DNA of 64,000 nucleotides from Trichodelitschia bisporula (lineage: Eukaryota). How positions within the stretch are numbered: position 1 is the first letter of the stretch; the number at the start of each line of letters is the position of its first letter. Position numbers and translations under genes: made by a program. The DNA is taken from NCBI GenBank assembly GCA_010356995.1, contig ML996687.1:931803-995802 (forward strand), written 5' to 3'. Below are positions 1-64,000 of this stretch, one piece after another. The notes beneath the pieces are model-generated. The model did no database searches and was not told the origin of the DNA. It saw only the letters and a program-made list of their open reading frames with translations.

Positions 1-1235
1 TCCGGCTCCCAATTGTCCAGGCGCATTGTCTCCATGCCCGAGCTGACGTTCAACCGCTTGTACCATGTGTGCTGACCACGGGCCGTGTTGAGCATGGCCT
101 GGTGGTGCTCCTCGCTCTGGGTATATTTGACGAGCATGTTCCTGAACACGGCAAAGTTTTCGGCGATGCGCTTAACAAGGCCCAGGCGGCCAAAGGGGCC
201 AGGCCATGCTGACGCGAACCCATCTTGGTCCATGTTGTGCCGCCCTGTTCCAATGGACAACAGGAGGGCGGGATGTGCCCTCTCTCCGTATAACGACACA
301 AACTCTGTCCAAGCGGCGACGGAGGGATTATTTGCGCGAATGCCGCCGTCCTTGAAAACCTTGCGCTCGGATTGAATGTCCGCTTCAAGGGCCTTAAAAA
401 AGAAGGGTGCGGCACTCGTCGCGCGCGTCACCTCCCAAATTCGCAGAGCGTCTGCTCCTTCGTTGTAGCGGGTGACCCAGACGGGTACGTCAGAAAAGTA
501 GCGATGGTTATAGGATCGGAGCAGATACGCCTCACTCCGCTTGTTGTGGGTGGCGGTCAAACAGACAGTTTGACAGATGCGCTCAGCCGTGTCCTCGTAG
601 TACGGCTCGAGATCTAGCGGTTCGGTGCCATCGGGGTGCAGGTGCCACGGGTGCCAGTCCGACCCGTCGCACTCACCGTCTTCGTGCAGCGGGCAGTTTT
701 CCCGGACAAGACGCTTGACGGCTTCTTGCAGCGGTTGGTGGTGGTACTTTGTGCGCAGTGGAAGGTTGCTTCGCCTTTTGCCGAACAGATCGTTGCCGAC
801 GGCGCGGTAGGCCTCGAGGCAAGCCGTGATGTTCATGCGCAAGCGACCCAACATAGTGGCGATCAGACCGCCAGTGCTGGTGCCGTACATGACGTCGAAG
901 TAGTGGCAGGGAAGGAGAGTATTTTCGTCGAAATTCCGACGCTCCGAAGGGTGTTTTACATGGCGCTCCTCAAACTTGTTCTCGAGGGCAGCGATTTCGG
1001 TCATCAAGCGCTTCAGGATCAATAGGCTCGAGTATCCGCGGATACCGCCACCGTCGAGGGTGAGGATGGCTGGGAGCCATGGGTCATCGACGGTTTCGGC
1101 CCAGCGGACATCATCTTGCGACGAGGTGACGCTCAGTGGGCGACGTGGTCGCTGAGGGGGTGCTGGGGAGCCGTTGGCGGTAGTGGGAGGGGATAGTCGG
1201 GAAGGCGATGATGGTTGGGGTGAAAGGGACTCCAT
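1..1235 (-). CDS. Patatin-like phospholipase (iPLA2-gamma-like); 3' end runs off the window
   Basis: Translated by hand from the ATG at 1235 (absent from the ORF track because no stop falls inside the window). Motifs ILTLDGGGIRG, YFDVMYGTSTGGLIA (GxSxG), RATSAAPFFF and FKDGGIRANNP are the patatin signature. Confidence 0.9.
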   Translation of the reverse strand, partial: MESLSPQPSSPSRLSPPTTANGSPAPPQRPRRPLSVTSSQDDVRWAETVDDPWLPAILTLDGGGIRGYSSLLILKRLMTEIAALENKFEERHVKHPSERRNFDENTLLPCHYFDVMYGTSTGGLIATMLGRLRMNITACLEAYRAVGNDLFGKRRSNLPLRTKYHHQPLQEAVKRLVRENCPLHEDGECDGSDWHPWHLHPDGTEPLDLEPYYEDTAERICQTVCLTATHNKRSEAYLLRSYNHRYFSDVPVWVTRYNEGADALRIWEVTRATSAAPFFFKALEADIQSERKVFKDGGIRANNPSVAAWTEFVSLYGERAHPALLLSIGTGRHNMDQDGFASAWPGPFGRLGLVKRIAENFAVFRNMLVKYTQSEEHHQAMLNTARGQHTWYKRLNVSSGMETMRLDNWEP

Positions 1236-1704
1236 GGTACGGGGGAATATGTAGCTTTGGACGGGATCGGGCCGTTCTGTCGGGCTTGGGTGCGTATATA
1301 TGTAAAGCAGGCGGGGGACGCGGGCTGAATGGGAGGGGTTGGAAGCGTAAAGGGGCGGACTCCAGACGCGGCTCATCCAATTCGTTGAACGCGACGCGAG
1401 CTAATGAGAGCCAGTGAAGACACACAGCCAGCGAGCATGAAGAGTGGTAAAAAAATTAGGAGAAACAAGGCAAAAAGACCAGAAGAGACGGGGGGGGGGG
1501 GAGAGTAGCGAAGGCCGACAAAGGAGTCGCCGTCACTCTCGGCCCGTTGACCCCAGAATATGGAAATATGCGATCAAAACTGGAGAATAATGGGGTGGGG
1601 AGGAGAGGAGAGGTGGGCGTGTGTGGCTTCGCAAATTACAGCGATGCCGCTCTCTGGGGGGCTTCCTCAGCTTCTGGGGAAATAATGCGCCTCAAAGCCT
1701 CACG

Positions 1705-1737
1705 GGCTGGTTGGCTGGCCTGGCTGGCCTGGCTGGC
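1705..1737. repeat. Short tandem repeat, about 3 copies of GGCTGGCCT
   Basis: ggctggttggctggcctggctggcctggctggc seen directly. Confidence 0.7.
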
Positions 1738-3162
1738 GGGAGTGGCAATAACCTTATGGCTTTTGGGACTGCGCCCCCCCTGTGACGACGGGGGATGAGC
1801 GGACCGCTAACCTGGATCGCGAGTTGAGGCTCTGGCACTGGCGCCGATGGGCTGTACCGTACGGTAGTGGTGTTGTCGCGATTCTGTGCGATGTCGGCTT
1901 GTGATGAGAGCAAGATAGCGATGAGTTTTGCTCTGAAGGATGATTCATGAACGATGAGAAGATGAGAGGATAAGGTGCGGAAGGCACCACGAGGCAGACT
2001 TCCTAGCTGACGAGTCTCGATGACTGGGAGAAAGAGTTGGAATAATAGCGTAATGGGCTGGCGAAGGGGCGGTGATAGAGTAGAAATGTCGGTTGCCTTG
2101 TGACCGTTTCAGCTGGGATGATGTTTGGTGAGGAGGCTTGTTGACTCGCTGCATTGAACAAAAAGAGACAAGGCAGGGACGGTTGGGGCAAAAACGATGC
2201 AGCACATTGCAATGTGTGGGAGAGAAGAGGGTATATGGAAGGTGTACGGATGTACGGATGGATGTACAGTACGACATTTTGATACTCCGTGAGGGAGAAG
2301 GCGAACTTGATGGGCCTTTCGTTGATCACACACTTACCTTCCTACCTTTATGAACCAAAACCTTTACCTTTCAGCATGTCGTCTTGTGGATAACGTTTGA
2401 AGATAGAAGGCGCTTCGTAGTACTCCGTACTCGGCTACCATGCATCACCTCTTCAGGCGCAGCACGTCCCTTATATGCCTATATGTGTACCGTAGTAAGA
2501 TCCCACAGCCTACGGATGTACAGTATCCTTTGATGTTGTGGTGGCTGAAGGGGGGGAGGGGGGCATGGCAAACGTACTCAAATCTCAGAATGACGGCCTC
2601 ACAGTTACGATGAGACTAATTGGGACGATTTTCGACACCGTGTCCATTAAGCCCATCTCTTGTTCTTGCAGGTTTGTTTGCCTTACCTCCCGTCTGAGCT
2701 GTTCCTGGTGACCTTTCCTATGTCTGCCTGGTGAAATGTTGGCTTCGACTCATCCTCCAGCGCTTTTCCGTTTGTGGCTTCTGGGAGGGCCTCAGACAAT
2801 GGAAGCGAGCATTGAGACAACTGAGAAGAGCGTATGAGGCGAAGAGCGAGAACCGGAGAGAGATGTAGGGCGGGAGGTAAAGGAGAAAGCAGAGAGGGGA
2901 GAAGAAGAAGAGAGAGGGCACGAGAGCACAATGATGCCTTACTAAGCAGAACTTGACCCCACCCTTGTTTGCGGGGGAAAGCAGAGGGCCCGCTTGATGA
3001 TGAAGCTGCAAGGCGACGGTGATGAAGTTGCAAAGCTCCAACTGCAGTGCACAAAAACCCCCCCCCCCCCCCAATCCATAGTCAAAGACAATCAAAAGCA
3101 TTCTTCCCTTCCCCCCTCCTCCCCAATTTTTGCGTGTGCTGTCTACTAATCTTCGGTTAGCC

Positions 3163-4591
3163 ATGTCGTTTGACAAGCCTAAGCATATCAACTATTGGAA
3201 GCGATGTCTAAAAACTTACCTACCCAACGCCTACACTTCCAATGACTCTAACCGAATGACACTCGCCTTCTTCACCATCTCCGCCTTGGACCTGCTCTCG
3301 ACTCTGGATGATCCAGCAACTCTCTCGGACGAAGAGCGTGCCAGTGCTGTGGCCTGGATCTATCGGTGCCAGCATCCCAACGGTGGTTTCCGCGGTTTCC
3401 CTGGCACTGACTTTGGCGAGCTCTCGAATGCTGAAAACGCCGTATGGGATCCTGCCAATGTACCCGCTACGTACTTTGCCCTGATGGCACTGGCCCTGCT
3501 GCGTGACGATTTGATGAGCGTTCGAAAGACAGAGTGCTTGGCCTGGCTGCGCCGCATGCAGCGGCCCGACGGCTCGTTTGGCGAGACTCTGAGCCTTGAC
3601 GGTGCCGTTGAGGGCGGTACCGATAGCCGCTTTGGCTACTGTGCCATGGGCATCCGCTGGATGCTGCGCGGGGCCGTTGAGGGACCTGCATGGGGGGTGC
3701 CGGACATCGACGTCGAAGGCCTCGTCCGCGTGATCAGGAACTGTCAAGTGCGTTTGCTTCTGGTTTGCTCAAGCCAAGTTTATCGGCCTAAAAGCGCATG
3801 CACTGATGCTTGTGCACCCACAACTGAATAGACCTACGATGGCGGCATCTCGGAATTGCCCTTCCACGAAGCTCATGGTCCGAAGCTCCCACCTCTCGAC
3901 GCCCGCCTGTCTATGGTTCGCTGACCAACAACACAGGTGGCTTTACATACTGCGCCCTTAGCGTATTGCAGTTTGCCCAACGTCTTCCCTCCGATACGGC
4001 AGGTCAAAAAGCAGGAGATCTCTCCGATATCGAACTCACAACTCGTTGGCTGCTTTCGCGCCAAGTCCCAGCTGTCGATGAAGAGGGCGACGACAGCGAT
4101 TCGGATGCATCGAATAACCACAGTGGGACTGCGCAGAACCCTCATTCAGCCGCGTTTGATCACTTCTATCCTATACCTACCGCAGATGTGCCACGGCCAC
4201 TCTGCATCGGCTTCAACGGACGCACTAACAAGCTTACCGACACGTGCTACACTTGGTGGATCGCGGCCTCTCTGAAAGTGCACTCGACCCCTTCTCTTCC
4301 CTTCTGAGCCCTCAAGGCTGACGCCACCAGATGCTCAAACGTCTCCATCTGCTCTCCGCCGAACCGGCATGTGCCTATCTCCTCGAGCAAACACAGCACC
4401 GCATCGGTGGATTCGGTAAGCACGCGGGTGAGCCACCGGACCTGTATCACTCCTACATGGGTCTTGCGGCGCTGGCGTTGCTGGGCCATGAGGGCATTAA
4501 GCCAATACATCCTTCCGCGTGCTTCAGCCTCGATGGGGTGCAATGGCTGGAAGGACTTGAATGGCGAACAAAACTTTGTGCAAAGTCTTAA
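3163..4591 (+). CDS. CDC43: Geranylgeranyltransferase type I beta subunit (3 predicted introns)
   Basis: HINYWKRCL..LP..YTSNDSNRMTLAFF, GGFRG, DSRFGYCA, QTYDGG..EAHGGFTYCA, GFNGRTNKLTDTCYTWW and PDLYHSYMGLAAL are prenyltransferase-beta motifs. Introns at about 3748-3830, 3878-3936 and 4278-4330. A branch point/acceptor just before the ATG suggests an upstream exon or a UTR intron. Confidence 0.9.
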
Positions 4592-4887
4592 ATGTCTTCA
4601 AGCTTTCCAAATACAGCTCAAGTCCAAATGCGGCACCATACCTCTTAATCGACATTACGTGAAATGTGATGTGTAGATGCTGTTTCAAGCGCAAGCAAAC
4701 AAGGAGAGGATGTGGGACAATACAGTAAACGTCGGAACCGGAAAATAGTTGCACCGAAGCCACCCCTTCGTCATCAGCCTTTTCCGTCTCCCTCCTCATT
4801 CTCTCACAGCATTGCAAATTCTCCAACCTCGATCCTGTTCTCCGCCTTTCACTCATCTCCAGGGCCCCCAATGCTTCTTCGCTGGCT

Positions 4888-6210
4888 ATGATACAGTTAG
4901 GACTCGCCCGTGCTGCCCGTCTTTTCCAGCCCAACCCACAGCCCTGGAAAGCCATCCACGTCGCAGGCACCAATGGCAAAGGCTCGACATGCGCCTACAT
5001 CTCGGCTTTGTTGCATGCCTCTGGCGTGCGCTGCGGTCGTTTCACCTCTCCACATCTGATCGATAAATGGGATTGTATCACGATTGCTGAGAAGCCTGTG
5101 TCGCGCGCGCTGTTCGAAGCGGCTGAAGCTGACATCCGAGCGCTCAATGCGCGGGAGGGCGTGGGCGCGACGGAATTTGAGCTGCTCACTGCCACCGCCT
5201 TCTCCATCTTCACTTCCGAGGCTGTCGACGTCGGTGTGGTGGAAGTTGGCCTGGGCGGGCGGCTGGATGCGACCAATGTCCTGAAGCACAAGTCGGCCAC
5301 TGTCATCGCTCGCATTGGCCTCGACCACACGGGAATACTGGGGAATGACTTGGCTACCATCGCCCGGGAGAAGTGCGGCATCTTTGCCCCAAAGGTGCCT
5401 GTTATCTATAACGGCTCGAACGAACCGGAAGTCGTGTCCGTCATCAAGGAATGCGCCGCAGCAGTCGATGCCGGTCCCCTCATCCGTTGCACCAAGCTCC
5501 CACGTCTGGGGCTTCAGACGTACCCGAAATTCCATAAGGCTGTCCGTGCTCGTAGGCAGCAGCGCCTTGCGATATCTTGTGCTTTCCAGGCCGCGAAGGT
5601 TGTCCTCGACCAGCTGGACTCCACTCCACCGAACAATGTAATCGTTCGGGCCATTGTCAGCACGTCCTTTCCCGGTCGGATGCAGATGGTCGACTTAGCG
5701 CCCTTGCTCGGCCGCCCGATCATCGCACTCGTAGACGGCGCGCACAACGAACAGGCTGCTCAAGCACTGGATTATGCTCTGGTCGGTGAGCTGCGTGAGC
5801 TCTACACAGGCCGCCTCCGCTGGGTGATTGGTGCGAGTGCGGGTAAGGACCTAGCCGCGATTGCAGGGCACCTCCTGCGCTGCAACGACGCAGTGGCAGC
5901 TGTCGAATTCGGCTCCGTAGATGGTATGCCGTGGGTGCAGCCGATGAAGGCTGACGATGTGGCTGCTACTATCGATGGTCTCGACCAGGGCGTTACCGTG
6001 CAGGTGTTTGGCACTGACGTCAAGGCTGCGCTGGACTGGGCTGCTGGGGACGGTAGCGTTCCGGTCGTAGTGACGGGAAGCTTGTATCTCGTTGGAGATG
6101 TGCTTCGGCTTCTGCGGGACGCGGGTGGAGACATTACCGTGGACTTGAGCTTAACAAAGGGTTCACGGTCAAAGCTCAAAAGGGTCGTGAAAGAGCCTGA
6201 GTTGTCCTAG
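4888..6210 (+). CDS. FOL3: Dihydrofolate synthase (FolC/folylpolyglutamate synthase family)
   Basis: HVAGTNGKGS, FTSPHL, TEFELLTA, EVGLGGRLDATN, GLDH, DGAHN and TGSLYLVG motifs; single 440-aa ORF. Confidence 0.9.
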   Translation: MIQLGLARAARLFQPNPQPWKAIHVAGTNGKGSTCAYISALLHASGVRCGRFTSPHLIDKWDCITIAEKPVSRALFEAAEADIRALNAREGVGATEFELLTATAFSIFTSEAVDVGVVEVGLGGRLDATNVLKHKSATVIARIGLDHTGILGNDLATIAREKCGIFAPKVPVIYNGSNEPEVVSVIKECAAAVDAGPLIRCTKLPRLGLQTYPKFHKAVRARRQQRLAISCAFQAAKVVLDQLDSTPPNNVIVRAIVSTSFPGRMQMVDLAPLLGRPIIALVDGAHNEQAAQALDYALVGELRELYTGRLRWVIGASAGKDLAAIAGHLLRCNDAVAAVEFGSVDGMPWVQPMKADDVAATIDGLDQGVTVQVFGTDVKAALDWAAGDGSVPVVVTGSLYLVGDVLRLLRDAGGDITVDLSLTKGSRSKLKRVVKEPELS

Positions 6211-6526
6211 GGCCTGGAGGAATAGGCGTGCATATCGCTCATAATCAAGCGGCAAGGCCGACAGACATGGCCGCCGAGTTCATGGCATCGGCTGTGAAAA
6301 GTAGAGACATGAAGCACATAAAGCTTGACTGTCGGTGAGTCGCTCTTTCGAAACTCTTTACACAGGAGCTAGCATGCCGCATGGTTTCCAGTGAGATTGA
6401 TCATCACAGCATTTAAGAACAGCGGCATCGAGGACGACTATGGTGCATGCCTAGAAGCATCCAGGCCAATTAGATAGAAAACCATGCGCAAATAACGCCT
6501 TCTTCAGGACACTAGAAGCAAAATGA

Positions 6527-7455
6527 CTACATGAGAACGCAGCAAGAGTTCTGTTTCTTTGCCTGCACATAAGTTAGTAGGCTGCAGTCCAAGGGTTACA
6601 TAGGAAGAGGCTCGCACCTGCGTATAGAACATCTTGCTCTGAGAACTCAGCCCGTCGCTCTTCGCCACTAGGGAGTCAATCTTCTCGCCGCGGTCCAGTA
6701 CACTCTCGATAGTCTTGTGGAGCACGATCTTCGTCTCGGCAAGCTCTTTCTGGATCTTCATAATGCTATCGGCAGCCGCAGGATCTTGATACTTGATAAT
6801 GTACTCCTTGAGCAACGGCCAGCTGATAGGGGGTGTAGCACTGGCCGAAGTGGACGCTGGAAGGTCGCGGAATGAGGCGACAGGATGAGAGGCTAGAAAC
6901 TCATCAAGGACCTTGGAGATGATCTGGTGGGCGACGAGCTGCGGGTATTCATCGTCGGTGATTATGACGCCGCAGATGCCTTCCGAGCGGCTGTAGCTGT
7001 GGAACACGGACGCTGCCGGTGCTGTGAGTTTGTGGTGAAGAGGGGTAATATGGTACGGGGAAGACTAACTATTCTCTGTGGCACGTGGTTAGCGACAATG
7101 ACTGTATTGTAGCGACAATAACTGTGGAGTCTTACCGGAAACATCGAGCCGCTGGCCTGGACGAGTTCTCTCTGCAGCGCACAGCATCAGCGTGGCCCTA
7201 TAGCGGCTCGGACCTCCACCGCCTCTTGCCTCAGAGAGCTCCTACCAGCAACTGTCTTTGCGAACAGCGTCATAAACTCAGAGAATGATGAGCGGGTAAA
7301 ACGGTTGAACGTGCTGAGCTCTTTTTCGGTACACAACTCCAACGCCGGCTTCTCCTGGTTCCTAATGACCTGCGGCGGGTGATTAGCTGAGCGGAATGGT
7401 GGTGGCGGGGCATGGAGGAGATGGGGGATCGCACGCCGATGTAGAAGATTTTCAT
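6527..7455 (-). CDS. YKT6: Longin R-SNARE Ykt6 (5 predicted introns, includes a 6-nt micro-exon)
   Basis: MKIFYIG start, ERTRPGQR, KIQKELAETKIVLHKTIESVLDRGEKIDSLV and the C-terminal AKKQNSCCVLM CCAAX motif. Confidence 0.95.
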
Positions 7456-7651
7456 CTTGACTTCGAATTGACCAGGTAGCGGAGAGGGACAGAGCGGAGG
7501 AGAGAGATAGACGGGCAAGGATAGGAAGTGAGTGAAGATGTGAAGTAGGAGATGTCACGGACAAAGCATGAAGCGCGACTGCCTGCAGCACATGTGAGGC
7601 AGTGGTGGCAGTGCAGCGGGGAAAACGCCACATGGAGATGAATGCATAACC

Positions 7652-7667
7652 TGACTCACGTGACTTA
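7652..7667. promoter_or_regulatory. Overlapping TGACTCA (AP-1/Gcn4-type) and TCACGTGA (bHLH E-box) in the YKT6/NFU1 divergent promoter
   Basis: ctgactcacgtgactta seen directly; function inferred from consensus. Confidence 0.5.
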
Positions 7668-7820
7668 AAGCAAGCTGACCAAGACGTCATTCCCATCTGT
7701 CGCAATGCGTCACTCTCAATAATTCCTCTTACCTACCAACTTATATTACCTTTCCTTCAACCCTCGTCGCCTGCTTCCTGGCATTTGGTGCAAGAGACGC
7801 TTAACCAAGCCGAAGGAATC

Positions 7821-8796
7821 ATGTCCGCTACCTCAGTTTCACGGCCAGTTATGCGTGCGGCATCGTGCATCCAGCGCGCCCGTCCGCTTTGTTGCGCCCG
7901 CACATTTGCCGCTTCTCGGTCTCCCAGACTTTTTCATAGCATCGCAGCGCCCACGAGGCCATCATTGAGGGCGGCGCACATCCCATACGCCGCTACCTCT
8001 CGACGCACTATCTTTATTCAGACAGAAGACACGCCTAATGCTGATGTGAGCAGAACACTCTTCTTGTAGACGCCCCTACCGACATCTGACCTTGGGAATA
8101 TAGGCCCTCAAATTTAAACCCAACCACCGCATTCTCCCCGAAAACTTTACCTCGCCCTTTATCGAGTACATGTCCCCTCGGTCCACTCTTGCGCCCCCGA
8201 ATCCGTCACCTCTCGCCGGCGCTCTCATGAACATTGACGGTGTCACGTCGGTATTCTTTGGTCAGGACTATATCACTGTGACGAAGGATAGTGCTACTCC
8301 CTGGGCGCACATCAAGCCAGAAGCATTCAGCCTCATCACTGAAGCTGTCACGTCGGGCCAGCCCATCGTCAACACGGTGGCGGGAAAGGCTGGTGAAGGG
8401 GAGGACGGTAATACAGAGGCTGACAGCCTGGCGTACAATGAGGATGACAGCGAAGTTGTTGGCATGATTAAAGAGCTGCTGGAGACACGCATACGTCCGG
8501 CCATCCAGGAAGACGGTGGCGACATTGAATTCCGAGGGTTCGAAAACGGCCAAGTCCTGCTGAAGTTGCGGGGTGCGTGCCGGACATGCGATTCGAGCAC
8601 GGTGACGCTGAAGAACGGCATCGAAAGCATGCTGATGCATTACATTGATGAGGTGGAGGGTGTTCAACAAGTCTTTGACCAGGAAGAAGAGGTCGCCATG
8701 AGGGAGTTCCAGGCCTTCGAGGAGCGGCTGCGGCAGCAGAAGGGCGAAGTGCCGCCAACGAGCGTGGGCAAGGGAAGCATTGATACTGTGGCGTAG
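7821..8796 (+). CDS. NFU1: Mitochondrial Fe-S cluster carrier Nfu1 (NifU-like), 1 intron
   Basis: Arg/Ser-rich presequence, IFIQTEDTPNAD|ALKF, IKELLETRIRPAIQEDGGDI and LRGACRTC (CxxC). Confidence 0.95.
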
Positions 8797-9205
8797 ATGC
8801 TATCGGGGGTCCGGTTCATTACCGTGTTCAACTGATATTGCAGAGATAAAAAAGCGCCTGTACATATGTAGCACGATGAGGGGTATGTAGCTGCATTGCC
8901 AGCTTCCGAGTCCCCATCATTGCAATTCATGTGTTGTGTGAAGGTGTACGGATGTACGAAGTAGGTGTTTCTCCCCTGCCCATCCCTGTTCCAGCCGCGC
9001 GCCTGTACTTGACTAAGCCGTGCTTACACACCGTGCTCCCAAAGGTGAGATGCCACCGCGTCGGTTATGCTACATACTGCTTTCTTGCAAACATCACGGT
9101 CGCTTCGAAATGCCCACATCCCAGGCTGCCCGTCATATGCCAAATTCACCCGCAAAGTCTCCGATATAACGAGTTTGCAAATTAACGCCGGCGACTCTTA
9201 CCGCC

Positions 9206-10066
9206 ATGTCTTCCACCGTCGGCCGCGCATCGCCCTCACCCCGCCCTTCGCTCTCAATCCGCAGTCCGTCCGTCGCCTCTTCGTCCCGCAATTCCCTTGA
9301 AATACCAGCTTCGGCGACAAGTGCGCGGGTTCCGCGGCGCAGTCGCATTGCCTTGCGAGATTACTACGGGCTGAAGTCGGAGGATGCAGCATCTGAAGCG
9401 GTGCCGGCCGCGAGACTGGGGGAGCTTGAACAGCATCAACAGGCACAACAACAGCAGGATAGTGGAGCACTGGGCGTGCTGGATGGACCCAGTTTCGACG
9501 CCGGGGCCTTCGTGCGAGGCCTCGTGGAGCGAGAAGGGTTGGGGGGATTGCTGGGCGTGGAGCGCGAGTTGGTTGGAGAGATTCGCGGGTTGGATGGCGA
9601 GCGGAAGGCGCTCGTCTACGACAACTACTCAAAGCTGATCAAGGCGACGGAAACTATCCGCAAGGTGAGCTCCTTGAGCTTTACTCCCTCCCGAAAGCTA
9701 TGCCGTGGCTAACAGGTGCAGATGCGCTCCAGCATGGATCCTCTTACGCCGGCAACGTCAACTCTTGCACCCGCCATCGCGCACATTGCCGAAACGGCTG
9801 CAGTACTGGCGACAGAGCTAGCGGCGAATGTTCCCGCGCCGCGCGATGCGGCAGCGGAACGGCGTGACGAACAACGCAAGGGAGTACAATGGGTTCTGGC
9901 AGCGCCGCGTCGACTGCAGTCTTTGATCTCGGCGGGCAGGAGGGATGAAGCGAAGAGGGAATGTGACCTTGTGCGGGGCATTCTCGATCGTTGGGCTGAC
10001 GCCCAAGTGGATGTTGACCAGGTCAGGCAGCTCAAGAGGGAATGCGAGGAGGTGCTGGCTAGCTGA
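9206..10066 (+). CDS. VPS51: GARP complex subunit Vps51 (Vps51/Vps67 family), 1 intron
   Basis: ALRDYYGL, LDGPSFDA and EIRGLDGERKALVYDNYSKLIKATETIRK motifs; intron about 9665-9721. Confidence 0.85.
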
Positions 10067-10347
10067 GTGGTGGGTATATTGTCAAACAAAGTATGTACAT
10101 CCGTACATAACCCCAATATACTCTGTCGATGACTGTCCAGCCTTGCGTCTTCTTTCCTCTGCCTGCATTTGCATGGACAGGCAAAGGTGCGGCGGATCAG
10201 ATGACCGCGTACATGCAGGAACACCAAAAGCTTTGCGCCATCACCGGTCACGCCAGTCACAGCGGGCAATTGCTCTTCAACCCACATTTCCCCCCAAATC
10301 CCCCACCAGCCCCTCCCCAATTTCGCCGCGCAGCTAAACGAAAAACA

Positions 10348-11487
10348 ATGCTCTCCATCCACACTCGCTCTTGTGCAAAGGCTCTCACCAGCCTCGGCGC
10401 CCAAGTTGCTCCACTTCGTCGCCCTTTCTCCAATGCTGCGTCATCGCTGCCGACGTCACCGTTTGCGCCGCGACACCTGCTCTCCATTGCCGACCTCTCC
10501 CCCGCCGAACTCACAACCCTCGTGCGCAATGCCGCCCTCCACAAGTCCGCCATCAAGTCCGGCCTCGTTCCGCGGTCGCTCCAAGGCGCCCTCGCCGGCA
10601 AGACCGTCGCCATGAGCTTCAGCAAGCGCAGCACGCGCACGCGCATATCGACCGAGGGCGCCGTGGTGGCCATGGGCGGACACCCCATGTTCCTAGGCAA
10701 GGATGACATTCAATTGGGCGTCAACGAGAGCCTGTACGACACCTCCGTCGTCATCTCGAGCATGACGGCCGGCATCGTCGCCCGCGTCGGCCCGCACAGT
10801 GACGTCGCCGATCTGGCTAAGCACTCGTCCGTGCCCGTCATCAACGCCCTCAGCGACCTGTACCACCCGCTCCAGACCGTCGCTGACTTCCTGACCGTGC
10901 ATGAGGCCTTTCCCGCCGCACCGCGCCCGGGATCCTCCTCGTCTACGGCCACGCCGGGTCTTGGCCTCGAGGGCTTGAAGCTGGCGTGGGTGGGCGACGC
11001 GAACAATGTGCTCTTCGACCTGGCCATTGGCGCGGCGAAGTTGGGTGTCGACCTCGCCGTCGCGACGCCCAAGGGCTACGAGATCCCCGCCGAGATGCGC
11101 GACATCATCAAGTCCGCCGCCGCGAGCGCACCGCAGCCGGGTCTTCTGACGGAGACTACGGTGCCGGAAGAGGCTGTCAAGAATGCTGACATTCTCGTCA
11201 CCGATACGTGGATCTCTATGGGCCAGGAGGATGAGCGTGTCAAGCGACTCAAGGCCTTCGAAGGCTTCCAGATCACCAGCGACCTGGCGCGACGGGGAGG
11301 CGCGAAGGAAGGTTGGAAGTTCATGCACTGTCTTCCGCGTCACCAGGAGGAAGTGTCGGACGAGGTCTTCTACAACCCTTCCCGGAGTCTCGTGTTCAGG
11401 GAGGCTGAAAACAGGTTGTGGGCTGCCATATCGGTCTTGGAGGCCTTTATCGTGAACAAGGGCAAGATCCCGCCCCCGTCCACCTAA
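10348..11487 (+). CDS. ARG3: Ornithine carbamoyltransferase, mitochondrial
   Basis: SKRSTRT, INALSDLYHPLQ, WVGDANNV, DTWISMGQE, FMHCLPR and EAENR motifs; ATG at 10348 has a good context (aaacaATG) and is followed by a presequence. Confidence 0.95.
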   Translation: MLSIHTRSCAKALTSLGAQVAPLRRPFSNAASSLPTSPFAPRHLLSIADLSPAELTTLVRNAALHKSAIKSGLVPRSLQGALAGKTVAMSFSKRSTRTRISTEGAVVAMGGHPMFLGKDDIQLGVNESLYDTSVVISSMTAGIVARVGPHSDVADLAKHSSVPVINALSDLYHPLQTVADFLTVHEAFPAAPRPGSSSSTATPGLGLEGLKLAWVGDANNVLFDLAIGAAKLGVDLAVATPKGYEIPAEMRDIIKSAAASAPQPGLLTETTVPEEAVKNADILVTDTWISMGQEDERVKRLKAFEGFQITSDLARRGGAKEGWKFMHCLPRHQEEVSDEVFYNPSRSLVFREAENRLWAAISVLEAFIVNKGKIPPPST

Positions 11488-11771
11488 GCAGTGAGACGTG
11501 GTGAGAAGGTTGTTTGACGAGGCGTGGCATGTACAGTCGGAGTTGAGGGCGTCCAAAAGGGACCTGCTTTTTTAGCACATGCAGTTAGAGCCGCCGTTGA
11601 ATGCACGAAACGTGCACTGTCATTATCCTTCTGCTTCTTCGCTGATATGTATATGCGTGCGCCGGTATCTATACACAAGTGGCCGCCGAAGACCCCCGGG
11701 TGAGGAAACGCCAATATGCCGCACAACCGAATCCCAAATACAAATTGTCCCCAAGACCAGCCGCCCCATTA

Positions 11772-12155
11772 TCACTGTTTGCCGATGTCGGAAAAGCGTA
11801 AGACGAAGTTGACGATAACGGCGACGAAGAGGGTCAGGGCCAAAACCGTCGGTCCATAGCGATCGTCGAAGCCGGCCTGGCCACGCTTGCGTATGCTCTT
11901 TGCGCGCCAGTGATAGACGAATAAGGCGTACATCATAGCACCCATGGCGATGACGGTGAAGATGCCTGCGCTGATCTGGCCGACGCGGTCGCCGAAGTTG
12001 AGCAGGCCGACGGCGAGGCCGCCGAGGATGACGGTGAAGTTGAGCCACGAGAGGAAGGTGCGCTCATTGGCAAAGAAGACTTTGGGCTCGACGCGTGTAG
12101 GCAATGCGATTCGTTTGCCTGGAAAAGCCGGTCAGCATTCAGAGTTTTGGGGGGT

Positions 12156-12186
<31 letters not shown>

Positions 12187-12238
12187 GATCTCGGGGCTGC
12201 GGACCTGGAGCGGCTTGGAGAAGAGGTTGGGAGGACAT
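11772..12238 (-). CDS. VTC1: Vacuolar transporter chaperone subunit Vtc1, 1 intron
   Basis: [37 protein letters not shown], three hydrophobic segments, FDDRYGP. Confidence 0.95.
12149..12185. repeat. Poly-G tract (G6-T-G30) inside the VTC1 intron
   Basis: Homopolymer run seen directly. Confidence 0.95.
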
Positions 12239-12853
12239 GACGGAGCAATTGATAAACCCTCAATTGACAGTGGCCGAGAAGTGGGATAAGATTGCACTGA
12301 AGAGGATATTGGATTAGAGTATCGCAGTAAATTTAGGAGGGACGAGAGGAGTTGTAGATGTAGGACTTGCAAAGAGTGGAGAAGTCAAGCTTTGAGGCGA
12401 TCGGAGCACTGCGTAGTACGGGTAGAGCTTGGGGTGGGGGTTGATGAGGGAGCTCGCAGTACTCGAAGCAACGTGCTGCAGATACGCCTCCCCACTGGTT
12501 CGAGAGGGGAGCCTTGGCCTATGCTTGAAGGGGAGGTGTCAGTGGGGGGGTGACCTTATGTAATCACACAGGGACGTAACAATACATTTTAATTCACGTG
12601 ACTTACGCGCCACATCATGCCTGTGGCCACCCTTGTTCGTCTGCACCGCCACTGACGAACAGCAACACCTCACGCTGGGAGTCTCGCGTCCAAACGATGC
12701 CCTTTGGTGGAACAGGCGCCACGTCCACGACACCGCCAGAACCCTCCTCTCGCATACCTGTCTCTGAAAGCTGCTTTTTACATCCCATCTACTCCTTCTG
12801 TTTTTTGGAACACCAATTGCGTCCACTATCTCCATTTATCGTCTCTTCTGCAC

Positions 12854-14235
12854 ATGGCCGGAGGTGCAGCGCCGCCCCGCAAAGCCGGAGGCTTCTTCAA
12901 GAAGCCGGCTTGGCTTGCGGAGAAGAAAGCGAACCCACAGCAGGATCCAAATGACGAGGGCGACGATGCCACAGCTATCTTTGCACGCTCGCGCGACGCT
13001 TTACCGGAGATATTGGCGGACGAACGGCGGCGGCGGGCGCAGCGGGAGCACGAGGCGCGAGAAGAGGAGGAGAGAGAGCGAAAGGCTCGGGAGGAAGGGC
13101 AGTTCGATAGCGCTGCATACAGACATCCGAAGAAAAGAAGGGTCGACTCATGCGACGATGAGGACGACGAGGACGAGGGACCATTGCCTGGGCTGAAGTT
13201 GGGTCCCGCTCGTATTCGCACGCGACACAGCATGCACCAGAGCATGCAACCCAACTTGCAGCCCAGCATGCCATACAGCATGCAACAGATGGAACGGAAT
13301 GTCCCCACTAGGTCAGGCCCGCTTGTCCCAGTTGTCATAGGTGGGGAGCAACCCTTCGGCTACACCCACGCGCCCACTGCTGTTCAAAATAATGGGACAG
13401 GCATGTTGAAGCCCTCCGAGGATGATGTGGACGATGATGATGACGACGAAGATGACCCTGAGTTGCGCGAGCTTGCCCGTCGAGCGCGCGAGCGCGCCCG
13501 CGCCCGCCAGCAAGAGGCCGAGGGACAGTCAGCCGAGGCATTGTCGAACGAACCTAATCCCATCATCTCCATATTTATTCACAGCGAGACCATCCCAGAC
13601 ACCCGTGAGCTGTTCGTCAAGAGGCGCTACCGACAACGCCTGAGGGAAGTCCGCCTGGGTTGGTGCAAGGCCAACAACTTCGGCCCTGTGCTTACGTCCC
13701 AGGTCTTCTTCACTTGGCGAGGTCGACGTCTCTTTGACAGCGCCGATTTCAGGAGCGTCGGTGTGAAACTCGACGAGTTCGGTGGCCCAATGATGGAGGG
13801 CGAGGGCTTCAATGATGACCGGATCGTTTTTCTTGCCACTACCCAAGAGCTAGAGACCAAGGCGCGCGAGGCGGAAGAAAGGCGGCGCCGTGAAGAGGAA
13901 GCAGCTGCAGGTGGAGATGAAGATGAGCCAGAAGCAGCGCCCGAGGAGAGGATCCATGTAGTGCTGAAGGCAAAAGGATACGAAGAGTTCAAGCTTGTCG
14001 TGAAGCCGGTATGTTGACTGCCCTTTCCCTCACATCCTCTTTTGTTATCCTAATGCCGGCTACCCAGATTTCAACTTTCGCTCAGATTGCGAACGCATTT
14101 CGCAAAGAGCGTGACATCCCCGCCAACAAGGAGATCATTCTTATGTTCGACGGTGATTGCCTCGAGCCTGAAGATACCATGGCGCAATCGGAGATTGAAG
14201 ACCTAGATAACATTGAGGTGTACCTGAAAGACTAG
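12854..14235 (+). CDS. Rad60/Esc2-like protein with tandem SUMO-like domains, 1 intron
   Basis: N-terminal FFKKPAW, acidic/coiled low-complexity region, VFFTWRGRRLFDS, and C-terminal LMFDGDCLEPEDTMAQSEIEDLDNIEV typical of the Rad60 SUMO-like domain. Confidence 0.75.
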
Positions 14236-14321
14236 TAGGAGAGGGAAACGCAGTGTTCTCTGGGCCGGCTTCTTGATATCGACGCCGTTCATACCGCCCC
14301 CACTTGCTTCCATAAACCGTG

Positions 14322-15254
14322 CTATGACCTCAACCCCGCCTCACGTTCTTGTCTTTCCCTCTTTCTCCTTTCTCTTTCCGCTTTCCTCATAGCTCTGAGG
14401 TCCGGTGGCTTTTCGATGCCCAATCTTGTTCTCAACGCCTCGACATCGCTTTCGAGCTCCTCTTCCCAGTAGACATTGATGACTTCTTCAGCCTGTAGCC
14501 CATTTCGTACGGCCCAAGGCCCGTAAACGGACCAGAAGCGCTCGCGTTCAGCCTTCTTCAGAGTAGCGACGGCGCCGATGCTAAGGCCAGTCATGGGTAG
14601 CCCCGTGTTGGCGAACTCGAAGGCCTTGAGTGCGACCTCCCCTTCCCGCACGACGGGTAGCCCTGTGAGTGCGTGGTAGAAGTCATGACTCTCACGGTAC
14701 CGCTGCATAACATACGCGCACTCGGCGTCGTCAATGTATTGTACGGAGCTGCGCGTATCTGGCGTCACGCCTTCGCGGTCCAGCCACTCCACGTAGTTGC
14801 GGCCGACGGTGTTAGCCGGGAGAGAGCGTAGGTAAGGTAGATTGAGAGACTGAGAGGTTATGCGCGGCCGGTCGCGAAGGATACGCCGTCCCGTTGGAGA
14901 GCGCAGCATGGCATCGCGCAGGCGCGTTATGGGGAAGGGTTGTGCCGTGGCTTCCCCCAGGGCTGCGATGAGGTCTGAGCTCGATCAGCAGCGGCTCATG
15001 ATTTGTAAGGAGAGGAAGCATGGCTTACCAGCCCGGGTTGGATCGAAGAAGCACCATATTGCCGAGCTTATAGCCAACGCGCCTCTCTCAATTGGTGTGA
15101 GCGGAACGTGCCCTTCGTAGTTGGGTGTGGGGCGGTTGAGCACGGAGAAGGTTCGCTGCCCGGCCAGAGGGTTGGCTCGAACCGCACACTGGCATTGCCG
15201 GGTGAGGCGAAGAACCACTGATGAGGTGCGTGGGATCGCAAGATTTACAGTCAT
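14322..15254 (-). CDS. COQ4: Ubiquinone biosynthesis protein Coq4, 1 intron
   Basis: [34 protein letters not shown] and [23 protein letters not shown] (HDxxH..E). Confidence 0.95.
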
Positions 15255-15493
15255 GACGCCAACATTGCATTCACGATCCGAAGAGGAGTGAGCAGGAGAG
15301 ACTCGTCGCGGACAGCTCGCGGGGGTTTCGTTTCCACCTCCGGGGGGCAGCGGCGGGAGAAGGGTATTTCCGTGACCGGCTTGCTATCGATAAACTCTTT
15401 TGGCGGAGCACCCCCTACCCTCCGGGTCTCTGTACTCCATCTGTGGGCAGCAAAGTCCAACATGCTCAGCACACACTCTCCTACCGCTGCATC

Positions 15494-16075
15494 ATGTCAT
15501 CACATCCCTCCCTCGAAACCGCCGCCCAGGAGCGCAAGGCTCGCCTCGCCCAGCTCAAGTCGCTGAAGCGCAAACAACCCGAACCCTCTACTGCCCCCAA
15601 TGAGCCTTCCGACACCGTTATGGGCGATGCGCCGCCCGAAGCACCCGACGTAACGCGCGTCTACCTTTCCGGCCGCAACTACGACCACGAGACACGAGGC
15701 CCGAAGCTGGGATTCGAATTAGCACCCACTGAAGGCCAGGAAACCCTCGAGGACAAGGCCGCCGCACTCGCCGAAGCGGCACGCAAGGTTGTCGAGCAAG
15801 AAGACAAAGAGGATGTGCCACTTGATTTGTTCAAGCTGCAGCCGAAGCGACCGAACTGGGATCTGAAGCGCGCACTCAAGGAGAGGATGGATGTGCTGGA
15901 TGTTCGCACCGATAACGCCATCGCCCGCTTGGTGAGGGATCGGCTTGGGGCAGAAAAGCAGCAGGACGGGTCGGGGCTACTGGAGACGGTGCATGCCAAA
16001 GAGAGGGAAGAAGCGGAGGAGGAGCGGCGAGAGAAGGAATGGGAGAAGGAAGTCATCGAAGGCGAGGCTGTGTGA
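15494..16075 (+). CDS. cwf18: Pre-mRNA splicing factor Cwf18/CCDC12
   Basis: AAQERKARLAQLKSLKRK, LSGRNYD and LDLFKLQPKRPNWDLKR..TDNAIARLVR. Confidence 0.9.
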   Translation: MSSHPSLETAAQERKARLAQLKSLKRKQPEPSTAPNEPSDTVMGDAPPEAPDVTRVYLSGRNYDHETRGPKLGFELAPTEGQETLEDKAAALAEAARKVVEQEDKEDVPLDLFKLQPKRPNWDLKRALKERMDVLDVRTDNAIARLVRDRLGAEKQQDGSGLLETVHAKEREEAEEERREKEWEKEVIEGEAV

Positions 16076-16354
16076 GATGGGGTAGCAGACAAGAATGGCC
16101 ATAGGCATGCTTCGGAGAGCAGGTCGCGGCAGACCACCTCAGTCTAATCATGCTATCTGGCCCTGCTGCTGCTATCACTCCGTAAAACCAATGCCATGTA
16201 CAATAAACACGAATTCTGATACGGCTGTTTGCAATGAGCTTCTCGGTGACTATCTCTCGGAAGGCCGGACCCCGTGCTTCCGCAGGTGACATACATACTA
16301 TCTACATGGTGGCTGCCTCCATCCAGTCGTAGCCATCAACCCTACACTACCCCG

Positions 16355-17077
16355 ATGCCTCGAATGTTATCCACCACAGAATCTACGAGCAACGTACGGT
16401 TGGAGGAGGAAGGGGAGGTTGGGCAGCTCATGTTGGAGTTGGATCATCTCTTTGAGCAGTATCTCGAGCTTCTGGACCAGTACCAGACCGAGCGCATCAA
16501 GCTGTCCACGACGCTCTCCTCCGTACGTACTCTACAAAAAAAAAAGGGACGTCTACCGCTCACTAAATGGCCAGGGCTTTCTCTCGTTGGCTCAAGCAAA
16601 CTTTTCGTCGACGCTCGGTCGGAGATATGGCCAAGACTACTACGACGAGCGGATGCAAGCATTGCGAACCGTGTACGTGCTGCCCGTGCAGTATTGGAAC
16701 TAATGTCTGAGTCCAATAGCAAGTTAGGTGGAGAGGATGGTGAAAAGGTTACCATAGAAGGTGTCCCACCCCATTCGGAGAAGCCAGCCCGCAACGGGAT
16801 TGACGACACTGCTGAACCATCGGTCGCGGAGCCGTCGAAACCAGCCTGCTCCGAAGATGAGAAAGAAGACCCGCATTTAGGGAGACGCCCCTCGGTAGAT
16901 CCGATTCGGTGGTTTGGCATACTTGTGCCCCAGCCGCTCCGTACCGCTCAAGCGCATTTCACCGAAGCTGTGGTAGGGCCGCTCCCGCGCATCGCCTCGT
17001 TGGCCAAGAAACTGCGTGCTCTGGAAATCCGCATTGGTCGGACGAGGAAGGCCATAAAAAAGCTAGAGAAGGGTTGA
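16355..17077 (+). CDS. VMA22: V-ATPase assembly factor Vma22/CCDC115-like, 2 introns
   Basis: LDHLFEQYLELLDQY, spliced exon GFLSLAQANF..RYGQDYYDERMQA, and DPIRWFGILVPQPLRTAQAHF; introns 16523-16574 and 16673-16719. Confidence 0.85.
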   Translation: MPRMLSTTESTSNVRLEEEGEVGQLMLELDHLFEQYLELLDQYQTERIKLSTTLSSVRTLQKKKGRLPLTKWPGLSLVGSSKLFVDARSEIWPRLLRRADASIANRVRAARAVLELMSESNSKLGGEDGEKVTIEGVPPHSEKPARNGIDDTAEPSVAEPSKPACSEDEKEDPHLGRRPSVDPIRWFGILVPQPLRTAQAHFTEAVVGPLPRIASLAKKLRALEIRIGRTRKAIKKLEKG

Positions 17078-17400
17078 GGCGATGTGTTCAAGCTGCGACT
17101 CTAGCGCTCACTCCTTCGCGGACTAGAAAAGACGAGGCACCACAAGGAGACAGAACACCATAGGACTTGGAAGTGCTCATGGGGCACCAGTAAATCATGA
17201 AAAGCAGACGGAAGTACCATTTATGGAAGTAAATCCGTTCAAGCAGCAATGAAGCTCGTCAGGATGCCACATCATGCAGAACTAGTACATACAAGAAGGC
17301 TTTACATGGCCAGCTTTAGCAAGGCCCACCCCGGATGGTAACCCAACTCCTGTTTTGTACCAGTAAACGCCATACGCCTATCCCTCTTTAGAGTCACCCG

Positions 17401-18199
17401 TTAGATCTTCACACCGCTGCCGGCCTTTTGCACAAACTTGACCAGCTCGGCATAAGCCTGCTGGTACTCGGCCTCGTCTTCTCCCTTCGTCCCCTTCTTC
17501 GATGGAGGGTCCCGTTGAACCATAGTGACGCTGGTGGGGCGCTTGGTGTTGCCAGCGGCTCCCAGATCGGCGCGCGATGTGATGTATATGTAAGGGATGT
17601 TGTGGTCCTCACACAACACGGGGATGTGAGAAATGACATCGTAAGGCGAAATGTCAGCTGCAAAAATAACAACTCCTGATGGGCTTGCGACGACTGATGA
17701 CGAAGGCTGATCCGTGGTAGTCTTGCGCACGGCTTTGACGACTTCCTTGACGCCGCGTTTGAGGGTCTTGTGCTTTGCAGCTGTCCGGCCGTGATTAGCG
17801 GGGAATGTAACATAGAATAAAGCCAAGTGACATACCTTTCTTGACCGTCTTGAGAAGCTTCTTCGTCTGCTTGTCATCCGCCAATGGGTGGGCAAAGGGA
17901 ACCAGCGCCTCCTTCGGAATCACGATGCGTTTGTGCGCGTCCTTGTCCTCCGCGGCATCATCGTGAGCGACCGCAGGCGTCGGGGCCACGACAGGCTTTG
18001 CCGACGCCTCCTCGAGATGTGCGAGGAGAGCATCTGTGACCTCCTTTGTCTTGGGAACCTTGGTCTTGTCCTTCTTGCTAACCTTAGCCACCCCCTCCTG
18101 GTCGGCGCGCTTTTCCTTCTTGTCCTTCCGGTCCTTCTTCTCGCTTTTATCGCGCTTCTCCTCCTTCTTATCCTTCTTATCCGATCTGTCTTTTGCCAT
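17401..18199 (-). CDS. NHP2: H/ACA snoRNP L7Ae-family subunit Nhp2, 1 intron
   Basis: Lys-rich N-terminus, VPFAHPLAD, LKRGVKEVVK, AADISPYDVISHIPVLCEDHNIPY and TKRPTSV. Confidence 0.92.
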
Positions 18200-19247
18200 T
18201 GTGCAGGATGTGGCGGGTCGAGGTACGGAAGTTGTGTGCGGGACGATACTCGACGAATTGGTGGATTTGCAGGAAAGCTTCAAAAAAGTTTCGCAAGCTC
18301 GATTGCGCATGGACCATTTTTACAAAGTTCTCCGGGCTACCCGGAAAAGTCGTGGCCCATTCCTCCCATAGTCTCTGCTTTGCTACTCGGCAAAGTCCCT
18401 GACAAAAGATGGTCACGACTTTTTGGAGGGGCGCTACTACCTTTTCGGGTAGCCCCTGTCCTTTCCTAATGCCCCGTGCGCACCAGTACTCTTTCGGCCT
18501 GGAATCTTGGCATACAACATACCGTACCGGACTTCTCATCGGATCCTATTAGAGCTACGGATGTAGAACTAGAGCTTTACGCATGATATTCTTAAAAAAA
18601 AGAAAAATTTGCAAGCCGTATGAATTGCTTAGTTGCTATTCACACGTGGGGCAAGGCGTACGGCCATGAGATACTGTTTCAACCGATATTTAAAGAGAAT
18701 CAACATGAAGAATCAACTCGTCGTGCTTGAGCCAAGCAAGCCGCATAACACTCGGTGCCGGGTCTCCCGCTCCCACGTCAAGAGCTTCACACGTCACTAC
18801 GTTAGGTATTAAGCAGTTACGTCAAGATGGCCCAACTTCCATGCCGTTCGGTATGCCCGAGCAAGTGCGGAGAAGATTGCTGGAGACGGGTTAGAGTGAT
18901 GGAGCAGTATCCATGGTTCAATCCAAGCCAGTTCTTAAAGTCATGGGTTTTAGACCAGTTCTTCAACCCTGTACATTTACTAACTCACTGGCTATTTGAG
19001 AGGCTGCTCGAAACCGATGCACGACCAATGGTGGTCCGGTCTTGCTTGACCTCACTGGCTTGCGGAAACAGTTGGCCTTCGGTGTGGATTTCAGAGACCG
19101 GAACTTCGCCAGAAGCTGGAAGAAGTTACCTAGGTAACAAATGGCCGAACTAAGGCACGGAGAAGGCCCAGTAAACCTCCGTGATCACTTCAATCAATGA
19201 AATTGGTGCACTGGCAGCGTCGAAGCTGGGCCCAAAGAGGGTCGTGT

Positions 19248-19865
19248 TTAAGATGATTCCGTTTGCGTCGGTAGGCTGTCTACGGCAAAATACTTCCCCA
19301 CGTGAGATTGCGCATGGTCCAATGGGCGCCAGGCTTCAGGGCGTGAGGTGTCAAGCGTCGATACTGGATGCCGCCGTATCCGCTTATGGTGCTTTCCGAT
19401 AATCTCTTCGTTCTCCAAGATTTCGTTAAGTGTTTCAAGGTTGATTTCCCGCTCTCGATCGGAGGCGGCAGTTTCGTCTCGGATGCTCAATAGCGGCTCA
19501 ACTCCGACGGTGTCAACTTTTTGGATTTCGCGGATGAAGTGAAGTTGTGAGGCAAGAGAGCGAATCATCGACACTTCCTCTTCAGTACCTTTCGGCTGAG
19601 GAAGGGCTGAGAGACGAAGCAAGTGACGGAGCTGTTCTGGGAATACAACATGACTTCCGGATGACGCTTCATCGGCAGGAAGAAGGGATGACACCGACCA
19701 CGTAGGCTCGGAGAGTCCTGTCGCGACGGCTAAATCTGCTTGATCTTGAATGTGACGCCCATCGGATGGGAAAGGTGCCAGGTGACATGACGTGAAGTGC
19801 CGGGCAACCAGCCTGGCCGGTCCCAGCCCATTACCAGTTGAACGGTGTATCCGTAGACCTAGCAT
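19248..19865 (-). CDS. Mitochondrial Glu-tRNA(Gln) amidotransferase small subunit (fungal GatF/Gta3/GatC-like)
   Basis: Presequence, PTWSVSSLLP, LRHLLRLSALP, SQLHFIREIQKVDTVGVEPL and C-terminal GKYFAV, a GatC-like pattern. Confidence 0.75.
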   Translation of the reverse strand: MLGLRIHRSTGNGLGPARLVARHFTSCHLAPFPSDGRHIQDQADLAVATGLSEPTWSVSSLLPADEASSGSHVVFPEQLRHLLRLSALPQPKGTEEEVSMIRSLASQLHFIREIQKVDTVGVEPLLSIRDETAASDREREINLETLNEILENEEIIGKHHKRIRRHPVSTLDTSRPEAWRPLDHAQSHVGKYFAVDSLPTQTESS

Positions 19866-20154
19866 CTTCGAAATATAAGCAAGCTGTGAAAAAGCTGAGG
19901 ACTGTGGGACCGCTTACCTGAGTATGTGCTCGTGATACATGCACGCTTGTAGGTGAGGATTGGCGTACGGGTTGCACCTTGCTCCAACTGGGACCGACGT
20001 CTTTGTCGGCCGGAGCCGGAGAAACATGTGGACGGCAGACCACTATCCCATGCACCCAGTCTCACACCAACAAGGCTGACATCGCGTCCGCATATACGGT
20101 ACCACTACATTATCTGGATCTGTCGCTGCAAGGGCGAATAACTGTACCCGAAAA

Positions 20155-20898
20155 ATGCGCGGCAAACTTGTTGTCTTCGAAGGGTTGGATAGGGCTGGGA
20201 AATCTACCCAGTGCGCTCGACTCGTGGAAAAGCTTGAACAAAACGGCCATAAAGTCCGGCACATGCGCTTTCCAGGTGCCTAGATACGGTCTGAACAGAT
20301 GTTTGCTCCCGTACTTACTCTGCTAGACCGAACCACTCCCATCGGACAGGTGATAGACAAGTACCTCAAAGAGCAGGCCGACCAGGAGGATCACGTCATA
20401 CACCTTCTCTTCACGGCCAACCGTTGGGAGGCCTCGTAAGTTGTAACCAATGTTCAACTTTCTGTGACTCACACGTATAGTGCTTCGGTTCGTTCCGCTG
20501 TAGAAAGCGGCGAAACTGTAGTGATAGATCGGTACTACTACTCCGGCTGCGTCTACTCGGCCGCCAAAGGTAACCCGTCCCTGGACCTCGTTTGGGCTCG
20601 TCGCCCCGAAGTAGGTCTGCCGCGCCCAGACATCTGCATCTTTCTCGATATTTCAACCGATGCGGCCGCTAAACGCGGCGGCTTTGGGGAAGAGAAGTAC
20701 GAAACCACCGGCATGCAAAAGCGCGTTCAGGAGCTCTTCGAAGCCATGCGGAATTCAGCCGACAAAGATGATTTCGTCAGCATAGATGCTGGGAAGCCGG
20801 CCGAAGAGGTCTCAGGAGCTGTGTGGAAGGCCATATCGGCGGCTTTTGAGCGAGTCGACACGTCCGGCGCACCTCTGGGCGTAGTGGAATCATGGTAG
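20155..20898 (+). CDS. CDC8: Thymidylate kinase, 2 introns
   Basis: MRGKLVVFEGLDRAGKSTQ P-loop, RFP|DRTTPIG, HLLFTANRWE, DRYYYSG and GLPRPD. Confidence 0.95.
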
Positions 20899-21109
20899 AC
20901 GACCGCAGAGACATTTTCAAGGTACACAAAGTCTCAACCCGTAGCAATAAGCCTCAACATATCAAGCCGAAACTCAGGACCAGCTGAGAAGCAATACAGA
21001 GACAAGGGACCGGGCATCAATCATTTTCGCGTCCTCATAACTACGATATGATGTCCTGTCGTCTAGTTTATTCTAGCAGCATATGTGGCTGGTGCATTGA
21101 GCACTACAT

Positions 21110-22930
21110 CTAAGGAGTCACACGCTGCGGGTCTCTCGGGAACATAGTCGCGAGGCGGACATTCTTGAGATCTAACCAGTTGAGGACAATGCGCTCAAGG
21201 CCGAACGCCCCACCAGCATGTGGCGGACATCCTGCTGCCGTTAGCCTGGATAATATTGGAGCGTAAAGGGGCGAACTCACCGTAGCTAAAAGCTTGTACA
21301 TAGTCCTTAAATCCCGGGTTCTCGGGATCCAAGCCCAGCGTCTTCATCCTCGCCACCAGCATACCATGGTCGTGGATGCGTTGAGCGCCAGACAACACCT
21401 CCTGGCCGCGCATCATGAAGTCGTAAGAGTTGGAAAACTTCGCGTTCAAGTCGGCGCCCTTGGGCATGGTGTAGAAGGCGCGGCACGCGAGGGGATACTC
21501 GGTCAGAATGTAGAAGTCGGTATTATACTTGGCCCGCACAAGGTCACCAAGCTGCTTCTCCTGAGTTGAATTGATGTCATCGTCAAACGAGGCATCGATA
21601 CCGGCGTCCAGCAAGAGTTGGATACCCTCGGAGAAGGTAATGACGGGAATGTCCTCAGGTTTCGCGGGCAACTTGAACGGCTCGCTCTTGTATGTCTGGC
21701 GCACACGCGAGGCCTGCTTCCCGAACTTGCTATCCAGGTTGGACAAGACGTGGTGTAGCAGATCACGGATAAGAAACATGACCTCCTGGTAATCATCGAC
21801 AAACTCAGCTTCCAAGTCGAGTGAGGTGTACTCTGACAGATGGCGGGAAGTGTTGCTGTTTTCGGCACGGAACACGGGACCGAGTTCCATGACGCGCTTG
21901 TAGCGAGCAGCAATGAGCATTTGCTTGTACATCTGTGGTGACTGCGCCAGATAGGCCTTCTTGCCGTAGTAGCCGACTTCGAACACATTCGCACCACCTT
22001 CGCTAGGCGACCCAAGCAGCTTGGGCGAGTCGACAGCAAGGAAGCCACGCTCCCGCAGGAAGTCCTGGAACAGGTTCCGCGCTCCGCTACGGATGTCGAA
22101 GATGGCGTGGTTGAGGGTGCTGCGGAGGTCAAGTACGCGGTTGTCAAGACGCGTGCTAAGACCGACAAGGGGACGCCCGCTCTCGGCCTTCTCTTCAGCG
22201 GCACCGGGCGCATCGCTGGGGAGCGCTTGCTCTGCGTCATCAACTTGGATGGGCAGCTGGGGAACGGAACGGGACACGGTCCAGAGCTGGGTGATGTGTA
22301 GCTCGCGGTTGGAGATAGTGGCACTCTTAACGGGTTCCTTAGGCTCCTTGACGATGCCGATCACGTCGACGATTGATTCGGCGGGGATCGTGGAGGCGAA
22401 CTTGACCATCTGTCGACTCAGGTCTTCGCCAGCAGCTACAACAGCCTGGACAGAGTCGAGCGAATCCCGCAGGTTGAGGAAGGCCAGCTTGGCTGACTGG
22501 CTACGCGCTGTTGCAACATCGCAACGAACAAGCACCTCAACGCCATCAGCGACATCGCCCAAGTCATAGAGACGACGGCGCTTGAGCGCAAAGGGTTTGT
22601 AGTCAGTGGCGCCGACCATCGGCAAGTCGCCATATTTGCCCTTAGAGACATCGTTGGCATCGGCCTCGGCCTTTTTAGCAGCGTCGGCAGCCTGCTGGGC
22701 TTTTTTCTTTTCGGCCTGAGATTTGTGCGGTTAGCTGCGGGGTGAGGAGTAGAGGCGCATTTGATAATGGAAGATTTGCAAGGTCAAAAGGAATATATGC
22801 GGCAAATGTTCACCTTTTCCTTCTCCTTCTCAAGCTTTTTAAGAGCTTTCTTTGACAACTTCTCACCACCTTCCGTAGCCTCGGGAGCTTCTGCGACGGG
22901 ACGTTCAGGGAGGACCTGCTCAGAAGACAT
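21110..22930 (-). CDS. DPS1: Cytosolic aspartyl-tRNA synthetase, 2 introns
   Basis: LSKKALKK helix, OB fold, [43 protein letters not shown] and PPHAGG..GLER..MFPRDP. Confidence 0.93.
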
Positions 22931-23776
22931 GATTGTTTTCTTTTTCTTCAAGAGTCTGGAGATGGGAATAAAGTGATAAGGTGGTTTTGCCGGACAATGA
23001 GGGAGTACCAAATCGGTAGCGAAAATGTGGTAGTGGGGGAGGGGGGGGGCGGTTTGGTGGGGTGATGCAAAGTAAGGGACTGAAGGAATGAATCACAACC
23101 AGGTTCCCAGTCACCAACTACCCGTATGGTATCCGTAGAGCCTCGACAGGAATATATTTTAAAAAAGCCTGTAGCAGCCTACCACCGGTAGAGAGATGTA
23201 CCTCAAAAGGCACAGCAGTGAAAAAGGAGGAGGGCAGGACAGGGAAAGTGAGGGGAAGAGAGTTCCGAGGAGGTCGAAGTGATGGGCCAAAAGGTTAACC
23301 TTACGGGTACCTTGAGAAAGTAGTGACCGCTCCGACTGAGGGTTTTTGCGGACTGCTACGGCCGCGACCTTTTTTCTGGTGGGGTACTCCGTATTTGGGC
23401 CACAATCTAATCTCTTGTAACAATATATAATCACATGATATTGAGGCCTGGAAGGTAAAATATGTCGCCTCAGGCATTCATCGTCATACTCGGGAAATTG
23501 TTCTGTCGGGTCCCGAAGGGAGAGAGAGACGGTAGCCCCAGCCCAACAAGCCAGAAAGCGCAAGACACAAAGTGTCATGAACTCATCGCCTTGCTGGCCC
23601 CCCCCACCCCGATTCACTACATATACTCCACATACACCCACCCGCTCTGTCACTCAATCTCACCAACTCTTCTTTATCAATCTACCAATCTCCAACATCT
23701 AGACATCCCCGCAAACCCCCCCATTCCCTGAGCTTTCATCTCTTCAAGCCAACTCGAACCTACCCATCCCATCACA

Positions 23777-24762
23777 ATGTGGGTGATACAATGGTATGCC
23801 TCACTGCCCCTCTTCACTATTGTATGCTCTAGTCGCGAATGAGAAGAGTGCTAACTGCTCTACTGCAGGTGTAAGAAACTTTCTCCGCCCACCTGCCCTT
23901 CTTGATTCGGCGCGTTGACCATGCTCTGCGCTTTAGTTTACGACGTGCTCGCCGGGTTGGGCTTCCTAAATAAGCATGCCAGTGCGCTATTCCAATACTA
24001 TTCTTATCACCTCTAGACTCACACATTGGCAGAGCTGCTCTTCCTCGGGCTCGATAATGCTGGAAAGACGACTCTCCTCCACATGCTCAAGAATGATCGC
24101 GTCGCGGTCATGCAGCCCACGCTGCACCCGACTTCGGAAGAACTGGCCATCGGCAACGTTAAGTTCACAACTTTCGACCTAGGCGGCCACGCGCAGGCAA
24201 GGCGGTTATGGCGTGACGTGAGTGGTGTTGTCGAAACTCAATCTACGTTTAGACTGACTGATAACGGCAGTACTTCCCCGAGGTGTCCGCCATCGGTATA
24301 TTCCCTATTCAATGCCACACCCATGGGTGCTGATATATAAAGTTTTCCTTGTAGATACTCGGGATCACGAGCGCTTCCCGGAAGCTAAGGCTGAGCTCGA
24401 CGCTCTGGTTCGTTTCCCCGCCATGAGCCCTTTCATGGCCAGCCAAGCTAACTCGAGGCAGCTATCGATGGAGGAACTGTCGAAGACCCCGTTCCTTGTT
24501 CTCGGCAACAAGATCGACCGTAGGGCAACCCTTTCGTTTTATCACCGCCATCAGGCCTAGCTCCTCGCGAATGTGCTAACCCGATCTAGATCCCGACGCC
24601 GTGTCGGAAGAGCATCTGCGCTCCATCATGGGTCTTCATCAAACCACGGGCAAGGGCAAGGTGCCGTTGGAGAACATTCGGCCCATTGAAGTCTTCATGT
24701 GCTCCGTCGTCATGAGGCAAGGGTATGGCGAAGGCTTCCGCTGGCTCAGCCAGTACGTGTAA
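23777..24762 (+). CDS. SAR1: COPII small GTPase Sar1 (7 predicted introns, includes a 2-nt exon)
   Basis: Spliced [46 protein letters not shown] and [24 protein letters not shown]. Confidence 0.95.
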
Positions 24763-25165
24763 ATTGATGACGGAGGGATGGAGTAATGTGCAGCTACCGG
24801 GCATTCGGAGTTTTGTTGTTCTTTCCTTGCTTCGATTTCTCTCCGAAGACATCTGGCGAATTACCGAGGGTTCCTTTGGGTCGTCGCACGGAGCATGTCG
24901 TTCATTCAAGGCGCGTAAATGTCATGTAGAATACAAGGGCATCACTGTTCGCTTAGCAGAAATGTTGTTGGATTGGTGCTTGGACCTGCGTTACTACAGA
25001 AGATAAATTTGATAAATGAAGCGGGCTGAAAAATCTTCTGCTAGTAATGATTGCTCCAATGTGTCTCCAATTCCAAGCTCGACTTCATACTCGAATCTCA
25101 GCTTTGCATGTTAAGTGGTCCGTGCATTAGTGAAGTCATTGATTCTTCCCGGTGCCGGCCTTGCC

Positions 25166-25172
25166 TGACTCA
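25166..25172. promoter_or_regulatory. TGACTCA, candidate Gcn4/CpcA site upstream of HTS1
   Basis: Perfect consensus about 125 bp before the first ATG. Confidence 0.55.
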
Positions 25173-25296
25173 ACTTCTCAAGTTCGTTAAGTAGAAAGTC
25201 TGTTTCCCCACCACAACCACCCCCACTTTCACCACCGCAACGCCTCAACCCTTCCTTTCACGATCCGCCCTCCTTTATCCCCGGAGGCTTCGCTGC

Positions 25297-27116
25297 ATGC
25301 GCGCTGTAACCTGTGCTTCCCGCGCTCGCATCCTCTCAGCCTCGCGCAGTTTAGTCACAAAGTTTCCACCGTCTCGCTTGTCGCATATACACCCCTTTGC
25401 CTACCCCGCTGCAAATCGAACCGTCTACACCGGGGCTCCAGACATGGGCAAAGAGAAGGGGGAGAAGCTGACCTTTCAGCTCAAGACTCCCAAGGGCACA
25501 AAGGACTGGGAGGGGCGGGACATGGTCATTCGCGACAAAATCTTTTCCACCATCACAGATGTGTTTAAGCGCCACGGAGCCGTCACCATAGACACGCCTG
25601 TCTTTGAGCTCAAGGAGATCCTCGCAGGCAAATATGGCGAAGACAGCAAGCTCATCTACGACTTGGCCGACCAGGGCGGTGAACTCTGCTCTCTCCGCTA
25701 TGACCTCACCGTTCCGTTCGCACGCTGGCTCGCCATGAACTCGTCGGTGCAGAGCATCAAGCGCTACCACATTGCCAAGGTATACCGGAGAGACCAGCCA
25801 GCCATGACCAAGGGCCGCATGCGCGAGTTCTATCAGTGTGACTTTGACATCGCCGGCGTTTACGACCCTATGCTGCCGGACGCCGAGATCCTTCGCATCA
25901 CATCTGAAATCTTCGAAGCCTTGGGGTGGCAGGGCCGGTACACGATCAAGATCAATCACCGTAAGATCCTCGATGGCATCTTTGAGGTGTGCGGTGTGCC
26001 CAAGGACAAGCTGCGCACCATCAGCAGCGCTGTCGACAAGCTGGACAAGTCACCGTGGGCTGAGGTTCGCCGGGAGATGACAGAGGAGAAAGGCCTTGAC
26101 GGCGATGTGGCAGACCGCATCGGGGAGTACGTCAATCTCAAGGGGAGCCGAGACCTCCTGGCCAAGCTCTCCGCGCATCCTACTCTCTCAGCCAACGCCG
26201 ATGCCAAAAAGGGTCTTGATGACATGAACCTCCTCTTCGACTATCTCGACATCTTCGAAGTCACTGACAAGGTATCCCTGGATATGAGCCTGGCTCGTGG
26301 TTTAGATTACTACACCGGTGTCATTTACGAAGTGGTAACAGAGGGTTCCGCACCGCCTGCTACTTCGGGCGCGCCCTCCCAGGAAGTTGCGCCCAAAAAA
26401 GGAAAGAAGAAACCAACAGCAAACGACCCGGACGAGGACCGGTCGTCCGATCCCACTGTCGGCGTCGGCAGCGTAGCAGCTGGCGGGCGATACGACGAGC
26501 TAGTCGGCATGTTCAGTGGCAAGCAGCAGATACCGTGTGTTGGCATCTCTTTCGGTGTCGACCGCATATTCAGCATCACCAAGGCGCGCATGGAGAAGGA
26601 AAAGGCTACGGCCCTCCGGCTGAACGAGGTCGACGTGTTCATCATGGCCTTTGGCGGGAAGGGCTTTGACGGTCTACTAAAGCAACGCATGGAGGTGGCA
26701 AAGGAGCTGTGGAATGCAGGTGTCAAGGCTGAGTTCTCGTGGAAAGTCAAGCCAAAGGTGCGCCCCTGGGCTTCTCTAGTGGTCATAAATTCTCCGCTGT
26801 AACCACTACTGACATTCATCTCTAGCTTCCGCAGCAGTTCAAGCAGGCCGAGCAGGGCGGCGTGCCCTTTGCTATCATCCTAGGAGAGGACGAGCTGGCG
26901 CAGGGTAAGCTCAAGATCAAACAGATGGGGCTTCCTGAGGGCCATCCCGAAAAGGACGGTGTCATGATCGAGAAGGTGAACTTGGTTCCCGAAGTAAAGG
27001 CTCGGCTGGCTGCCTTAGCTGAAGAAGCCGCCGTAGCGGATGGAGCTGCGAGAATAAAGATCCAGGATCGCGACGATGTGCCCAACGAGGCACCCGCAAT
27101 ACCTACCGTCTCGTAA
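25297..27116 (+). CDS. HTS1: Histidyl-tRNA synthetase (mitochondrial ATG 25297, cytosolic ATG 25444), 1 intron
   Basis: [53 protein letters not shown] and AAGGRYD. Confidence 0.97.
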
Positions 27117-27415
27117 AGTTAGCGAAGCTCATATACGGGAACACAAAAGTAAAAAGAGTCACAGATCCTGCTTTGTGCACAGTGTGTTACATAAAATTAG
27201 CTGTATTACCGAAGCCATGGTGGTATGAAAGCGTTGGGTAAACTGAGTAGCAATAGATGGAAAAGCCTGGGTATATTCTAATCCCGCCCCAACACCGACT
27301 GTTCCTTTCATTATAGCCTCCTCATTACGAAGACAACCAGTCCCCGTCCATTCGGCCGCCAAAAACTATCCCTACCACATTCATCATTCAGAGTCGATGG
27401 CTCGAAGGTCCCTCA

Positions 27416-29311
27416 TCATCCCAAAACTGCTCTACCCACAGCACCGGCGACCTCAGAAAAGAACACACCCTTGAGCACAGTCTCGCCCTCTTCAACAGCC
27501 CAAGCACCCGCGCGGCTCAGCTTCGCCTTCCATTTAGTACGCTGGTCATCGCTCAACTCCTCCCACGGCTTCGCCCCCTTCTTGCGCAGCGTTTCCGCAT
27601 CATCGGCATGCATCTCGGTGGAGAGCGTGTCGGCGCCCTGGCCGGCGCCGATGACGATGACCTCTTTTGCCTCGATGGGGGCTTCGTGGCCCTCGCCGCG
27701 TTGAGCGGCGTGACGTAGAAGCTCGCGAAGGCGCTTGACCGGCTGCCGAGGGGTAGGCCAGTTCGAAGGGTGTACCGCATCGACAGACGCCTTGCGTGCG
27801 CCACCGGCGAGAGGGCTGACCACCTCATTGACGCGGTGGCGGTAGGACGCCAGGGCGTCTTGCCAAGAGCTTGGAAGGTAGGACTGCGCGCCAGACGGCG
27901 ACGTAGCGGCGAGGTAAGACTGTAGCAGCAATAGACTGACGAGGAGAGCGAAGGCGGCAACGAAGAGGCTGGCGCCTGTGCGGATCAGGGATGACGCACG
28001 AGAAGACTTGCTGAGCACGTAGCGGGAGCCCTTCTTTCCGGGGTCCAGGAGACGAAGAGGAAGAGTGTCGAGGATCAAGGTATTGGAGAGTGAAATGCTC
28101 GCCAGCCGAAGGTACCGCTGACCCTTGGTGTGTGGTGGAAAGTAAAAGGGCGAAAGGACCACCTTCTTCATGGGCGCAGGGTGGGCGCCGCTGATTTCTG
28201 TATACAGATTGAATTTGGCGCTCTTCGTGTTGCCATCATAGTCAAGCGTGTAGACGAAGACGTCTTGGGCTTGAGCGGCAACAGCAATGACCATTTGACG
28301 TGCGCCGGTTATCGGGTCTGCGTCTAGGGGACAGACGTCAAGAGACACGGCAGCGCCAAGACGCTTTGGGAGAGACACGCAAGTGACCACATCGCCAGGG
28401 CCGCCCTCCTGGTATATGCGCAGGACTTGGAGCTCCGACTGGCCACCGTGGTTGACAAGGAGCAGAAGGTGGGTAGATGACAGGAAGCGAAGACAGCGGT
28501 ACTTGGAGCGGACTCGCTTCTCGGAAGCGTCTGGATGCGAGAGGGAATGCAGGCATACGGGCTCTCCAATGGGTGCCTTGGGCTTACGGGAGGTGAAGTC
28601 GTAGGAGATTGACGACAGATACACCTCGTGGGGCGTGCAAAAGGCGATCCGGAAGTCTTGCGGGGAAGGCTCGATGATGTCCAAGTCGTTTGCTTCAGCA
28701 TTGCGCAGGGGAAAGATGCGATGGATGACGTCCTTTGAGTCGGGGGTTGCCGCAGTCGCGTCAAACACGACAATTTCACTCTCCTTAGCAAGGCTGTTCG
28801 CGATGGCGCCCACCCTCTTGTTGGGCATCTCGCGGAGTTGCGACGGAGAGAGACGTAGCAAGCGCTGGAAGGCGTCACCGATAGACTGGGAATACGAGGG
28901 CGAGAAGAGTCTTATGCGACTAAGAGGCTCGATTTTGCCCGGCGATGATGGCTTCTCCGTCCCATTTGCGGCATGTCGCACGTAATCGACCTTGAAGGAG
29001 CGCAGGTGCTCGTTGTTGCCCTGCTCCCGGTCCGCTTTACGCGAATTGATACCGGCGAAGGCGAAGAGGCCATCTTTAGTCGCGAGCACACCCAGCGACG
29101 CGGGGGAGTCGTCCACTACATCCAACTCGGCGACCTTCTCGATGAGAGAAGGCGAGGATATATCGAGGAGCGTCAGGCGGTTTGGCACTTCCTTCTGTCC
29201 CTCACCACCACCGCCGCCAACAAGCAGATAGCCGCGATTGCAGGGATCGAAGTCGAGTGCCCAAGGAGGGTAGTCCAGTTTGAAGTGGCTGAAAGAGACG
29301 CGTGGTGCCAT
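27416..29311 (-). CDS. SEC12: Sec12/PREB-like Sar1 guanine-nucleotide exchange factor (beta-propeller plus one transmembrane segment)
   Basis: LDYPPWALDF..LLVGGGGGEGQKEVPNRLTLL (K-loop), GINS..NEHLRSF, FQRLLRLS, and a transmembrane segment LFVAAFALLVSLLLL. Confidence 0.8.
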   Translation of the reverse strand: MAPRVSFSHFKLDYPPWALDFDPCNRGYLLVGGGGGEGQKEVPNRLTLLDISSPSLIEKVAELDVVDDSPASLGVLATKDGLFAFAGINSRKADREQGNNEHLRSFKVDYVRHAANGTEKPSSPGKIEPLSRIRLFSPSYSQSIGDAFQRLLRLSPSQLREMPNKRVGAIANSLAKESEIVVFDATAATPDSKDVIHRIFPLRNAEANDLDIIEPSPQDFRIAFCTPHEVYLSSISYDFTSRKPKAPIGEPVCLHSLSHPDASEKRVRSKYRCLRFLSSTHLLLLVNHGGQSELQVLRIYQEGGPGDVVTCVSLPKRLGAAVSLDVCPLDADPITGARQMVIAVAAQAQDVFVYTLDYDGNTKSAKFNLYTEISGAHPAPMKKVVLSPFYFPPHTKGQRYLRLASISLSNTLILDTLPLRLLDPGKKGSRYVLSKSSRASSLIRTGASLFVAAFALLVSLLLLQSYLAATSPSGAQSYLPSSWQDALASYRHRVNEVVSPLAGGARKASVDAVHPSNWPTPRQPVKRLRELLRHAAQRGEGHEAPIEAKEVIVIGAGQGADTLSTEMHADDAETLRKKGAKPWEELSDDQRTKWKAKLSRAGAWAVEEGETVLKGVFFSEVAGAVGRAVLG

Positions 29312-29404
29312 TCCGGCGAGAACTTGGTGGGGTTCCGGGGAGTCGAGACGCGCTCTCAGAAGCGGAGGACGAAGAGGAAGACGCGAGACGGGAAGGGTAT
29401 GGAG

Positions 29405-29422
29405 GCTCTCTCTCTCTCTCTC
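29405..29422. repeat. (CT)n microsatellite in the SEC12 5' region
   Basis: ctctctctctctctctct seen directly. Confidence 0.85.
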
Positions 29423-31475
29423 TTTGATGCAGACGGTGGTTGAAGGTGATCAAGGTGGAGTACTCTCCAGGTAGGTGAGGAAAGCTGGAGATGGGAACGG
29501 CGGGGAGGTGAAGAGTTGGAGTGGAGATATAAAAGAAGGAAGATCTGTGGACAGAAGGTGGCCTCCTTGGCTCGGTGTTCTGTGACGTGACCACTCACCA
29601 CGGCCGCCTGTGACGACCGCGTGGGGTTTGCGTAGCTGGCTTACGAGTACACGTGACGTCAACACCTCGCAAACCATAGCTGTTCGCATCTCGTGACTCC
29701 CATTCCATATGGAGTGTCTGTACGTTGTTACACTTTGGTACTGCACCTCATGCTGTTCCACCAGAAGAATTGTGGGAACATTACATATTCCGTAGTACGG
29801 TTCGCTGTTCTGCGGGAGACTACGAGGCATAATGCGTAGATGCTCTGTGGATACGTACATCCGTACACTCCGCGGAAACAGTACCGCGCAAGTGACGCCT
29901 CACACTACTTCTCGCCTTTTGCGAAGGGAAAGAAAGCTTACAGAGCATCATGAGTTGAGAAGGCTATTACGGGTTCGGGGGAGGGAGAGCAACATGGGAG
30001 CAAAGGTGGAGGGAACCGTCGGTGGATGTGTGATGGCAATGGAACTTCGAACATTTGACCTGAGTGAACTCGTTAGTCGAAGAAGGCAAGATTGGATAAA
30101 TCAAGTTCATGTCTTTCATCCGTTGATGGATATTTGTGATATGTACGCATCGGTAAAGGTGGAGCTTGGAAAGGTTGACCTGATGGAACTCTTTGATAAA
30201 CTCACGTCTTCCACCCGTTGTTACCCGAATAAGTCAAGGGACAGAATCTCGACGGCCGGCCCGAGGCTTGCGGTGAAAGAATACGAGCGGATCCGGCCGA
30301 CGATTCTGCTCCCCATCCCCCCAGAAAAAGAGCCATCGGCTGTCGGCGTCTGACACCAATATGAGAGCTTCCTCGGCTATCCCTTCCCCATCTCGGTAGG
30401 AATGCGGGCCGTGGAAGGGGCAGAATCGAGGGGCGATACGGGAAGAGATAGGCCCCCAGAGATGGCAAAATGGCGGACATATGCCGCTCCCTGCGGAGTG
30501 CTCCGCATCTTTCTCTCTGTTCTTTTCCGCGGGACTGCGGTACAATATCATGCTTAGACAGGTGCAGTAAGAGATAATCACGTAAACAAATGCAAGGTAC
30601 TGTTGACAATTTTGCTTTGTTCGGCTGGTGAAGCGGGCGACGAAGCGGTTTGGGGAAAGTGGTGGCCGTTTTGATGCTTGGGGGAATGGGTTCACTGATC
30701 GGCGACCGAGTTGCATCATACATCGTACTTCGTCCCATCTCTTGCGCTTCACCTTCACCTTCACTGTCCTTTCCCTCTTTCTTCCTTATCTTTCCTCTCC
30801 TCAATCTTCTTCTACGTCCTCTCCTACTAAGTGAACATTGTAATTGTACTGTATCACCCACTCATCTACATCCGTACGGAGTTCTCTTTTGTCTCCTCAA
30901 CAAACGCCCCTCATCAAATTTCAGCTCGCCTCACCGCCCGCTCCGCCAAAAGCACCCTCACACGCCCACAATAATCCGTAATCAAGCTGCCTCGCCCGTA
31001 TTTCTCGCCGCGCCGGCTCCCGGCTCCAAGGCTCGTGGGTGGTCGGCGGCTCTTCCTCTTCTCCACCCCCATTTCCTCCTTGTATTCCCGCGCCCCCCCG
31101 CCTGCTGTTGTCGCCAACCAACCCACAGTGGCCAAGTTAGCGGTGCCGCGTGCGCCGAGACCGGTAAGTTGGCCTTTCCTGTTATCTGATGATCGAACTT
31201 TTTATCAGATGGCGCCACCTGCACCCCCGATGAAGTCAACTCTTTCCCCTCAGCCTCGAAATCCCCCCTCATTATTTGCCCATCTACTTGCTTGCTTAAG
31301 CAAAGCAGCAAAGAATAACTACTATTCCAATTATTAATTCACATTCGTTCACCATCTGCCTCACTATTAGACCTTCCCTCCTGTCCATCCGCCTTCTCTG
31401 TCGCTGACAATTCCCTTTGCTGGAGTATAGATCTCGCATCGTTCATCGCCCTTCTCCCCCCCAACCTCAACCGCA

Positions 31476-33428
31476 ATGGCAACATTGCAATTACGGCCCT
31501 TCATTCCCTCTGCGTCGGATCCTTCTGACCGGGTGCCACACGAACCTGTCAATGTCGCGCCTCTGCTCACTCGCACTCTCGAGCAAGACGTCGGTCCTTC
31601 GCCTAAGTCCTCGAGCGAGTCGCTGTACTCCGCCGACCAGTCACACAATTCCGACTCTCCTCCGCTCACACCTGCCACCGATGGCACAGCCGACGAAGCA
31701 TTATCACTGGAGATTTCCACTGCCCGCCAGCGTCGCGCGTCGACCACATTGATATCGCAGAATGGCGACACGATTCAACGTTTGCTGGGTGGCGGCGAGA
31801 CTGGCACACAACTCATTGAAAAATACTGCTGCGGCGGTGGCTGCTGTCTACGCAACGCGCAACGTCGTCAGTCTTCACTCACGCCCGGTTTTCACCCGGT
31901 TAAAGTGCCGGATAATCCCGCATTCCGCGCCCTGGAACTGAAGCTCACGCCCTTCTCGCTGGACACCGAGCTCAACACCCTTGCTCCTCTTCCCGACGTT
32001 ACTGTTTCTTTCGAGCCCCTGCCAAAGACGGCGCCGACCCACGTCTCACCAGTCCACGTCCACCCGCCTTCCTTCGTCCAACCCCATCCGCCCTACGAGG
32101 TCTTCTCCGCGCCCGTCCACTGCGCACGCGAGTTGACGAAACCGGGAGCCGAGAAGCGTACCATCCACTTCGACCTGGACGTCACCGACTATCCCGACGA
32201 AGGCGGCGTAGACTTCAAGGTAGGCGGAGCAATTGGCATCGTCCCGCCCAACGATACGAGTGTAGTTGACGATGTCTTCACCGTGCTGGGTGTTCCGACC
32301 TACGTCCGGGACAAGCCGGTCCTGCTTCGCACTACTGGCGGCCGCTGGCCCACCATCTGGGGAGATGACAAGGCCCGCGAACTGGTGACGACACGTCGAG
32401 AGCTGCTCACTTGGTGTTGCGACTTGCAAACCACGCCACCCACCAAGCCGTTGCTCCGCCTGCTCGCTGAGTACGCTACTGAGCCCAACGAGCGCAAGAT
32501 ACTTCTTTATCTCTGCGCTGCCGAAGGTCAAGCGTCATTCTGCGATCTGCGTACGGGACCGCACATCACCATCCCTCAACTTCTACATGCGTTTCCGAGT
32601 GCGAAACCTCCTCTGCATGCGCTGCTCTCCGTTACTACACAGCTCATGCCGCGCTTTTACTCCCTCTCCAACGATCCTCACATCTCATCCTCGCGCGATA
32701 CTGTCTCAGGGCGCCGTCTGATCGAGATGGCGGTGAGCGTTCATGAGACGCCGGATTGGCGCGGCGGCATGCGTACCGGCGTCGGTAGCGGATTCATGGA
32801 GCGTGTGGCAAAGGCTTTCATCTCGGGCAGCAAGTCGGGGGCCAATCCGGCGCCCGAGATCCGCGTGCCCATGTTCCGCGGCCTCATGGCGAACCCGCTC
32901 TCTCGCGAGTTTGTGAGCAGCGGTCCGATGATGCTGATTGGGGCTGGTGTGGGTATGGCACCATTTCGTGGTTTCATCCTAAACCGGGTAAAGAATGCAA
33001 ACTGCGCCAACAAGATATGGCTCGTACAGGGCGTGCGGGACTCGGAACTCGATGAGCTTTATCAGGGCGAGCTAGGCGACCATGAGAAGGACATCAAGCG
33101 CGTCGTTCAGTCCCGAAAGGGCAACCGTGCGCCTGATGAGGCCAAGTACGTGCAAGACGAGGTCCGCATGCAGGCCGATGTTGTGTGGTTTGTCGCCAAT
33201 GCTCTCGACGGCCGCATATTTGTGTGTGGTAGCAGTCGTGGGATGGGCGAGGGTGTTCACGAAGCCCTGGTCGACGTTGCCGTGCGCAAAGGGGGTCTGA
33301 ACCGCGAGCAGGCCGAGGAGTTCTGGCGCGGAAAGAAGAAGGGTGGACAGTACATCGCAGTAAGTCCATTCATATACTCATACCAAAATCCCGCTTGCTG
33401 ACCATCTCGCTTCCAGGAAACGTGGTGA
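31476..33428 (+). CDS. FAD/NADPH-binding oxidoreductase of the CPR/sulfite-reductase-flavoprotein/MTRR superfamily, without a recognisable flavodoxin domain; 1 coding intron
   Basis: PRFYSLS (RxYS), GVGSGF, MLIGAGVGMAPFRGF, KYVQD, IFVCG and terminal YIA|ETW-stop (conserved C-terminal Trp); intron 33360-33416. Confidence 0.85.
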
Positions 33429-33889
33429 GCGCTACAACCAAAAGCTTGTGCCATTTAGACTAGTCGCTTTTCCTTCGCCATGTCAGCAACTCCTGTGCAT
33501 ACCACTGCCGGCATGCGGATATTTCGCCTTGTTTTGTGCATTGATAGAGGCTTACTCATGCGCGGACTCGTGTTCGTCGTCTCGCGCGGATCTTCCTGTT
33601 TAATGGGTGTTGGGTTTTTTTCGGCTTTGTATACAAATAGACGCGTACGACATCGTCTGAGGGCAGAACGAAAGGCATGTGAAAGTGGGACTTCTTTTCG
33701 AGGCAAACTCGACCGGATCATAGGGGAAATATATGAGGCGTACTGGAGTTCTCCTTCGGGTCGGATTTCTGCAGTTAACTCTGTCCGGCGAGTAGAGCTT
33801 CTTGCACCAAGTGTTGATCGGCCTCCCAGTGCATGAACCAGTTGCATCTAGTCTAATCATGGGGATACACAGAGTAGGCAAATGGGAGA

Positions 33890-36778
33890 TCACTGAACCA
33901 TGCCCTTCAGTTCCGGTTCTGCCTCCAGAAGAGAGTGAATCTCTCCTTCAAATCGCTTCCCGTCACTCAACTCGTGGACCGTCGCTCTCAACTCCGCAAA
34001 TACCCCCCTCAACTGTTTCCGCAGCTCGCCCCAATTAGCTGTCTCCCCGCTTGGATTTCTTTCCCCAGAAACCTGAACCCAGCATGCCCCCAAACCGGCA
34101 GCAATGTCCCCCCTCCACACCTCGACCCTCGGCCGTGCGTTACGCATCACAGCTTCCAACCCCAGCAGAGAGGCATGCGTCAACTCTGGCATCGCCAGGA
34201 CCAGCGGATCGGCCAGTATACCCGTCAGTAAGGGTACCAGGCCCTTGAGATGCACCACGGAGTGCACCTCTAGTGCATCCAGCACTGTCGGAAGATGTCC
34301 TAATAGCACCACCGCCAGCCTCGGATATGTGCTGTATGGGCAAACAGACAGTGGATGCAAAATTCCTTGCCTGAGTAGCGTCGTAAGTGCACGCACGCGG
34401 GGACTCCGTAGCGTAAAATGGTCGTCGGGCCTCTGCGGTTGAACCGGAGGATCATTGGGATAGGCAACATTTGTAACTGCTAAGATAGCCGGAATAGAGG
34501 CGCCTATAATGGTGGTAGCTTCATCCTCTGGTGTCAAAGTGGGAAGGTATGTGACGGAGATGTAGAGCGAATCAAGGAACAGCTGAGCCAGGCCGGTCCG
34601 CACAAGCAACCCGGAAGGTGTTACCGCCATCACATTACAAACCAGATCCGCACCCAGTGCGCGGGTTTTAGTGTCGGTATCGTCCAAGATACTAAGCAAG
34701 GTAGGAATGAGGGCACCCCATTCTTTCTCCACCGTCCGGGAGTCAAGCGCACGGCATATCCATGTCAAAAGCGGGAAAACCCATATGCTGTTGGGAGGGA
34801 ACTTCCAGGGATGAGAGACGGAATCATCGAGGCTGAGGTTACCAAAGCGAGGTGCAAGAGGTGTCGCAAGGGGCTTACGCCCGGCTGGTGTGACTGGCGT
34901 TTGCGAGGTGGACGCCTGCGAGAAAAGGGGGCGGAGAGTTAGGCTGAGGAAATGAGCAATGAGAGCGGAGACTAGCTCACTGGTATTCTTAGCTTTAAGT
35001 TGCTTGGCCGCCCTGGATGCTCTGGGAACTGTTGTGGAAATGGACTTGAACTCTTCCGACGCCTTCAAGCTGTCCAGCAAGACTTCCTGATCCGTAACCT
35101 CTGGATTTCGTAGCTGCCATGCCATGATGATGTCAAGCGCAGATTTCATCCACGGCCCTGGAGGAGTCGCAAGTGCTCTCGAAAGCGATTTGCCATCTAA
35201 GAGAGGTCTTAGATTATAGGCTTCAGCAATCCCAAGTTCTTGGGTAGCAGAGGTAAAGCGAGTGTAATCGAAGATCAGTTCTGGAAAAGTTAGTAGACGC
35301 CTGAAAACTTCCGATATATACTTGCTTTCTTGCGCTCCAGGGGTCTCCAAAATCTCGACTAGGAGGGCCGACAGGACTTGCAACCTCCATGTCGGGCCCC
35401 AAGTGCGGATTGCCATGCCCAGTGTGTCGCGGGCGGTTACTTGTCTGTCCTTGAGACTCTTGATTTCCTCCAGGTTTCGGACGCAGAGATTGATCAAGTC
35501 CGTGACTTTGTTTGGCGCTTTGAGGCTTTCCCGAGCCACAGATACGGCTATTGGCGGGGCAGTCTTTGCCCCAGTGGGAGGAGAAGGCTCTGAGACTGTG
35601 ATCCATGGGGTCATAGTTGCAACCACCCATGCTAAAAACGACTCTTCCTCATTATGGACAACGAATGATCCGAACTGGCCGGAAGCGTCCTTGAGCAACA
35701 TTGCGAGTGCATCGTACACAGATCGCCAGTTTCCAGTATCTGGAACTTGCACATTCTCACCAGTTGGGTTGGTGAAGATAGTGGAGTAGAGATTCAGACT
35801 GTCAAAGAACTCAAGAGCCCTTCGCGGGTCCTGTCCCCTGAGAATCTTCTCAAGTTCCATCCAAATGCGTTCCTTGGTGATTTTGAGCTTGAGGGCTTCC
35901 CGAATATCGGGGTGAGCCATGTATCCCAGGGCGTGGTCGTCGATCCGGTAGCCCAGCCTGCATGCAAAGCGTATGAGACGTAAGACACGTAACGGGTCGT
36001 CCTTGAACGTGGTATAGGGTTCAAGTGGGGTGCGAATGAGACCGGCTTTGAGATCTTGAAGGCCCTGCTCGGTGAAGTCTTCGATGGATGACGTGTTGAG
36101 GTTGTAAAACATGGCGTTTATGGTGGCATCACGTCGCAGGGCATCTTCTTTTGCCGTTCCAAACTCCATTTGCGGGTTGCGGCTGTCACTGGTGTACGTT
36201 TCCTTACGTAGGTTCACCAGGTCGACTTCCAGGCCTAAGATTTTGCTGGTAACAGTCTCCAGGTGCTTTGACTTGTCCGGATTTGCTTCGATCTTGGTGA
36301 GACTACCAGCCTTTCTCTTCGCGCCTTCGAGCCCGTATTTGGCAGCATTTCCAGGCGCATCGAGGTACTCTTGCAGACGAAGACCAAATTGGTAGCCCGT
36401 CAGCTTGTTAATGCCGACATCAACGTCGTGGCTCTCCAAGCCTAGCAGCTTGTCTCTCACCCATCCTCCTGTGAATCGGAGTGTCAAGGGTTCTTCGGCA
36501 AGTTGGTTTGGCACAGACTCAGCCGGCGGCGGATCCTGCTCAATGTGCTCCGCAACGTCGAGCAACAGGCGCTTAAGATTGGCTTCTTGGTCGTTGAGGG
36601 GGATTGCAGTGTCCGTCATGTCTTCCAACTTCCTCTTCTTGACTGGCCTGAAATCCGATGTTTGGGGACTGCTGGATCGATCGGACATGGAACGAAAGGG
36701 AATGGACGAATGTTCGCGGCTCGCCGATGGGAACCTCCTCGCACTTTTAAGTAGCAGCCTCAGCCCGATTCGACTCAT
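33890..36778 (-). CDS. CCA1: tRNA CCA-adding nucleotidyltransferase with an in-frame C-terminal Tti2-like helical domain
   Basis: LRFTGGWVRDKLLG..DVDV, HLET, DLVNLRKETY, EDALRRDATINA, DDPLRVLRLIRF and PGPWM..MAWQL; the frame then stays open for about 370 aa with LRPLF, TPAGRK, PWK, LIPTLLSILDD, RTGL and YLPTLTP motifs. Confidence 0.9.
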   Translation of the reverse strand: MSRIGLRLLLKSARRFPSASREHSSIPFRSMSDRSSSPQTSDFRPVKKRKLEDMTDTAIPLNDQEANLKRLLLDVAEHIEQDPPPAESVPNQLAEEPLTLRFTGGWVRDKLLGLESHDVDVGINKLTGYQFGLRLQEYLDAPGNAAKYGLEGAKRKAGSLTKIEANPDKSKHLETVTSKILGLEVDLVNLRKETYTSDSRNPQMEFGTAKEDALRRDATINAMFYNLNTSSIEDFTEQGLQDLKAGLIRTPLEPYTTFKDDPLRVLRLIRFACRLGYRIDDHALGYMAHPDIREALKLKITKERIWMELEKILRGQDPRRALEFFDSLNLYSTIFTNPTGENVQVPDTGNWRSVYDALAMLLKDASGQFGSFVVHNEEESFLAWVVATMTPWITVSEPSPPTGAKTAPPIAVSVARESLKAPNKVTDLINLCVRNLEEIKSLKDRQVTARDTLGMAIRTWGPTWRLQVLSALLVEILETPGAQESKYISEVFRRLLTFPELIFDYTRFTSATQELGIAEAYNLRPLLDGKSLSRALATPPGPWMKSALDIIMAWQLRNPEVTDQEVLLDSLKASEEFKSISTTVPRASRAAKQLKAKNTSELVSALIAHFLSLTLRPLFSQASTSQTPVTPAGRKPLATPLAPRFGNLSLDDSVSHPWKFPPNSIWVFPLLTWICRALDSRTVEKEWGALIPTLLSILDDTDTKTRALGADLVCNVMAVTPSGLLVRTGLAQLFLDSLYISVTYLPTLTPEDEATTIIGASIPAILAVTNVAYPNDPPVQPQRPDDHFTLRSPRVRALTTLLRQGILHPLSVCPYSTYPRLAVVLLGHLPTVLDALEVHSVVHLKGLVPLLTGILADPLVLAMPELTHASLLGLEAVMRNARPRVEVWRGDIAAGLGACWVQVSGERNPSGETANWGELRKQLRGVFAELRATVHELSDGKRFEGEIHSLLEAEPELKGMVQ

Positions 36779-38229
36779 ATATTCATTGCTGGACAAGTTG
36801 CGTGGTAAAGCTGGCGAAGGGATTCTACCAGGACTGCGTCAGAAGCGGCTGGTGTACGTGAAAGGGAAAGCAAAGTGGGACAGCGTGAAAATTGAATGCG
36901 TCGTAGTTGCAGTCGCAAAAGCTGTAAGTTGAAAGTGTGAAGAGGAGCGGAGACGATGACGAAGAACCGAAAGGTGCACAAAAGGCCCGGTCCGGGCGTT
37001 GATTCAGGCAGCCATTTTGTTCGTTCCTCAGGCAATAGTTGACAAGCAGCGGAATCGAGGCTGACGAGCCCGCCGTCTTCATCTCAAGATACAGAAAGCT
37101 TCAATCGCTACAGTCAGCACCAGCAAACAACAGAACTTTTCCTCTTCATTCGTAGGCCATCCCATACCACTAACCAACATGACAATCTCTGACAGTCCTA
37201 CTTGCTATAAGCTGCCAATTTTTTCTTGACCTCTTTCTGAGCTTCTCGGCGACGACATCTTGCTACGGGTAGCTCCTGCGGACAGGACATCGGCCGCTCA
37301 TCTATGCGTAGAACCTAGTGCATATATACGCTCCAAGCTCCCATGGACTTAATTCTTGTGACTCGCCAAAAAATCACCTCGATACGGTAGAAACAAGGCG
37401 CGCGCTTCCGAGGTAACCATGGCTGTTCTTCCGCTTCTCCGTCGGATAAACGATCGGCTTTCCATCTGCCTGGTCAATCTACAGCACGTTTCCTGAGGCG
37501 AAGCGGATTTACCCGATCCCATCGTGATGCTCGGATTGCCCAGCGGTGTACTACGTACCTGCGCGCGAGTAAATGGCACATGCCGCGGGAAAAGTAAGTT
37601 GAAGACGTCACGGACGCAAAAGCGCAAATGGCGCATGGAGGTTCAAAGGTGGGGGGGAGGAAGTCATCGCAAACGTCCTTTACGCAAACTAAGCGCGAAC
37701 AAAATGACGCCCCCAGCAAACGATAAGATCTATGGTGCTCCGTAAACAGCTATACGTGAATTAATCGTCTCCGACGGGGGCAGAGTGGGACTCCGGTATC
37801 CAAGAACTCCCCCGGGCATTACCGTGATGTCGTTCAGGTATTGCTTCTCCACCCCTCCCGCAATCGTCCAGTAGTCCAGCGCCCCCAGTGCCCCTCCCCC
37901 TCCCCCCCTCACCCCACCATCAACAAGCGGCCAAGCAACCCCTCCCACCAGTAGACTTTACGGCCCCGCCCCGGATTTCTCCCTGGTTCTTAAAGTTGCG
38001 CTGCGAAATTCCTTTAAACGTCCCGACAATCCCCTCCCTCACAGGCTTCCCGTCATCCTTTCCCCAACTCCCCTCGCACCGTCAACCTTTCCTCCCCCTC
38101 ATAACTTGCTCCATTGACCCTCAATCCGTTCACCAAACAAACCTAGAGCTCCGTAAGTCGCGTTAACGTCATATCTCGTTGAACTCTCCTGACTTGGCTT
38201 CGTGCTCTCAGTGCCAGTACTCTGCAATC

Positions 38230-39548
38230 ATGGGTGCCACGGACGTTCTGTCGCGCAAGTCCGGTGTCATCGTCGGTATGTTCATTAATTTGCTCCTGCG
38301 TCGCGTCTCGCGAGGTCTGGCAAGCCGCTCCGTTAAACGGAGCTAACCAAGCTACCCCACAGGCGATGACGTCCGCGCTCTCTTCAAATATGCTCAGGAG
38401 CACAACTTCGCCATCCCCGCGATCAACGTCACCTCCAGCAGCACCGTCGTAGCTTCTCTTGAGGCTGCCCGTGATGCAAAGTCCCCGATCATCCTCCAGA
38501 TGTCGCAGGGTGGGGGTGCCTACTTCGCCGGAAAGGGTGAGTCCTAAACCTTGTCTCGGTTGCTTTTCTCCCCCACGCCACCGACCTATCTCTGCACCCC
38601 CAAGCCCTGGCTGATGTGAAAAAACAAACAATTAGGTGTCTCCAATGGTGATCAGGCTGCTTCCGTTGCCGGTTCTATCGCCGGTGCCGTGTACATCCGT
38701 GCCATCGCTCCTAGCTATGGCATCCCCGTCATCCTCCACACTGACCATTGTGCCAAGAAGCTGCTGCCGTGGCTGGACGGTATGCTCGACGAGGATGAGC
38801 GCTACTTCAAGGAGCACGGCGAGCCGCTGTTCTCATCGCACATGATCGACTTGTCTGAGGAGCCCATGGACTACAATATCCAGACGACTGCCAAGTACCT
38901 GAAGCGTTCGGCGCCCATGAAGCAGTGGTTGGAGATGGAGATCGGCATCACCGGTGGCGAGGAAGATGGTGTGAATAATGAGGACGTGGACAATGCCTCG
39001 CTCTACACCCAAGTGCGTCCCTATTGTCTCTTTACTAATTAACGAGAGCTAACATATCCCAGCCCGAAGACATCTACGAGATATACAAGACTCTCTCCCC
39101 GATCAGCCCCTACTTCTCTATCGCGGCCGGCTTCGGCAATGTGCATGGCGTGTACAAGCCGGGTAACGTGAAGCTGCATCCCGAGCTGCTGTCCAAGCAC
39201 CAGGATTATGTTCGGGAGAAGATCAGCTCAGAGGACCCAAAGCCTTGCTTCCTTGTCTTCCACGGCGGCTCCGGCTCGACCAAGGAGGAGTTTAGGGAGG
39301 CCATCAGCTACGGCGTTGTCAAGGTCAACCTCGACACTGATCTGCAGTGGGCTTACACCTGCGGCATTCGGGACTACATGCTCAACAAGAAGGAGTACGT
39401 TAGCACCCAGGTCGGTAACCCCGATGGCGATGACAAGCCCAACAAGAAGTACTATGATCCGCGCGTGTGGGTCCGTGAGGGCGAGAAGACCATGTCGGCT
39501 CGCGTGAAGGAGGCGCTCACCGACTTCAACACCGCGGGCCAGTTGTAA
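38230..39548 (+). CDS. FBA1: Fructose-bisphosphate aldolase class II (3 coding introns plus a 5'UTR intron at about 38153-38210)
   Basis: FAIPAINVT, LHTDHCAKKLLPW, FSSHMIDLSEE, LEMEIGITGGEEDGV, FGNVHGVYKPGN, VFHGGSG and NKKYYDPR. Confidence 0.97.
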
Positions 39549-39836
39549 GGCTGCTGCACGCTTCCAAGGCTTGACGGATGTGAGGCTAGAATGCACAGAT
39601 TACTGGGAAGTATGTATAGCTAGCAGCAAGTTAACTACGAGGCGGCAGGCAGATTGAAAAAATCTTCACCTTTCAATGCCATGCTTCAATGACCTTAAAC
39701 CGTCCGATGTGAAAATGCTCAAATAAGGCTGCATGCCATGCCTCTCTGCGTCATGGTGCAGGCCAAACCTCATTGGAGAGTCGTGGCCCCAACCCCGGCT
39801 CGGAAAAACTTAACACCGATACACTATTCCCAATTC

Positions 39837-39857
39837 GGAACCTGGAACCTGGAACCT
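39837..39857. repeat. (GGAACCT)x3 tandem repeat in the RPN5 promoter
   Basis: ggaacctggaacctggaacct seen directly. Confidence 0.8.
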
Positions 39858-40005
39858 GAGGTGCCTGAGCAGCTGCGGTGAACTGTCGAAGGCTAAGGTC
39901 ACGACATCATCGCCGCATCTTCCTCCATACCTCTTCCATCGACGCTCCCCGCCCTTCTCACAGCTTGCACCCGCAAAACCCCAGCCTAGTTGAACGCGCA
40001 CGGCC

Positions 40006-41630
40006 ATGTCCGAGGGACAGATCTTAAAGGCCGATAAGGACTTCACGGCGGAGGTTGACAATCAGCTCCCGGCCGCCCAGGAACTCGCGAAGGTATTAAC
40101 TCTTACAGATCCCGCGGGCATCGCTAATCCACCATTTTAGACTAATGTCGCTGCCGCGATAGAGAAGCTGTCGGCTTTGGAAAAACAGACGCGCCAAGTA
40201 CGTATTTCAGTCCTCAACCCTCCTTGCTGCGGCGGCTTACCTGTTTGCAGGCCTCCGACCTCCCCTCCACTTCACGTCTGCTCATCGGTATCGTCACGAT
40301 ATGTAAAGAAGTCGGCGACTGGAATCTGCTCAACGAGCAGGTCCTGCTGCTGTCGAAGAAGCATGGCCAGCTCAAGCAAGCTGTCACCAAGATGGTGCAG
40401 ACAGTGATGGGCTTCCTGGACCGAACTCCCAACCTCGAAACCAAGCTATCAGTCATCGAGACACTGCGTACAGTGACGGAAGGGAAGATCTTCGTTGAAG
40501 TCGAGCGCGCCCGCGTCACACGAATCCTCTCCAACATAAAGAAGGAGCAGGGCGACATCAAGGCTGCCACGGACATCCTCTGTGAACTCCAAGTTGAAAC
40601 CTTCGGGTCTATGTCCAAGCGGGAGAAGACCGAGTTCATTCTCGATCAAGTTGGGCTCTGCATACAAAAGGGCGACTGGACACAGGCTGGTATTTTGAGC
40701 CGGAAAATCAGTACAAAGTACTTTACGAGGAAGCCCAAGAAAACATCTGCAGAGCTTGAGAAGGAGAGAGAGGAAAAAGCCAAGAAGGAGAAGAAAAAGA
40801 GCGCCGATGAACCAGAGGCTGAACCCGAAGAGGACGTAACCCCTCTGAAGTTGAGATACTACGAGCAACAGATCCAACTGGCCAAGCACGACGACAAATA
40901 TCTTGAGGTTTGCAAGCATTACTGGCAGGTTCTGGACACGGAATCTATTGAATCAAACGCAACTCTGTCCAAGGAGGTGTGTTTGCCTATTTCCTTTGTA
41001 CTTGTCAGTCTAACTCGACTAACGGCACTCAAGGTTTTGAAGCGGTTGGCGTGGTACGCCATACTGGCCCCGCACAGCAACGAGCAGTCTGATCTGCTCC
41101 ACCGCGTAAAGGCCGATACTCGATACGAACAGCTACCGCATGAAGCTCAGCTGCTACGACTGTTCACACTGCACGAGTTGATGAGGTGGCCAATTGTTGC
41201 GAGGCAGTTTGAATCACATCTGACAGATGATGAAGTCTTCGACAGCGAGCCGGACCAATCTGACGACCCCAAGGCGTATCAGCGTTGGGAGGACTTTCGT
41301 AAGCGCATTATCGAACATAACGTCCGCGTGATCGCCAAGTATTACACCCGCATTCAGATGCCTAGATTGACGCAGCTCCTCGACTTGACGGAAGATGAGA
41401 CGGAGAAGTACATCAGCGAGCTGGTCACTTCAAAGACGATCTACGCCAAAATCGACCGCCCCGCCAAGATTGTCAGCTTTGCCAAGCCGCGCGATGCCGA
41501 CGACGTGTTGAACGAGTGGAGCGGAAATATGAGAAGCCTGCTGGGGCTTCTCGAGCGCATCGATCACTTGATCACCAAAGAGGAGATGATGGCTAGGATC
41601 CAGCCCAAGAGCGTCAAGGCAAGTGCGTAA
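40006..41630 (+). CDS. RPN5: 26S proteasome lid subunit Rpn5 (PCI domain), 3 introns
   Basis: LKADKDFT, LEKQTRQ|ASD, KKHGQLKQA, VTEGKIFVEVERAR, ELQVETFGSM, EHNVRVIAKYY and AKIDRP. Confidence 0.96.
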
Positions 41631-41897
41631 TCGGCGGGTGGGATATGACGGAGGCAGCATCACGGGGAATGGATGTGACGGTGTTATGCATTACTCGGGC
41701 CTAGAATCACGACTTTACATACACGCTGTCGCCTCAGCAGCTTCAGCATATACTGTAGAGCACATCAGTATTAAGAAGCACCCTTGACCCGTGCTTTGAA
41801 GTCTATTGTGTTGCTACTGTGGTCCCCCTGACAACCGCACAGCTAGTCTTGCTCCGTTTCAGGCTAGCTCTGATGTAGAGATACTGCAGTCCCGTCT

Positions 41898-42431
41898 TCA
41901 GGAACGTCCGCTGCCAAAGTCCTCCATGTTCTTTGCAGCTGGGTCCACGTGCGCGAGTCGAACTGGTTGAGACTCGCGGCGAGTTGCCGTCGGCTCAGGG
42001 GCGTCGACGTTGGCTGAGCGACGGACACCGATGATGTTTTCTATCACTTTGGCTTTGGAAATGGCTCTCTTGTAGCGATCATCAAAGTCAGACACGGCTT
42101 CCTCGGTGTTCTGTGTCGACAGACTCTCGGGCTCGCTCAAAGCGTAAAGAGCCGTAATGTGGCGCTCTAAGCGCGGATTTGAAGGCAACGCTTCGAGTTG
42201 TGACGAGGCTGGCGCGGTGGAGTCTGAGACCACCCTCGATGATTGAACAGCCCAGACACATGCTTGTCCGTGAAGCGCGCCAACTGCAACGAACTTTTCG
42301 AAGGCCTTCTCGAGGCCAAAGACCCGCCCTTCGATGCGTCCTGCGCGCGAGCCATCCTGGACGCCTTCCTGGTAACCTTCCTCGTAGTACCGATCCTCGA
42401 GGTTGAGGATGTCGTCGAAAAGATCATCCAT
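41898..42431 (-). CDS. LTO1: Lto1/ORAOV1-like protein (Yae1_N, deca-GX3 motif), CIA adaptor for Rli1
   Basis: MDDLFDDILNLEDRYYEEGYQEGVQDGSRAGRIEGRVFGLEKAFEKF with GX3 periodicity. Confidence 0.8.
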   Translation of the reverse strand: MDDLFDDILNLEDRYYEEGYQEGVQDGSRAGRIEGRVFGLEKAFEKFVAVGALHGQACVWAVQSSRVVSDSTAPASSQLEALPSNPRLERHITALYALSEPESLSTQNTEEAVSDFDDRYKRAISKAKVIENIIGVRRSANVDAPEPTATRRESQPVRLAHVDPAAKNMEDFGSGRS

Positions 42432-42708
42432 AGGTGTGTGAAAGGAGTAGTAGCAATGGGAAGTCGACAAGGTGACCTCGTATAAAAATGGTTGAGCCGG
42501 GAAGGAGAAGAGGGGAACGTGATGGCGACGGTAGGCGGAGCGGGGTTGAGCGGGGTGGGGCGGGGCGGAGGTGTGATGGCGGCAGGCTGCCTGCCGTGCC
42601 TGACCGTTTGATGCTTGGCAGAAATTTAGCGGGGCTAGTAAGAATGCGGGGCGCAACTCGCGACTTTGCTTGACTATTTCATAGTGCCAAGCGGCCCCGC
42701 CATGTGAG

Positions 42709-42749
42709 TCGACGAAGCAGTGATATCGACGAAGCAGTGATATCGACGA
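42709..42749. repeat. 17-bp tandem repeat TCGACGAAGCAGTGATA x2.4 in the LTO1/MES1 divergent promoter
   Basis: Exact copies at 42709-42725 and 42726-42742, partial copy to 42749. Confidence 0.9.
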
Positions 42750-42811
42750 CAACGGCCGCATACTTCAGCATCAGCTCAATCAACCGCTATCCCGTTGTTC
42801 ACACCTCCCGA

Positions 42812-44960
42812 ATGACTTCGTCGGATAAAATTCTCCCTGAAAAGGGTGCCCGCAGCATTCTCATCACATCAGCACTTCCTTATGTGAACAATGTCCCGCA
42901 TCTCGGAAACATCGTTGGCTCAGTTCTCAGCGCCGACGTGTTTGCGCGGTATTGTCGGCTGAGAGGCTACCGCACGCTTTACGTTTGCGGTACGGATGAG
43001 GTATGCTCCTGGCCCGTTTTCCCTTGAACTCAGCAAACTGACCACGTCTAGTACGGAACAGCTACGGAAACCAAGGCCATAGAAGAAGGCGTGACTCCGC
43101 GTCAGCTTTGCGACAAATACTTCGACCTTCACTCCGAAGTCTATAATTGGTTCGACTTATCCTTCGACATATTTGGGAGGACCAGCACACAGCTGGGCAT
43201 CAAAATTGCTCAGCACATTTTCCTGAAGCTGCACGAGAATGAGTACTTGGAGGAGCGCACAACTATCCAACCCTTCTGTGAAGATCCGAAACATCAGTCA
43301 TTCCTTGCAGACCGCTTCGTCGAAGGCGAATGTCCGCTGTGCGGTTATCTCGATGCCCGTGGTGATCAGTGCGACAAATGCGGCCATCTCCTTGACCCAC
43401 TTGTGAGTCTGCTTAGATTTGCTTCATTGTACCTCTAAGCTAATTACACATATAAGGATCTGAAAAACCCGCGCTGCAAGCTAGACGGCACAACCCCTGT
43501 CCCAAAGGAAACCAAGCACGTCTTTATACTCCTGGACAAGCTTCAGCCTGCTGTAGAGGAGTTCGTCAGCACTTCAAGCAAAAAGGGTGGTTGGTCAGCC
43601 AATGGTATCAGTATCACAGAGAAATGGCTCAATGAGGGCCTCAAGCCTCGGGGAATCACAAGGGATCTGAGGTGGGGGGTTCCAGTTCCCCTCCCTGGAT
43701 ATGAGAACAAGGTTCTCTACGTGTGGTTTGACGCTTGCATCGGATACGTATCGATAACCGCCAACTACACCTCCGAATGGGAACAGTGGTGGAGGAATGA
43801 TGACGTCCAGCTCTTCCAGTTCATGGGCAAGGATAACGTTCCCTTCCATACTGTCATCTTCCCCAGCAGTCAAATCGGAACTGGGGAAAAGTGGACAAAG
43901 TTGCACCATCTGAGCACTACAGAATACCTGAACTACGAGGGCGGCAAATTTTCAAAGTCTCGGGGCATCGGGGTTTTTGGGAACAGCGCTCAGGCGACCG
44001 GCATTCCTCCGGACGTGTGGAGATACTATCTTCTCAGCCATAGGTTTGTTTCTGTTATCCTTTTATGAACCTTTCTTACCTCTTCCCAGACCCGAATCAG
44101 GCGACTCGGAGTTTGTCTGGTCGCAGTTCATCGAGGGGAATAACAACGAACTTCTCAAGAACTTGGGCAATCTGGTGAACCGCATCATCAAGTTCGTCGG
44201 CTCGAAAACTTACGATTCCGTTGTTCCGGACTACACCCAGTACACCGAACCGCTGTTTGATGAGCACAAGGCCGCCACAAATACAGCGCTCAAAGAGTAC
44301 GTAGCGACTCTGGAGGCTGTTAAGCTTAAAGCTGGTCTGGCAATTGCCATGCAAGTCTCTTCCCTCGGCAACAAGCTTCTGCAGGATCACCATCTTGATA
44401 ACAAGCTGTTCGAATCCAACCCTCAGAAGTGTGCAGCTGTCGCTGGCCTTGCCCTTTCGCACGTCCACTTGCTCGCATCTCTGATCTCGCCTTACATGCC
44501 CGCCACCTCGGTTTCGATTCTAGAACAGCTGAACGCACAGCCGCTGCAGATTCCGGACGAGTTCAGCCTCGACTCCATCCCGCCGGGCCACCGTATCGGG
44601 AAACCGGCGTATCTCTTCACCCAGATAAAGCCTGAGAAGGAAGAGGAATGGCGAAATCTGTTCGGCGGCGAAGAGGCCCGCAAGGCGCGTGAGGAGATGG
44701 CAGCGAAGGCTGCAGCCAAGAAGGCTGAGAAGGACAAAAAGAAGGCCAAAGCCTCCAAGGGTCCTGCTCCCCTGACTCCGGAGGAAGAGGCAGCAAAGAA
44801 GGCGGCCAAAAAGGCGGCCAAGAAGGAGAAGCTGGCCAAGGCAGCGGCGGGGAGGAGCGTGGAGGCGATTGAAAAGGATGGGGCGCAGAACCCCGACGCC
44901 GGCACGGCGCTCGAGGAGGTCACCGAGGGTGTGAAGCAGACGGTTCTGCAGACATCCTGA
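42812..44960 (+). CDS. MES1: Cytosolic methionyl-tRNA synthetase, 3 introns
   Basis: [23 protein letters not shown], zinc knuckle [28 protein letters not shown] and KFSKS. Confidence 0.97.
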
Positions 44961-45195
44961 GTGAAATATGGAGCATGGAGTCCTGTCTGAATCTAGCTAG
45001 CTAGCCGTCTCTAGATCTGATCATCGTAGATTAGAATTTTGGGTTTCCCCTTCCAGTCGTGCCTTGTGCCACACTCCGGGCCTGATGACGGCATTTTATT
45101 CTACTTTTGTGCATTTCGCATACATACACGTTCCGTTCATTATCCTCACTTCATGCCCCACGCCTTAAGCCTGTTATTCGTGCAGTCATTTCTCA

Positions 45196-47038
45196 TCAGT
45201 GCCCATGCCCATCATCCTCCCCCCTCTGCTCTGGATCCAGCTTGATGAGGGTGTCGATGCGCATGATAGAGACACACGCCTCGACTGCACTTTTAAGCTG
45301 CTTAACCTTGCTCATGGCCGGCTCGAGCACACCAGCCTTGATCTCGTCATGAACTTTTCCGCGCGCAAGGTCAAGGCCATAGTTCTTGTAGTTTTTGCGT
45401 CGCGCCAGCGCCTTCTCATCCTCTGTAAATTGGCTCGGCCCGCCGGCGGCGGTCGCAGCATCGGCGGCGCGCTGCGACAGAGCGTGCCGGGAACGCAACT
45501 GGGCGACCAGCTCACTAGCGTCAAGCGCGGCGTTGATGGCCAGCGTCTTGGGCACCACGAGAAGAGAAGCGGCAAAAGCGGCAATCGCGAGCTGCTCCCG
45601 AGAGCCCTGTACGAAGACTATTAGTAAACGTCCAAGTAGCACTGGGGTGATGCACTCACCACCGACGTGGCCCATTCTTCCAGGTAGATGTGCAGTGCGG
45701 TCTCGACCGCCCCGCCACCCGGTACGATGCGACCGCTCTCAAGCGTGCGCTTGACGGCTGAGAGGGCGTCATGCACCGAGCGCTCCATCTCGTCGAGGGA
45801 GTAATCGTTCGCACCGCGTAGGATAATGGATGCCGACGAATGGACCTTGGTGCCCTTGACCAAGATGCATTCGTCGTCCGAAATGCGTTCCTGGACCACC
45901 TCCTCGGCCTGACCTAGGTTGCTTGCGTCAAAGCGCTCATCGCCGTTCATGTCAGACAGTGTGCTGACGAGGGTTGCGCCAGTGGCCTTTGCTATCCTAC
46001 GGAGGTCCTCCTTCTTGCAGCGACGCACGGCCATGGCACCACGTTCGATAAACTGCTTCAGGCAAAGGTCATCGATTCCCTTGGTTGTGAGTACCACGTT
46101 GGCGCCAGCCTTCAGGATCATCTCGACGCGCTCGAGGACAAGCGTACTTTCGCGCTCACGGATCTTCTCGAGCTGGGCGGGATCGTCAATGGTGATGTGC
46201 ACACCCAGCTTCATGCGCTCCTTTTGCAAGTTCATGTCCAGGCAAGCAATTTTGGCATCCGTGACACGGGTGCGCATAGACTGGGAGGCGACGGTGCAGT
46301 TCAGGGCATACCCTTTGACCAGGATGGACTCCCTGGCAGATTGACCATGCGCTTTGAGGATGTTCACGGCCTTGACGGGGTATTTGACTTCATTCTTGCT
46401 GTTTGTGTTCTTCACGGCCTGCAGGGCATCGACGACCATGGCAGAGAAGAAATCCGGGTCGCTGCCAATGATCTTGGACGACATGGACGTTTTGGCAATA
46501 CTTATGAGGGACTCGCGACCCAGTGACTCGACTTTGGTAGCAATATTCTCGTTCATGTAGCGGACAGCCTCCCGGAGAGCTAACCGGTAGCCTGTGATGA
46601 TGGTGGTGGGATGTATCCGGTTCTTCATTAGCTCGTTGCCACGGCGCAGGAGCTCGGCGGCGATGAGAACCACAGACGTCGTGCCGTCTCCCACCTCCTT
46701 ATCCTGTTGCTGGGCCAGCTCGACCAGAATCTTCCCGGCAGGATGTTCAATGTCGAGGAGGCTCAGGATGGTCGCGCCGTCGTTTGTTACCGTCACGTCA
46801 CCGATGTCGTCAACCATCATCTTGTCGAGGCCGGAAGGTCCAAAGGAGCTCTTCACGACGTTCGCGATAGCTTGAGTGGCCATGACATTCTGGTCGCGGA
46901 TGTCCTGTCCACTGATCTTCTGGCCGCCGAGGACTGTGGGGGAGCGTTAGGTCCATGAAGCAGCATGGCGGGGAGGGGAGAGTGGGGCAACGCACACAGA
47001 GTTCCAGCATTGCGGGGTTGTTGGAACAAAGTCGTCAT
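45196..47038 (-). CDS. TCP1: Chaperonin CCT/TRiC subunit alpha, 2 introns
   Basis: [48 protein letters not shown] and ILRGAND. Confidence 0.97.
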
Positions 47039-47983
47039 GATGGGGAGTTGTGAAGGTCGGATAGATAAGGAGACGGAGGGGAACAAAAAGTTGAGGAAGT
47101 TGGGGGAGTGGAGGAGGGGGACAGCAGTACTAGAACTAGGTGCCGCCGTGGTTGTCTGTCCGTCGTCTCTTCTCCAAGATGCTGAGCTAAACGCGACGCG
47201 AAATAATTCCAGACGGGGGTGGAACAAGGATTATCCGATTGAATATGGGGGGGAGTCGTACAAATGGCAGTGGCCTTTTTGTCTTGGGAGATTCTCTACA
47301 TATCGGCGAGCCTTGCTGATGATAACATAAGACTGTACCTAGGGAGAAGAACAAGAAGTGCTTGAGACTCCAGCAATCTTGCCGCTCTTTCGATCGTGGA
47401 GGTGGACATGAGAGGACAACCGTATGAACTGATGCGAGGGGAACAATTAATTAATCAAGTTGTAGGCGCGTCACCTATTTGAGAAGATGAGGCATGCCAT
47501 TATTATTCTATCAAGACACTCTTCTACCACTACACTACTGTAGTATGTGCAAGCTATAGATTGATACATGCTGTGCTACATACGGGTACTGTGATATGTA
47601 CTGTGCTACGGATGTATACTCGCATGTACTACGTCCAGCTTGCTATTCCCACCAATATTAAGAGAAAGAAATAATTCACGACGTCGCAAACAAAGGGAGA
47701 AACGTACGTGACAACCATAGGGTTTTTTAACTTCCCACAGTACTCACGCTACTACAACTAATTCTGGTTCTAGTTCTACCGTACTGTGGTACGGTTCTAG
47801 GGAAAGAGCGAGTCAGAGATTCGCGGGGTACCCAAACGAACGCTCATTACCCCTCCTCCAATCTCAAAGCCACACCGAAACCAACAGCTCACAACTTCCG
47901 CTCACAACCGAACACACCAGAAAATCGCTTATCTTTTTACACCACCCAGAAAGTGTCTATCCATCACTCTTCGAACCTTCGAA

Positions 47984-49692
47984 ATGGCGGGAGAAGCCAG
48001 TGCACCTTTGGCCGATCGCCCGAAGGCTGCGAAAAAGGAGAAGAAAGACAAACCGCCGCAGAAGCCCAAGGCGAAGCCTGCCCAAGCCGCTTCCGTTGAC
48101 ACCAAGGGTATCACGGTCAAGAAGGATGATGACCTTGGTGAATGGTACCAGCAAATGCTGTCCAAAGGGCAATTCATCTCTTACTACGACGTGTCTGGTT
48201 GCTACATCCTCGAGCCCGCGTCGTACGCCATCTGGGAAGAAATCAAGACATGGTTTGATGCGCAGATAAAGACGCTTGGTGTGCGCAACTGCTATTACCC
48301 AATCTTTATCAGCGAAGACAACTTGCAGAAGGAGAAGGACCACATCGAGGGCTTCGCCGCTGAGGTGGCGTGGGTTACGCACGGCGGCAAGTCGAAGCTC
48401 GACAAGCCCATCGCCATCCGCCCGACCTCCGAGACGGCCATGTACCACGACTTTCACAATAAGATCCAGTCTCACCGTGACCTTCCTCTCAAGCGCAACC
48501 AGTGGAACAATGTTGTGCGCTGGGAGTTTCGCAACCCGATGCCCTTTATCCGCTCGCGCGAGTTCCTTTGGCAGGAGGGTCACACAGCGCATCTGACCGA
48601 GGAGGAGGCTGGCAAGGAAGTGCTACAGATCTTGGACTATTATACAGGCGTGTACGAGGAACTCCTGGCCGTTCCTGTTGTCAAGGGTCGCAAGACTGTC
48701 AATGAGCAGTTCCCCGGCGCTTACTACACCACCACCATCGAGGGCTTCATCCCGGGCACGGGTCGCGGTATTCAGGCTGCCACGAGCCACTGTCTCGGTC
48801 AGCACTTTGCCAAGATGTACGACATCACCGTCGAAGATCCCAACGCCAAAAAGGACTCCGGCGAGGCACCCTCCAAGCTGCACGTCTGGCAGAACTCGTG
48901 GGGCCTGACGACCCGCTCCATCGGTGTCATGATGCTTATTCATGGTGACGATAAGGGTGCCGTGATCCCACCGCGTGTCGCTGAGATCCAGGCCATCATC
49001 ATCCCCGTTGGCGTGACGGCCAAGGCCAGCGAAGCGGACAAGGCGGCGCTGTACGGCACTGTCAAGGATATTGCCGATAAGTTGCGTGCCGCTGGTGTGC
49101 GAGTCGACACGGACCTACGCGAGCACTACAATGCCGGCTGGAAGTTCAACGATTGGGAGCTGAGGGGTGTGCCGCTGCGTATCGAGTTTGGCCCCAAGGA
49201 CATGGCTAAGGGTGTCATCGCGACGGCGCGCCGTGACACGGGCGAGAAGTCAACCATCAAGATTGACGACGTGGCTGAGGGCGTCCCCAAACTGCTCGAG
49301 ACCATGCAGGCGGAGATGTTGGCGCGTGCCCGGAAGGAGTACGATGAACACCGGAAGAGCATTACTCTCTGGGATGAGATCTTGCCAGCCCTGAACGGAA
49401 AGAACGTTGTTCTGATCCCACACTGTCTAGGCGGTGATTGTGCCGATGCCATCAAGGATGAGACAGCGGCTCTCCAGAAGGCTGCAGGCGCGCAGGAAGA
49501 TGCGCGCGCTCCTAGCATGGGTGCCAAATGTACGTCCTCTTACTCATTTCTCGACTGCAAGACAAGCTAACCCCCTGGACAGCGTTATGCATCCCCTTCG
49601 AGCAGCCCGAGCTGGCAGCCGGCACCAAGTGCTTGCGCCCTGCATGTGGCCAGGACGCTCAGAAGTGGGTGCAATTCGGACGGAGCTACTAG
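47984..49692 (+). CDS. Cytosolic (eukaryote/archaea-type) prolyl-tRNA synthetase, 1 intron
   Basis: YYDVSGCYIL, EKDHIEGFAAEVAWVT, IRPTSET, QWNNVVRWE, REFLWQEGHTAH, QNSWGLTTR and C-terminal LCIPFEQ..FGRSY. Confidence 0.96.
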
Positions 49693-50049
49693 CCGGGAGG
49701 GTGTACAGTCGACGTGGGCGAGCAGGCAGGTTTCAGCTTTCGCCGGCTCCAGGAGATACCCCACACCCATGCAGCTAAAACAAAAGAATTTAGTTCGTCT
49801 GGCTTTTATGCTTTCGCAAATGTTGTGACTGTCTCTGAAAGTACCTACCGGTCATTTCCCCTTACTTCGCTCCCCGACGGCGTTTATGTTCTTCGGTTCT
49901 AGTAGAGCAGATGCGAGTGAGAAACACGGTGACAACGCACGCGGATCGGTGGATGCAACAGACCTTCAAATAGAGAGAAACCATACGTCTACCGCTCTAA
50001 TCCCTCGCCAGCCTCAGTGATTCCTAGATATGTTGCCGGTTGATATGTA

Positions 50050-52023
50050 CTATTGCAGTCTCACACCCGCCTGCTGCGTCCGCTTTGCCTTGTCCCCCAT
50101 GGCCGTACTGACAACATGCTGGCTGCTGTCCAACAAGCTCATGGCCTCGCGCTTCTTCTCCTCTTCGATCTTCTTAAGCCGTTTCTCCGTCTTCTGCTTG
50201 CCGCTGCCCTTGCCATGGAACTGATGCGACAGGTGCTTGAATGCCTCCTTTTGGCTCATGTGGCGGCCAAACTCGTCGACGTATTTGAGCTCAACCTGCG
50301 GCCGGTAATCGCGGTTGAACATGTTGGTCAGCTCGCGCGACTCTTGCTGCTCGCGGTGCACGTTGCTCTGCCGCGCGTACTCCTCGCGCTCGCGAGCCGA
50401 CATGCGCTCCAGCCGGCCGCTCGTGCGGTCGCGCTCGCGCTGCATGCGCGCCTTGCGCTCGGCGTCCTCTTCGCGTTGACGCCGCTCCGCCAGGAATTTC
50501 TGTTGTTCACGGAACGACGAGTTGAGGTCACTGCCGTCGTGAGCATGTAATAACCCGCGCTGCTGTAACATCGCCACCGTCGCCCCAAGCCCCTGGTTGA
50601 GACTGCTCTCCTCTTCCAGGCCTGTGTGGGGAAGATCCGGTGCAACCACTGCCGTAGTCTCGCCACTTTTGTTGCGTTCCGCAGCTTCTTCAACGGCCGC
50701 ATATGACTGCTCCATGTCGACGTCGCCCTCAGCGTCAGCTGAATCTGTGCGGTGACGAGCCTTTTCAGGAGGCTGGGCAGATTTGCGCCGCGGCCGTTCG
50801 TCCTCATCTTCCGGCCGGCGCAAGTTGGCGACGAATTCGGACGTCTCGTCGAGCACTAGACCTGGTTCCTCAACGCTTTCAGTGACATCCATGGCGTTCA
50901 ATTCCTCCTCCTTAAGCTGTTTAGCCAAATCTTCGGGGCGCATTCGCTTCCGCTTCTTCAAGGCCCCTCGCCTCTGTTGCGCGAGCATGGCCTGAAGGTC
51001 CTCATCATCGATGATGTTCGATTCGTCTAAGGTGCGATTCTTGCCAGTCACGGCACTTCCAGCTCCAGAATCCACTTCCATAGTATCCGCGCTGGGCGCC
51101 ACAGACGGAAGGGGAGGGATATCGTCGTCGTCGACTTCGCGCTTCCGCGTTTTCCTCTCTTTCTTCTTCTTAGGCTTGCGGATCTTGATTTCTGACGGGT
51201 CAACGTAATCGGAGACCGGCTGCTTCTCCTCACGGAAAAGCTCGAGGTTAATCAGGACCCCCTTGGCCCGGTATTCTTCCTCCACAGCAGCCGACTGGGC
51301 TAACTCCAAAGTGCTGCCCTTGCCATCAAGTGTAAATGCACTGGTTTTGGTAACGCCGAGGCCCTCATCGTACTGAGCAAGTAGCGACTTGGGTCCCGAC
51401 TCGTCGATGTCGTTAGGGTTGTAAACCGGTTTCCGTTTTTTCGATTCGAGGCGCTTTTCAAGCTGCTCCTTCGCCCGCAATTCCAGATTCTCCAACTCGT
51501 CCTCCTCACTTTCATCGCCAATGACAGCATCCTTGAGCGTCAAAACTTGTTCGCTGCCAGCGTCAAACTGATCCAGCTCGTGGCCGACTTTGACGCCGGC
51601 AAGGTCGCGGGCTGTGTATTCAGCCTTCTTTCGCTGCGCCTCGCGCTCCTCCTGCAGCTTCTGTTCCTTCTCAATCTTTTTCTGGCGCTTTTTCTGTTGG
51701 ACTAACCATGACCGCGTGTCGAGGTCCTCCTCGGCTTCGCCCAAGGTCCTGCCCGCATATTTAGCGTCTCGCATAGCAGCATCTCGCGCTTTCTTGATTG
51801 CCTCCTTTTGCGCCTGTCGCTTCGCCTTGGCTGCAGCGTCCTCGTGCAGCTTCCTCCAGTTATCGCCGGCAGCCGCCTCGCGTGTGTCGATGGTGCTGGC
51901 GGGTTCTTCCCCGGAGTCGCCATCCTTGGATTTGAAGACTGGACCTTCACCGGCGGCTGGGAGCGGCTTCAGGCCCATAGCCACTCGGATCTTGTTCGCC
52001 GCATCTATATCGATTTCCGCCAT
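50050..52023 (-). CDS. SNU66: U4/U6.U5 tri-snRNP protein Snu66/SART1
   Basis: HIND-like NKIRVAMGLKPL, LAGVKVGH, LTLKD, DETSEFV and LKYVDEFGR..KEAFKHLSHQFHGKGSGKQK. Confidence 0.93.
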   Translation of the reverse strand: MAEIDIDAANKIRVAMGLKPLPAAGEGPVFKSKDGDSGEEPASTIDTREAAAGDNWRKLHEDAAAKAKRQAQKEAIKKARDAAMRDAKYAGRTLGEAEEDLDTRSWLVQQKKRQKKIEKEQKLQEEREAQRKKAEYTARDLAGVKVGHELDQFDAGSEQVLTLKDAVIGDESEEDELENLELRAKEQLEKRLESKKRKPVYNPNDIDESGPKSLLAQYDEGLGVTKTSAFTLDGKGSTLELAQSAAVEEEYRAKGVLINLELFREEKQPVSDYVDPSEIKIRKPKKKKERKTRKREVDDDDIPPLPSVAPSADTMEVDSGAGSAVTGKNRTLDESNIIDDEDLQAMLAQQRRGALKKRKRMRPEDLAKQLKEEELNAMDVTESVEEPGLVLDETSEFVANLRRPEDEDERPRRKSAQPPEKARHRTDSADAEGDVDMEQSYAAVEEAAERNKSGETTAVVAPDLPHTGLEEESSLNQGLGATVAMLQQRGLLHAHDGSDLNSSFREQQKFLAERRQREEDAERKARMQRERDRTSGRLERMSAREREEYARQSNVHREQQESRELTNMFNRDYRPQVELKYVDEFGRHMSQKEAFKHLSHQFHGKGSGKQKTEKRLKKIEEEKKREAMSLLDSSQHVVSTAMGDKAKRTQQAGVRLQ

Positions 52024-52870
52024 GGTGATAACACGTAGGGGAGGATGAGAAAGTGTGGAAACACGTGTGGAGTTCGAGGCGTAGATGGGGGTGGGCGGAG
52101 GCGGAAGATTGAGGGTGAACCGCTGGAGCAGCAAGCTGCCAAGGAGAATTCCCCCGGAGCGGCGAAACGTGAATGGCGTATGCACGTGAAGTCTTGGCAT
52201 CAAATCTTCGCGCGTATAAGAAGGCAAAACTCCTCCCCGTCTCTCTGTCTTTTCTTCACGGATCTGTTGCCCGCCTTTCCTCGCGGTCTCGGCTGCGAGT
52301 TGAGAGTCGGGCAGCTCGACAAATCTAGGGAACCATCCTCACCTCCTCCGTGATGCAAATCCTGTCGGCAGATCTTAGAGCAAAAACAGCGCGCCAACTT
52401 GATCCTGAGTTCTTCGTGAGCTCGGTGAAGTTGTCGCGCTGGGGGCGTCTTATTCCGTTCCGTCTAGAGCGAGCGCTTAGCCCGTGAAAATGAAGGACAA
52501 ACCAAGGCAGCCTACATCCATTTACGTCTCCCTCCTCTTTTGTTGCATCCATGCTTGTCATCACTCTCTTTCTCGTGACGGTCTAGCACAGTTTTGTAGG
52601 TGTATCCCGCGCCGTAGCTACCCCTGCTCCGCGTAGATGAATAGGTCCCCTGTGGTTATGGATATACAGTATAGCAACATAGCAACGTGCAGCCCCAGAC
52701 GTAGACGGCACAATTAATTTGGACGCCTGCTTCTCCGTCGGACATTTTCTCGTGTCGTGAGGGGCAAGTTCGTCTTAAATGACCGTCATGCCTCTGTTTC
52801 GGAGCAACCGTACACGGCTCCTCCTCATGCTCAGTTTCTTCAACCAGTACCGTGTCCACTCCCTTCGGTC

Positions 52871-53715
52871 ATGAAACTTGCCATTGCAGTGCTCGCGCAC
52901 GCTGCAGCGGCTGCTGCTGCGACACCCAAGCTTCTGATATGCTCAGACAGCACCACGGCCAACTACACCAGCGGTCCGCTGCAGGGCTGGGGCTACTACA
53001 TTGGCGAATACCTCTCCATTGGAGTTGTAAACCTCGCACGCAACGGCCGCAGCACACGCTCTTTCATCAAGGAGGGCCTGTGGAGCAAGTTGCTATCGCA
53101 GACCCAGGCGTCCGACTATGTCGTCATCGAAATGGGTCATAACGACGACGGGGACCCGACCGACCCGAAGAATACACGCGGCGGTCGCAGTGTGCTGCCG
53201 GGTATCGACGGCAAGACGGCGTCAGTCAAAGACGAGAACGGCAAGGCAGAGACAGTCCACACCTTCGGCTTCTACTTGCGCGAGATGATTGAGGATGTGC
53301 GCAAGAAGAATGCCATTCCCATCATCTCGGGCATGGTGCCGCGCAACTACTGGCGTCAGGGTAAGCTGCAGAGCGACTACAAATTCACCGACTGGGCGCG
53401 CCAGACGGCCGAGCAAGAGAAAGTTGAGTTTCTCGACCACACCAAGTACGGCGTGGAACGACTGCGGCCGCTGGGTGAGACGAAGGCAAAGACCTATTTC
53501 CCTCAGGACAATACCCACACCAACGCGGCAGGTGCGAAATGTAAGCGTGCACCATCCGGAAACCCCCATGCGGCGGTTGAAAGAGTGCTTTGAAAAAGGC
53601 TGACACGGCTCTTTCAGTGAATGCCGAGACGTTCGTGACGGCAGCGAAATGCGCCAAATCGCAGCTGGTTCGACACCTCAATGGCAAGGGCCAGGAAGTT
53701 AAGCAAAGTTGTTAG
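52871..53715 (+). CDS. Secreted SGNH/GDSL esterase, rhamnogalacturonan acetylesterase-like (CE12), 1 intron
   Basis: Signal peptide MKLAIAVLAHAAAAAA, SDST, QGWG, NLARNGRSTRSF, EMGHND and DNTHT. Confidence 0.88.
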
Positions 53716-53994
53716 TGGTCCTTGGACACTAAATTAAATAATACTGGGTGTGGCACTGTACTTCTACATAGAATGCACATGTTGGCCCAAAGACTTGCCT
53801 AATGGGTGATGGACGTGTTGACATGTACGCAGTAAACGAGTATTCTTGTCATGTGATTACGCATCACCGCGTTTCGGGCGTGGAAAAACATTATCCCCGT
53901 GGAGAATGGGCAACGGAGCCAGCTCGCGATCGGACCAAGGAACAATCCAATGCTTCCATTCACCTCTGTTGCATCTCATAGATGATCCTCTACC

Positions 53995-55200
53995 ATGAAA
54001 ATCAAGCTGAAAACCACCTCGCACCCTACCCCTCCTCCTCCTCTGCCTCCATCGCTTGCTCCAACTCAAAAATCCCCGATGGCGAGATCCAAGTCCACCA
54101 AAACCGCTGCGAAGGCCACCGGTCCGGATAACGATGGCTCTCCTCCTAAACCCAAGCGTGCGTACAACAAGAAGCCGAAGCCGGAACCCGCCGACGGCGA
54201 AGCTTCGGCCTCAGCTCCCAAAGTCGCCAAAAAGCGCGCTCGCAAGGACGACGATGATGACGGTGCCGCGGAGCCGAACAAGAAAGCCAAGATGTTGAAG
54301 GTCAAGCTCAATACAAAATTCCTTCCAGACGATGGCGCCCCGAAGTCTTCTCTTAGCGCTGCCAACCCACCGCCCTCTCTACAGCGGCAAGATTATCAGC
54401 CGCTTCCGAAGGTCAAAATCGCCATGAAGAAAAGCTTCAGTACTCCGCGCGTTAAGATCAAACATTCCGGCGCTCCGCCGGAGCGGCACCATGCTGTTGG
54501 ATACGATAGCGAAGCCGAAGATGCCGAAAACGACCCGCACATTGAGCAGCAGTTCGTTCTCCGCATGCCGCCCGGTCGCGACTGTGATATCCTGCGCACC
54601 GCAATCAACGAACGCAAGATTGGCCTTCCAGTGGGACGTGGTGGTTTAGATGTCTACTTCCGTTTCTTCGACAAGGAAGGGCGGCGCGCCGCTGTCCATA
54701 TCGAGAACAGGATCTACGCTGCTACGCTTCTGGACCTGCCCTGTGTCATAGAAGCAATGAAAACCTGGGACAAGCGTGGTTTGTACAAGACCGCGGATGT
54801 TTGCCAGGTTTTACTTGTTCTGGGACTCGTGGCTAGCGAAGAGGAAGCCAAATCCTACCCTCTACCGCGCGAAGTTGATGCAGATACTTGGCAGTATCCC
54901 CATGGTTTGACGCCCCCCATGCATTGGGCTCGAAAGCGCCGCTTTCGTAAGCGGGTCAGCTTCCGTACTATCGAGGCTATCGAAGATGAGGTTGCGCGTC
55001 TGCTCGATCTTGATCAGCAGGCCTGGGATACCGGTGGCGACTCCGAGTATAAGATTGTCGATCTCACTCATAAGGATTCTCAAGGAGCCTCAGATGAGGA
55101 AGACGCCTACGGTGAGGAGGCTGACGGCTACTATGAGGATGAAGATGAGGATGATGGGGAGTTTGCGCGTCTCATGGAGAAGGAGCTCGCGCGTCCAGGC

Positions 55201-55238
<38 letters not shown>

Positions 55239-55626
55239 CGAGGATGCTCGTCTTGCTACCGATCAGGGCATGGAAATCGATGCCAAAGTAAACCCAGAAG
55301 ACTCCATGGCGCCTCCGATTGCCACTCCTGCCGCTGTTGGTACGCCATCTATTACCGAGGGAAGCCATGACGAAGGCGGCATGGAATCCGAGCTCGAATC
55401 AGAGCACTTGGACGAAGATGAGATTGCCGCCCTCGCGGAACAGGAGCAGCAGCGGGAAGAAATCGAAGACCTCAAGAAGGAAATCGCACAGGCCGAAAAC
55501 CAACTTGCCAGTCAGACTAATCCGCATCTGAAGCAGCGCGCCGCGGCCAAAGTCAAGAGTCTAAAGGCGGACCTGGAACTCAAGATGGTTGGACTCGGTG
55601 AGGGCGCAGAGGAGGATGAAGGTTGA
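53995..55626 (+). CDS. TAF7: TFIID subunit Taf7
   Basis: GYDSEAED..DPHIEQQFVLRM, LLDLPCVIEAMKTWD..YKTADVCQ and YPHGLTPPMHWARKRRFRKR. Confidence 0.93.
55201..55236 (+). repeat. (GAT)12 coding microsatellite (poly-Asp) in TAF7
   Basis: Seen directly. Confidence 0.95.
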
Positions 55627-55993
55627 TGCAGGCCCGCAGGTCATTGAGGGCACTGAGGGGCTTTTGAAGAGCTCTTTACTTTGCATGCATAGCACTGCGG
55701 GATGGTTTTTAGCGGGAATTGAAGTCAGTCGCTTCTCTGATCGCTGAAGATTTACTTGATGGTTTTTTAAAGCGATTCAAGTGTTTTCAGATACCCTCAA
55801 GAATCCGATTTTTACTGCACTCAAGTGTGACATGGTTTACGTCACGCCTGTTTATCCTCGATCTTGATACAGATACACTATGCTACAATCTTCCACGTTT
55901 TGGACAAGAATCCCGCACCCATGAACAATACTACCAATGCAATGCCTTGATTAACCAGACGCTTCGCCACACTGAAATGCCGTACGTAATGTA

Positions 55994-58383
55994 CTACTGA
56001 TGCCCGTTCACAGCGCCCAAGCCCTCCAGCTCATCCCTAACCGCTCTGTACGCCTCCTGTCCCTCGCGCCCACGACGGCTGATGAAAGCAACCTCGTCTC
56101 GCAATCCCTCCAAACGGCGAGCGATGGCAGCTTCCTCGCCCACTTGCGCGCGAAGTGCCGTATTGAGATCGATGCGCGTCTTCTCCAGCGCGTCGGCGGC
56201 TTCCGTGATCTTCTGCCGCAGCATCTTGGCTCGCTGCACATAACCTCCATGAACTTTGACCAGCTTCCTTTCGACCTCGTTGCCCCGGTCAGCATCAGCC
56301 ATGATTCTCTCCTGGATACTCTGCCTTCAGGTTAGTCAGATCCTCTCGCAGATGGCCGTCAACTTACATCGAAGGCCTCCACCATCAACTGGTGCTCGTC
56401 GATCTCATCCTCAAAATAGCCATCAAGACCAGGAAGACGCGCTGTGCTGTGTAGCTCCATCCAGCCTCTAACGAACTCCTCTTTCTCCACTTGGGCCTGC
56501 TTGGTGGACAGCTCCTTCGACACCTCCGCCCGCGCCTTCCCCAGTAAGTCATCGTCGAGGTCTTGCAAAGGTCGAACAGTGCCGCTAATCTTGGAGCCCC
56601 CAAACTTCCTACCGTCATGTGCAATGAGGAGGGCAGCCTCCACCGCTATCGCTTTTTCGGTAGGATCCTGGATAGCCTCAGCATTGCGAAGCATAGCGTC
56701 CACATCCACAATCGTTGGACGAGGAAGCCCCATCTGCACCACTTGAGTTTGACGTTTGAAATCGGTCAGTTCGGCAGCCTGACGCAGCTGCCTCTCGCGC
56801 CGGTCACGCAGAGCAGCGTCTTCAATGCTAACCTCAGTCCGCACAACCTCCTGTTGTTCTTCAGGAAGTTCCAGTTCAAACTCGAGTTCCTTGGGTTTAG
56901 GCAGAGCAGCAAATCTGTCAAGGAGATTCTTGCGTACAGCTTGCTCACGCAACTTCATGTCCCGAGGGGTTTGGCTCACTAGCTGCATACCGCTGTCTTG
57001 GTTCAGACTCAGGCTATCTCGAGGGGTCCGTAAAGGAGTTGCGCCGGGACCTCGCAGAGGGGTGGATCCGATGCCATTGACTCCCTGGCGGAAGGGCGTA
57101 GCCAGGGGATTCGGCGTCGCTACTGCCTGCTTGCTCGGGGCAGCGCCACCGAAGCCAGTTGAGCCCGAGCCTTCAACAAGCGGAGCATTGTCACCCCCCA
57201 GCAGGGCGGATTGTGTATCTGTCAAGGCTCTGGCATTCCGAATTTCGTTCGCGACGCGGTCTTCCTCTTGAGGGGCGCGGGGTGTCCGGATAGGGGTGGC
57301 TCCGGCCATGTTTGAATAGTTGCCGATGAGACCCCGGGTAGCATCGTATTCGCTGTTCCCTGCTACCTGAGCCGCACGCTCCCCAGCAAAACCCATCTTG
57401 ATGATATCCTCCAGCTCCGCATCGGATACCTGGGGGGCGGGAAGCACAAGGGGCCTCCGCATGCTGCTTTGCTCTGCTTCTCTGATCTTCTGCATTTGTG
57501 CCGCCTTGATTGCCGCAGCAGAGAGGCCACCCTCGTTGGCTTTGTCGTTCTTCTTTCTCTTGCGCTCTTCTCCCTCGTCGTCGTGTTCCCCCTTGCGTTT
57601 ATTAGCAAGCTGCTGCTTTCTAGGGTCGAACGCCTCGCGCTGTCGCTCATTGCGGTCAAGTTCCTCGCCCGTATCGTAAAAGCCAGGAGCAGGCGCACGT
57701 TCGAAGGGAATGTCGGCGTTGTAGTCCATCTCTCCTTTCTTGAAAGTCTTGAGTTTGATGTTGATACCGCTCATCTTCAACTCTCGCCTCTTCTGCAAGG
57801 ATGCTACTCTCCTCGACTCCTCAAGCTGCCGCTCTCTCGCCTTTCTCTTCGCCTTTTTGCCCTGTGTGTTCGCAAGGCGAGCTCTCGCCTCGCTGAGCAT
57901 CTCCTTTTCATCTTCATCCAGGTCGACGGTGTCCGGCCGTGCTGGTTTTGATTCCGGGTCTGGATCCAACTCGCCAGGCCTCAGCTTTCGCACGTCGTCA
58001 GCGCTCGGCGCAACCGTCTCTCCGCCGCTCGGCCCCCCGAGCGCCAGGTCTCCTGCCTCCCTCGCCTCGGCCTCGTCCAGCAGTTTCTGGTAGCGCTCCA
58101 AGCACTGCGTTGCCGTGCGGCCCACGATGGGTGCAATAGTTCGCCATTGTGTGGGCATCAGCTTTGCAAGATGCAGGAGTTTCTCATCCTCCTCTTTGCT
58201 CCATTCAATCTTCTTGATCTGCGGGTCCAGCCATTCCGACCATCGCGCCTTGCACTGCTTGGGAGTCTTGCGCGCAAGGAGTGACGATACACGTGCCCAT
58301 TGATTAAGGCCATATTTGGAAATGGATGCCTTGAGGATTTCATCTTCGATGTTGGTCCAGACGCCGCCTTTGACGGTCACCAT
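55994..58383 (-). CDS. CEF1: Myb-domain splicing factor Cef1/Cdc5, 1 intron
   Basis: [41 protein letters not shown] and [16 protein letters not shown]. Confidence 0.97.
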
Positions 58384-58488
58384 GGCGACGAACTGGTTTT
58401 AGGGCAGTGATGCACGGTGTTGGAAGCGGACGATGGTAAACTGCAGGCGGTCCTAGTGAGAACGGAAGTGTCTGCGATAGGGTGGGTG

Positions 58489-58537
58489 AGCAGAATGGTA
58501 AAGTAGTGAAGTGAAAGCAGAATGGTAAAGAAGTGAA
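58489..58537. repeat. 22-bp direct repeat (AGCAGAATGGTAAAGWAGTGAA x2, 27-bp period) upstream of CEF1
   Basis: Copies at 58489-58510 and 58516-58537 with one mismatch. Confidence 0.85.
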
Positions 58538-58586
58538 ACGGAAGCTTCACCGCGGTCGCGAACTTCCGGCGCGCCAAGATACTGAT

Positions 58587-58598
58587 TATCACGTGATA
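58587..58598. promoter_or_regulatory. Palindrome TATCACGTGATA (bHLH E-box; Cbf1/SREBP-type) upstream of CEF1
   Basis: Perfect 12-bp palindrome about 200 bp upstream of the ATG. Confidence 0.5.
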
Positions 58599-59121
58599 TA
58601 GGGCTTCCATTTTGAGCCGCTGTGACGTCGTTACTGATGTCAACCATCTCGAGACTGGCAGACCAATGTCCACCACAATTAATTCAGCAAAATCACCGGA
58701 CCTGAATCATAAAGCGCCTTCAGTACCAGCCATGTTTCTTTCAATTTGTCGGACAGGTGTGCCTAAACGCTCATTGCGTGCATATCCACCCATCAGGCTG
58801 AGGTCGACGGCCATGGACATGCGGGTCAAAGTCGACAATCAAAGGCAAACGTCGAACCCGAATAAGAAAGTGAGTTCGATCAACATGTATGCAGTCCAAT
58901 GTATCGGCCAACGCTCAACCCCGCCTGTAGCTATCAGACGGGTCCCAGACTGCCAAAGCCAAGCGGCAATCCGAACTCGACAGAGAACTTCAGGAGAAGA
59001 TGGCTGGTATTTCAGGTGACGGTGGTGATTCCGGTGTCGAATTTGAAGATGGCCGTCCCGTTGCCATGAAGCGCGGTGTACGTGACAATATGTTTCGATA
59101 CATATAGAAGTATAAGGTTAT

Positions 59122-60361
59122 CTAGCACCATGCATATTTCTCGTTCCCAAGCCAGTCAATCCAGCTCCCAACAGGGCCAACGCTCAGCCGCTCCCCATAC
59201 CAGCGCAAGCTTGCAATGCTCTCTGAGTCCCTGTGTACCATTTCAGCTGAGGGATAAACTGTCTTTGCTGCTTCGATAACGATCTTGGTTGGATTCCAAA
59301 TCTCCACGTTCGCCATGTTCCACGCTCTGGCTTCTTGGCTGGCTGCCCCGATGAGCGCCGCAATGGACGGAACATAGCGCAGGAACATTTCATCGCTGGC
59401 TTGTGTCTCCCAATTCAAGGTGCCTTCGCCTTCAACGACAAGGCGCAGAACATGCAGCGTGTTCCCGGCGTCATCTGTCGGATCTTCGTTGTACCACATG
59501 CGAGTCCAGTAGCACCACACCCGCTTTCCGGATTCGTCGAATACCATCGCTCCCTTTACGTCAGGGGCACGGCGGTAAAGTTCCTGGGCCACAAATTCCT
59601 CCCGCGCATGATGCCAGAGGATGGTCTCTACGTCTGGAACCACCGCGACGTGTACCTTTCCGGAGGGTGCCATCTTCATGCTTTGCCGAATAAGTTTCTC
59701 GTCATCCGCGCAGAGATCGGGCAGGTCGTCAGCATACAGCAAGTGGACCGGAGAAAGAGGGTCGTGGAGCTCGTTAGCGATTGCTTGCGAGGTGCATGGG
59801 ACGGATATATGCGCCGACTTGAACGGCTCCCAGCCAAGTGCTGCGTAGAATTCCTTTGATTTTAATCAGTCCAAGTTGCACCAGAAGTCTCGTGGGCCCT
59901 ACCTTCCCAATGTCAGAATAGAGAACACTGAACAGGCTCTCCCGCTCGTCAGCCTGCCATATCTTCAGGGCTTCTCCAAGCTCTTTGAGCATGCGCGCCG
60001 CATAACCCCTCCTTCTCAATTCTGGCGGACAGAACACACTTCCAATCCCATGGCACCACACGTCCTTGACAGTTCCATTTTGTGCAACGATGGCTCTCTT
60101 CCGGTAGGTCTCACAACCCGCCAAAACAAGCCGCTCCTTGGCCGCCTTGTCGACCAAGGCCCAGTAGGTAAGCCCGCCATTCTGGGTGAGCTCCCTGCTG
60201 GCGAGGAACTTTTCGCGCTTCAGATATGCGTCGAGCGACAACGCACCTCTCCAAGCAACGGCATTGGCTTTCATCTGCCGAAGCTTCTCCTCCTCGGTGG
60301 GCTGGACCAAGCCCAGAGCAGGGGACCTGCTGTCTGGCAAATCCTTAACCAATCCGTTCAT
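59122..60361 (-). CDS. GNAT N-acetyltransferase, LYC1-like lysine acetyltransferase family, 1 intron
   Basis: WRGALSLDAYLKRE, GCETYRK, GIGSVFCPPELRRRGYAARML (R/QxxGxA), SVLYSDIGK|EFYAALGW and C-terminal NEKYAWC. Confidence 0.8.
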
Positions 60362-60978
60362 GGCTGGATGGTGCTTTTGGAAGCAAATTGGGATTAAACA
60401 ATCAAAGAGTAAGCGCGAAGCACACGAAGGTATTTCTCCAAAGTTGCAGGAGAATTTTAAGCAACGAAAGAGAAGGGAAAGCAAATGAATTTAACTACGG
60501 ATCGTAAATCGTCAGGACCTATCGAACGCCTCAGAGCCGTACAAGAGGGTCATGCGGTCCGGACTTGGACAAACATGTCGGTGGGTGGTGTCTCGGGAGC
60601 GGAAGTAAAGACGTCCAATGGTACGAAGCGCGATCCGGAACCATTCCAAAAACGCCGTTGCTTTCCCGTGCGCATTGGTGATGTTGACAGTGCTGCAGCA
60701 TGTAAGGCCGATGCTAGCCGAGCAAAAAGTGATACGCAGTTACAATTTGTGCTCTAAACAGTTTCATGCTATTACGTACTGTATGGGGCGTAACTGGGAA
60801 ACGTAATTCTCAGCTAGTTCTTGAGTTAGTTCGAGAGGGGACGATATTCACATGAGAGGATCCGCACAAAGAAGAGTACTTAGGTCCCGTGACCTATCCC
60901 ACCGATTACAGTCGGTAAGATTTGCCCGGAACAAAGAATTTCCTTCACCGTTCAGTCTCGAGCCCTTGGCCTATAGGA

Positions 60979-61003
60979 ATGACTCCGCCAAGGCCTGACT
61001 CAT
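60979..61003. promoter_or_regulatory. Tandem ATGACTC and TGACTCAT, candidate Gcn4/CpcA sites upstream of THS1
   Basis: Sites at 60979-60985 and 60996-61003, about 150-170 bp before the ATG. Confidence 0.6.
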
Positions 61004-61148
61004 CCGCCCCCCTCCCCCCACACCTCCCCAACAATGAACCCGCGTCAAAGCCTCGCGAAATCCGTTGGTGGGGTAGCTTTCTTGTCGCCAAATCTCCAAC
61101 ACTTGTGACTAGCATTTGCCCCATTCAAAAATACCCCTAGCCGTAGCC

Positions 61149-63510
61149 ATGGCGGACGCCGTGAAGAATACCATCGGCGAGATCAAAGAAGGTGTCAAGC
61201 AACTGGGTGTCACCGACAAATCCAAACAGCCAAAAAAAGACAAGAAGAAGGCCGGCAAAGACACCGCTTCTGGCCCAGATGAGCTCGAAACTCCTCCAGC
61301 TTACTTTGACCACCGGATCCAGATCTTCGAGAAACTCAAGGCCGAGCGTGATGCCGAAATTGCACAAAAGCCGCGAGAGCAGATCAACATTACCCTTCCC
61401 GATGGTCGCATGGAAGTCGGCACGTCGTGGGAGACTACCCCCGCGGATATCGCTCGCTCAATCAGCAAGTCCCTCTTCGAACGCACTGTCATTTCTCGCG
61501 TAGATGGCGAGCTGTGGGATCTTGAACGTCCACTCGAGGGAAGCTGCAAACTAGCACTGCTGGAGTTTGAACATCCCGAGGCAAAGAAGGTCTTCTGGCA
61601 TTCGAGTGCTCACATACTGGGGGAGGCCGCCGAGCGGCGGTTCGGCTGCGACCTTTGTATTGGCCCACCTGTGGAGGATGGCTTTTATTACGAGATGGCT
61701 CTGCCGGGAGGTGCGGTCGTCCAGGAATCGGACCTAGCTCCGCTTGAGCGCGTCGCTGCCAAAGCCATAAAGGAGAAGCAGCCCTTCGTTCGCCTGGAGC
61801 TTTCAAAAGATGACCTCCTGGAGATGTTCAAGACGAATAAGTACAAGCAGCATATTATCAAGGACAAGATCCCCGATGGCTCATACACCACCGTGTATCG
61901 TTGTGGTCCGTTGATTGATCTGTGTCGTGGTCCGCACGTACCACATACTGGGCGCATAAAGACGTTCAAGATCATGAAGGTGAGAGGCATTGTGCCAATT
62001 ATTGTCCCAAAGCTATACTGAAGAAAGGCAGAACTCTGCATCATACTTCCTCGGCGATGCCGCCAACGACTCCCTGCAACGCATCTACGGTGTCTCCTTC
62101 CCAGACAAGAAGCTGATGGACGAGCATCTGAAGTACCTAGAAGAGGCTGCGAAGCGAGACCACAGGAAAATCGGCAAGGAGCAAGAGCTCTTCTTCTTCC
62201 ACGAGCTCTCTCCGGGATCGTGTTTCTTTTTGCCACATGGAATGATCATCTACAACACTCTTCAGTCCTTCCTGCGGTCGGAGTACTGGAAGCGGGGCTA
62301 TCAGGAAGTGAATACACCAAACATGTACAATGCTCAACTCTGGATGAAGTCCGGTCACTGGGAACACTACCAAGATGACATGTTTACCTTCACTGTCGAA
62401 AAGCAGCCTTGGGCGTTGAAGCCAATGAACTGCCCTGGACACTGCCTCCTGTTTGCACATCGTGAGCGCAGCTATCGGGAGTTACCCTTGCGGATCGCAG
62501 ATTTTGGTGTTCTACACCGCAACGAGGCCTCAGGTGCGCTCACTGGCCTGACACGTGTGCGGAGATTCCAGCAGGATGATACACACATTTTCTGCACTCA
62601 AGACCAAATCACCGACGAGATTATTGGTCTCTTTGATTTCCTAGGCACTGTTTATGGCAAGTTCGGCTTTACTTTCAAGCTTAAGCTCTCCACCCGGCCG
62701 GAAAAGTACCTCGGAAAGCTGGAAGAGTGGAACCTGGCAGAAGCCAAGCTTGAGGACGCTCTGAATCAATTCAAGGCCCAGAAAGGCGCTGAATGGGAGC
62801 TCAATGTCGGCGATGGCGCCTTCTACGGACCTAAGATTGATATCACCATTTGCGACGCTCTTAGGCGGGAGTTTCAATGTGCCACCATTCAACTCGACTT
62901 CCAACTTCCTCAGCGCTTTGACCTGGAGTACATGACAGCTGAGAATGCCCCAAAAGATTCTCAACAAGAAGCAAATGCTCCCGCGGAGACCGACAGCAAG
63001 AAGACCGAGCCTTCAGGGCCAAAGCCGGGCTATGCACGCCCGGTCATGATCCATCGCGCCATTTATGGTAGCTTCGAACGCTTCATCGGAATCCTCACGG
63101 AGCATTTCGGTGGCAAGTGGCCGTTCTGGCTGAGCCCACGTCAAGTGCTCGTCGTTCCGGTCATGCCTGCCGTGAATGACTATGTCGAGGAAGTCCGGAA
63201 GATCTTCCGGGATAAGGGCATGCATGTGGACATTGATGTCAGCGGCAACACCCTCCAGAAGAAGATTCGGACAGGTCAATTGGCCCAGTACAACTTCATC
63301 TTCGGTAAGGGTGCCATGGTCCTTTGTATCCGTATGCATGGCTAATGAGATGTAGTTGTGGGCGCCCAGGAGAAGGAGAGCCGCACAGTCAATATCCGAA
63401 ACAGAGATGACCCTGCCACTCAGGCCAAGGGTGAACTGGTTCCTCTTGAAGTGGCCATCGAGAAACTCACGGCACTGCGTGATACCCGGGTGTTGAAGAA
63501 TGCTATCTAG
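61149..63510 (+). CDS. THS1: Cytosolic threonyl-tRNA synthetase, 2 introns
   Basis: TGS domain [59 protein letters not shown] and [11 protein letters not shown]. Confidence 0.97.
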
Positions 63511-64000
63511 ACATCGGACTACAATAACCACTTGATGTCGGACACCCCTGACAATTCGGGTTTCTTCTCTAGCTGTGAGGGGCGCAGAGTTCACTGCTGT
63601 GTATGTTAGCCATCTACGGCTTACGCGGGCCCAGTCTCCCGTACTTGGATTCAAGGTAGCACATGATAATCGGTGCGAAACACTACGTCATAGGTGCGAT
63701 CACAGCATTATGTGACCTGAGAAAGCGTTCAATCGAGCGTCTCCCATGCAAGCGATGAGCCAACTTCAATTGTGACATATTTAACCCCTGACTTCAGGAG
63801 TGATACTAAGCACATGTCAGCGAACAATCATTTATTTCATGTTGCTGTAACCCGAAGATACTTTTGCATGGGCTTTAACCTATAATTGTCTATCTAACCG
63901 TGCTTCACCATCTTTATGAGCAGAACGAGAGAAAGATGTGAGCACCCTTCTCAGACCATCGGATCCTGCCCGCACCCCTCTAGAGAAATGCCTCGAGGTT

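Follow-up and report, generated by a model that had tools for sequence, protein, structure and literature searches.

Five aminoacyl-tRNA synthetase (aaRS) genes, encoding AspRS, HisRS, MetRS, ProRS and ThrRS, are contained in a 42-kb span of the 64,000-nucleotide stretch of Trichodelitschia bisporula DNA analysed here (the window). We consider, with moderate confidence, that this grouping is a derived by-product of the shuffling of gene order in Dothideomycetes, without a mechanism acting on the group as a unit. Relatives of T. bisporula keep their aaRS genes apart, and the five genes have no control element in common. Therefore, the group looks like the outcome of reshuffling and not like a working unit.

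Genes of the aaRS-rich region

The genes, apart from SAR1, were identified by a Pfam scan of 41 long open reading frames (ORFs). All five aaRS are of the cytoplasmic type, and they share the region of 19.2–63.5 kb with the CCA-adding enzyme CCA1 and the amidotransferase subunit GatF. The features of the region are:

19248..19913, minus strand: GatF/Gta3, subunit F of the mitochondrial Glu-tRNA(Gln) amidotransferase (Pfam Gta3 7.4e-21, GatF 1.6e-14; covered by RNA contigs)
about 20057-20898: CDC8-type TMP kinase (Pfam)
21000..23159, minus strand: cytoplasmic AspRS, DPS1 type (main ORF 21195-22730, intron 22715-22812, 5' exon to ~23159; 3' end approximate)
23575..24900, plus strand: predicted SAR1 GTPase gene with six short introns (ends approximate)
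25195..27000, plus strand: HisRS, HTS1 type (ORF 25195-26802, intron 26756-26823; 3' end approximate)
31431-33401: diflavin reductase (Pfam)
33890..35030, minus strand: Tti2, subunit of the TTT chaperone complex (Pfam Tti2 1.4e-53 on residues 603-880 of a 982-aa ORF)
34980..36838, minus strand: CCA1, tRNA CCA-adding enzyme (inside ORF 33890-36838; Pfam PolyA_pol head 3e-22 and PolyA_pol_RNAbd; joints in RNA contigs)
37099..58398: unrelated housekeeping genes, interspersed, namely FBA aldolase, RPN5, Yae1, SART-1/Snu66, GDSL lipase, TAF7 and Cef1 (Pfam)
41898-42764, minus strand: Yae1
42812..44960, plus strand: cytoplasmic-type MetRS (ORF 43439-44960; Pfam tRNA-synt_1g 2.6e-67 and Anticodon_3)
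45196..47000, minus strand: TCP1, predicted CCT alpha chaperonin subunit (Pfam Cpn60_TCP1 1.9e-130; two exons; 5' end approximate)
47984..49570, plus strand: cytoplasmic ProRS (ORF 47801-49570; Pfam tRNA-synt_2b, HGTP_anticodon and ProRS-C_1)
59122-60490, minus strand: LYC1-like GNAT gene
61149..63510, plus strand: cytoplasmic ThrRS (ORF 61113-63345; Pfam TGS, tRNA_SAD, tRNA-synt_2b and HGTP_anticodon; 3' end taken from the initial annotation)

The initial annotation had named the same tRNA-charging genes, and Pfam confirmed the five aaRS, CCA1 and the amidotransferase subunit, with phmmer searches of the PDB adding agreement for AspRS, MetRS, ProRS and ThrRS. It had also placed the five aaRS among 18 consecutive genes. 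The number of aaRS stands, and the gene total has to be raised to about 20 from AspRS to ThrRS, because SAR1 was overlooked and Tti2 lies beside or overlaps CCA1; from GatF to ThrRS there are about 22 genes. The packing is tight, at about 2 kb per gene, and RNA contigs assembled from one sample show that every gene in 19–39 kb is transcribed. Thirteen or more unrelated genes are interleaved with the aaRS.

The AspRS gene matches Pfam tRNA-synt_2 (3.1e-59) and the yeast DPS1 structure 1asy (3e-130), its splicing is seen in RNA contigs, and its product is 99% identical to a T. bisporula protein named aspartyl-tRNA synthetase. The spliced translation of the adjacent 23575..24900 gene reads as a Sar1-type small GTPase. 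Its six joints in RNA contigs, five GT..AG and one AT..AG, are all missing from the DNA run. HisRS follows SAR1 in tandem; it matches Pfam tRNA-synt_His (1e-37), is represented by spliced RNA contigs and is 100% identical to a T. bisporula protein named histidyl-tRNA synthetase. Its relatives carry the name 'cytoplasmic and mitochondrial', which suggests that this one gene probably serves both compartments. The diflavin reductase resembles CPR/MSR only weakly (2e-32), and we therefore infer that it is of the Tah18/NDOR1 type. CCA1 and Tti2 are located in one genomic reading frame without an intervening stop codon. After removal of introns 35281-35325 and 34915-34979, CCA1 is 597 aa long from its first methionine, and its N-terminus is presequence-like.

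MetRS, TCP1 and ProRS are surrounded by the unrelated housekeeping genes of 37099..58398. MetRS matches human cytoplasmic MARS1 (5e-78) and, as read from its N-terminus, begins at the catalytic domain, without a GST-like N-terminal domain. TCP1 is assigned to CCT-alpha by reading of its N-terminal sequence; the gene is convergent with MetRS and head-to-head with ProRS. ProRS matches the ProRS domain of human EPRS (2e-165) and is a 100% match to a T. bisporula protein named prolyl-tRNA synthetase, and a small 3' exon may follow its ORF. ThrRS matches human TARS1 (4.9e-162).

Density of aaRS genes relative to chance

The expected density was calculated for a genome of N = 10,000 genes with K = 38 aaRS, 21 of them cytosolic, which are assumed and not measured values. 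Under these values the five aaRS are closer together than chance expects: the number of groups of five aaRS within 20 genes expected per genome is 3.1e-5 for K = 38 and 1.6e-6 for K = 21. The simulated probability of such a group, again with assumed gene numbers, is 9e-5 in a conserved core of 3,000 genes, and 7e-4 or 2.2e-3 in a genome composed of 1,500 or 1,100 essential genes only. For a run of 22 genes the probability is 2e-8, which corresponds to about 0.005 expected occurrences over 250,000 such runs for a single functional category. The group is thus rare under each simple null, yet within reach of a very wide scan across many functional categories. The initial claim of a non-random density was borne out to this extent, including under the nulls restricted to essential genes (7e-4 to 2.2e-3), whose gene numbers are assumed.

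Promoters and candidate control elements

Four of the aaRS genes are arranged head-to-head with an unrelated gene (AspRS/SAR1, MetRS/Yae1, ProRS/TCP1 and ThrRS/LYC1-like). None of the five shares a promoter with another aaRS, so that each has a promoter of its own. The motif TGASTCA, whose form TGACTCA we take to be the Gcn4/CPC1 binding site, has four matches in the 64-kb window against 10.3 expected. Such sites are present upstream of two of the five aaRS, HisRS and ThrRS, and are missing upstream of AspRS, MetRS and ProRS:

25166..25172, plus strand: TGACTCA, putative Gcn4/CPC1-type site, ~55 nt upstream of the starts of HisRS RNA contigs (25222-25224)
60996..61002, plus strand: TGACTCA, putative site, with the ThrRS start codon 147 nt downstream

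A k-mer specific to the upstream regions of the five aaRS was not found. The best candidate for an aaRS motif, ATCCGTAG, was rejected because further promoters and coding sequence contain it too; it has 44 matches against 34 expected, a count reached in 5 of 100 shuffles. The Pfam hits of the 41 long ORFs include no transcription factor gene. The proposal that the region is a co-regulated translation/tRNA neighbourhood thus gained no support, given the lack of an aaRS-specific motif and of a common promoter and the presence of a canonical Gcn4/CPC1-type site at two of the five genes.

Gene linkage in relatives

Gene neighbourhoods were compared around TCP1 at 80 loci of fungal metagenomes (70–91% identity), several of which may represent one species sampled repeatedly. 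The full 10 kb on both sides is covered in 20 of the loci, and at least 2 kb downstream in 46. MetRS, ThrRS, AspRS, HisRS, CCA1, GatF, SART1, Yae1, RPN5, FBA, TAF7, GDSL and Cef1 were each found in none of the 80 loci, and ProRS is the sole aaRS among the 101 neighbour families common to at least two loci. The MetRS-TCP1 junction is absent from all 80, including the 46 with enough flank. The position of MetRS is occupied in seven loci, among them the four with the most similar TCP1 (L001-L004, 89–91%), by a gene for a BUD3-type RhoGEF, of which there is none in the window. The other neighbours of TCP1-ProRS in relatives are likewise ordinary mixed genes, such as those for Dcc1, P450, MFS, kinases and ALG3. 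The linkage of ThrRS was examined only through LYC1-bearing loci.

The scaffolds carrying ProRS, AspRS and HisRS were compared pairwise, with scaffold length as the fingerprint, in Dothideomycetes outside T. bisporula's own family and order; different scaffolds are not proven different chromosomes. A scaffold is common to ProRS and AspRS in one of 18 species (Peltaster, in which their locus tags differ by 172), to AspRS and HisRS in none of 16, including Tothia from the closest named order, and to ProRS and HisRS in none of six. Absence of the linkage in relatives, which the initial annotation had listed in its refuting conditions, thus applies to every junction tested, those between aaRS and that of MetRS with TCP1, apart from the single species with ProRS and AspRS together.

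The only linkage common to relatives is that of ProRS and TCP1, which is the sole old element of the arrangement. In 44 of the 80 loci, ProRS is no more than 10 kb away from TCP1. A head-to-head arrangement of the two genes within 3 kb is seen in 33 of the 80, and in 23 of the 47 with at least 3 kb upstream; it is missing from seven loci whose sequence extends at least 3 kb both ways. Three differing relative orientations of ProRS and TCP1 occur among the loci. In the window, ProRS starts with an ATG near 47984, and TCP1 has its 5' end at about 47000. Being head-to-head and recurring across lineages, the pair qualifies as a conserved bidirectional one.

Pairwise identities are 71–73% to Venturiales and 52–59% to other orders for AspRS, 77–82% for HisRS and 63–70% for ProRS. 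The identities track phylogeny, which favours native single orthologues.

Alternative explanations of the grouping

A tentative alternative, which we consider rather unlikely, is that selection has concentrated essential, constitutive housekeeping genes in the region of ~20–63.5 kb, owing to low recombination or to low-noise open chromatin, and that the aaRS are present there as essential genes and not as tRNA-charging genes. About 16 of the 22 genes presumably have essential yeast orthologues (CDC8-type TMP kinase, AspRS, SAR1, HisRS, Tah18-like reductase, Tti2, CCA1, FBA, RPN5, Yae1, MetRS, TCP1, ProRS, TAF7, Cef1 and ThrRS). With yeast essentiality presumed in this way, a background of 0.19 gives a binomial tail of 6.6e-8 per run of genes and of about 7e-4 for 10,000 runs, and the tight packing and the transcription of all genes in 19–39 kb agree with such an island. 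However, the presumed essentiality is transferred from yeast, essential genes are not notably frequent in the initial 19 kb of the window, and the run is not conserved, with ordinary mixed genes next to TCP1-ProRS in relatives. Furthermore, five aaRS together are still an event of 7e-4 to 2e-3 in an essential-only genome, so that the island does not fully explain their excess. Clusters of essential genes in yeast, described by Pal & Hurst in 2003 and Batada & Hurst in 2007, are reportedly found where recombination or expression noise is low. The run resembles them in being tightly packed and made mostly of essential, constitutive housekeeping genes from unrelated pathways. However, the yeast clusters are small and partly conserved, whereas about 16 of 22 genes are counted here as presumably essential, without conservation at the tested junctions.

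It is improbable, in our assessment, that the five aaRS, CCA1 and GatF were united and are kept together by a domain coordinating charged-tRNA supply, for instance through cross-pathway (Gcn4/CPC1) control. Seven tRNA-related genes among about 22 are rare under simple nulls, and two of only four TGASTCA sites in 64 kb are just upstream of HisRS and ThrRS. Nevertheless, these sites are under-represented in the window and lacking at the other three aaRS, neither motif nor promoter is common to the group, the unrelated genes interrupt it, and the tested linkages are missing in relatives, with ProRS-AspRS in one of 18 species as the exception. Since GatF is mitochondrial and the five aaRS are cytoplasmic-type, the category of tRNA genes was partly drawn after the fact. 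A literature search found no report of clustering of fungal aaRS genes. We regard as very improbable that the grouping is an artefact of mis-assembly joining unrelated regions, or that the genes are extra copies, for example for self-resistance, of a cryptic biosynthetic cluster. AspRS is rather divergent from most Dothideomycetes (52–59%), but the pairwise identities are in line with the species tree, and the grouping of AspRS with Venturiales is the expected one. An independent assembly of the DNA run spans 19000-37886 in one contig and continues in another, RNA contigs bridge neighbouring genes, and the AspRS, HisRS and ProRS matches are on one public contig of 2,035,263 nt. Enzymes such as a PKS, an NRPS or a terpene synthase were not detected among the 41 ORFs, in agreement with the original view that this is not a classical secondary-metabolite cluster. 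Fungal biosynthetic clusters with a resistant aaRS copy also have an aaRS among clustered genes; here, there are no backbone or tailoring enzymes, and five different aaRS all behave as native orthologues.

Proposed origin of the arrangement

According to the favoured explanation by gene-order shuffling, the five genes would be normal, vertically inherited and separately transcribed cytoplasmic aaRS genes, and their closeness would be a derived state that arose in the Trichodelitschia/Phaeotrichales lineage, most likely from the frequent rearrangements that scramble Dothideomycete gene order, known as mesosynteny. We infer that the assembly of the group was neutral, possibly inside an essential-gene-rich island. 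Any control by amino-acid starvation would act gene by gene.

Mesosynteny in Dothideomycetes was described by Hane et al. 2011 (PMC3219968) and Ohm et al. 2012 (PMC3516569). The latter reports that the gene content of chromosomes is kept while the order is shuffled through intrachromosomal inversions, and it gives only two class-wide syntenic blocks, neither with an aaRS. In keeping with mesosynteny, the order around the TCP1-ProRS anchor differs in nearly every relative, and this variation in local order and in the orientation of the pair matches frequent small rearrangements. However, mesosynteny keeps genes on the same chromosome, whereas in almost every other species ProRS, AspRS and HisRS are found on separate scaffolds, so that moves between scaffolds or fusions would also be needed. 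The fingerprints suggest that the aaRS were ancestrally on separate scaffolds; in that case, it took several independent moves to unite them. That mesosynteny alone mostly shuffles within chromosomes speaks against the shuffling explanation. So does the density, which is rare in every computed null (3e-5 per genome; 7e-4 to 2e-3 with essential genes only; N and K assumed).

Physical linkage of aaRS functions is known from bacterial translation operons, such as thrS-infC-rpmI-rplT-pheST, and from the animal EPRS fusion and multi-synthetase complex. The T. bisporula group differs from them in having no polycistron, fusion or common promoter. Neither HisRS nor ThrRS is known to belong to the multi-synthetase complex in yeast or animals, and yeast MetRS is tethered to Arc1 by a GST-like domain, unlike MetRS here, which lacks this N-terminal tethering domain. 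The idea that the group contains the genes of one multi-synthetase complex was rejected on these two grounds. The ProRS-TCP1 pair is similar to conserved bidirectional fungal gene pairs, since it is head-to-head within 3 kb in the window as in the 33 of 80 loci, but it joins one aaRS with a chaperonin gene and is not the group of five aaRS. The other genes of the stretch include unusually many, about 11 of the 17 that are not aaRS, which we take to be orthologues of yeast-essential genes; this richness hints at a non-neutral, general force.

Concentration of aminoacyl-tRNA synthetase genes

The window has a G+C content of about 55% and short spliceosomal introns, and its DNA is of fungal character. 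A Pfam scan over its 41 long stop-to-stop open reading frames (ORFs) located the genes of five aminoacyl-tRNA synthetases (aaRS), the CCA-adding enzyme (CCA1) and GatF; the gene of the SAR1 GTPase was read from RNA contig joints and spliced translation.

Features located in the window, with coordinates, strand and source
19248–19913, minus strand, GatF/Gta3 (Pfam)
21195–22730, minus strand, AspRS (Pfam)
23575–24900, plus strand, SAR1 GTPase (RNA contig joints and spliced translation)
25195–26802, plus strand, HisRS (Pfam)
within ORF 33890–36838, minus strand, CCA-adding enzyme (Pfam)
43439–44960, plus strand, MetRS (Pfam)
47801–49570, plus strand, ProRS (Pfam)
61113–63345, plus strand, ThrRS (Pfam)

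Otherwise the stretch holds housekeeping genes of unrelated function: TMP kinase, a diflavin reductase (on whose identity a PDB search was weakly informative), Tti2, FBA aldolase, RPN5, Yae1, the CCT alpha chaperonin subunit gene TCP1, SART-1, a GDSL lipase, TAF7, Cef1, a LYC1-like GNAT gene and one or two unknowns. No tRNA genes were found in the 64-kb window. The scan bore out every gene name proposed in the initial annotation. Its five synthetases stand, but with SAR1 added and Tti2 separated from CCA1 they are distributed over about 20 genes (AspRS through ThrRS), not 18; counting from GatF gives about 22. The reading of the stretch as a biosynthetic gene cluster was rejected, as the Pfam scan of the 41 ORFs showed no backbone enzyme such as a PKS, an NRPS or a terpene synthase. 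In sequence searches against solved structures, AspRS, MetRS, ProRS and ThrRS were nearest to the cytoplasmic enzymes of yeast or human, not to mitochondrial or bacterial ones, and relatives of HisRS are annotated as a single cytoplasmic and mitochondrial enzyme.

The concentration of synthetase genes is real and statistically odd. Its rarity was assessed analytically and by simulation under null models that assume 10,000 genes and 38 aaRS (21 cytosolic) and do not use real gene positions. The expected number of sites with five aaRS in 20 consecutive genes is 3.1e-5 for all aaRS and 1.6e-6 for the cytosolic ones, and the simulated probability is 9e-5 in a conserved core of 3,000 genes. The proposal that the density is non-random holds even in a genome reduced to essential genes, for which the simulated probability is 7e-4 or 2.2e-3 with an assumed 1,500 or 1,100 genes, respectively. 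The look-elsewhere effect stands against this rarity: a per-window probability of 2e-8 over 250,000 windows gives about 0.005 expected occurrences for this category alone, and many further functional categories would have attracted comment in the same way.

Apart from the question of the synthetases, positions 20000–63500 appear, judged by yeast essentiality, to be exceptionally rich in essential genes that follow one another closely. About 16 of the 22 genes presumably have essential yeast orthologues, a set that we take to comprise CDC8, DPS1, SAR1, HTS1, a TAH18-like gene, TTI2, CCA1, FBA1, RPN5, YAE1, MES1, TCP1, ProRS, TAF7, CEF1 and THS1.

Native origin and transcription of the genes

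Database proteins named Trichodelitschia bisporula are 100%, 99% and 100% identical to ProRS, AspRS and HisRS, respectively, and all three are encoded on one contig of 2,035,263 nt. T. bisporula lives as a saprobe on dung and belongs to the Phaeotrichales, an order of the Dothideomycetes (PMC7082219). Its AspRS is 71–73% identical to those of Venturia and Tothia, 64% to that of Verruconis and 52–59% to those of other orders. The mutual identity of AspRS among the other Dothideomycete orders is 57–74%, with 86% for one pair within an order (Lindgomyces and Parastagonospora). HisRS is 77–82% identical to its counterparts in other Dothideomycetes, and for ProRS the identity is 63–70%. The pairwise identities track phylogeny, which argues that these synthetases are native orthologues, neither foreign nor spare copies; the xenologue reading was rejected on the same grounds.

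Two observations concern individual synthetases. AspRS proteins of T. bisporula and the Venturiales (Venturia, Tothia and Verruconis) are 49–59% identical to those of other Dothideomycete orders (compared proteins P0121–P0133), and, judged from these identities, they look like a fast-evolving lineage. A ProRS assigned to the Sordariomycete Ustulina deusta (P0106) is 64% identical to the T. bisporula ProRS (P0001) but only 55–58% identical to those of other Dothideomycetes, and may be a second or transferred copy in U. deusta.

Spliced joints across positions 19000–38999 are present in two public RNA contig sets (X3 and X4) and not in the DNA assembly. It follows that the genes of this segment are transcribed and that the local assembly has independent backing. 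Mis-assembly was rejected, as independent DNA contigs and RNA contigs support the segment.

Promoters of the synthetase genes

No two of the five aaRS genes share a promoter. Four of them are in head-to-head pairs with other genes (AspRS with SAR1, MetRS with Yae1, ProRS with TCP1, and ThrRS with the LYC1-like gene), and HisRS lies in tandem downstream of SAR1. The motif TGASTCA, which we take to be the Gcn4/CPC1-type site, occurs four times in the 64-kb window, compared to 10.3 expected occurrences. Two sites are in favourable positions: the HisRS RNA contigs begin about 55 nt downstream of one, and the ThrRS start codon lies 147 nt downstream of the other. None was found upstream of AspRS, MetRS or ProRS. 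No aaRS-specific k-mer emerged when the upstream regions of the five aaRS genes were set against 17 others. The best candidate motif, ATCCGTAG, was rejected, because it recurs in promoters of other genes and within coding sequence and is not significantly enriched.

Gene neighbourhoods in relatives

The main exon of TCP1, which was chosen because the gene lies between MetRS and ProRS, was used as a query against metagenome contigs, and 80 fungal loci with 10-kb flanks and 70–91% TCP1 identity were obtained. The flanks reach at least 2 kb downstream, the position of MetRS, in 46 of the 80 loci, and the full 10 kb on both sides in 20. The loci were searched by tblastn with 38 ORFs of the window, SAR1 not among them. 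Linkage between ProRS and TCP1 recurs in 44 of the 80 loci. The two genes are head-to-head within 3 kb in 33 of the 80; among the 47 loci whose upstream flank reaches 3 kb or more, 23 have this arrangement. In other arrangements, ProRS is convergent just downstream of TCP1 (seven loci), on the same strand about 6 kb downstream (three) or about 5 kb upstream (one). Partial ProRS matches were found in two further loci; seven whose flanks measure 3 kb or more on each side lack the gene, and 26 are uninformative. The ProRS–TCP1 linkage is thus widely conserved among filamentous fungi and is the only part of the stretch common to relatives. The pair occupies positions 45196–49570 of the window and, in relatives, is found among loci L003–L079 of the TCP1-centred set.

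MetRS, ThrRS, AspRS, HisRS, CCA1, GatF and TMP kinase were each found in none of the 80 TCP1 loci, and the same is true of FBA, RPN5, Yae1, SART-1, the GDSL lipase, TAF7 and Cef1. A LYC1-like gene is 3–4 kb from TCP1 in three of the 80 loci, where ThrRS does not adjoin it. Clustering of flank ORFs combined with Pfam gave 101 neighbour families common to at least two loci; none is an aaRS besides ProRS, and the most widespread occurs in at most 13 loci. The place of MetRS is taken in seven loci (L001–L004, L011, L028 and L032) by a large BUD3-type RhoGEF gene, with Nod1, RhoGEF and PH_BUD3_C domains, convergent with TCP1; in four of them (L001, L003, L004 and L028) Dcc1 comes next. No BUD3-type RhoGEF gene was found in the window. 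Loci L001–L004 have the highest TCP1 identity, 89–91%, and the presence of RhoGEF in the loci with the closest TCP1 argues that the MetRS–TCP1 junction is derived. From this gene order, RhoGEF–TCP1 is probably the older neighbourhood, and MetRS the replacement in T. bisporula.

Linkage of ProRS, AspRS and HisRS was also compared among named relatives, which include no other Phaeotrichaceae. Same-scaffold calls were made from the scaffold size listed for each named protein, using single-member clusters only; Elasticomyces, Cryomyces, Friedmanniomyces, Aureobasidium, Meristemomyces and Zasmidium were omitted owing to several assemblies or multi-member clusters. ProRS and AspRS are on a common scaffold in one of 18 other species (Peltaster fructicola, with locus tags 172 apart), AspRS and HisRS in none of 16, and ProRS and HisRS in none of six. 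The 16 include Tothia fuscella, a member of the Venturiales, which by AspRS identity are the closest order among those named. Some of the scaffolds compared are small, and separate scaffolds may still be one chromosome. Within these limits, retention of the synthetase linkage in relatives was contradicted by the scaffold comparison and, ProRS–TCP1 excepted, by the 80 TCP1 loci.

Origin of the gene concentration

With moderate confidence, we favour neutral rearrangement in the Trichodelitschia lineage as the most economical reading, because the gene order of Dothideomycetes shuffles by mesosynteny. The class is the textbook case, in which frequent inversions reshuffle gene order and orientation and the gene content of each chromosome persists, and the synteny account of an 18-genome survey names only two class-wide syntenic blocks, neither described there with an aaRS (PMC3516569). 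The five aaRS genes would be native and each independently controlled, rearrangement would have moved them close together, and no force would be acting on them as a group. The functional co-regulation put forward in the initial annotation drew no support from the promoters, with none in common, no specific word and TGASTCA at only two of the five genes, and a neighbourhood co-regulated specifically for aaRS is very improbable. That the concentration is an artefact or consists of spare copies likewise has little in its favour and is scarcely credible.

In the main rival reading, which we consider possible but doubtful, selection would have made the whole 20–64 kb an island of essential housekeeping genes. 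The enrichment appears to extend to genes other than aaRS, about 11 of 17 of which presumably have essential yeast orthologues, and neutral shuffling does not explain the excess; however, the excess is equally missing around TCP1–ProRS of relatives. It is unlikely, though conceivable, that several independent rearrangements in the Phaeotrichales were kept by selection because they brought essential translation genes (the five cytoplasmic aaRS, CCA1 and GatF) and further essential genes together in a single protected chromosomal domain of uniform expression, a young and still-forming 'essential-gene island' with aaRS over-represented beyond essentiality.

Were the concentration a product of selection, it would be a rare example, among eukaryotes, of translation-supply genes gathered into a single domain. 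It would also offer a natural means of testing whether gene order in filamentous fungi responds to essentiality, expression noise or recombination. No publication on clustering of aaRS genes in fungi came up in a limited literature search. On present evidence, the main lesson is that a lineage with fast gene-order turnover can acquire a functional concentration that looks very improbable and that none of the sampled relatives has. The ProRS–TCP1 pair is a by-product of more lasting value, as a clean anchor for breakpoint studies in Dothideomycetes.

Unusual gene structures

SAR1, located between AspRS and HisRS, has six introns, and both its exons and introns are very short. The gene escapes ORF scanning and was missed in the initial annotation; RNA contigs cover it. 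MetRS begins (42812–43440, plus strand) right at the catalytic HIGH-motif region and is without the GST-like N-terminal domain, for which there is no space because the Yae1 ORF ends at 42764. In yeast, this domain tethers MetRS to Arc1.

CCA1 and Tti2 share an uninterrupted genomic frame of 982 codons (33890–36838, minus strand). RNA contigs of CCA1 contain a 45-nt in-frame GC–AG intron (35281–35325) and a 65-nt intron (34915–34979). When the 65-nt intron is spliced out, the CCA1 ORF stops at 597 amino acids; when it is retained, the frame continues into Tti2. The first ATG of the spliced Tti2 frame does not come before residue 123 of Tti2. Either the CCA1 and Tti2 genes overlap, or alternative splicing gives a CCA1–Tti2 read-through.

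Follow-up and report, generated by a model that had tools for sequence, protein, structure and literature searches.

A 65-nt coding intron at the joint of a CCA-adding enzyme and a Tti2-like domain may select between two products of one locus in Trichodelitschia bisporula

In Trichodelitschia bisporula a predicted CCA-adding enzyme and a Tti2-like domain share one genomic reading frame, and it seems rather probable that this single locus yields two products, with a small coding intron at the joint determining which one is made. The locus lies in a 64,000-nucleotide stretch of contig ML996687.1 (assembly GCA_010356995.1, positions 931,803 to 995,802), here called the window, to which all coordinates refer. 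On the minus strand, 33890..36778 contains 962 stop-free codons and a stop (33892-33890), which run from a class II CCA-adding enzyme through a linker into a Tti2 domain (ORF list and translation). Yeasts in which CCA1 and TTI2 have been studied carry them as two separate genes, each of them essential, and Tel2-Tti1-Tti2 (TTT) is a co-chaperone for PIKK kinases such as TOR, ATR and Tra1. The in-frame run of the enzyme into a Tti2-like part, reported in a preliminary description of this DNA, holds over all 962 codons, and the Pfam search suggested there matched PolyA_pol and PolyA_pol_RNAbd, then Tti2 (PF10521).

The CCA part is predicted to be a complete class II CCA-adding enzyme. The PolyA_pol head domain (PF01743; residues 100-249; 36032..36481, minus strand) was matched with 79.8 bits against a cut-off of 23 (E=2.9e-22) and contains the GGWVRD...DVDV, RRD and DDPLR stretches, and PolyA_pol_RNAbd was matched at residues 299-335 (E=2.2e-5). 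The translated frame (P0001) includes GGWVRDKLLGLESHDVDV, ALRRDATINA and KDDPLRVLR, which we take to be the catalytic and nucleotide-selecting motifs of CCA enzymes (GGxVRD..DxD, RRD and DDxxR). In a profile alignment, the body and tail of the enzyme (residues 95-568; 35075..36496, minus strand) matched residues 36-489 of 502 of the solved fungal cca1 9ns2_A (E=2.1e-77). The match of the CCA part to 9ns4_A has an E-value of 2.5e-76, and a profile of the tail plus the Tti2 part also aligned the CCA tail with cca2 residues 415-473. By the alignment to the solved cca1 the enzyme is finished by about residue 570 and is complete, as had been claimed; the position given earlier for the end of "TDQ" (about 35065) was some 25 nt off the actual one (35089-35087), which is immaterial. 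The N-terminal 30 residues (MSRIGLRLLLKSARRFPSAS...; 36689..36778, minus strand) are Arg-rich and, judged by composition, appear presequence-like. More in-frame ATGs follow at 36688 (Met31) and 36619 (Met54), and an upstream in-frame stop is found at 36841, 20 codons before the start. A similar arrangement is found in yeast CCA1, where several in-frame starts follow a presequence-like N-terminus.

The second domain was matched to Tti2 (PF10521; residues 583-860; 34199..35032, minus strand) over profile positions 16-277 of 279, with 182.7 bits against a cut-off of 25.2 (E=1.4e-53). The profile of the tail plus the Tti2 part matched human TELO2-interacting protein 2 (7f4u_C residues 216-435, E=3e-8), and the same Tti2-part profile (A2) matched human TTI2 in 9wjy_B (residues 197-416) at an E-value of about 3e-8. 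The Tti2 identity first proposed from recognized residues is thus borne out by both the Pfam and the human matches. The Tti2 part is about 30-40% identical to hundreds of fungal Tti2 proteins, with about 40% identity preserved between classes. In canonical Tti2 proteins the match to the window begins no earlier than residue 166-196, which agrees with the earlier remark that the usual N-terminal part is missing; in the alignment, the region of about 160-195 residues before the RPLF segment is absent here and in other Dothideomycetes and in Arthoniomycetes. Most of the Tti2-like part (residues 622-962; 33893..34915, minus strand; from translation and similarity) can be translated only from RNA that keeps the 65-nt intron; within it, six out-of-frame ATGs come before the first in-frame one, at 34630 (residue 717). 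We found no start codon of its own for the Tti2 part between residues 552 and 717, and a word-based protein search (8 matches, best 8000 candidates scored) returned no separate or shorter Tti2 named for T. bisporula.

The two parts are joined by a Lys/Ala-rich linker (residues 572-599; 34982..35065, minus strand). Its sequence and length differ between relatives and the frame is open in all of them; measured between the WQL motif and the donor codon, it spans 21 to 46 codons in the related loci, with no fixed sequence. In-frame Met codons occur at residues 544 and 552 and next at 717, a gap consistent with the claim that no Met lies near the start of the second domain. Among 45 sequences (44 cluster representatives and the window), Met544 (PWM) is present in all 45 and Met552 (MAWQL) in 44, and a Met of any kind is found in the linker of seven.

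Evidence at the RNA level comes from contigs assembled from two runs on a single sample, a type of data blind to transcript starts and single molecules. Runs X1 and X2 were taken as cDNA because of three splice-type joints and very uneven depth, the run type being a guess on the record ("RNA?"). X1 record 1 (5457 nt) and X2 record 4 (1843 nt) map to the window with 0 other letters, and both skip 34915/6-34979/80 (65 nt, GT..AG, minus strand) and 35281-35325 (45 nt, GC..AG). The 45-nt intron 1 (35281..35325, minus strand; GCAAGT...TACTAAC...CAG) is GC-AG, in frame and stop-free, and its position corresponds to a gap in models P0013 and P0036 and to a frame break in most related loci. The 65-nt intron (34916..34980, minus strand; GTGAGC...CTAAC...CAG), which we call the switch intron, has a length of 3n+2. 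Its splice was seen in one contig per run, with the joint at 34914->34980, and the bin depth at the intron is exactly the value expected from skipping, so no contig spans it. Loss of 65 nt shifts the frame, and therefore the CCA enzyme ends at 597 aa, 13 codons downstream of the splice, after an out-of-frame tail of a split codon and 12 codons (...SVHLANASHTSRA; 34875..34915, minus strand; translation of the spliced form) that closes at TAA 34877-34875. By translation, removal of both introns gives 597 aa and retention of the 65-nt intron gives 947 aa; the retained intron would encode residues 600-621 (SELVSALIAHFLSLTLRPLFSQ), the conserved start of the Tti2 domain. Retained-intron RNA was not found among the assembled contigs of the two runs, and contigs lose rare variants. 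The proposal of one polypeptide thus holds for the joined genomic frame, but not for the RNA contigs, which are spliced at the joint with the frame ended at the TAA. Transcripts spliced to a stop had been named as counting against a fusion; the 65-nt splice comes close to this, and a fused protein could come only from intron-retaining transcripts. The deposited model P0002 (887 aa) was discarded as a guide, since its junction introns (35029-34944 and 34878-34833) and upstream first exon differ from the RNA contigs.

The switch intron is deeply conserved. A single frame from the CCA tail into Tti2 was found in 79 of 80 related metagenome loci, and GTGAGC is in phase 1 at the homologous codon in 79/79. 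Dereplication gave 44 clusters, or 45 sequences with the window, and all of them have a switch intron with the donor GTGAGC. The intron is 65 nt long in 41, 71 nt in three and 62 nt in one, i.e., 3n+2 in 45/45, and a stop follows 1-29 codons past the splice in every sequence; these lengths take the first AG after the branch as the acceptor, a heuristic, and an earlier heuristic favouring YAG gave 3n lengths in some loci. The acceptor is AAG, a weak 3' splice site, in 23/45 lineages. Donor and branch-region codons of the intron are fixed at synonymous sites: Glu601 is GAG in 45/45 (about 50% at other conserved Glu columns), Leu613 is CTT in 40/43 and Thr614 is ACC in 36/42. Inside the intron, the codons of conserved His, Phe, Pro, Ile and Leu residues vary freely, and relative codon entropy is 0.64 inside and 0.88 outside (p=0.008). 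The encoded peptide (GELTxALIxHFLxLTIRPLF) is conserved, with RPLF common to canonical Tti2. Because this peptide belongs to the Tti2 domain, Tti2 requires intron retention, and the conserved Tti2 coding within the intron argues that retained transcripts are translated. In all 44 cluster representatives the frame stays open over the junction stretch, some 125-170 codons that begin in the CCA tail and reach into the Tti2 domain, and in most of the 80 loci the tblastn matches take in the greater part or the whole of the 436-residue query (CCA tail plus Tti2). All 80 loci look genomic, with no mRNA-like contig (other introns gone, switch intron kept) among them, and they are therefore uninformative on isoforms. 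As a side note, a cis stem of the donor with AAGCUUACC is in the minimum-energy fold of 26/45 sequences; it was rejected as a supported element, since its z-scores average only -0.5, covariation is absent and the fold of the window itself lacks it.

Judging from the available protein models, fused models are the norm in Dothideomycetes; 78 of the 120 CCA homologues listed carry the Tti2 part. Independent models end in predicted spliced tails (P0182 "...EEVKKHGQTG", P0218 "...KDGQTDK", P0223 "...RGMKNEI"), and Ascochyta lentis has both a 552-aa model ending "...ESDN" and a 905-aa fused model. Of 150 ORF-caller models, 42 start in the CCA tail, which is due to the upstream intron. The description of the architecture as lineage-wide but little studied fits these counts and the literature, in which no paper pairing both genes was found. 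Searches linking Tti2 with tRNA nucleotidyltransferase or CCA1 found none, those for Tti2 and gene fusion yielded nothing on CCA-Tti2, and those for the CCA-adding enzyme with alternative splicing, fungi and fusion were irrelevant by title and abstract. In the literature on Tti2 in filamentous fungi, a TOR review names Tti2 once, in its abbreviation list. A word search found no row for the gene in supplements 1-12 and part of table 33 of a splicing study of Cladosporium fulvum (PMC11694984).

Under the two-product reading, a fraction of the transcripts would keep the 65-nt intron, and these alone would read into Tti2 to give a predicted 947-aa CCA-Tti2 protein. This protein would supply the cell's Tti2 function, i.e., that of the Tel2-Tti1-Tti2 co-chaperone for PIKK such as TOR. 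Spliced transcripts would give the 597-aa stand-alone CCA enzyme, and the splicing ratio would set much CCA enzyme versus little Tti2. According to PMC4889661, yeast is viable at very low Tti2 levels, so a minor isoform could be enough. The fusion probably originated from tandem CCA1-TTI2 neighbours, through loss of the stop that ended CCA1 and of about 160-195 codons at the N-terminal end of Tti2. A point against two products is that the spliced mRNA would have about 1 kb of Tti2 sequence as its 3' UTR, which is unusual; the weak AAG acceptor of 23 lineages is another. We also put forward, as a speculative and on balance doubtful extension, that in Dothideomycetes and their allies the sole source of the essential Tti2 might be a minor intron-retention isoform of the CCA-enzyme mRNA. 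Tti2 would then exist only as a fusion of about 105 kDa, in an amount set by a regulated splice switch that in most lineages is perhaps tuned by AAGCUUACC, a copy of the U1 snRNA 5' end able to mask the 5' splice site of the intron. PIKK/TOR biogenesis would be coupled directly to how much of a tRNA maturation enzyme is made, and perhaps to where it is located.

The locus could instead hold two overlapping units, which we regard as possible but rather unlikely. An internal promoter in the CCA gene would give rise to a shorter mRNA with the 65-nt intron still in place, and a Tti2 of about 410-420 aa would start at Met544 or Met552, its first 50 or so residues being CCA tail; transcripts from the CCA promoter would always be spliced (597 aa) and no fusion protein would be made. 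The conservation of both Met codons is as expected for such a start, under which in-frame continuity would be needed too, and the many ORF-caller models that begin in the CCA tail would also fit, though their starts are due to the upstream intron. The mean depth in X2 is 791 for the 3' contig and 438 for the 5' contig, a poor measure. However, both Mets belong to a motif also found in the CCA enzymes of lineages that lack the fusion, so that their conservation can be explained without a second function, and a 50-residue piece of CCA tail as a Tti2 N-terminus is without precedent. No contig has a retained intron or an internal 5' end, features that contigs cannot reveal.

The spliced joint in the contigs of both runs, with the intron covered by none, makes it very improbable that the locus produces essentially one CCA-Tti2 polypeptide, with splicing as noise or artefact. 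The unbroken 962-codon frame and the 78 homologues annotated as fused would be expected of such a constitutive fusion, but it is opposed by the splice signals kept at synonymous sites, by the 3n+2 length and nearby stop in 45/45 lineages, and by the independent models that finish at spliced tails. The assembly of the spliced form alone and the missing canonical N-terminal part would suit a relic, i.e., a Tti2-like part left untranslated in the 3' UTR of an always-spliced mRNA, with Tti2 supplied elsewhere. We consider this extremely improbable, given the junction stretch that is open in all 44 cluster representatives, the tblastn coverage of the related loci, the Pfam match and the identity kept across classes. 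These points, with the synonymous variation under conserved residues within the intron, indicate translation, and the word-based protein searches gave no second Tti2 of T. bisporula. A sub-variant of the two-product reading has the retained-intron protein cut in the Lys-rich linker, which would free a shortened Tti2. The linker is basic and variable, as in an exposed loop (KQLKAKNT here; KKKG, KKHG and KAKR in relatives), but with no conserved cleavage motif and neither length nor sequence fixed, such processing appears unlikely.

Here, and in a whole fungal class with many crop pathogens and lichen allies, CCA1 and TTI2 lie in a single locus and a single reading frame, and which protein the locus makes would be decided by a 65-nt intron. 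If the fusion is real, tRNA 3'-end maturation would be linked physically or quantitatively to the chaperoning of TOR, ATR and Tra1, and the N-terminal third of Tti2 would be dispensable or replaceable. The switch would also add a deeply conserved, function-switching splicing event to the few known in fungi. Most public annotations of the locus would be wrong, whether fused without the switch, given invented introns (as in the deposited P0002) or with Tti2 models starting inside the CCA tail.

The CCA part has the same head and RNA-binding domains as other class II CCA enzymes (yeast Cca1, S. pombe cca1/cca2, human TRNT1) and aligns end to end with the solved fungal cca1 and with cca2. Unlike those enzymes, its genomic frame has no stop of its own, and the stop arises solely by splicing of the 65-nt intron. 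With canonical Tti2 of the TTT complex (yeast Tti2; human TTI2 in 7f4u, 7ole and 9wjy) the second part has PF10521 and the profile match in common, whereas here about 160-195 N-terminal residues and an own start are lacking and a CCA enzyme is in frame upstream. The order and orientation are the same as in the tandem CCA1-TTI2 of Eurotiomycetes and Thozetella (P0053, P0118, P0244), some annotations of which merge the two into one model of about 1000-1240 aa. Those models keep the full Tti2 N-terminal region, with a Met aligned with the stand-alone Tti2 start, and lack the G-E-L and L-T codons that bear the splice signals here; from the protein models, these appear to be pairs of genes that gene callers have run together. 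Exitrons, known mostly from plants and animals, are coding introns that lie within protein-coding exons. The switch intron is likewise a fully coding intron inside an exon whose non-3n splicing shifts the frame, but here splicing yields the ordinary enzyme rather than a truncated by-product; we found no fungal exitron by title or abstract among the literature matches listed. In PTC7 the retained intron is itself coding, as it is here. SKI7/HBS1 and PTC7 are cases of conserved fungal alternative splicing in which one gene gives two proteins (PMC3597508), and the present locus resembles them in having an old, cross-class splicing event that decides which of two distinct proteins is made. It differs from those systems in that the two functions (tRNA 3'-end synthesis and PIKK chaperoning) are unrelated, the long form joins two genes that were ancestrally separate, and splicing takes effect by shifting the frame into a stop.

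The minus strand at 33890-36778 holds one uninterrupted open frame of 962 codons. The preliminary description had read it as a CCA-adding enzyme running in frame into Tti2, and every important point of that reading was borne out by the frame, the Pfam matches, alignment with solved structures and the ATG positions. Pfam places a PolyA_pol head at residues 100-249 (E=2.9e-22), PolyA_pol_RNAbd at residues 299-335 and Tti2 (PF10521) at residues 583-860 (E=1.4e-53, profile positions 16-277 of 279). The solved fungal cca1 (9ns2_A) aligns over chain residues 36-489 of 502 with query residues 95-568 (E=2.1e-77), and the solved fungal cca2 (9ns4_A) also matches the first part of the frame (E=2.5e-76). 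Given this end-to-end alignment, the CCA enzyme is complete by about residue 570. When the tail and second part were used as a profile, the first 60 positions matched the extreme C-terminus of cca1/cca2, and residues 216-435 of human TELO2-interacting protein 2 (7f4u_C) were matched at E=3e-8; the human matches are TTT-complex structure entries. In-frame ATGs occur at residues 1, 31, 54 and onwards to 544 and 552, the next only at 717. A deposited Trichodelitschia bisporula protein is 100% identical and annotated with both domains.

The first 30 residues (within 36619-36778, minus strand) are Arg-rich and presequence-like, and are followed by in-frame Met31 and Met54. In yeast, multiple starts sort Cca1 between mitochondria, nucleus and cytosol, and the N-terminus of this locus is reminiscent of that arrangement. 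If the fusion exists, such sorting could pass to Tti2.

RNA evidence came from two public runs of one sample, covering about 95% of the window. The runs were labelled RNA by guess only; splice-type joints and highly uneven depths, from 30 to more than 8000, identify them as cDNA. Assembled contigs compared with 33400-37300 have zero differing letters and skip two minus-strand stretches. One is a 45-nt GC..AG intron at 35281-35325 (GCAAGT, TACTAAC), which is in frame and stop-free and thus hidden in the raw frame. The deposited model leaves this intron, which ends in CAG, in place, and most relatives show a gap or a break in the frame at its site. The other is a 65-nt GT..AG intron at 34916-34980 (GTGAGC...CTAAC...CAG), here called the switch intron; its cut is placed with a one-base ambiguity, and GT..AG arises in a single register only. 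Depth in the bin containing it is 802.4, which equals 1420.5 x 74/131, the exact value for skipping, so this intron is retained in no assembled contig. Its length is 3n+2. Once it is spliced out, the CCA frame continues as ...KAKNT-SVHLANASHTSRA to a TAA at 34877-34875 and encodes a 597-aa protein; a spliced mRNA encoding a stand-alone CCA enzyme exists. With the 45-nt intron out and the 65-nt intron kept, the product is 947 aa. The deposited 887-aa model instead uses junction introns at 35029-34944 and 34878-34833, unsupported by the contigs, and an upstream first exon (~36640-37640) absent from the spliced contigs, which show no splice between 35326 and at least 37099.

The neighbouring genes are unrelated to the locus. 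A FAD/NAD-binding oxidoreductase (FAD_binding_1 and NAD_binding_1; 31431-33398, plus strand) is convergent, and its transcript overlaps the CCA-Tti2 3′ end tail to tail. A third splice-like loose contig end, at 33417, was assigned to this gene; it continues into sequence just before the end of the 31431-33398 ORF (~33370-33417, plus strand), and the gene's last intron probably lies here, its C-terminus being probably different as well. Rpn5 (PSMD12/CSN4_N, PCI, RPN5_C; 40146-41627, plus strand) and a Yae1-like protein (Yae1_N domain; 41901-42764, minus strand) are ordinary neighbours.

The switch intron is conserved both as a splice unit and as protein-coding sequence. In all relatives, the conserved beginning of the Tti2 domain lines up with the intron's 22 codons (SELVSALIAHFLSLTLRPLFSQ); the consensus is GELTxALIxHFLxLTIRPLFxK/Q, and the RPLF core is common to canonical stand-alone Tti2 proteins. 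Six out-of-frame ATGs lie between the spliced stop and the first in-frame ATG (residue 717), and the frame joined to Tti2 by splicing has a TGA upstream and no ATG. With this layout, a complete Tti2 domain can be translated only from intron-retaining RNA.

Metagenome contigs scanned with the junction alignment yielded 189 pattern matches, 87 relatives and 80 loci. The CCA tail runs into Tti2 in a single in-frame tblastn alignment at 79/80; the exception (L080) is an unfused CCA gene. All 79 carry GTGAGC at the corresponding site, in codon phase 1. Dereplication at 90% identity left 44 clusters, the junction frame being open in every representative, and the window brought the set to 45 sequences. 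Under our heuristic acceptor rule, which is not a measurement (first AG at least 8 nt past the presumed branch A), all 45 introns are 3n+2, with lengths of 65 nt in 41, 71 nt in three and 62 nt in one, and in all 45 a stop follows 1-29 codons past the splice; the intron ends in CAG in 22 sequences and in AAG in 23. An earlier YAG-biased heuristic gave different lengths at some loci. Synonymous sites are fixed precisely where the splice signals sit. The Glu601 codon is GAG in 45/45, compared with ~50% at other conserved Glu columns, the first base of the Leu602 codon is always C, Leu613 is CTT in 40/43 and Thr614 is ACC in 36/42. His, Phe, Pro, Ile and the remaining Leu codons within the intron vary freely. 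Inside the intron, relative codon entropy is 0.64 (12 columns), versus 0.88 outside (38 columns; Mann-Whitney p=0.008, not a strict probability since the sequences are related), but synonymous sites nearby are close to saturation. The signal-carrying G-E-L and L-T residues are missing from canonical Tti2.

At L006-L079 and similar loci, not including the window, a near-invariant AAG CTT ACC AT lies ~36 nt into the switch intron. It is the reverse complement of the same intron's donor region, (CAT) GGT GAG CTT, and its letters are identical to those of the 5′ end of U1 snRNA. The two pair in the minimum-energy fold of 26/45 sequences, with unremarkable z-scores and no covariation. Two readings fit the motif: an unusual CUUAC branch site, or part of a stem masking the 5′ splice site.

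Several Tti2-less protein models of relatives end precisely in the tails predicted for spliced relatives. P0182 (Cladosporium halotolerans) ends in ...EEVKKHGQTG, P0218 in ...KDGQTDK and P0223 in ...RGMKNEI, identical to the spliced tails of L011 and similar loci, of L049 and of L071, respectively; P0159 (...KKKD-AESRGDRARS) parts from related genomic sequences at the G-E codon. For Ascochyta lentis there are both a 552-aa model (...ESDN) and a 905-aa fused model (...ESDSELPQRLASHFL). Simple ORF calling on unspliced DNA cannot reach such tails, and the models may be taken as independent signs of splicing in relatives, with RNA contigs or intron-aware predictions behind them. In two annotated isoforms of Dothideomycetes sp. 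NU459 (P0166, P0170), the donor lies at the G-E codon or close by, and the in-frame acceptors differ; one isoform drops part of the conserved segment only, the other ~105 residues.

Residues 575-962, used as query in an exhaustive HMMER search, matched 566 proteins at E<=1e-3. Among the best 150, the Tti2 domain is preceded by a full CCA enzyme in nine and immediately by the CCA C-terminal tail alone in 42, and 99 have neither; the tail-only models are ORFs starting at the upstream intron. The CCA part found 157 proteins at E<=1e-20. Of the 120 listed, 78 have a Tti2 part, 67 of these keeping the intron-encoded segment. Fusion is seen in named models from many Dothideomycete orders (Alternaria, Bipolaris, Pyrenophora, Plenodomus, Dothistroma, Cladosporium, Macrophomina, Diplodia and others), Arthoniomycetes (Coniocarpon, Chrysothrix) and Sarea. 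For the most part, Sordariomycete CCA enzymes among the matches listed are unfused and 520-550 aa long.

In the window's lineage, 21-46 codons (WQL motif to donor codon) separate the CCA tail from GELT...RPLF, whereas canonical Tti2 has ~160-195 extra residues in front. We did not find a counterpart of this N-terminal region anywhere in the 64-kb window. Fused models from Eurotiomycetes (Helicocarpus, four Aspergillus species) and Thozetella, in contrast, keep it, and have a Met directly past the CCA end, aligned with the stand-alone Tti2 start (P0053, P0118, P0157, P0244). Judged from the protein models, gene callers seem to have merged two adjacent tandem genes here, and a tandem CCA1-TTI2 arrangement appears to extend well outside the true-fusion lineage. 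The two architectures suggest an ancestral CCA1-TTI2 adjacency, then deletion of the CCA stop and the Tti2 N-terminus.

A constitutive fusion is contradicted by the spliced contigs and the conserved splice unit, and a dead Tti2 relic by the conservation of the intron as protein-coding sequence. We infer that a fraction of the RNA would keep the intron and be translated. The simplest product, and probably the actual one, is the 947-aa CCA-Tti2 fusion. The main alternative, which we consider rather unlikely, is that Tti2 is made from an internal transcript, with translation starting at Met544 or Met552. These are conserved in 45/45 and 44/45 sequences, respectively, but both occur in unfused CCA enzymes as well. 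Any Met in the linker is found in only 7/45 lineages. A minor isoform could suffice, in keeping with yeast work in which very low Tti2, even via ochre-codon read-through, keeps cells viable, and C-terminal truncations of Tti2 do not support viability (PMC4889661).

Our literature search found no paper connecting Tti2 with the CCA enzyme; the architecture is present in databases, without discussion found in the literature. The locus combines a gene fusion with function-switching alternative splicing, each of a kind already known. Its closest mechanistic parallels are the conserved fungal alternative splicing of SKI7/HBS1 and the two Ptc7 proteins (PMC3597508), and exitrons.
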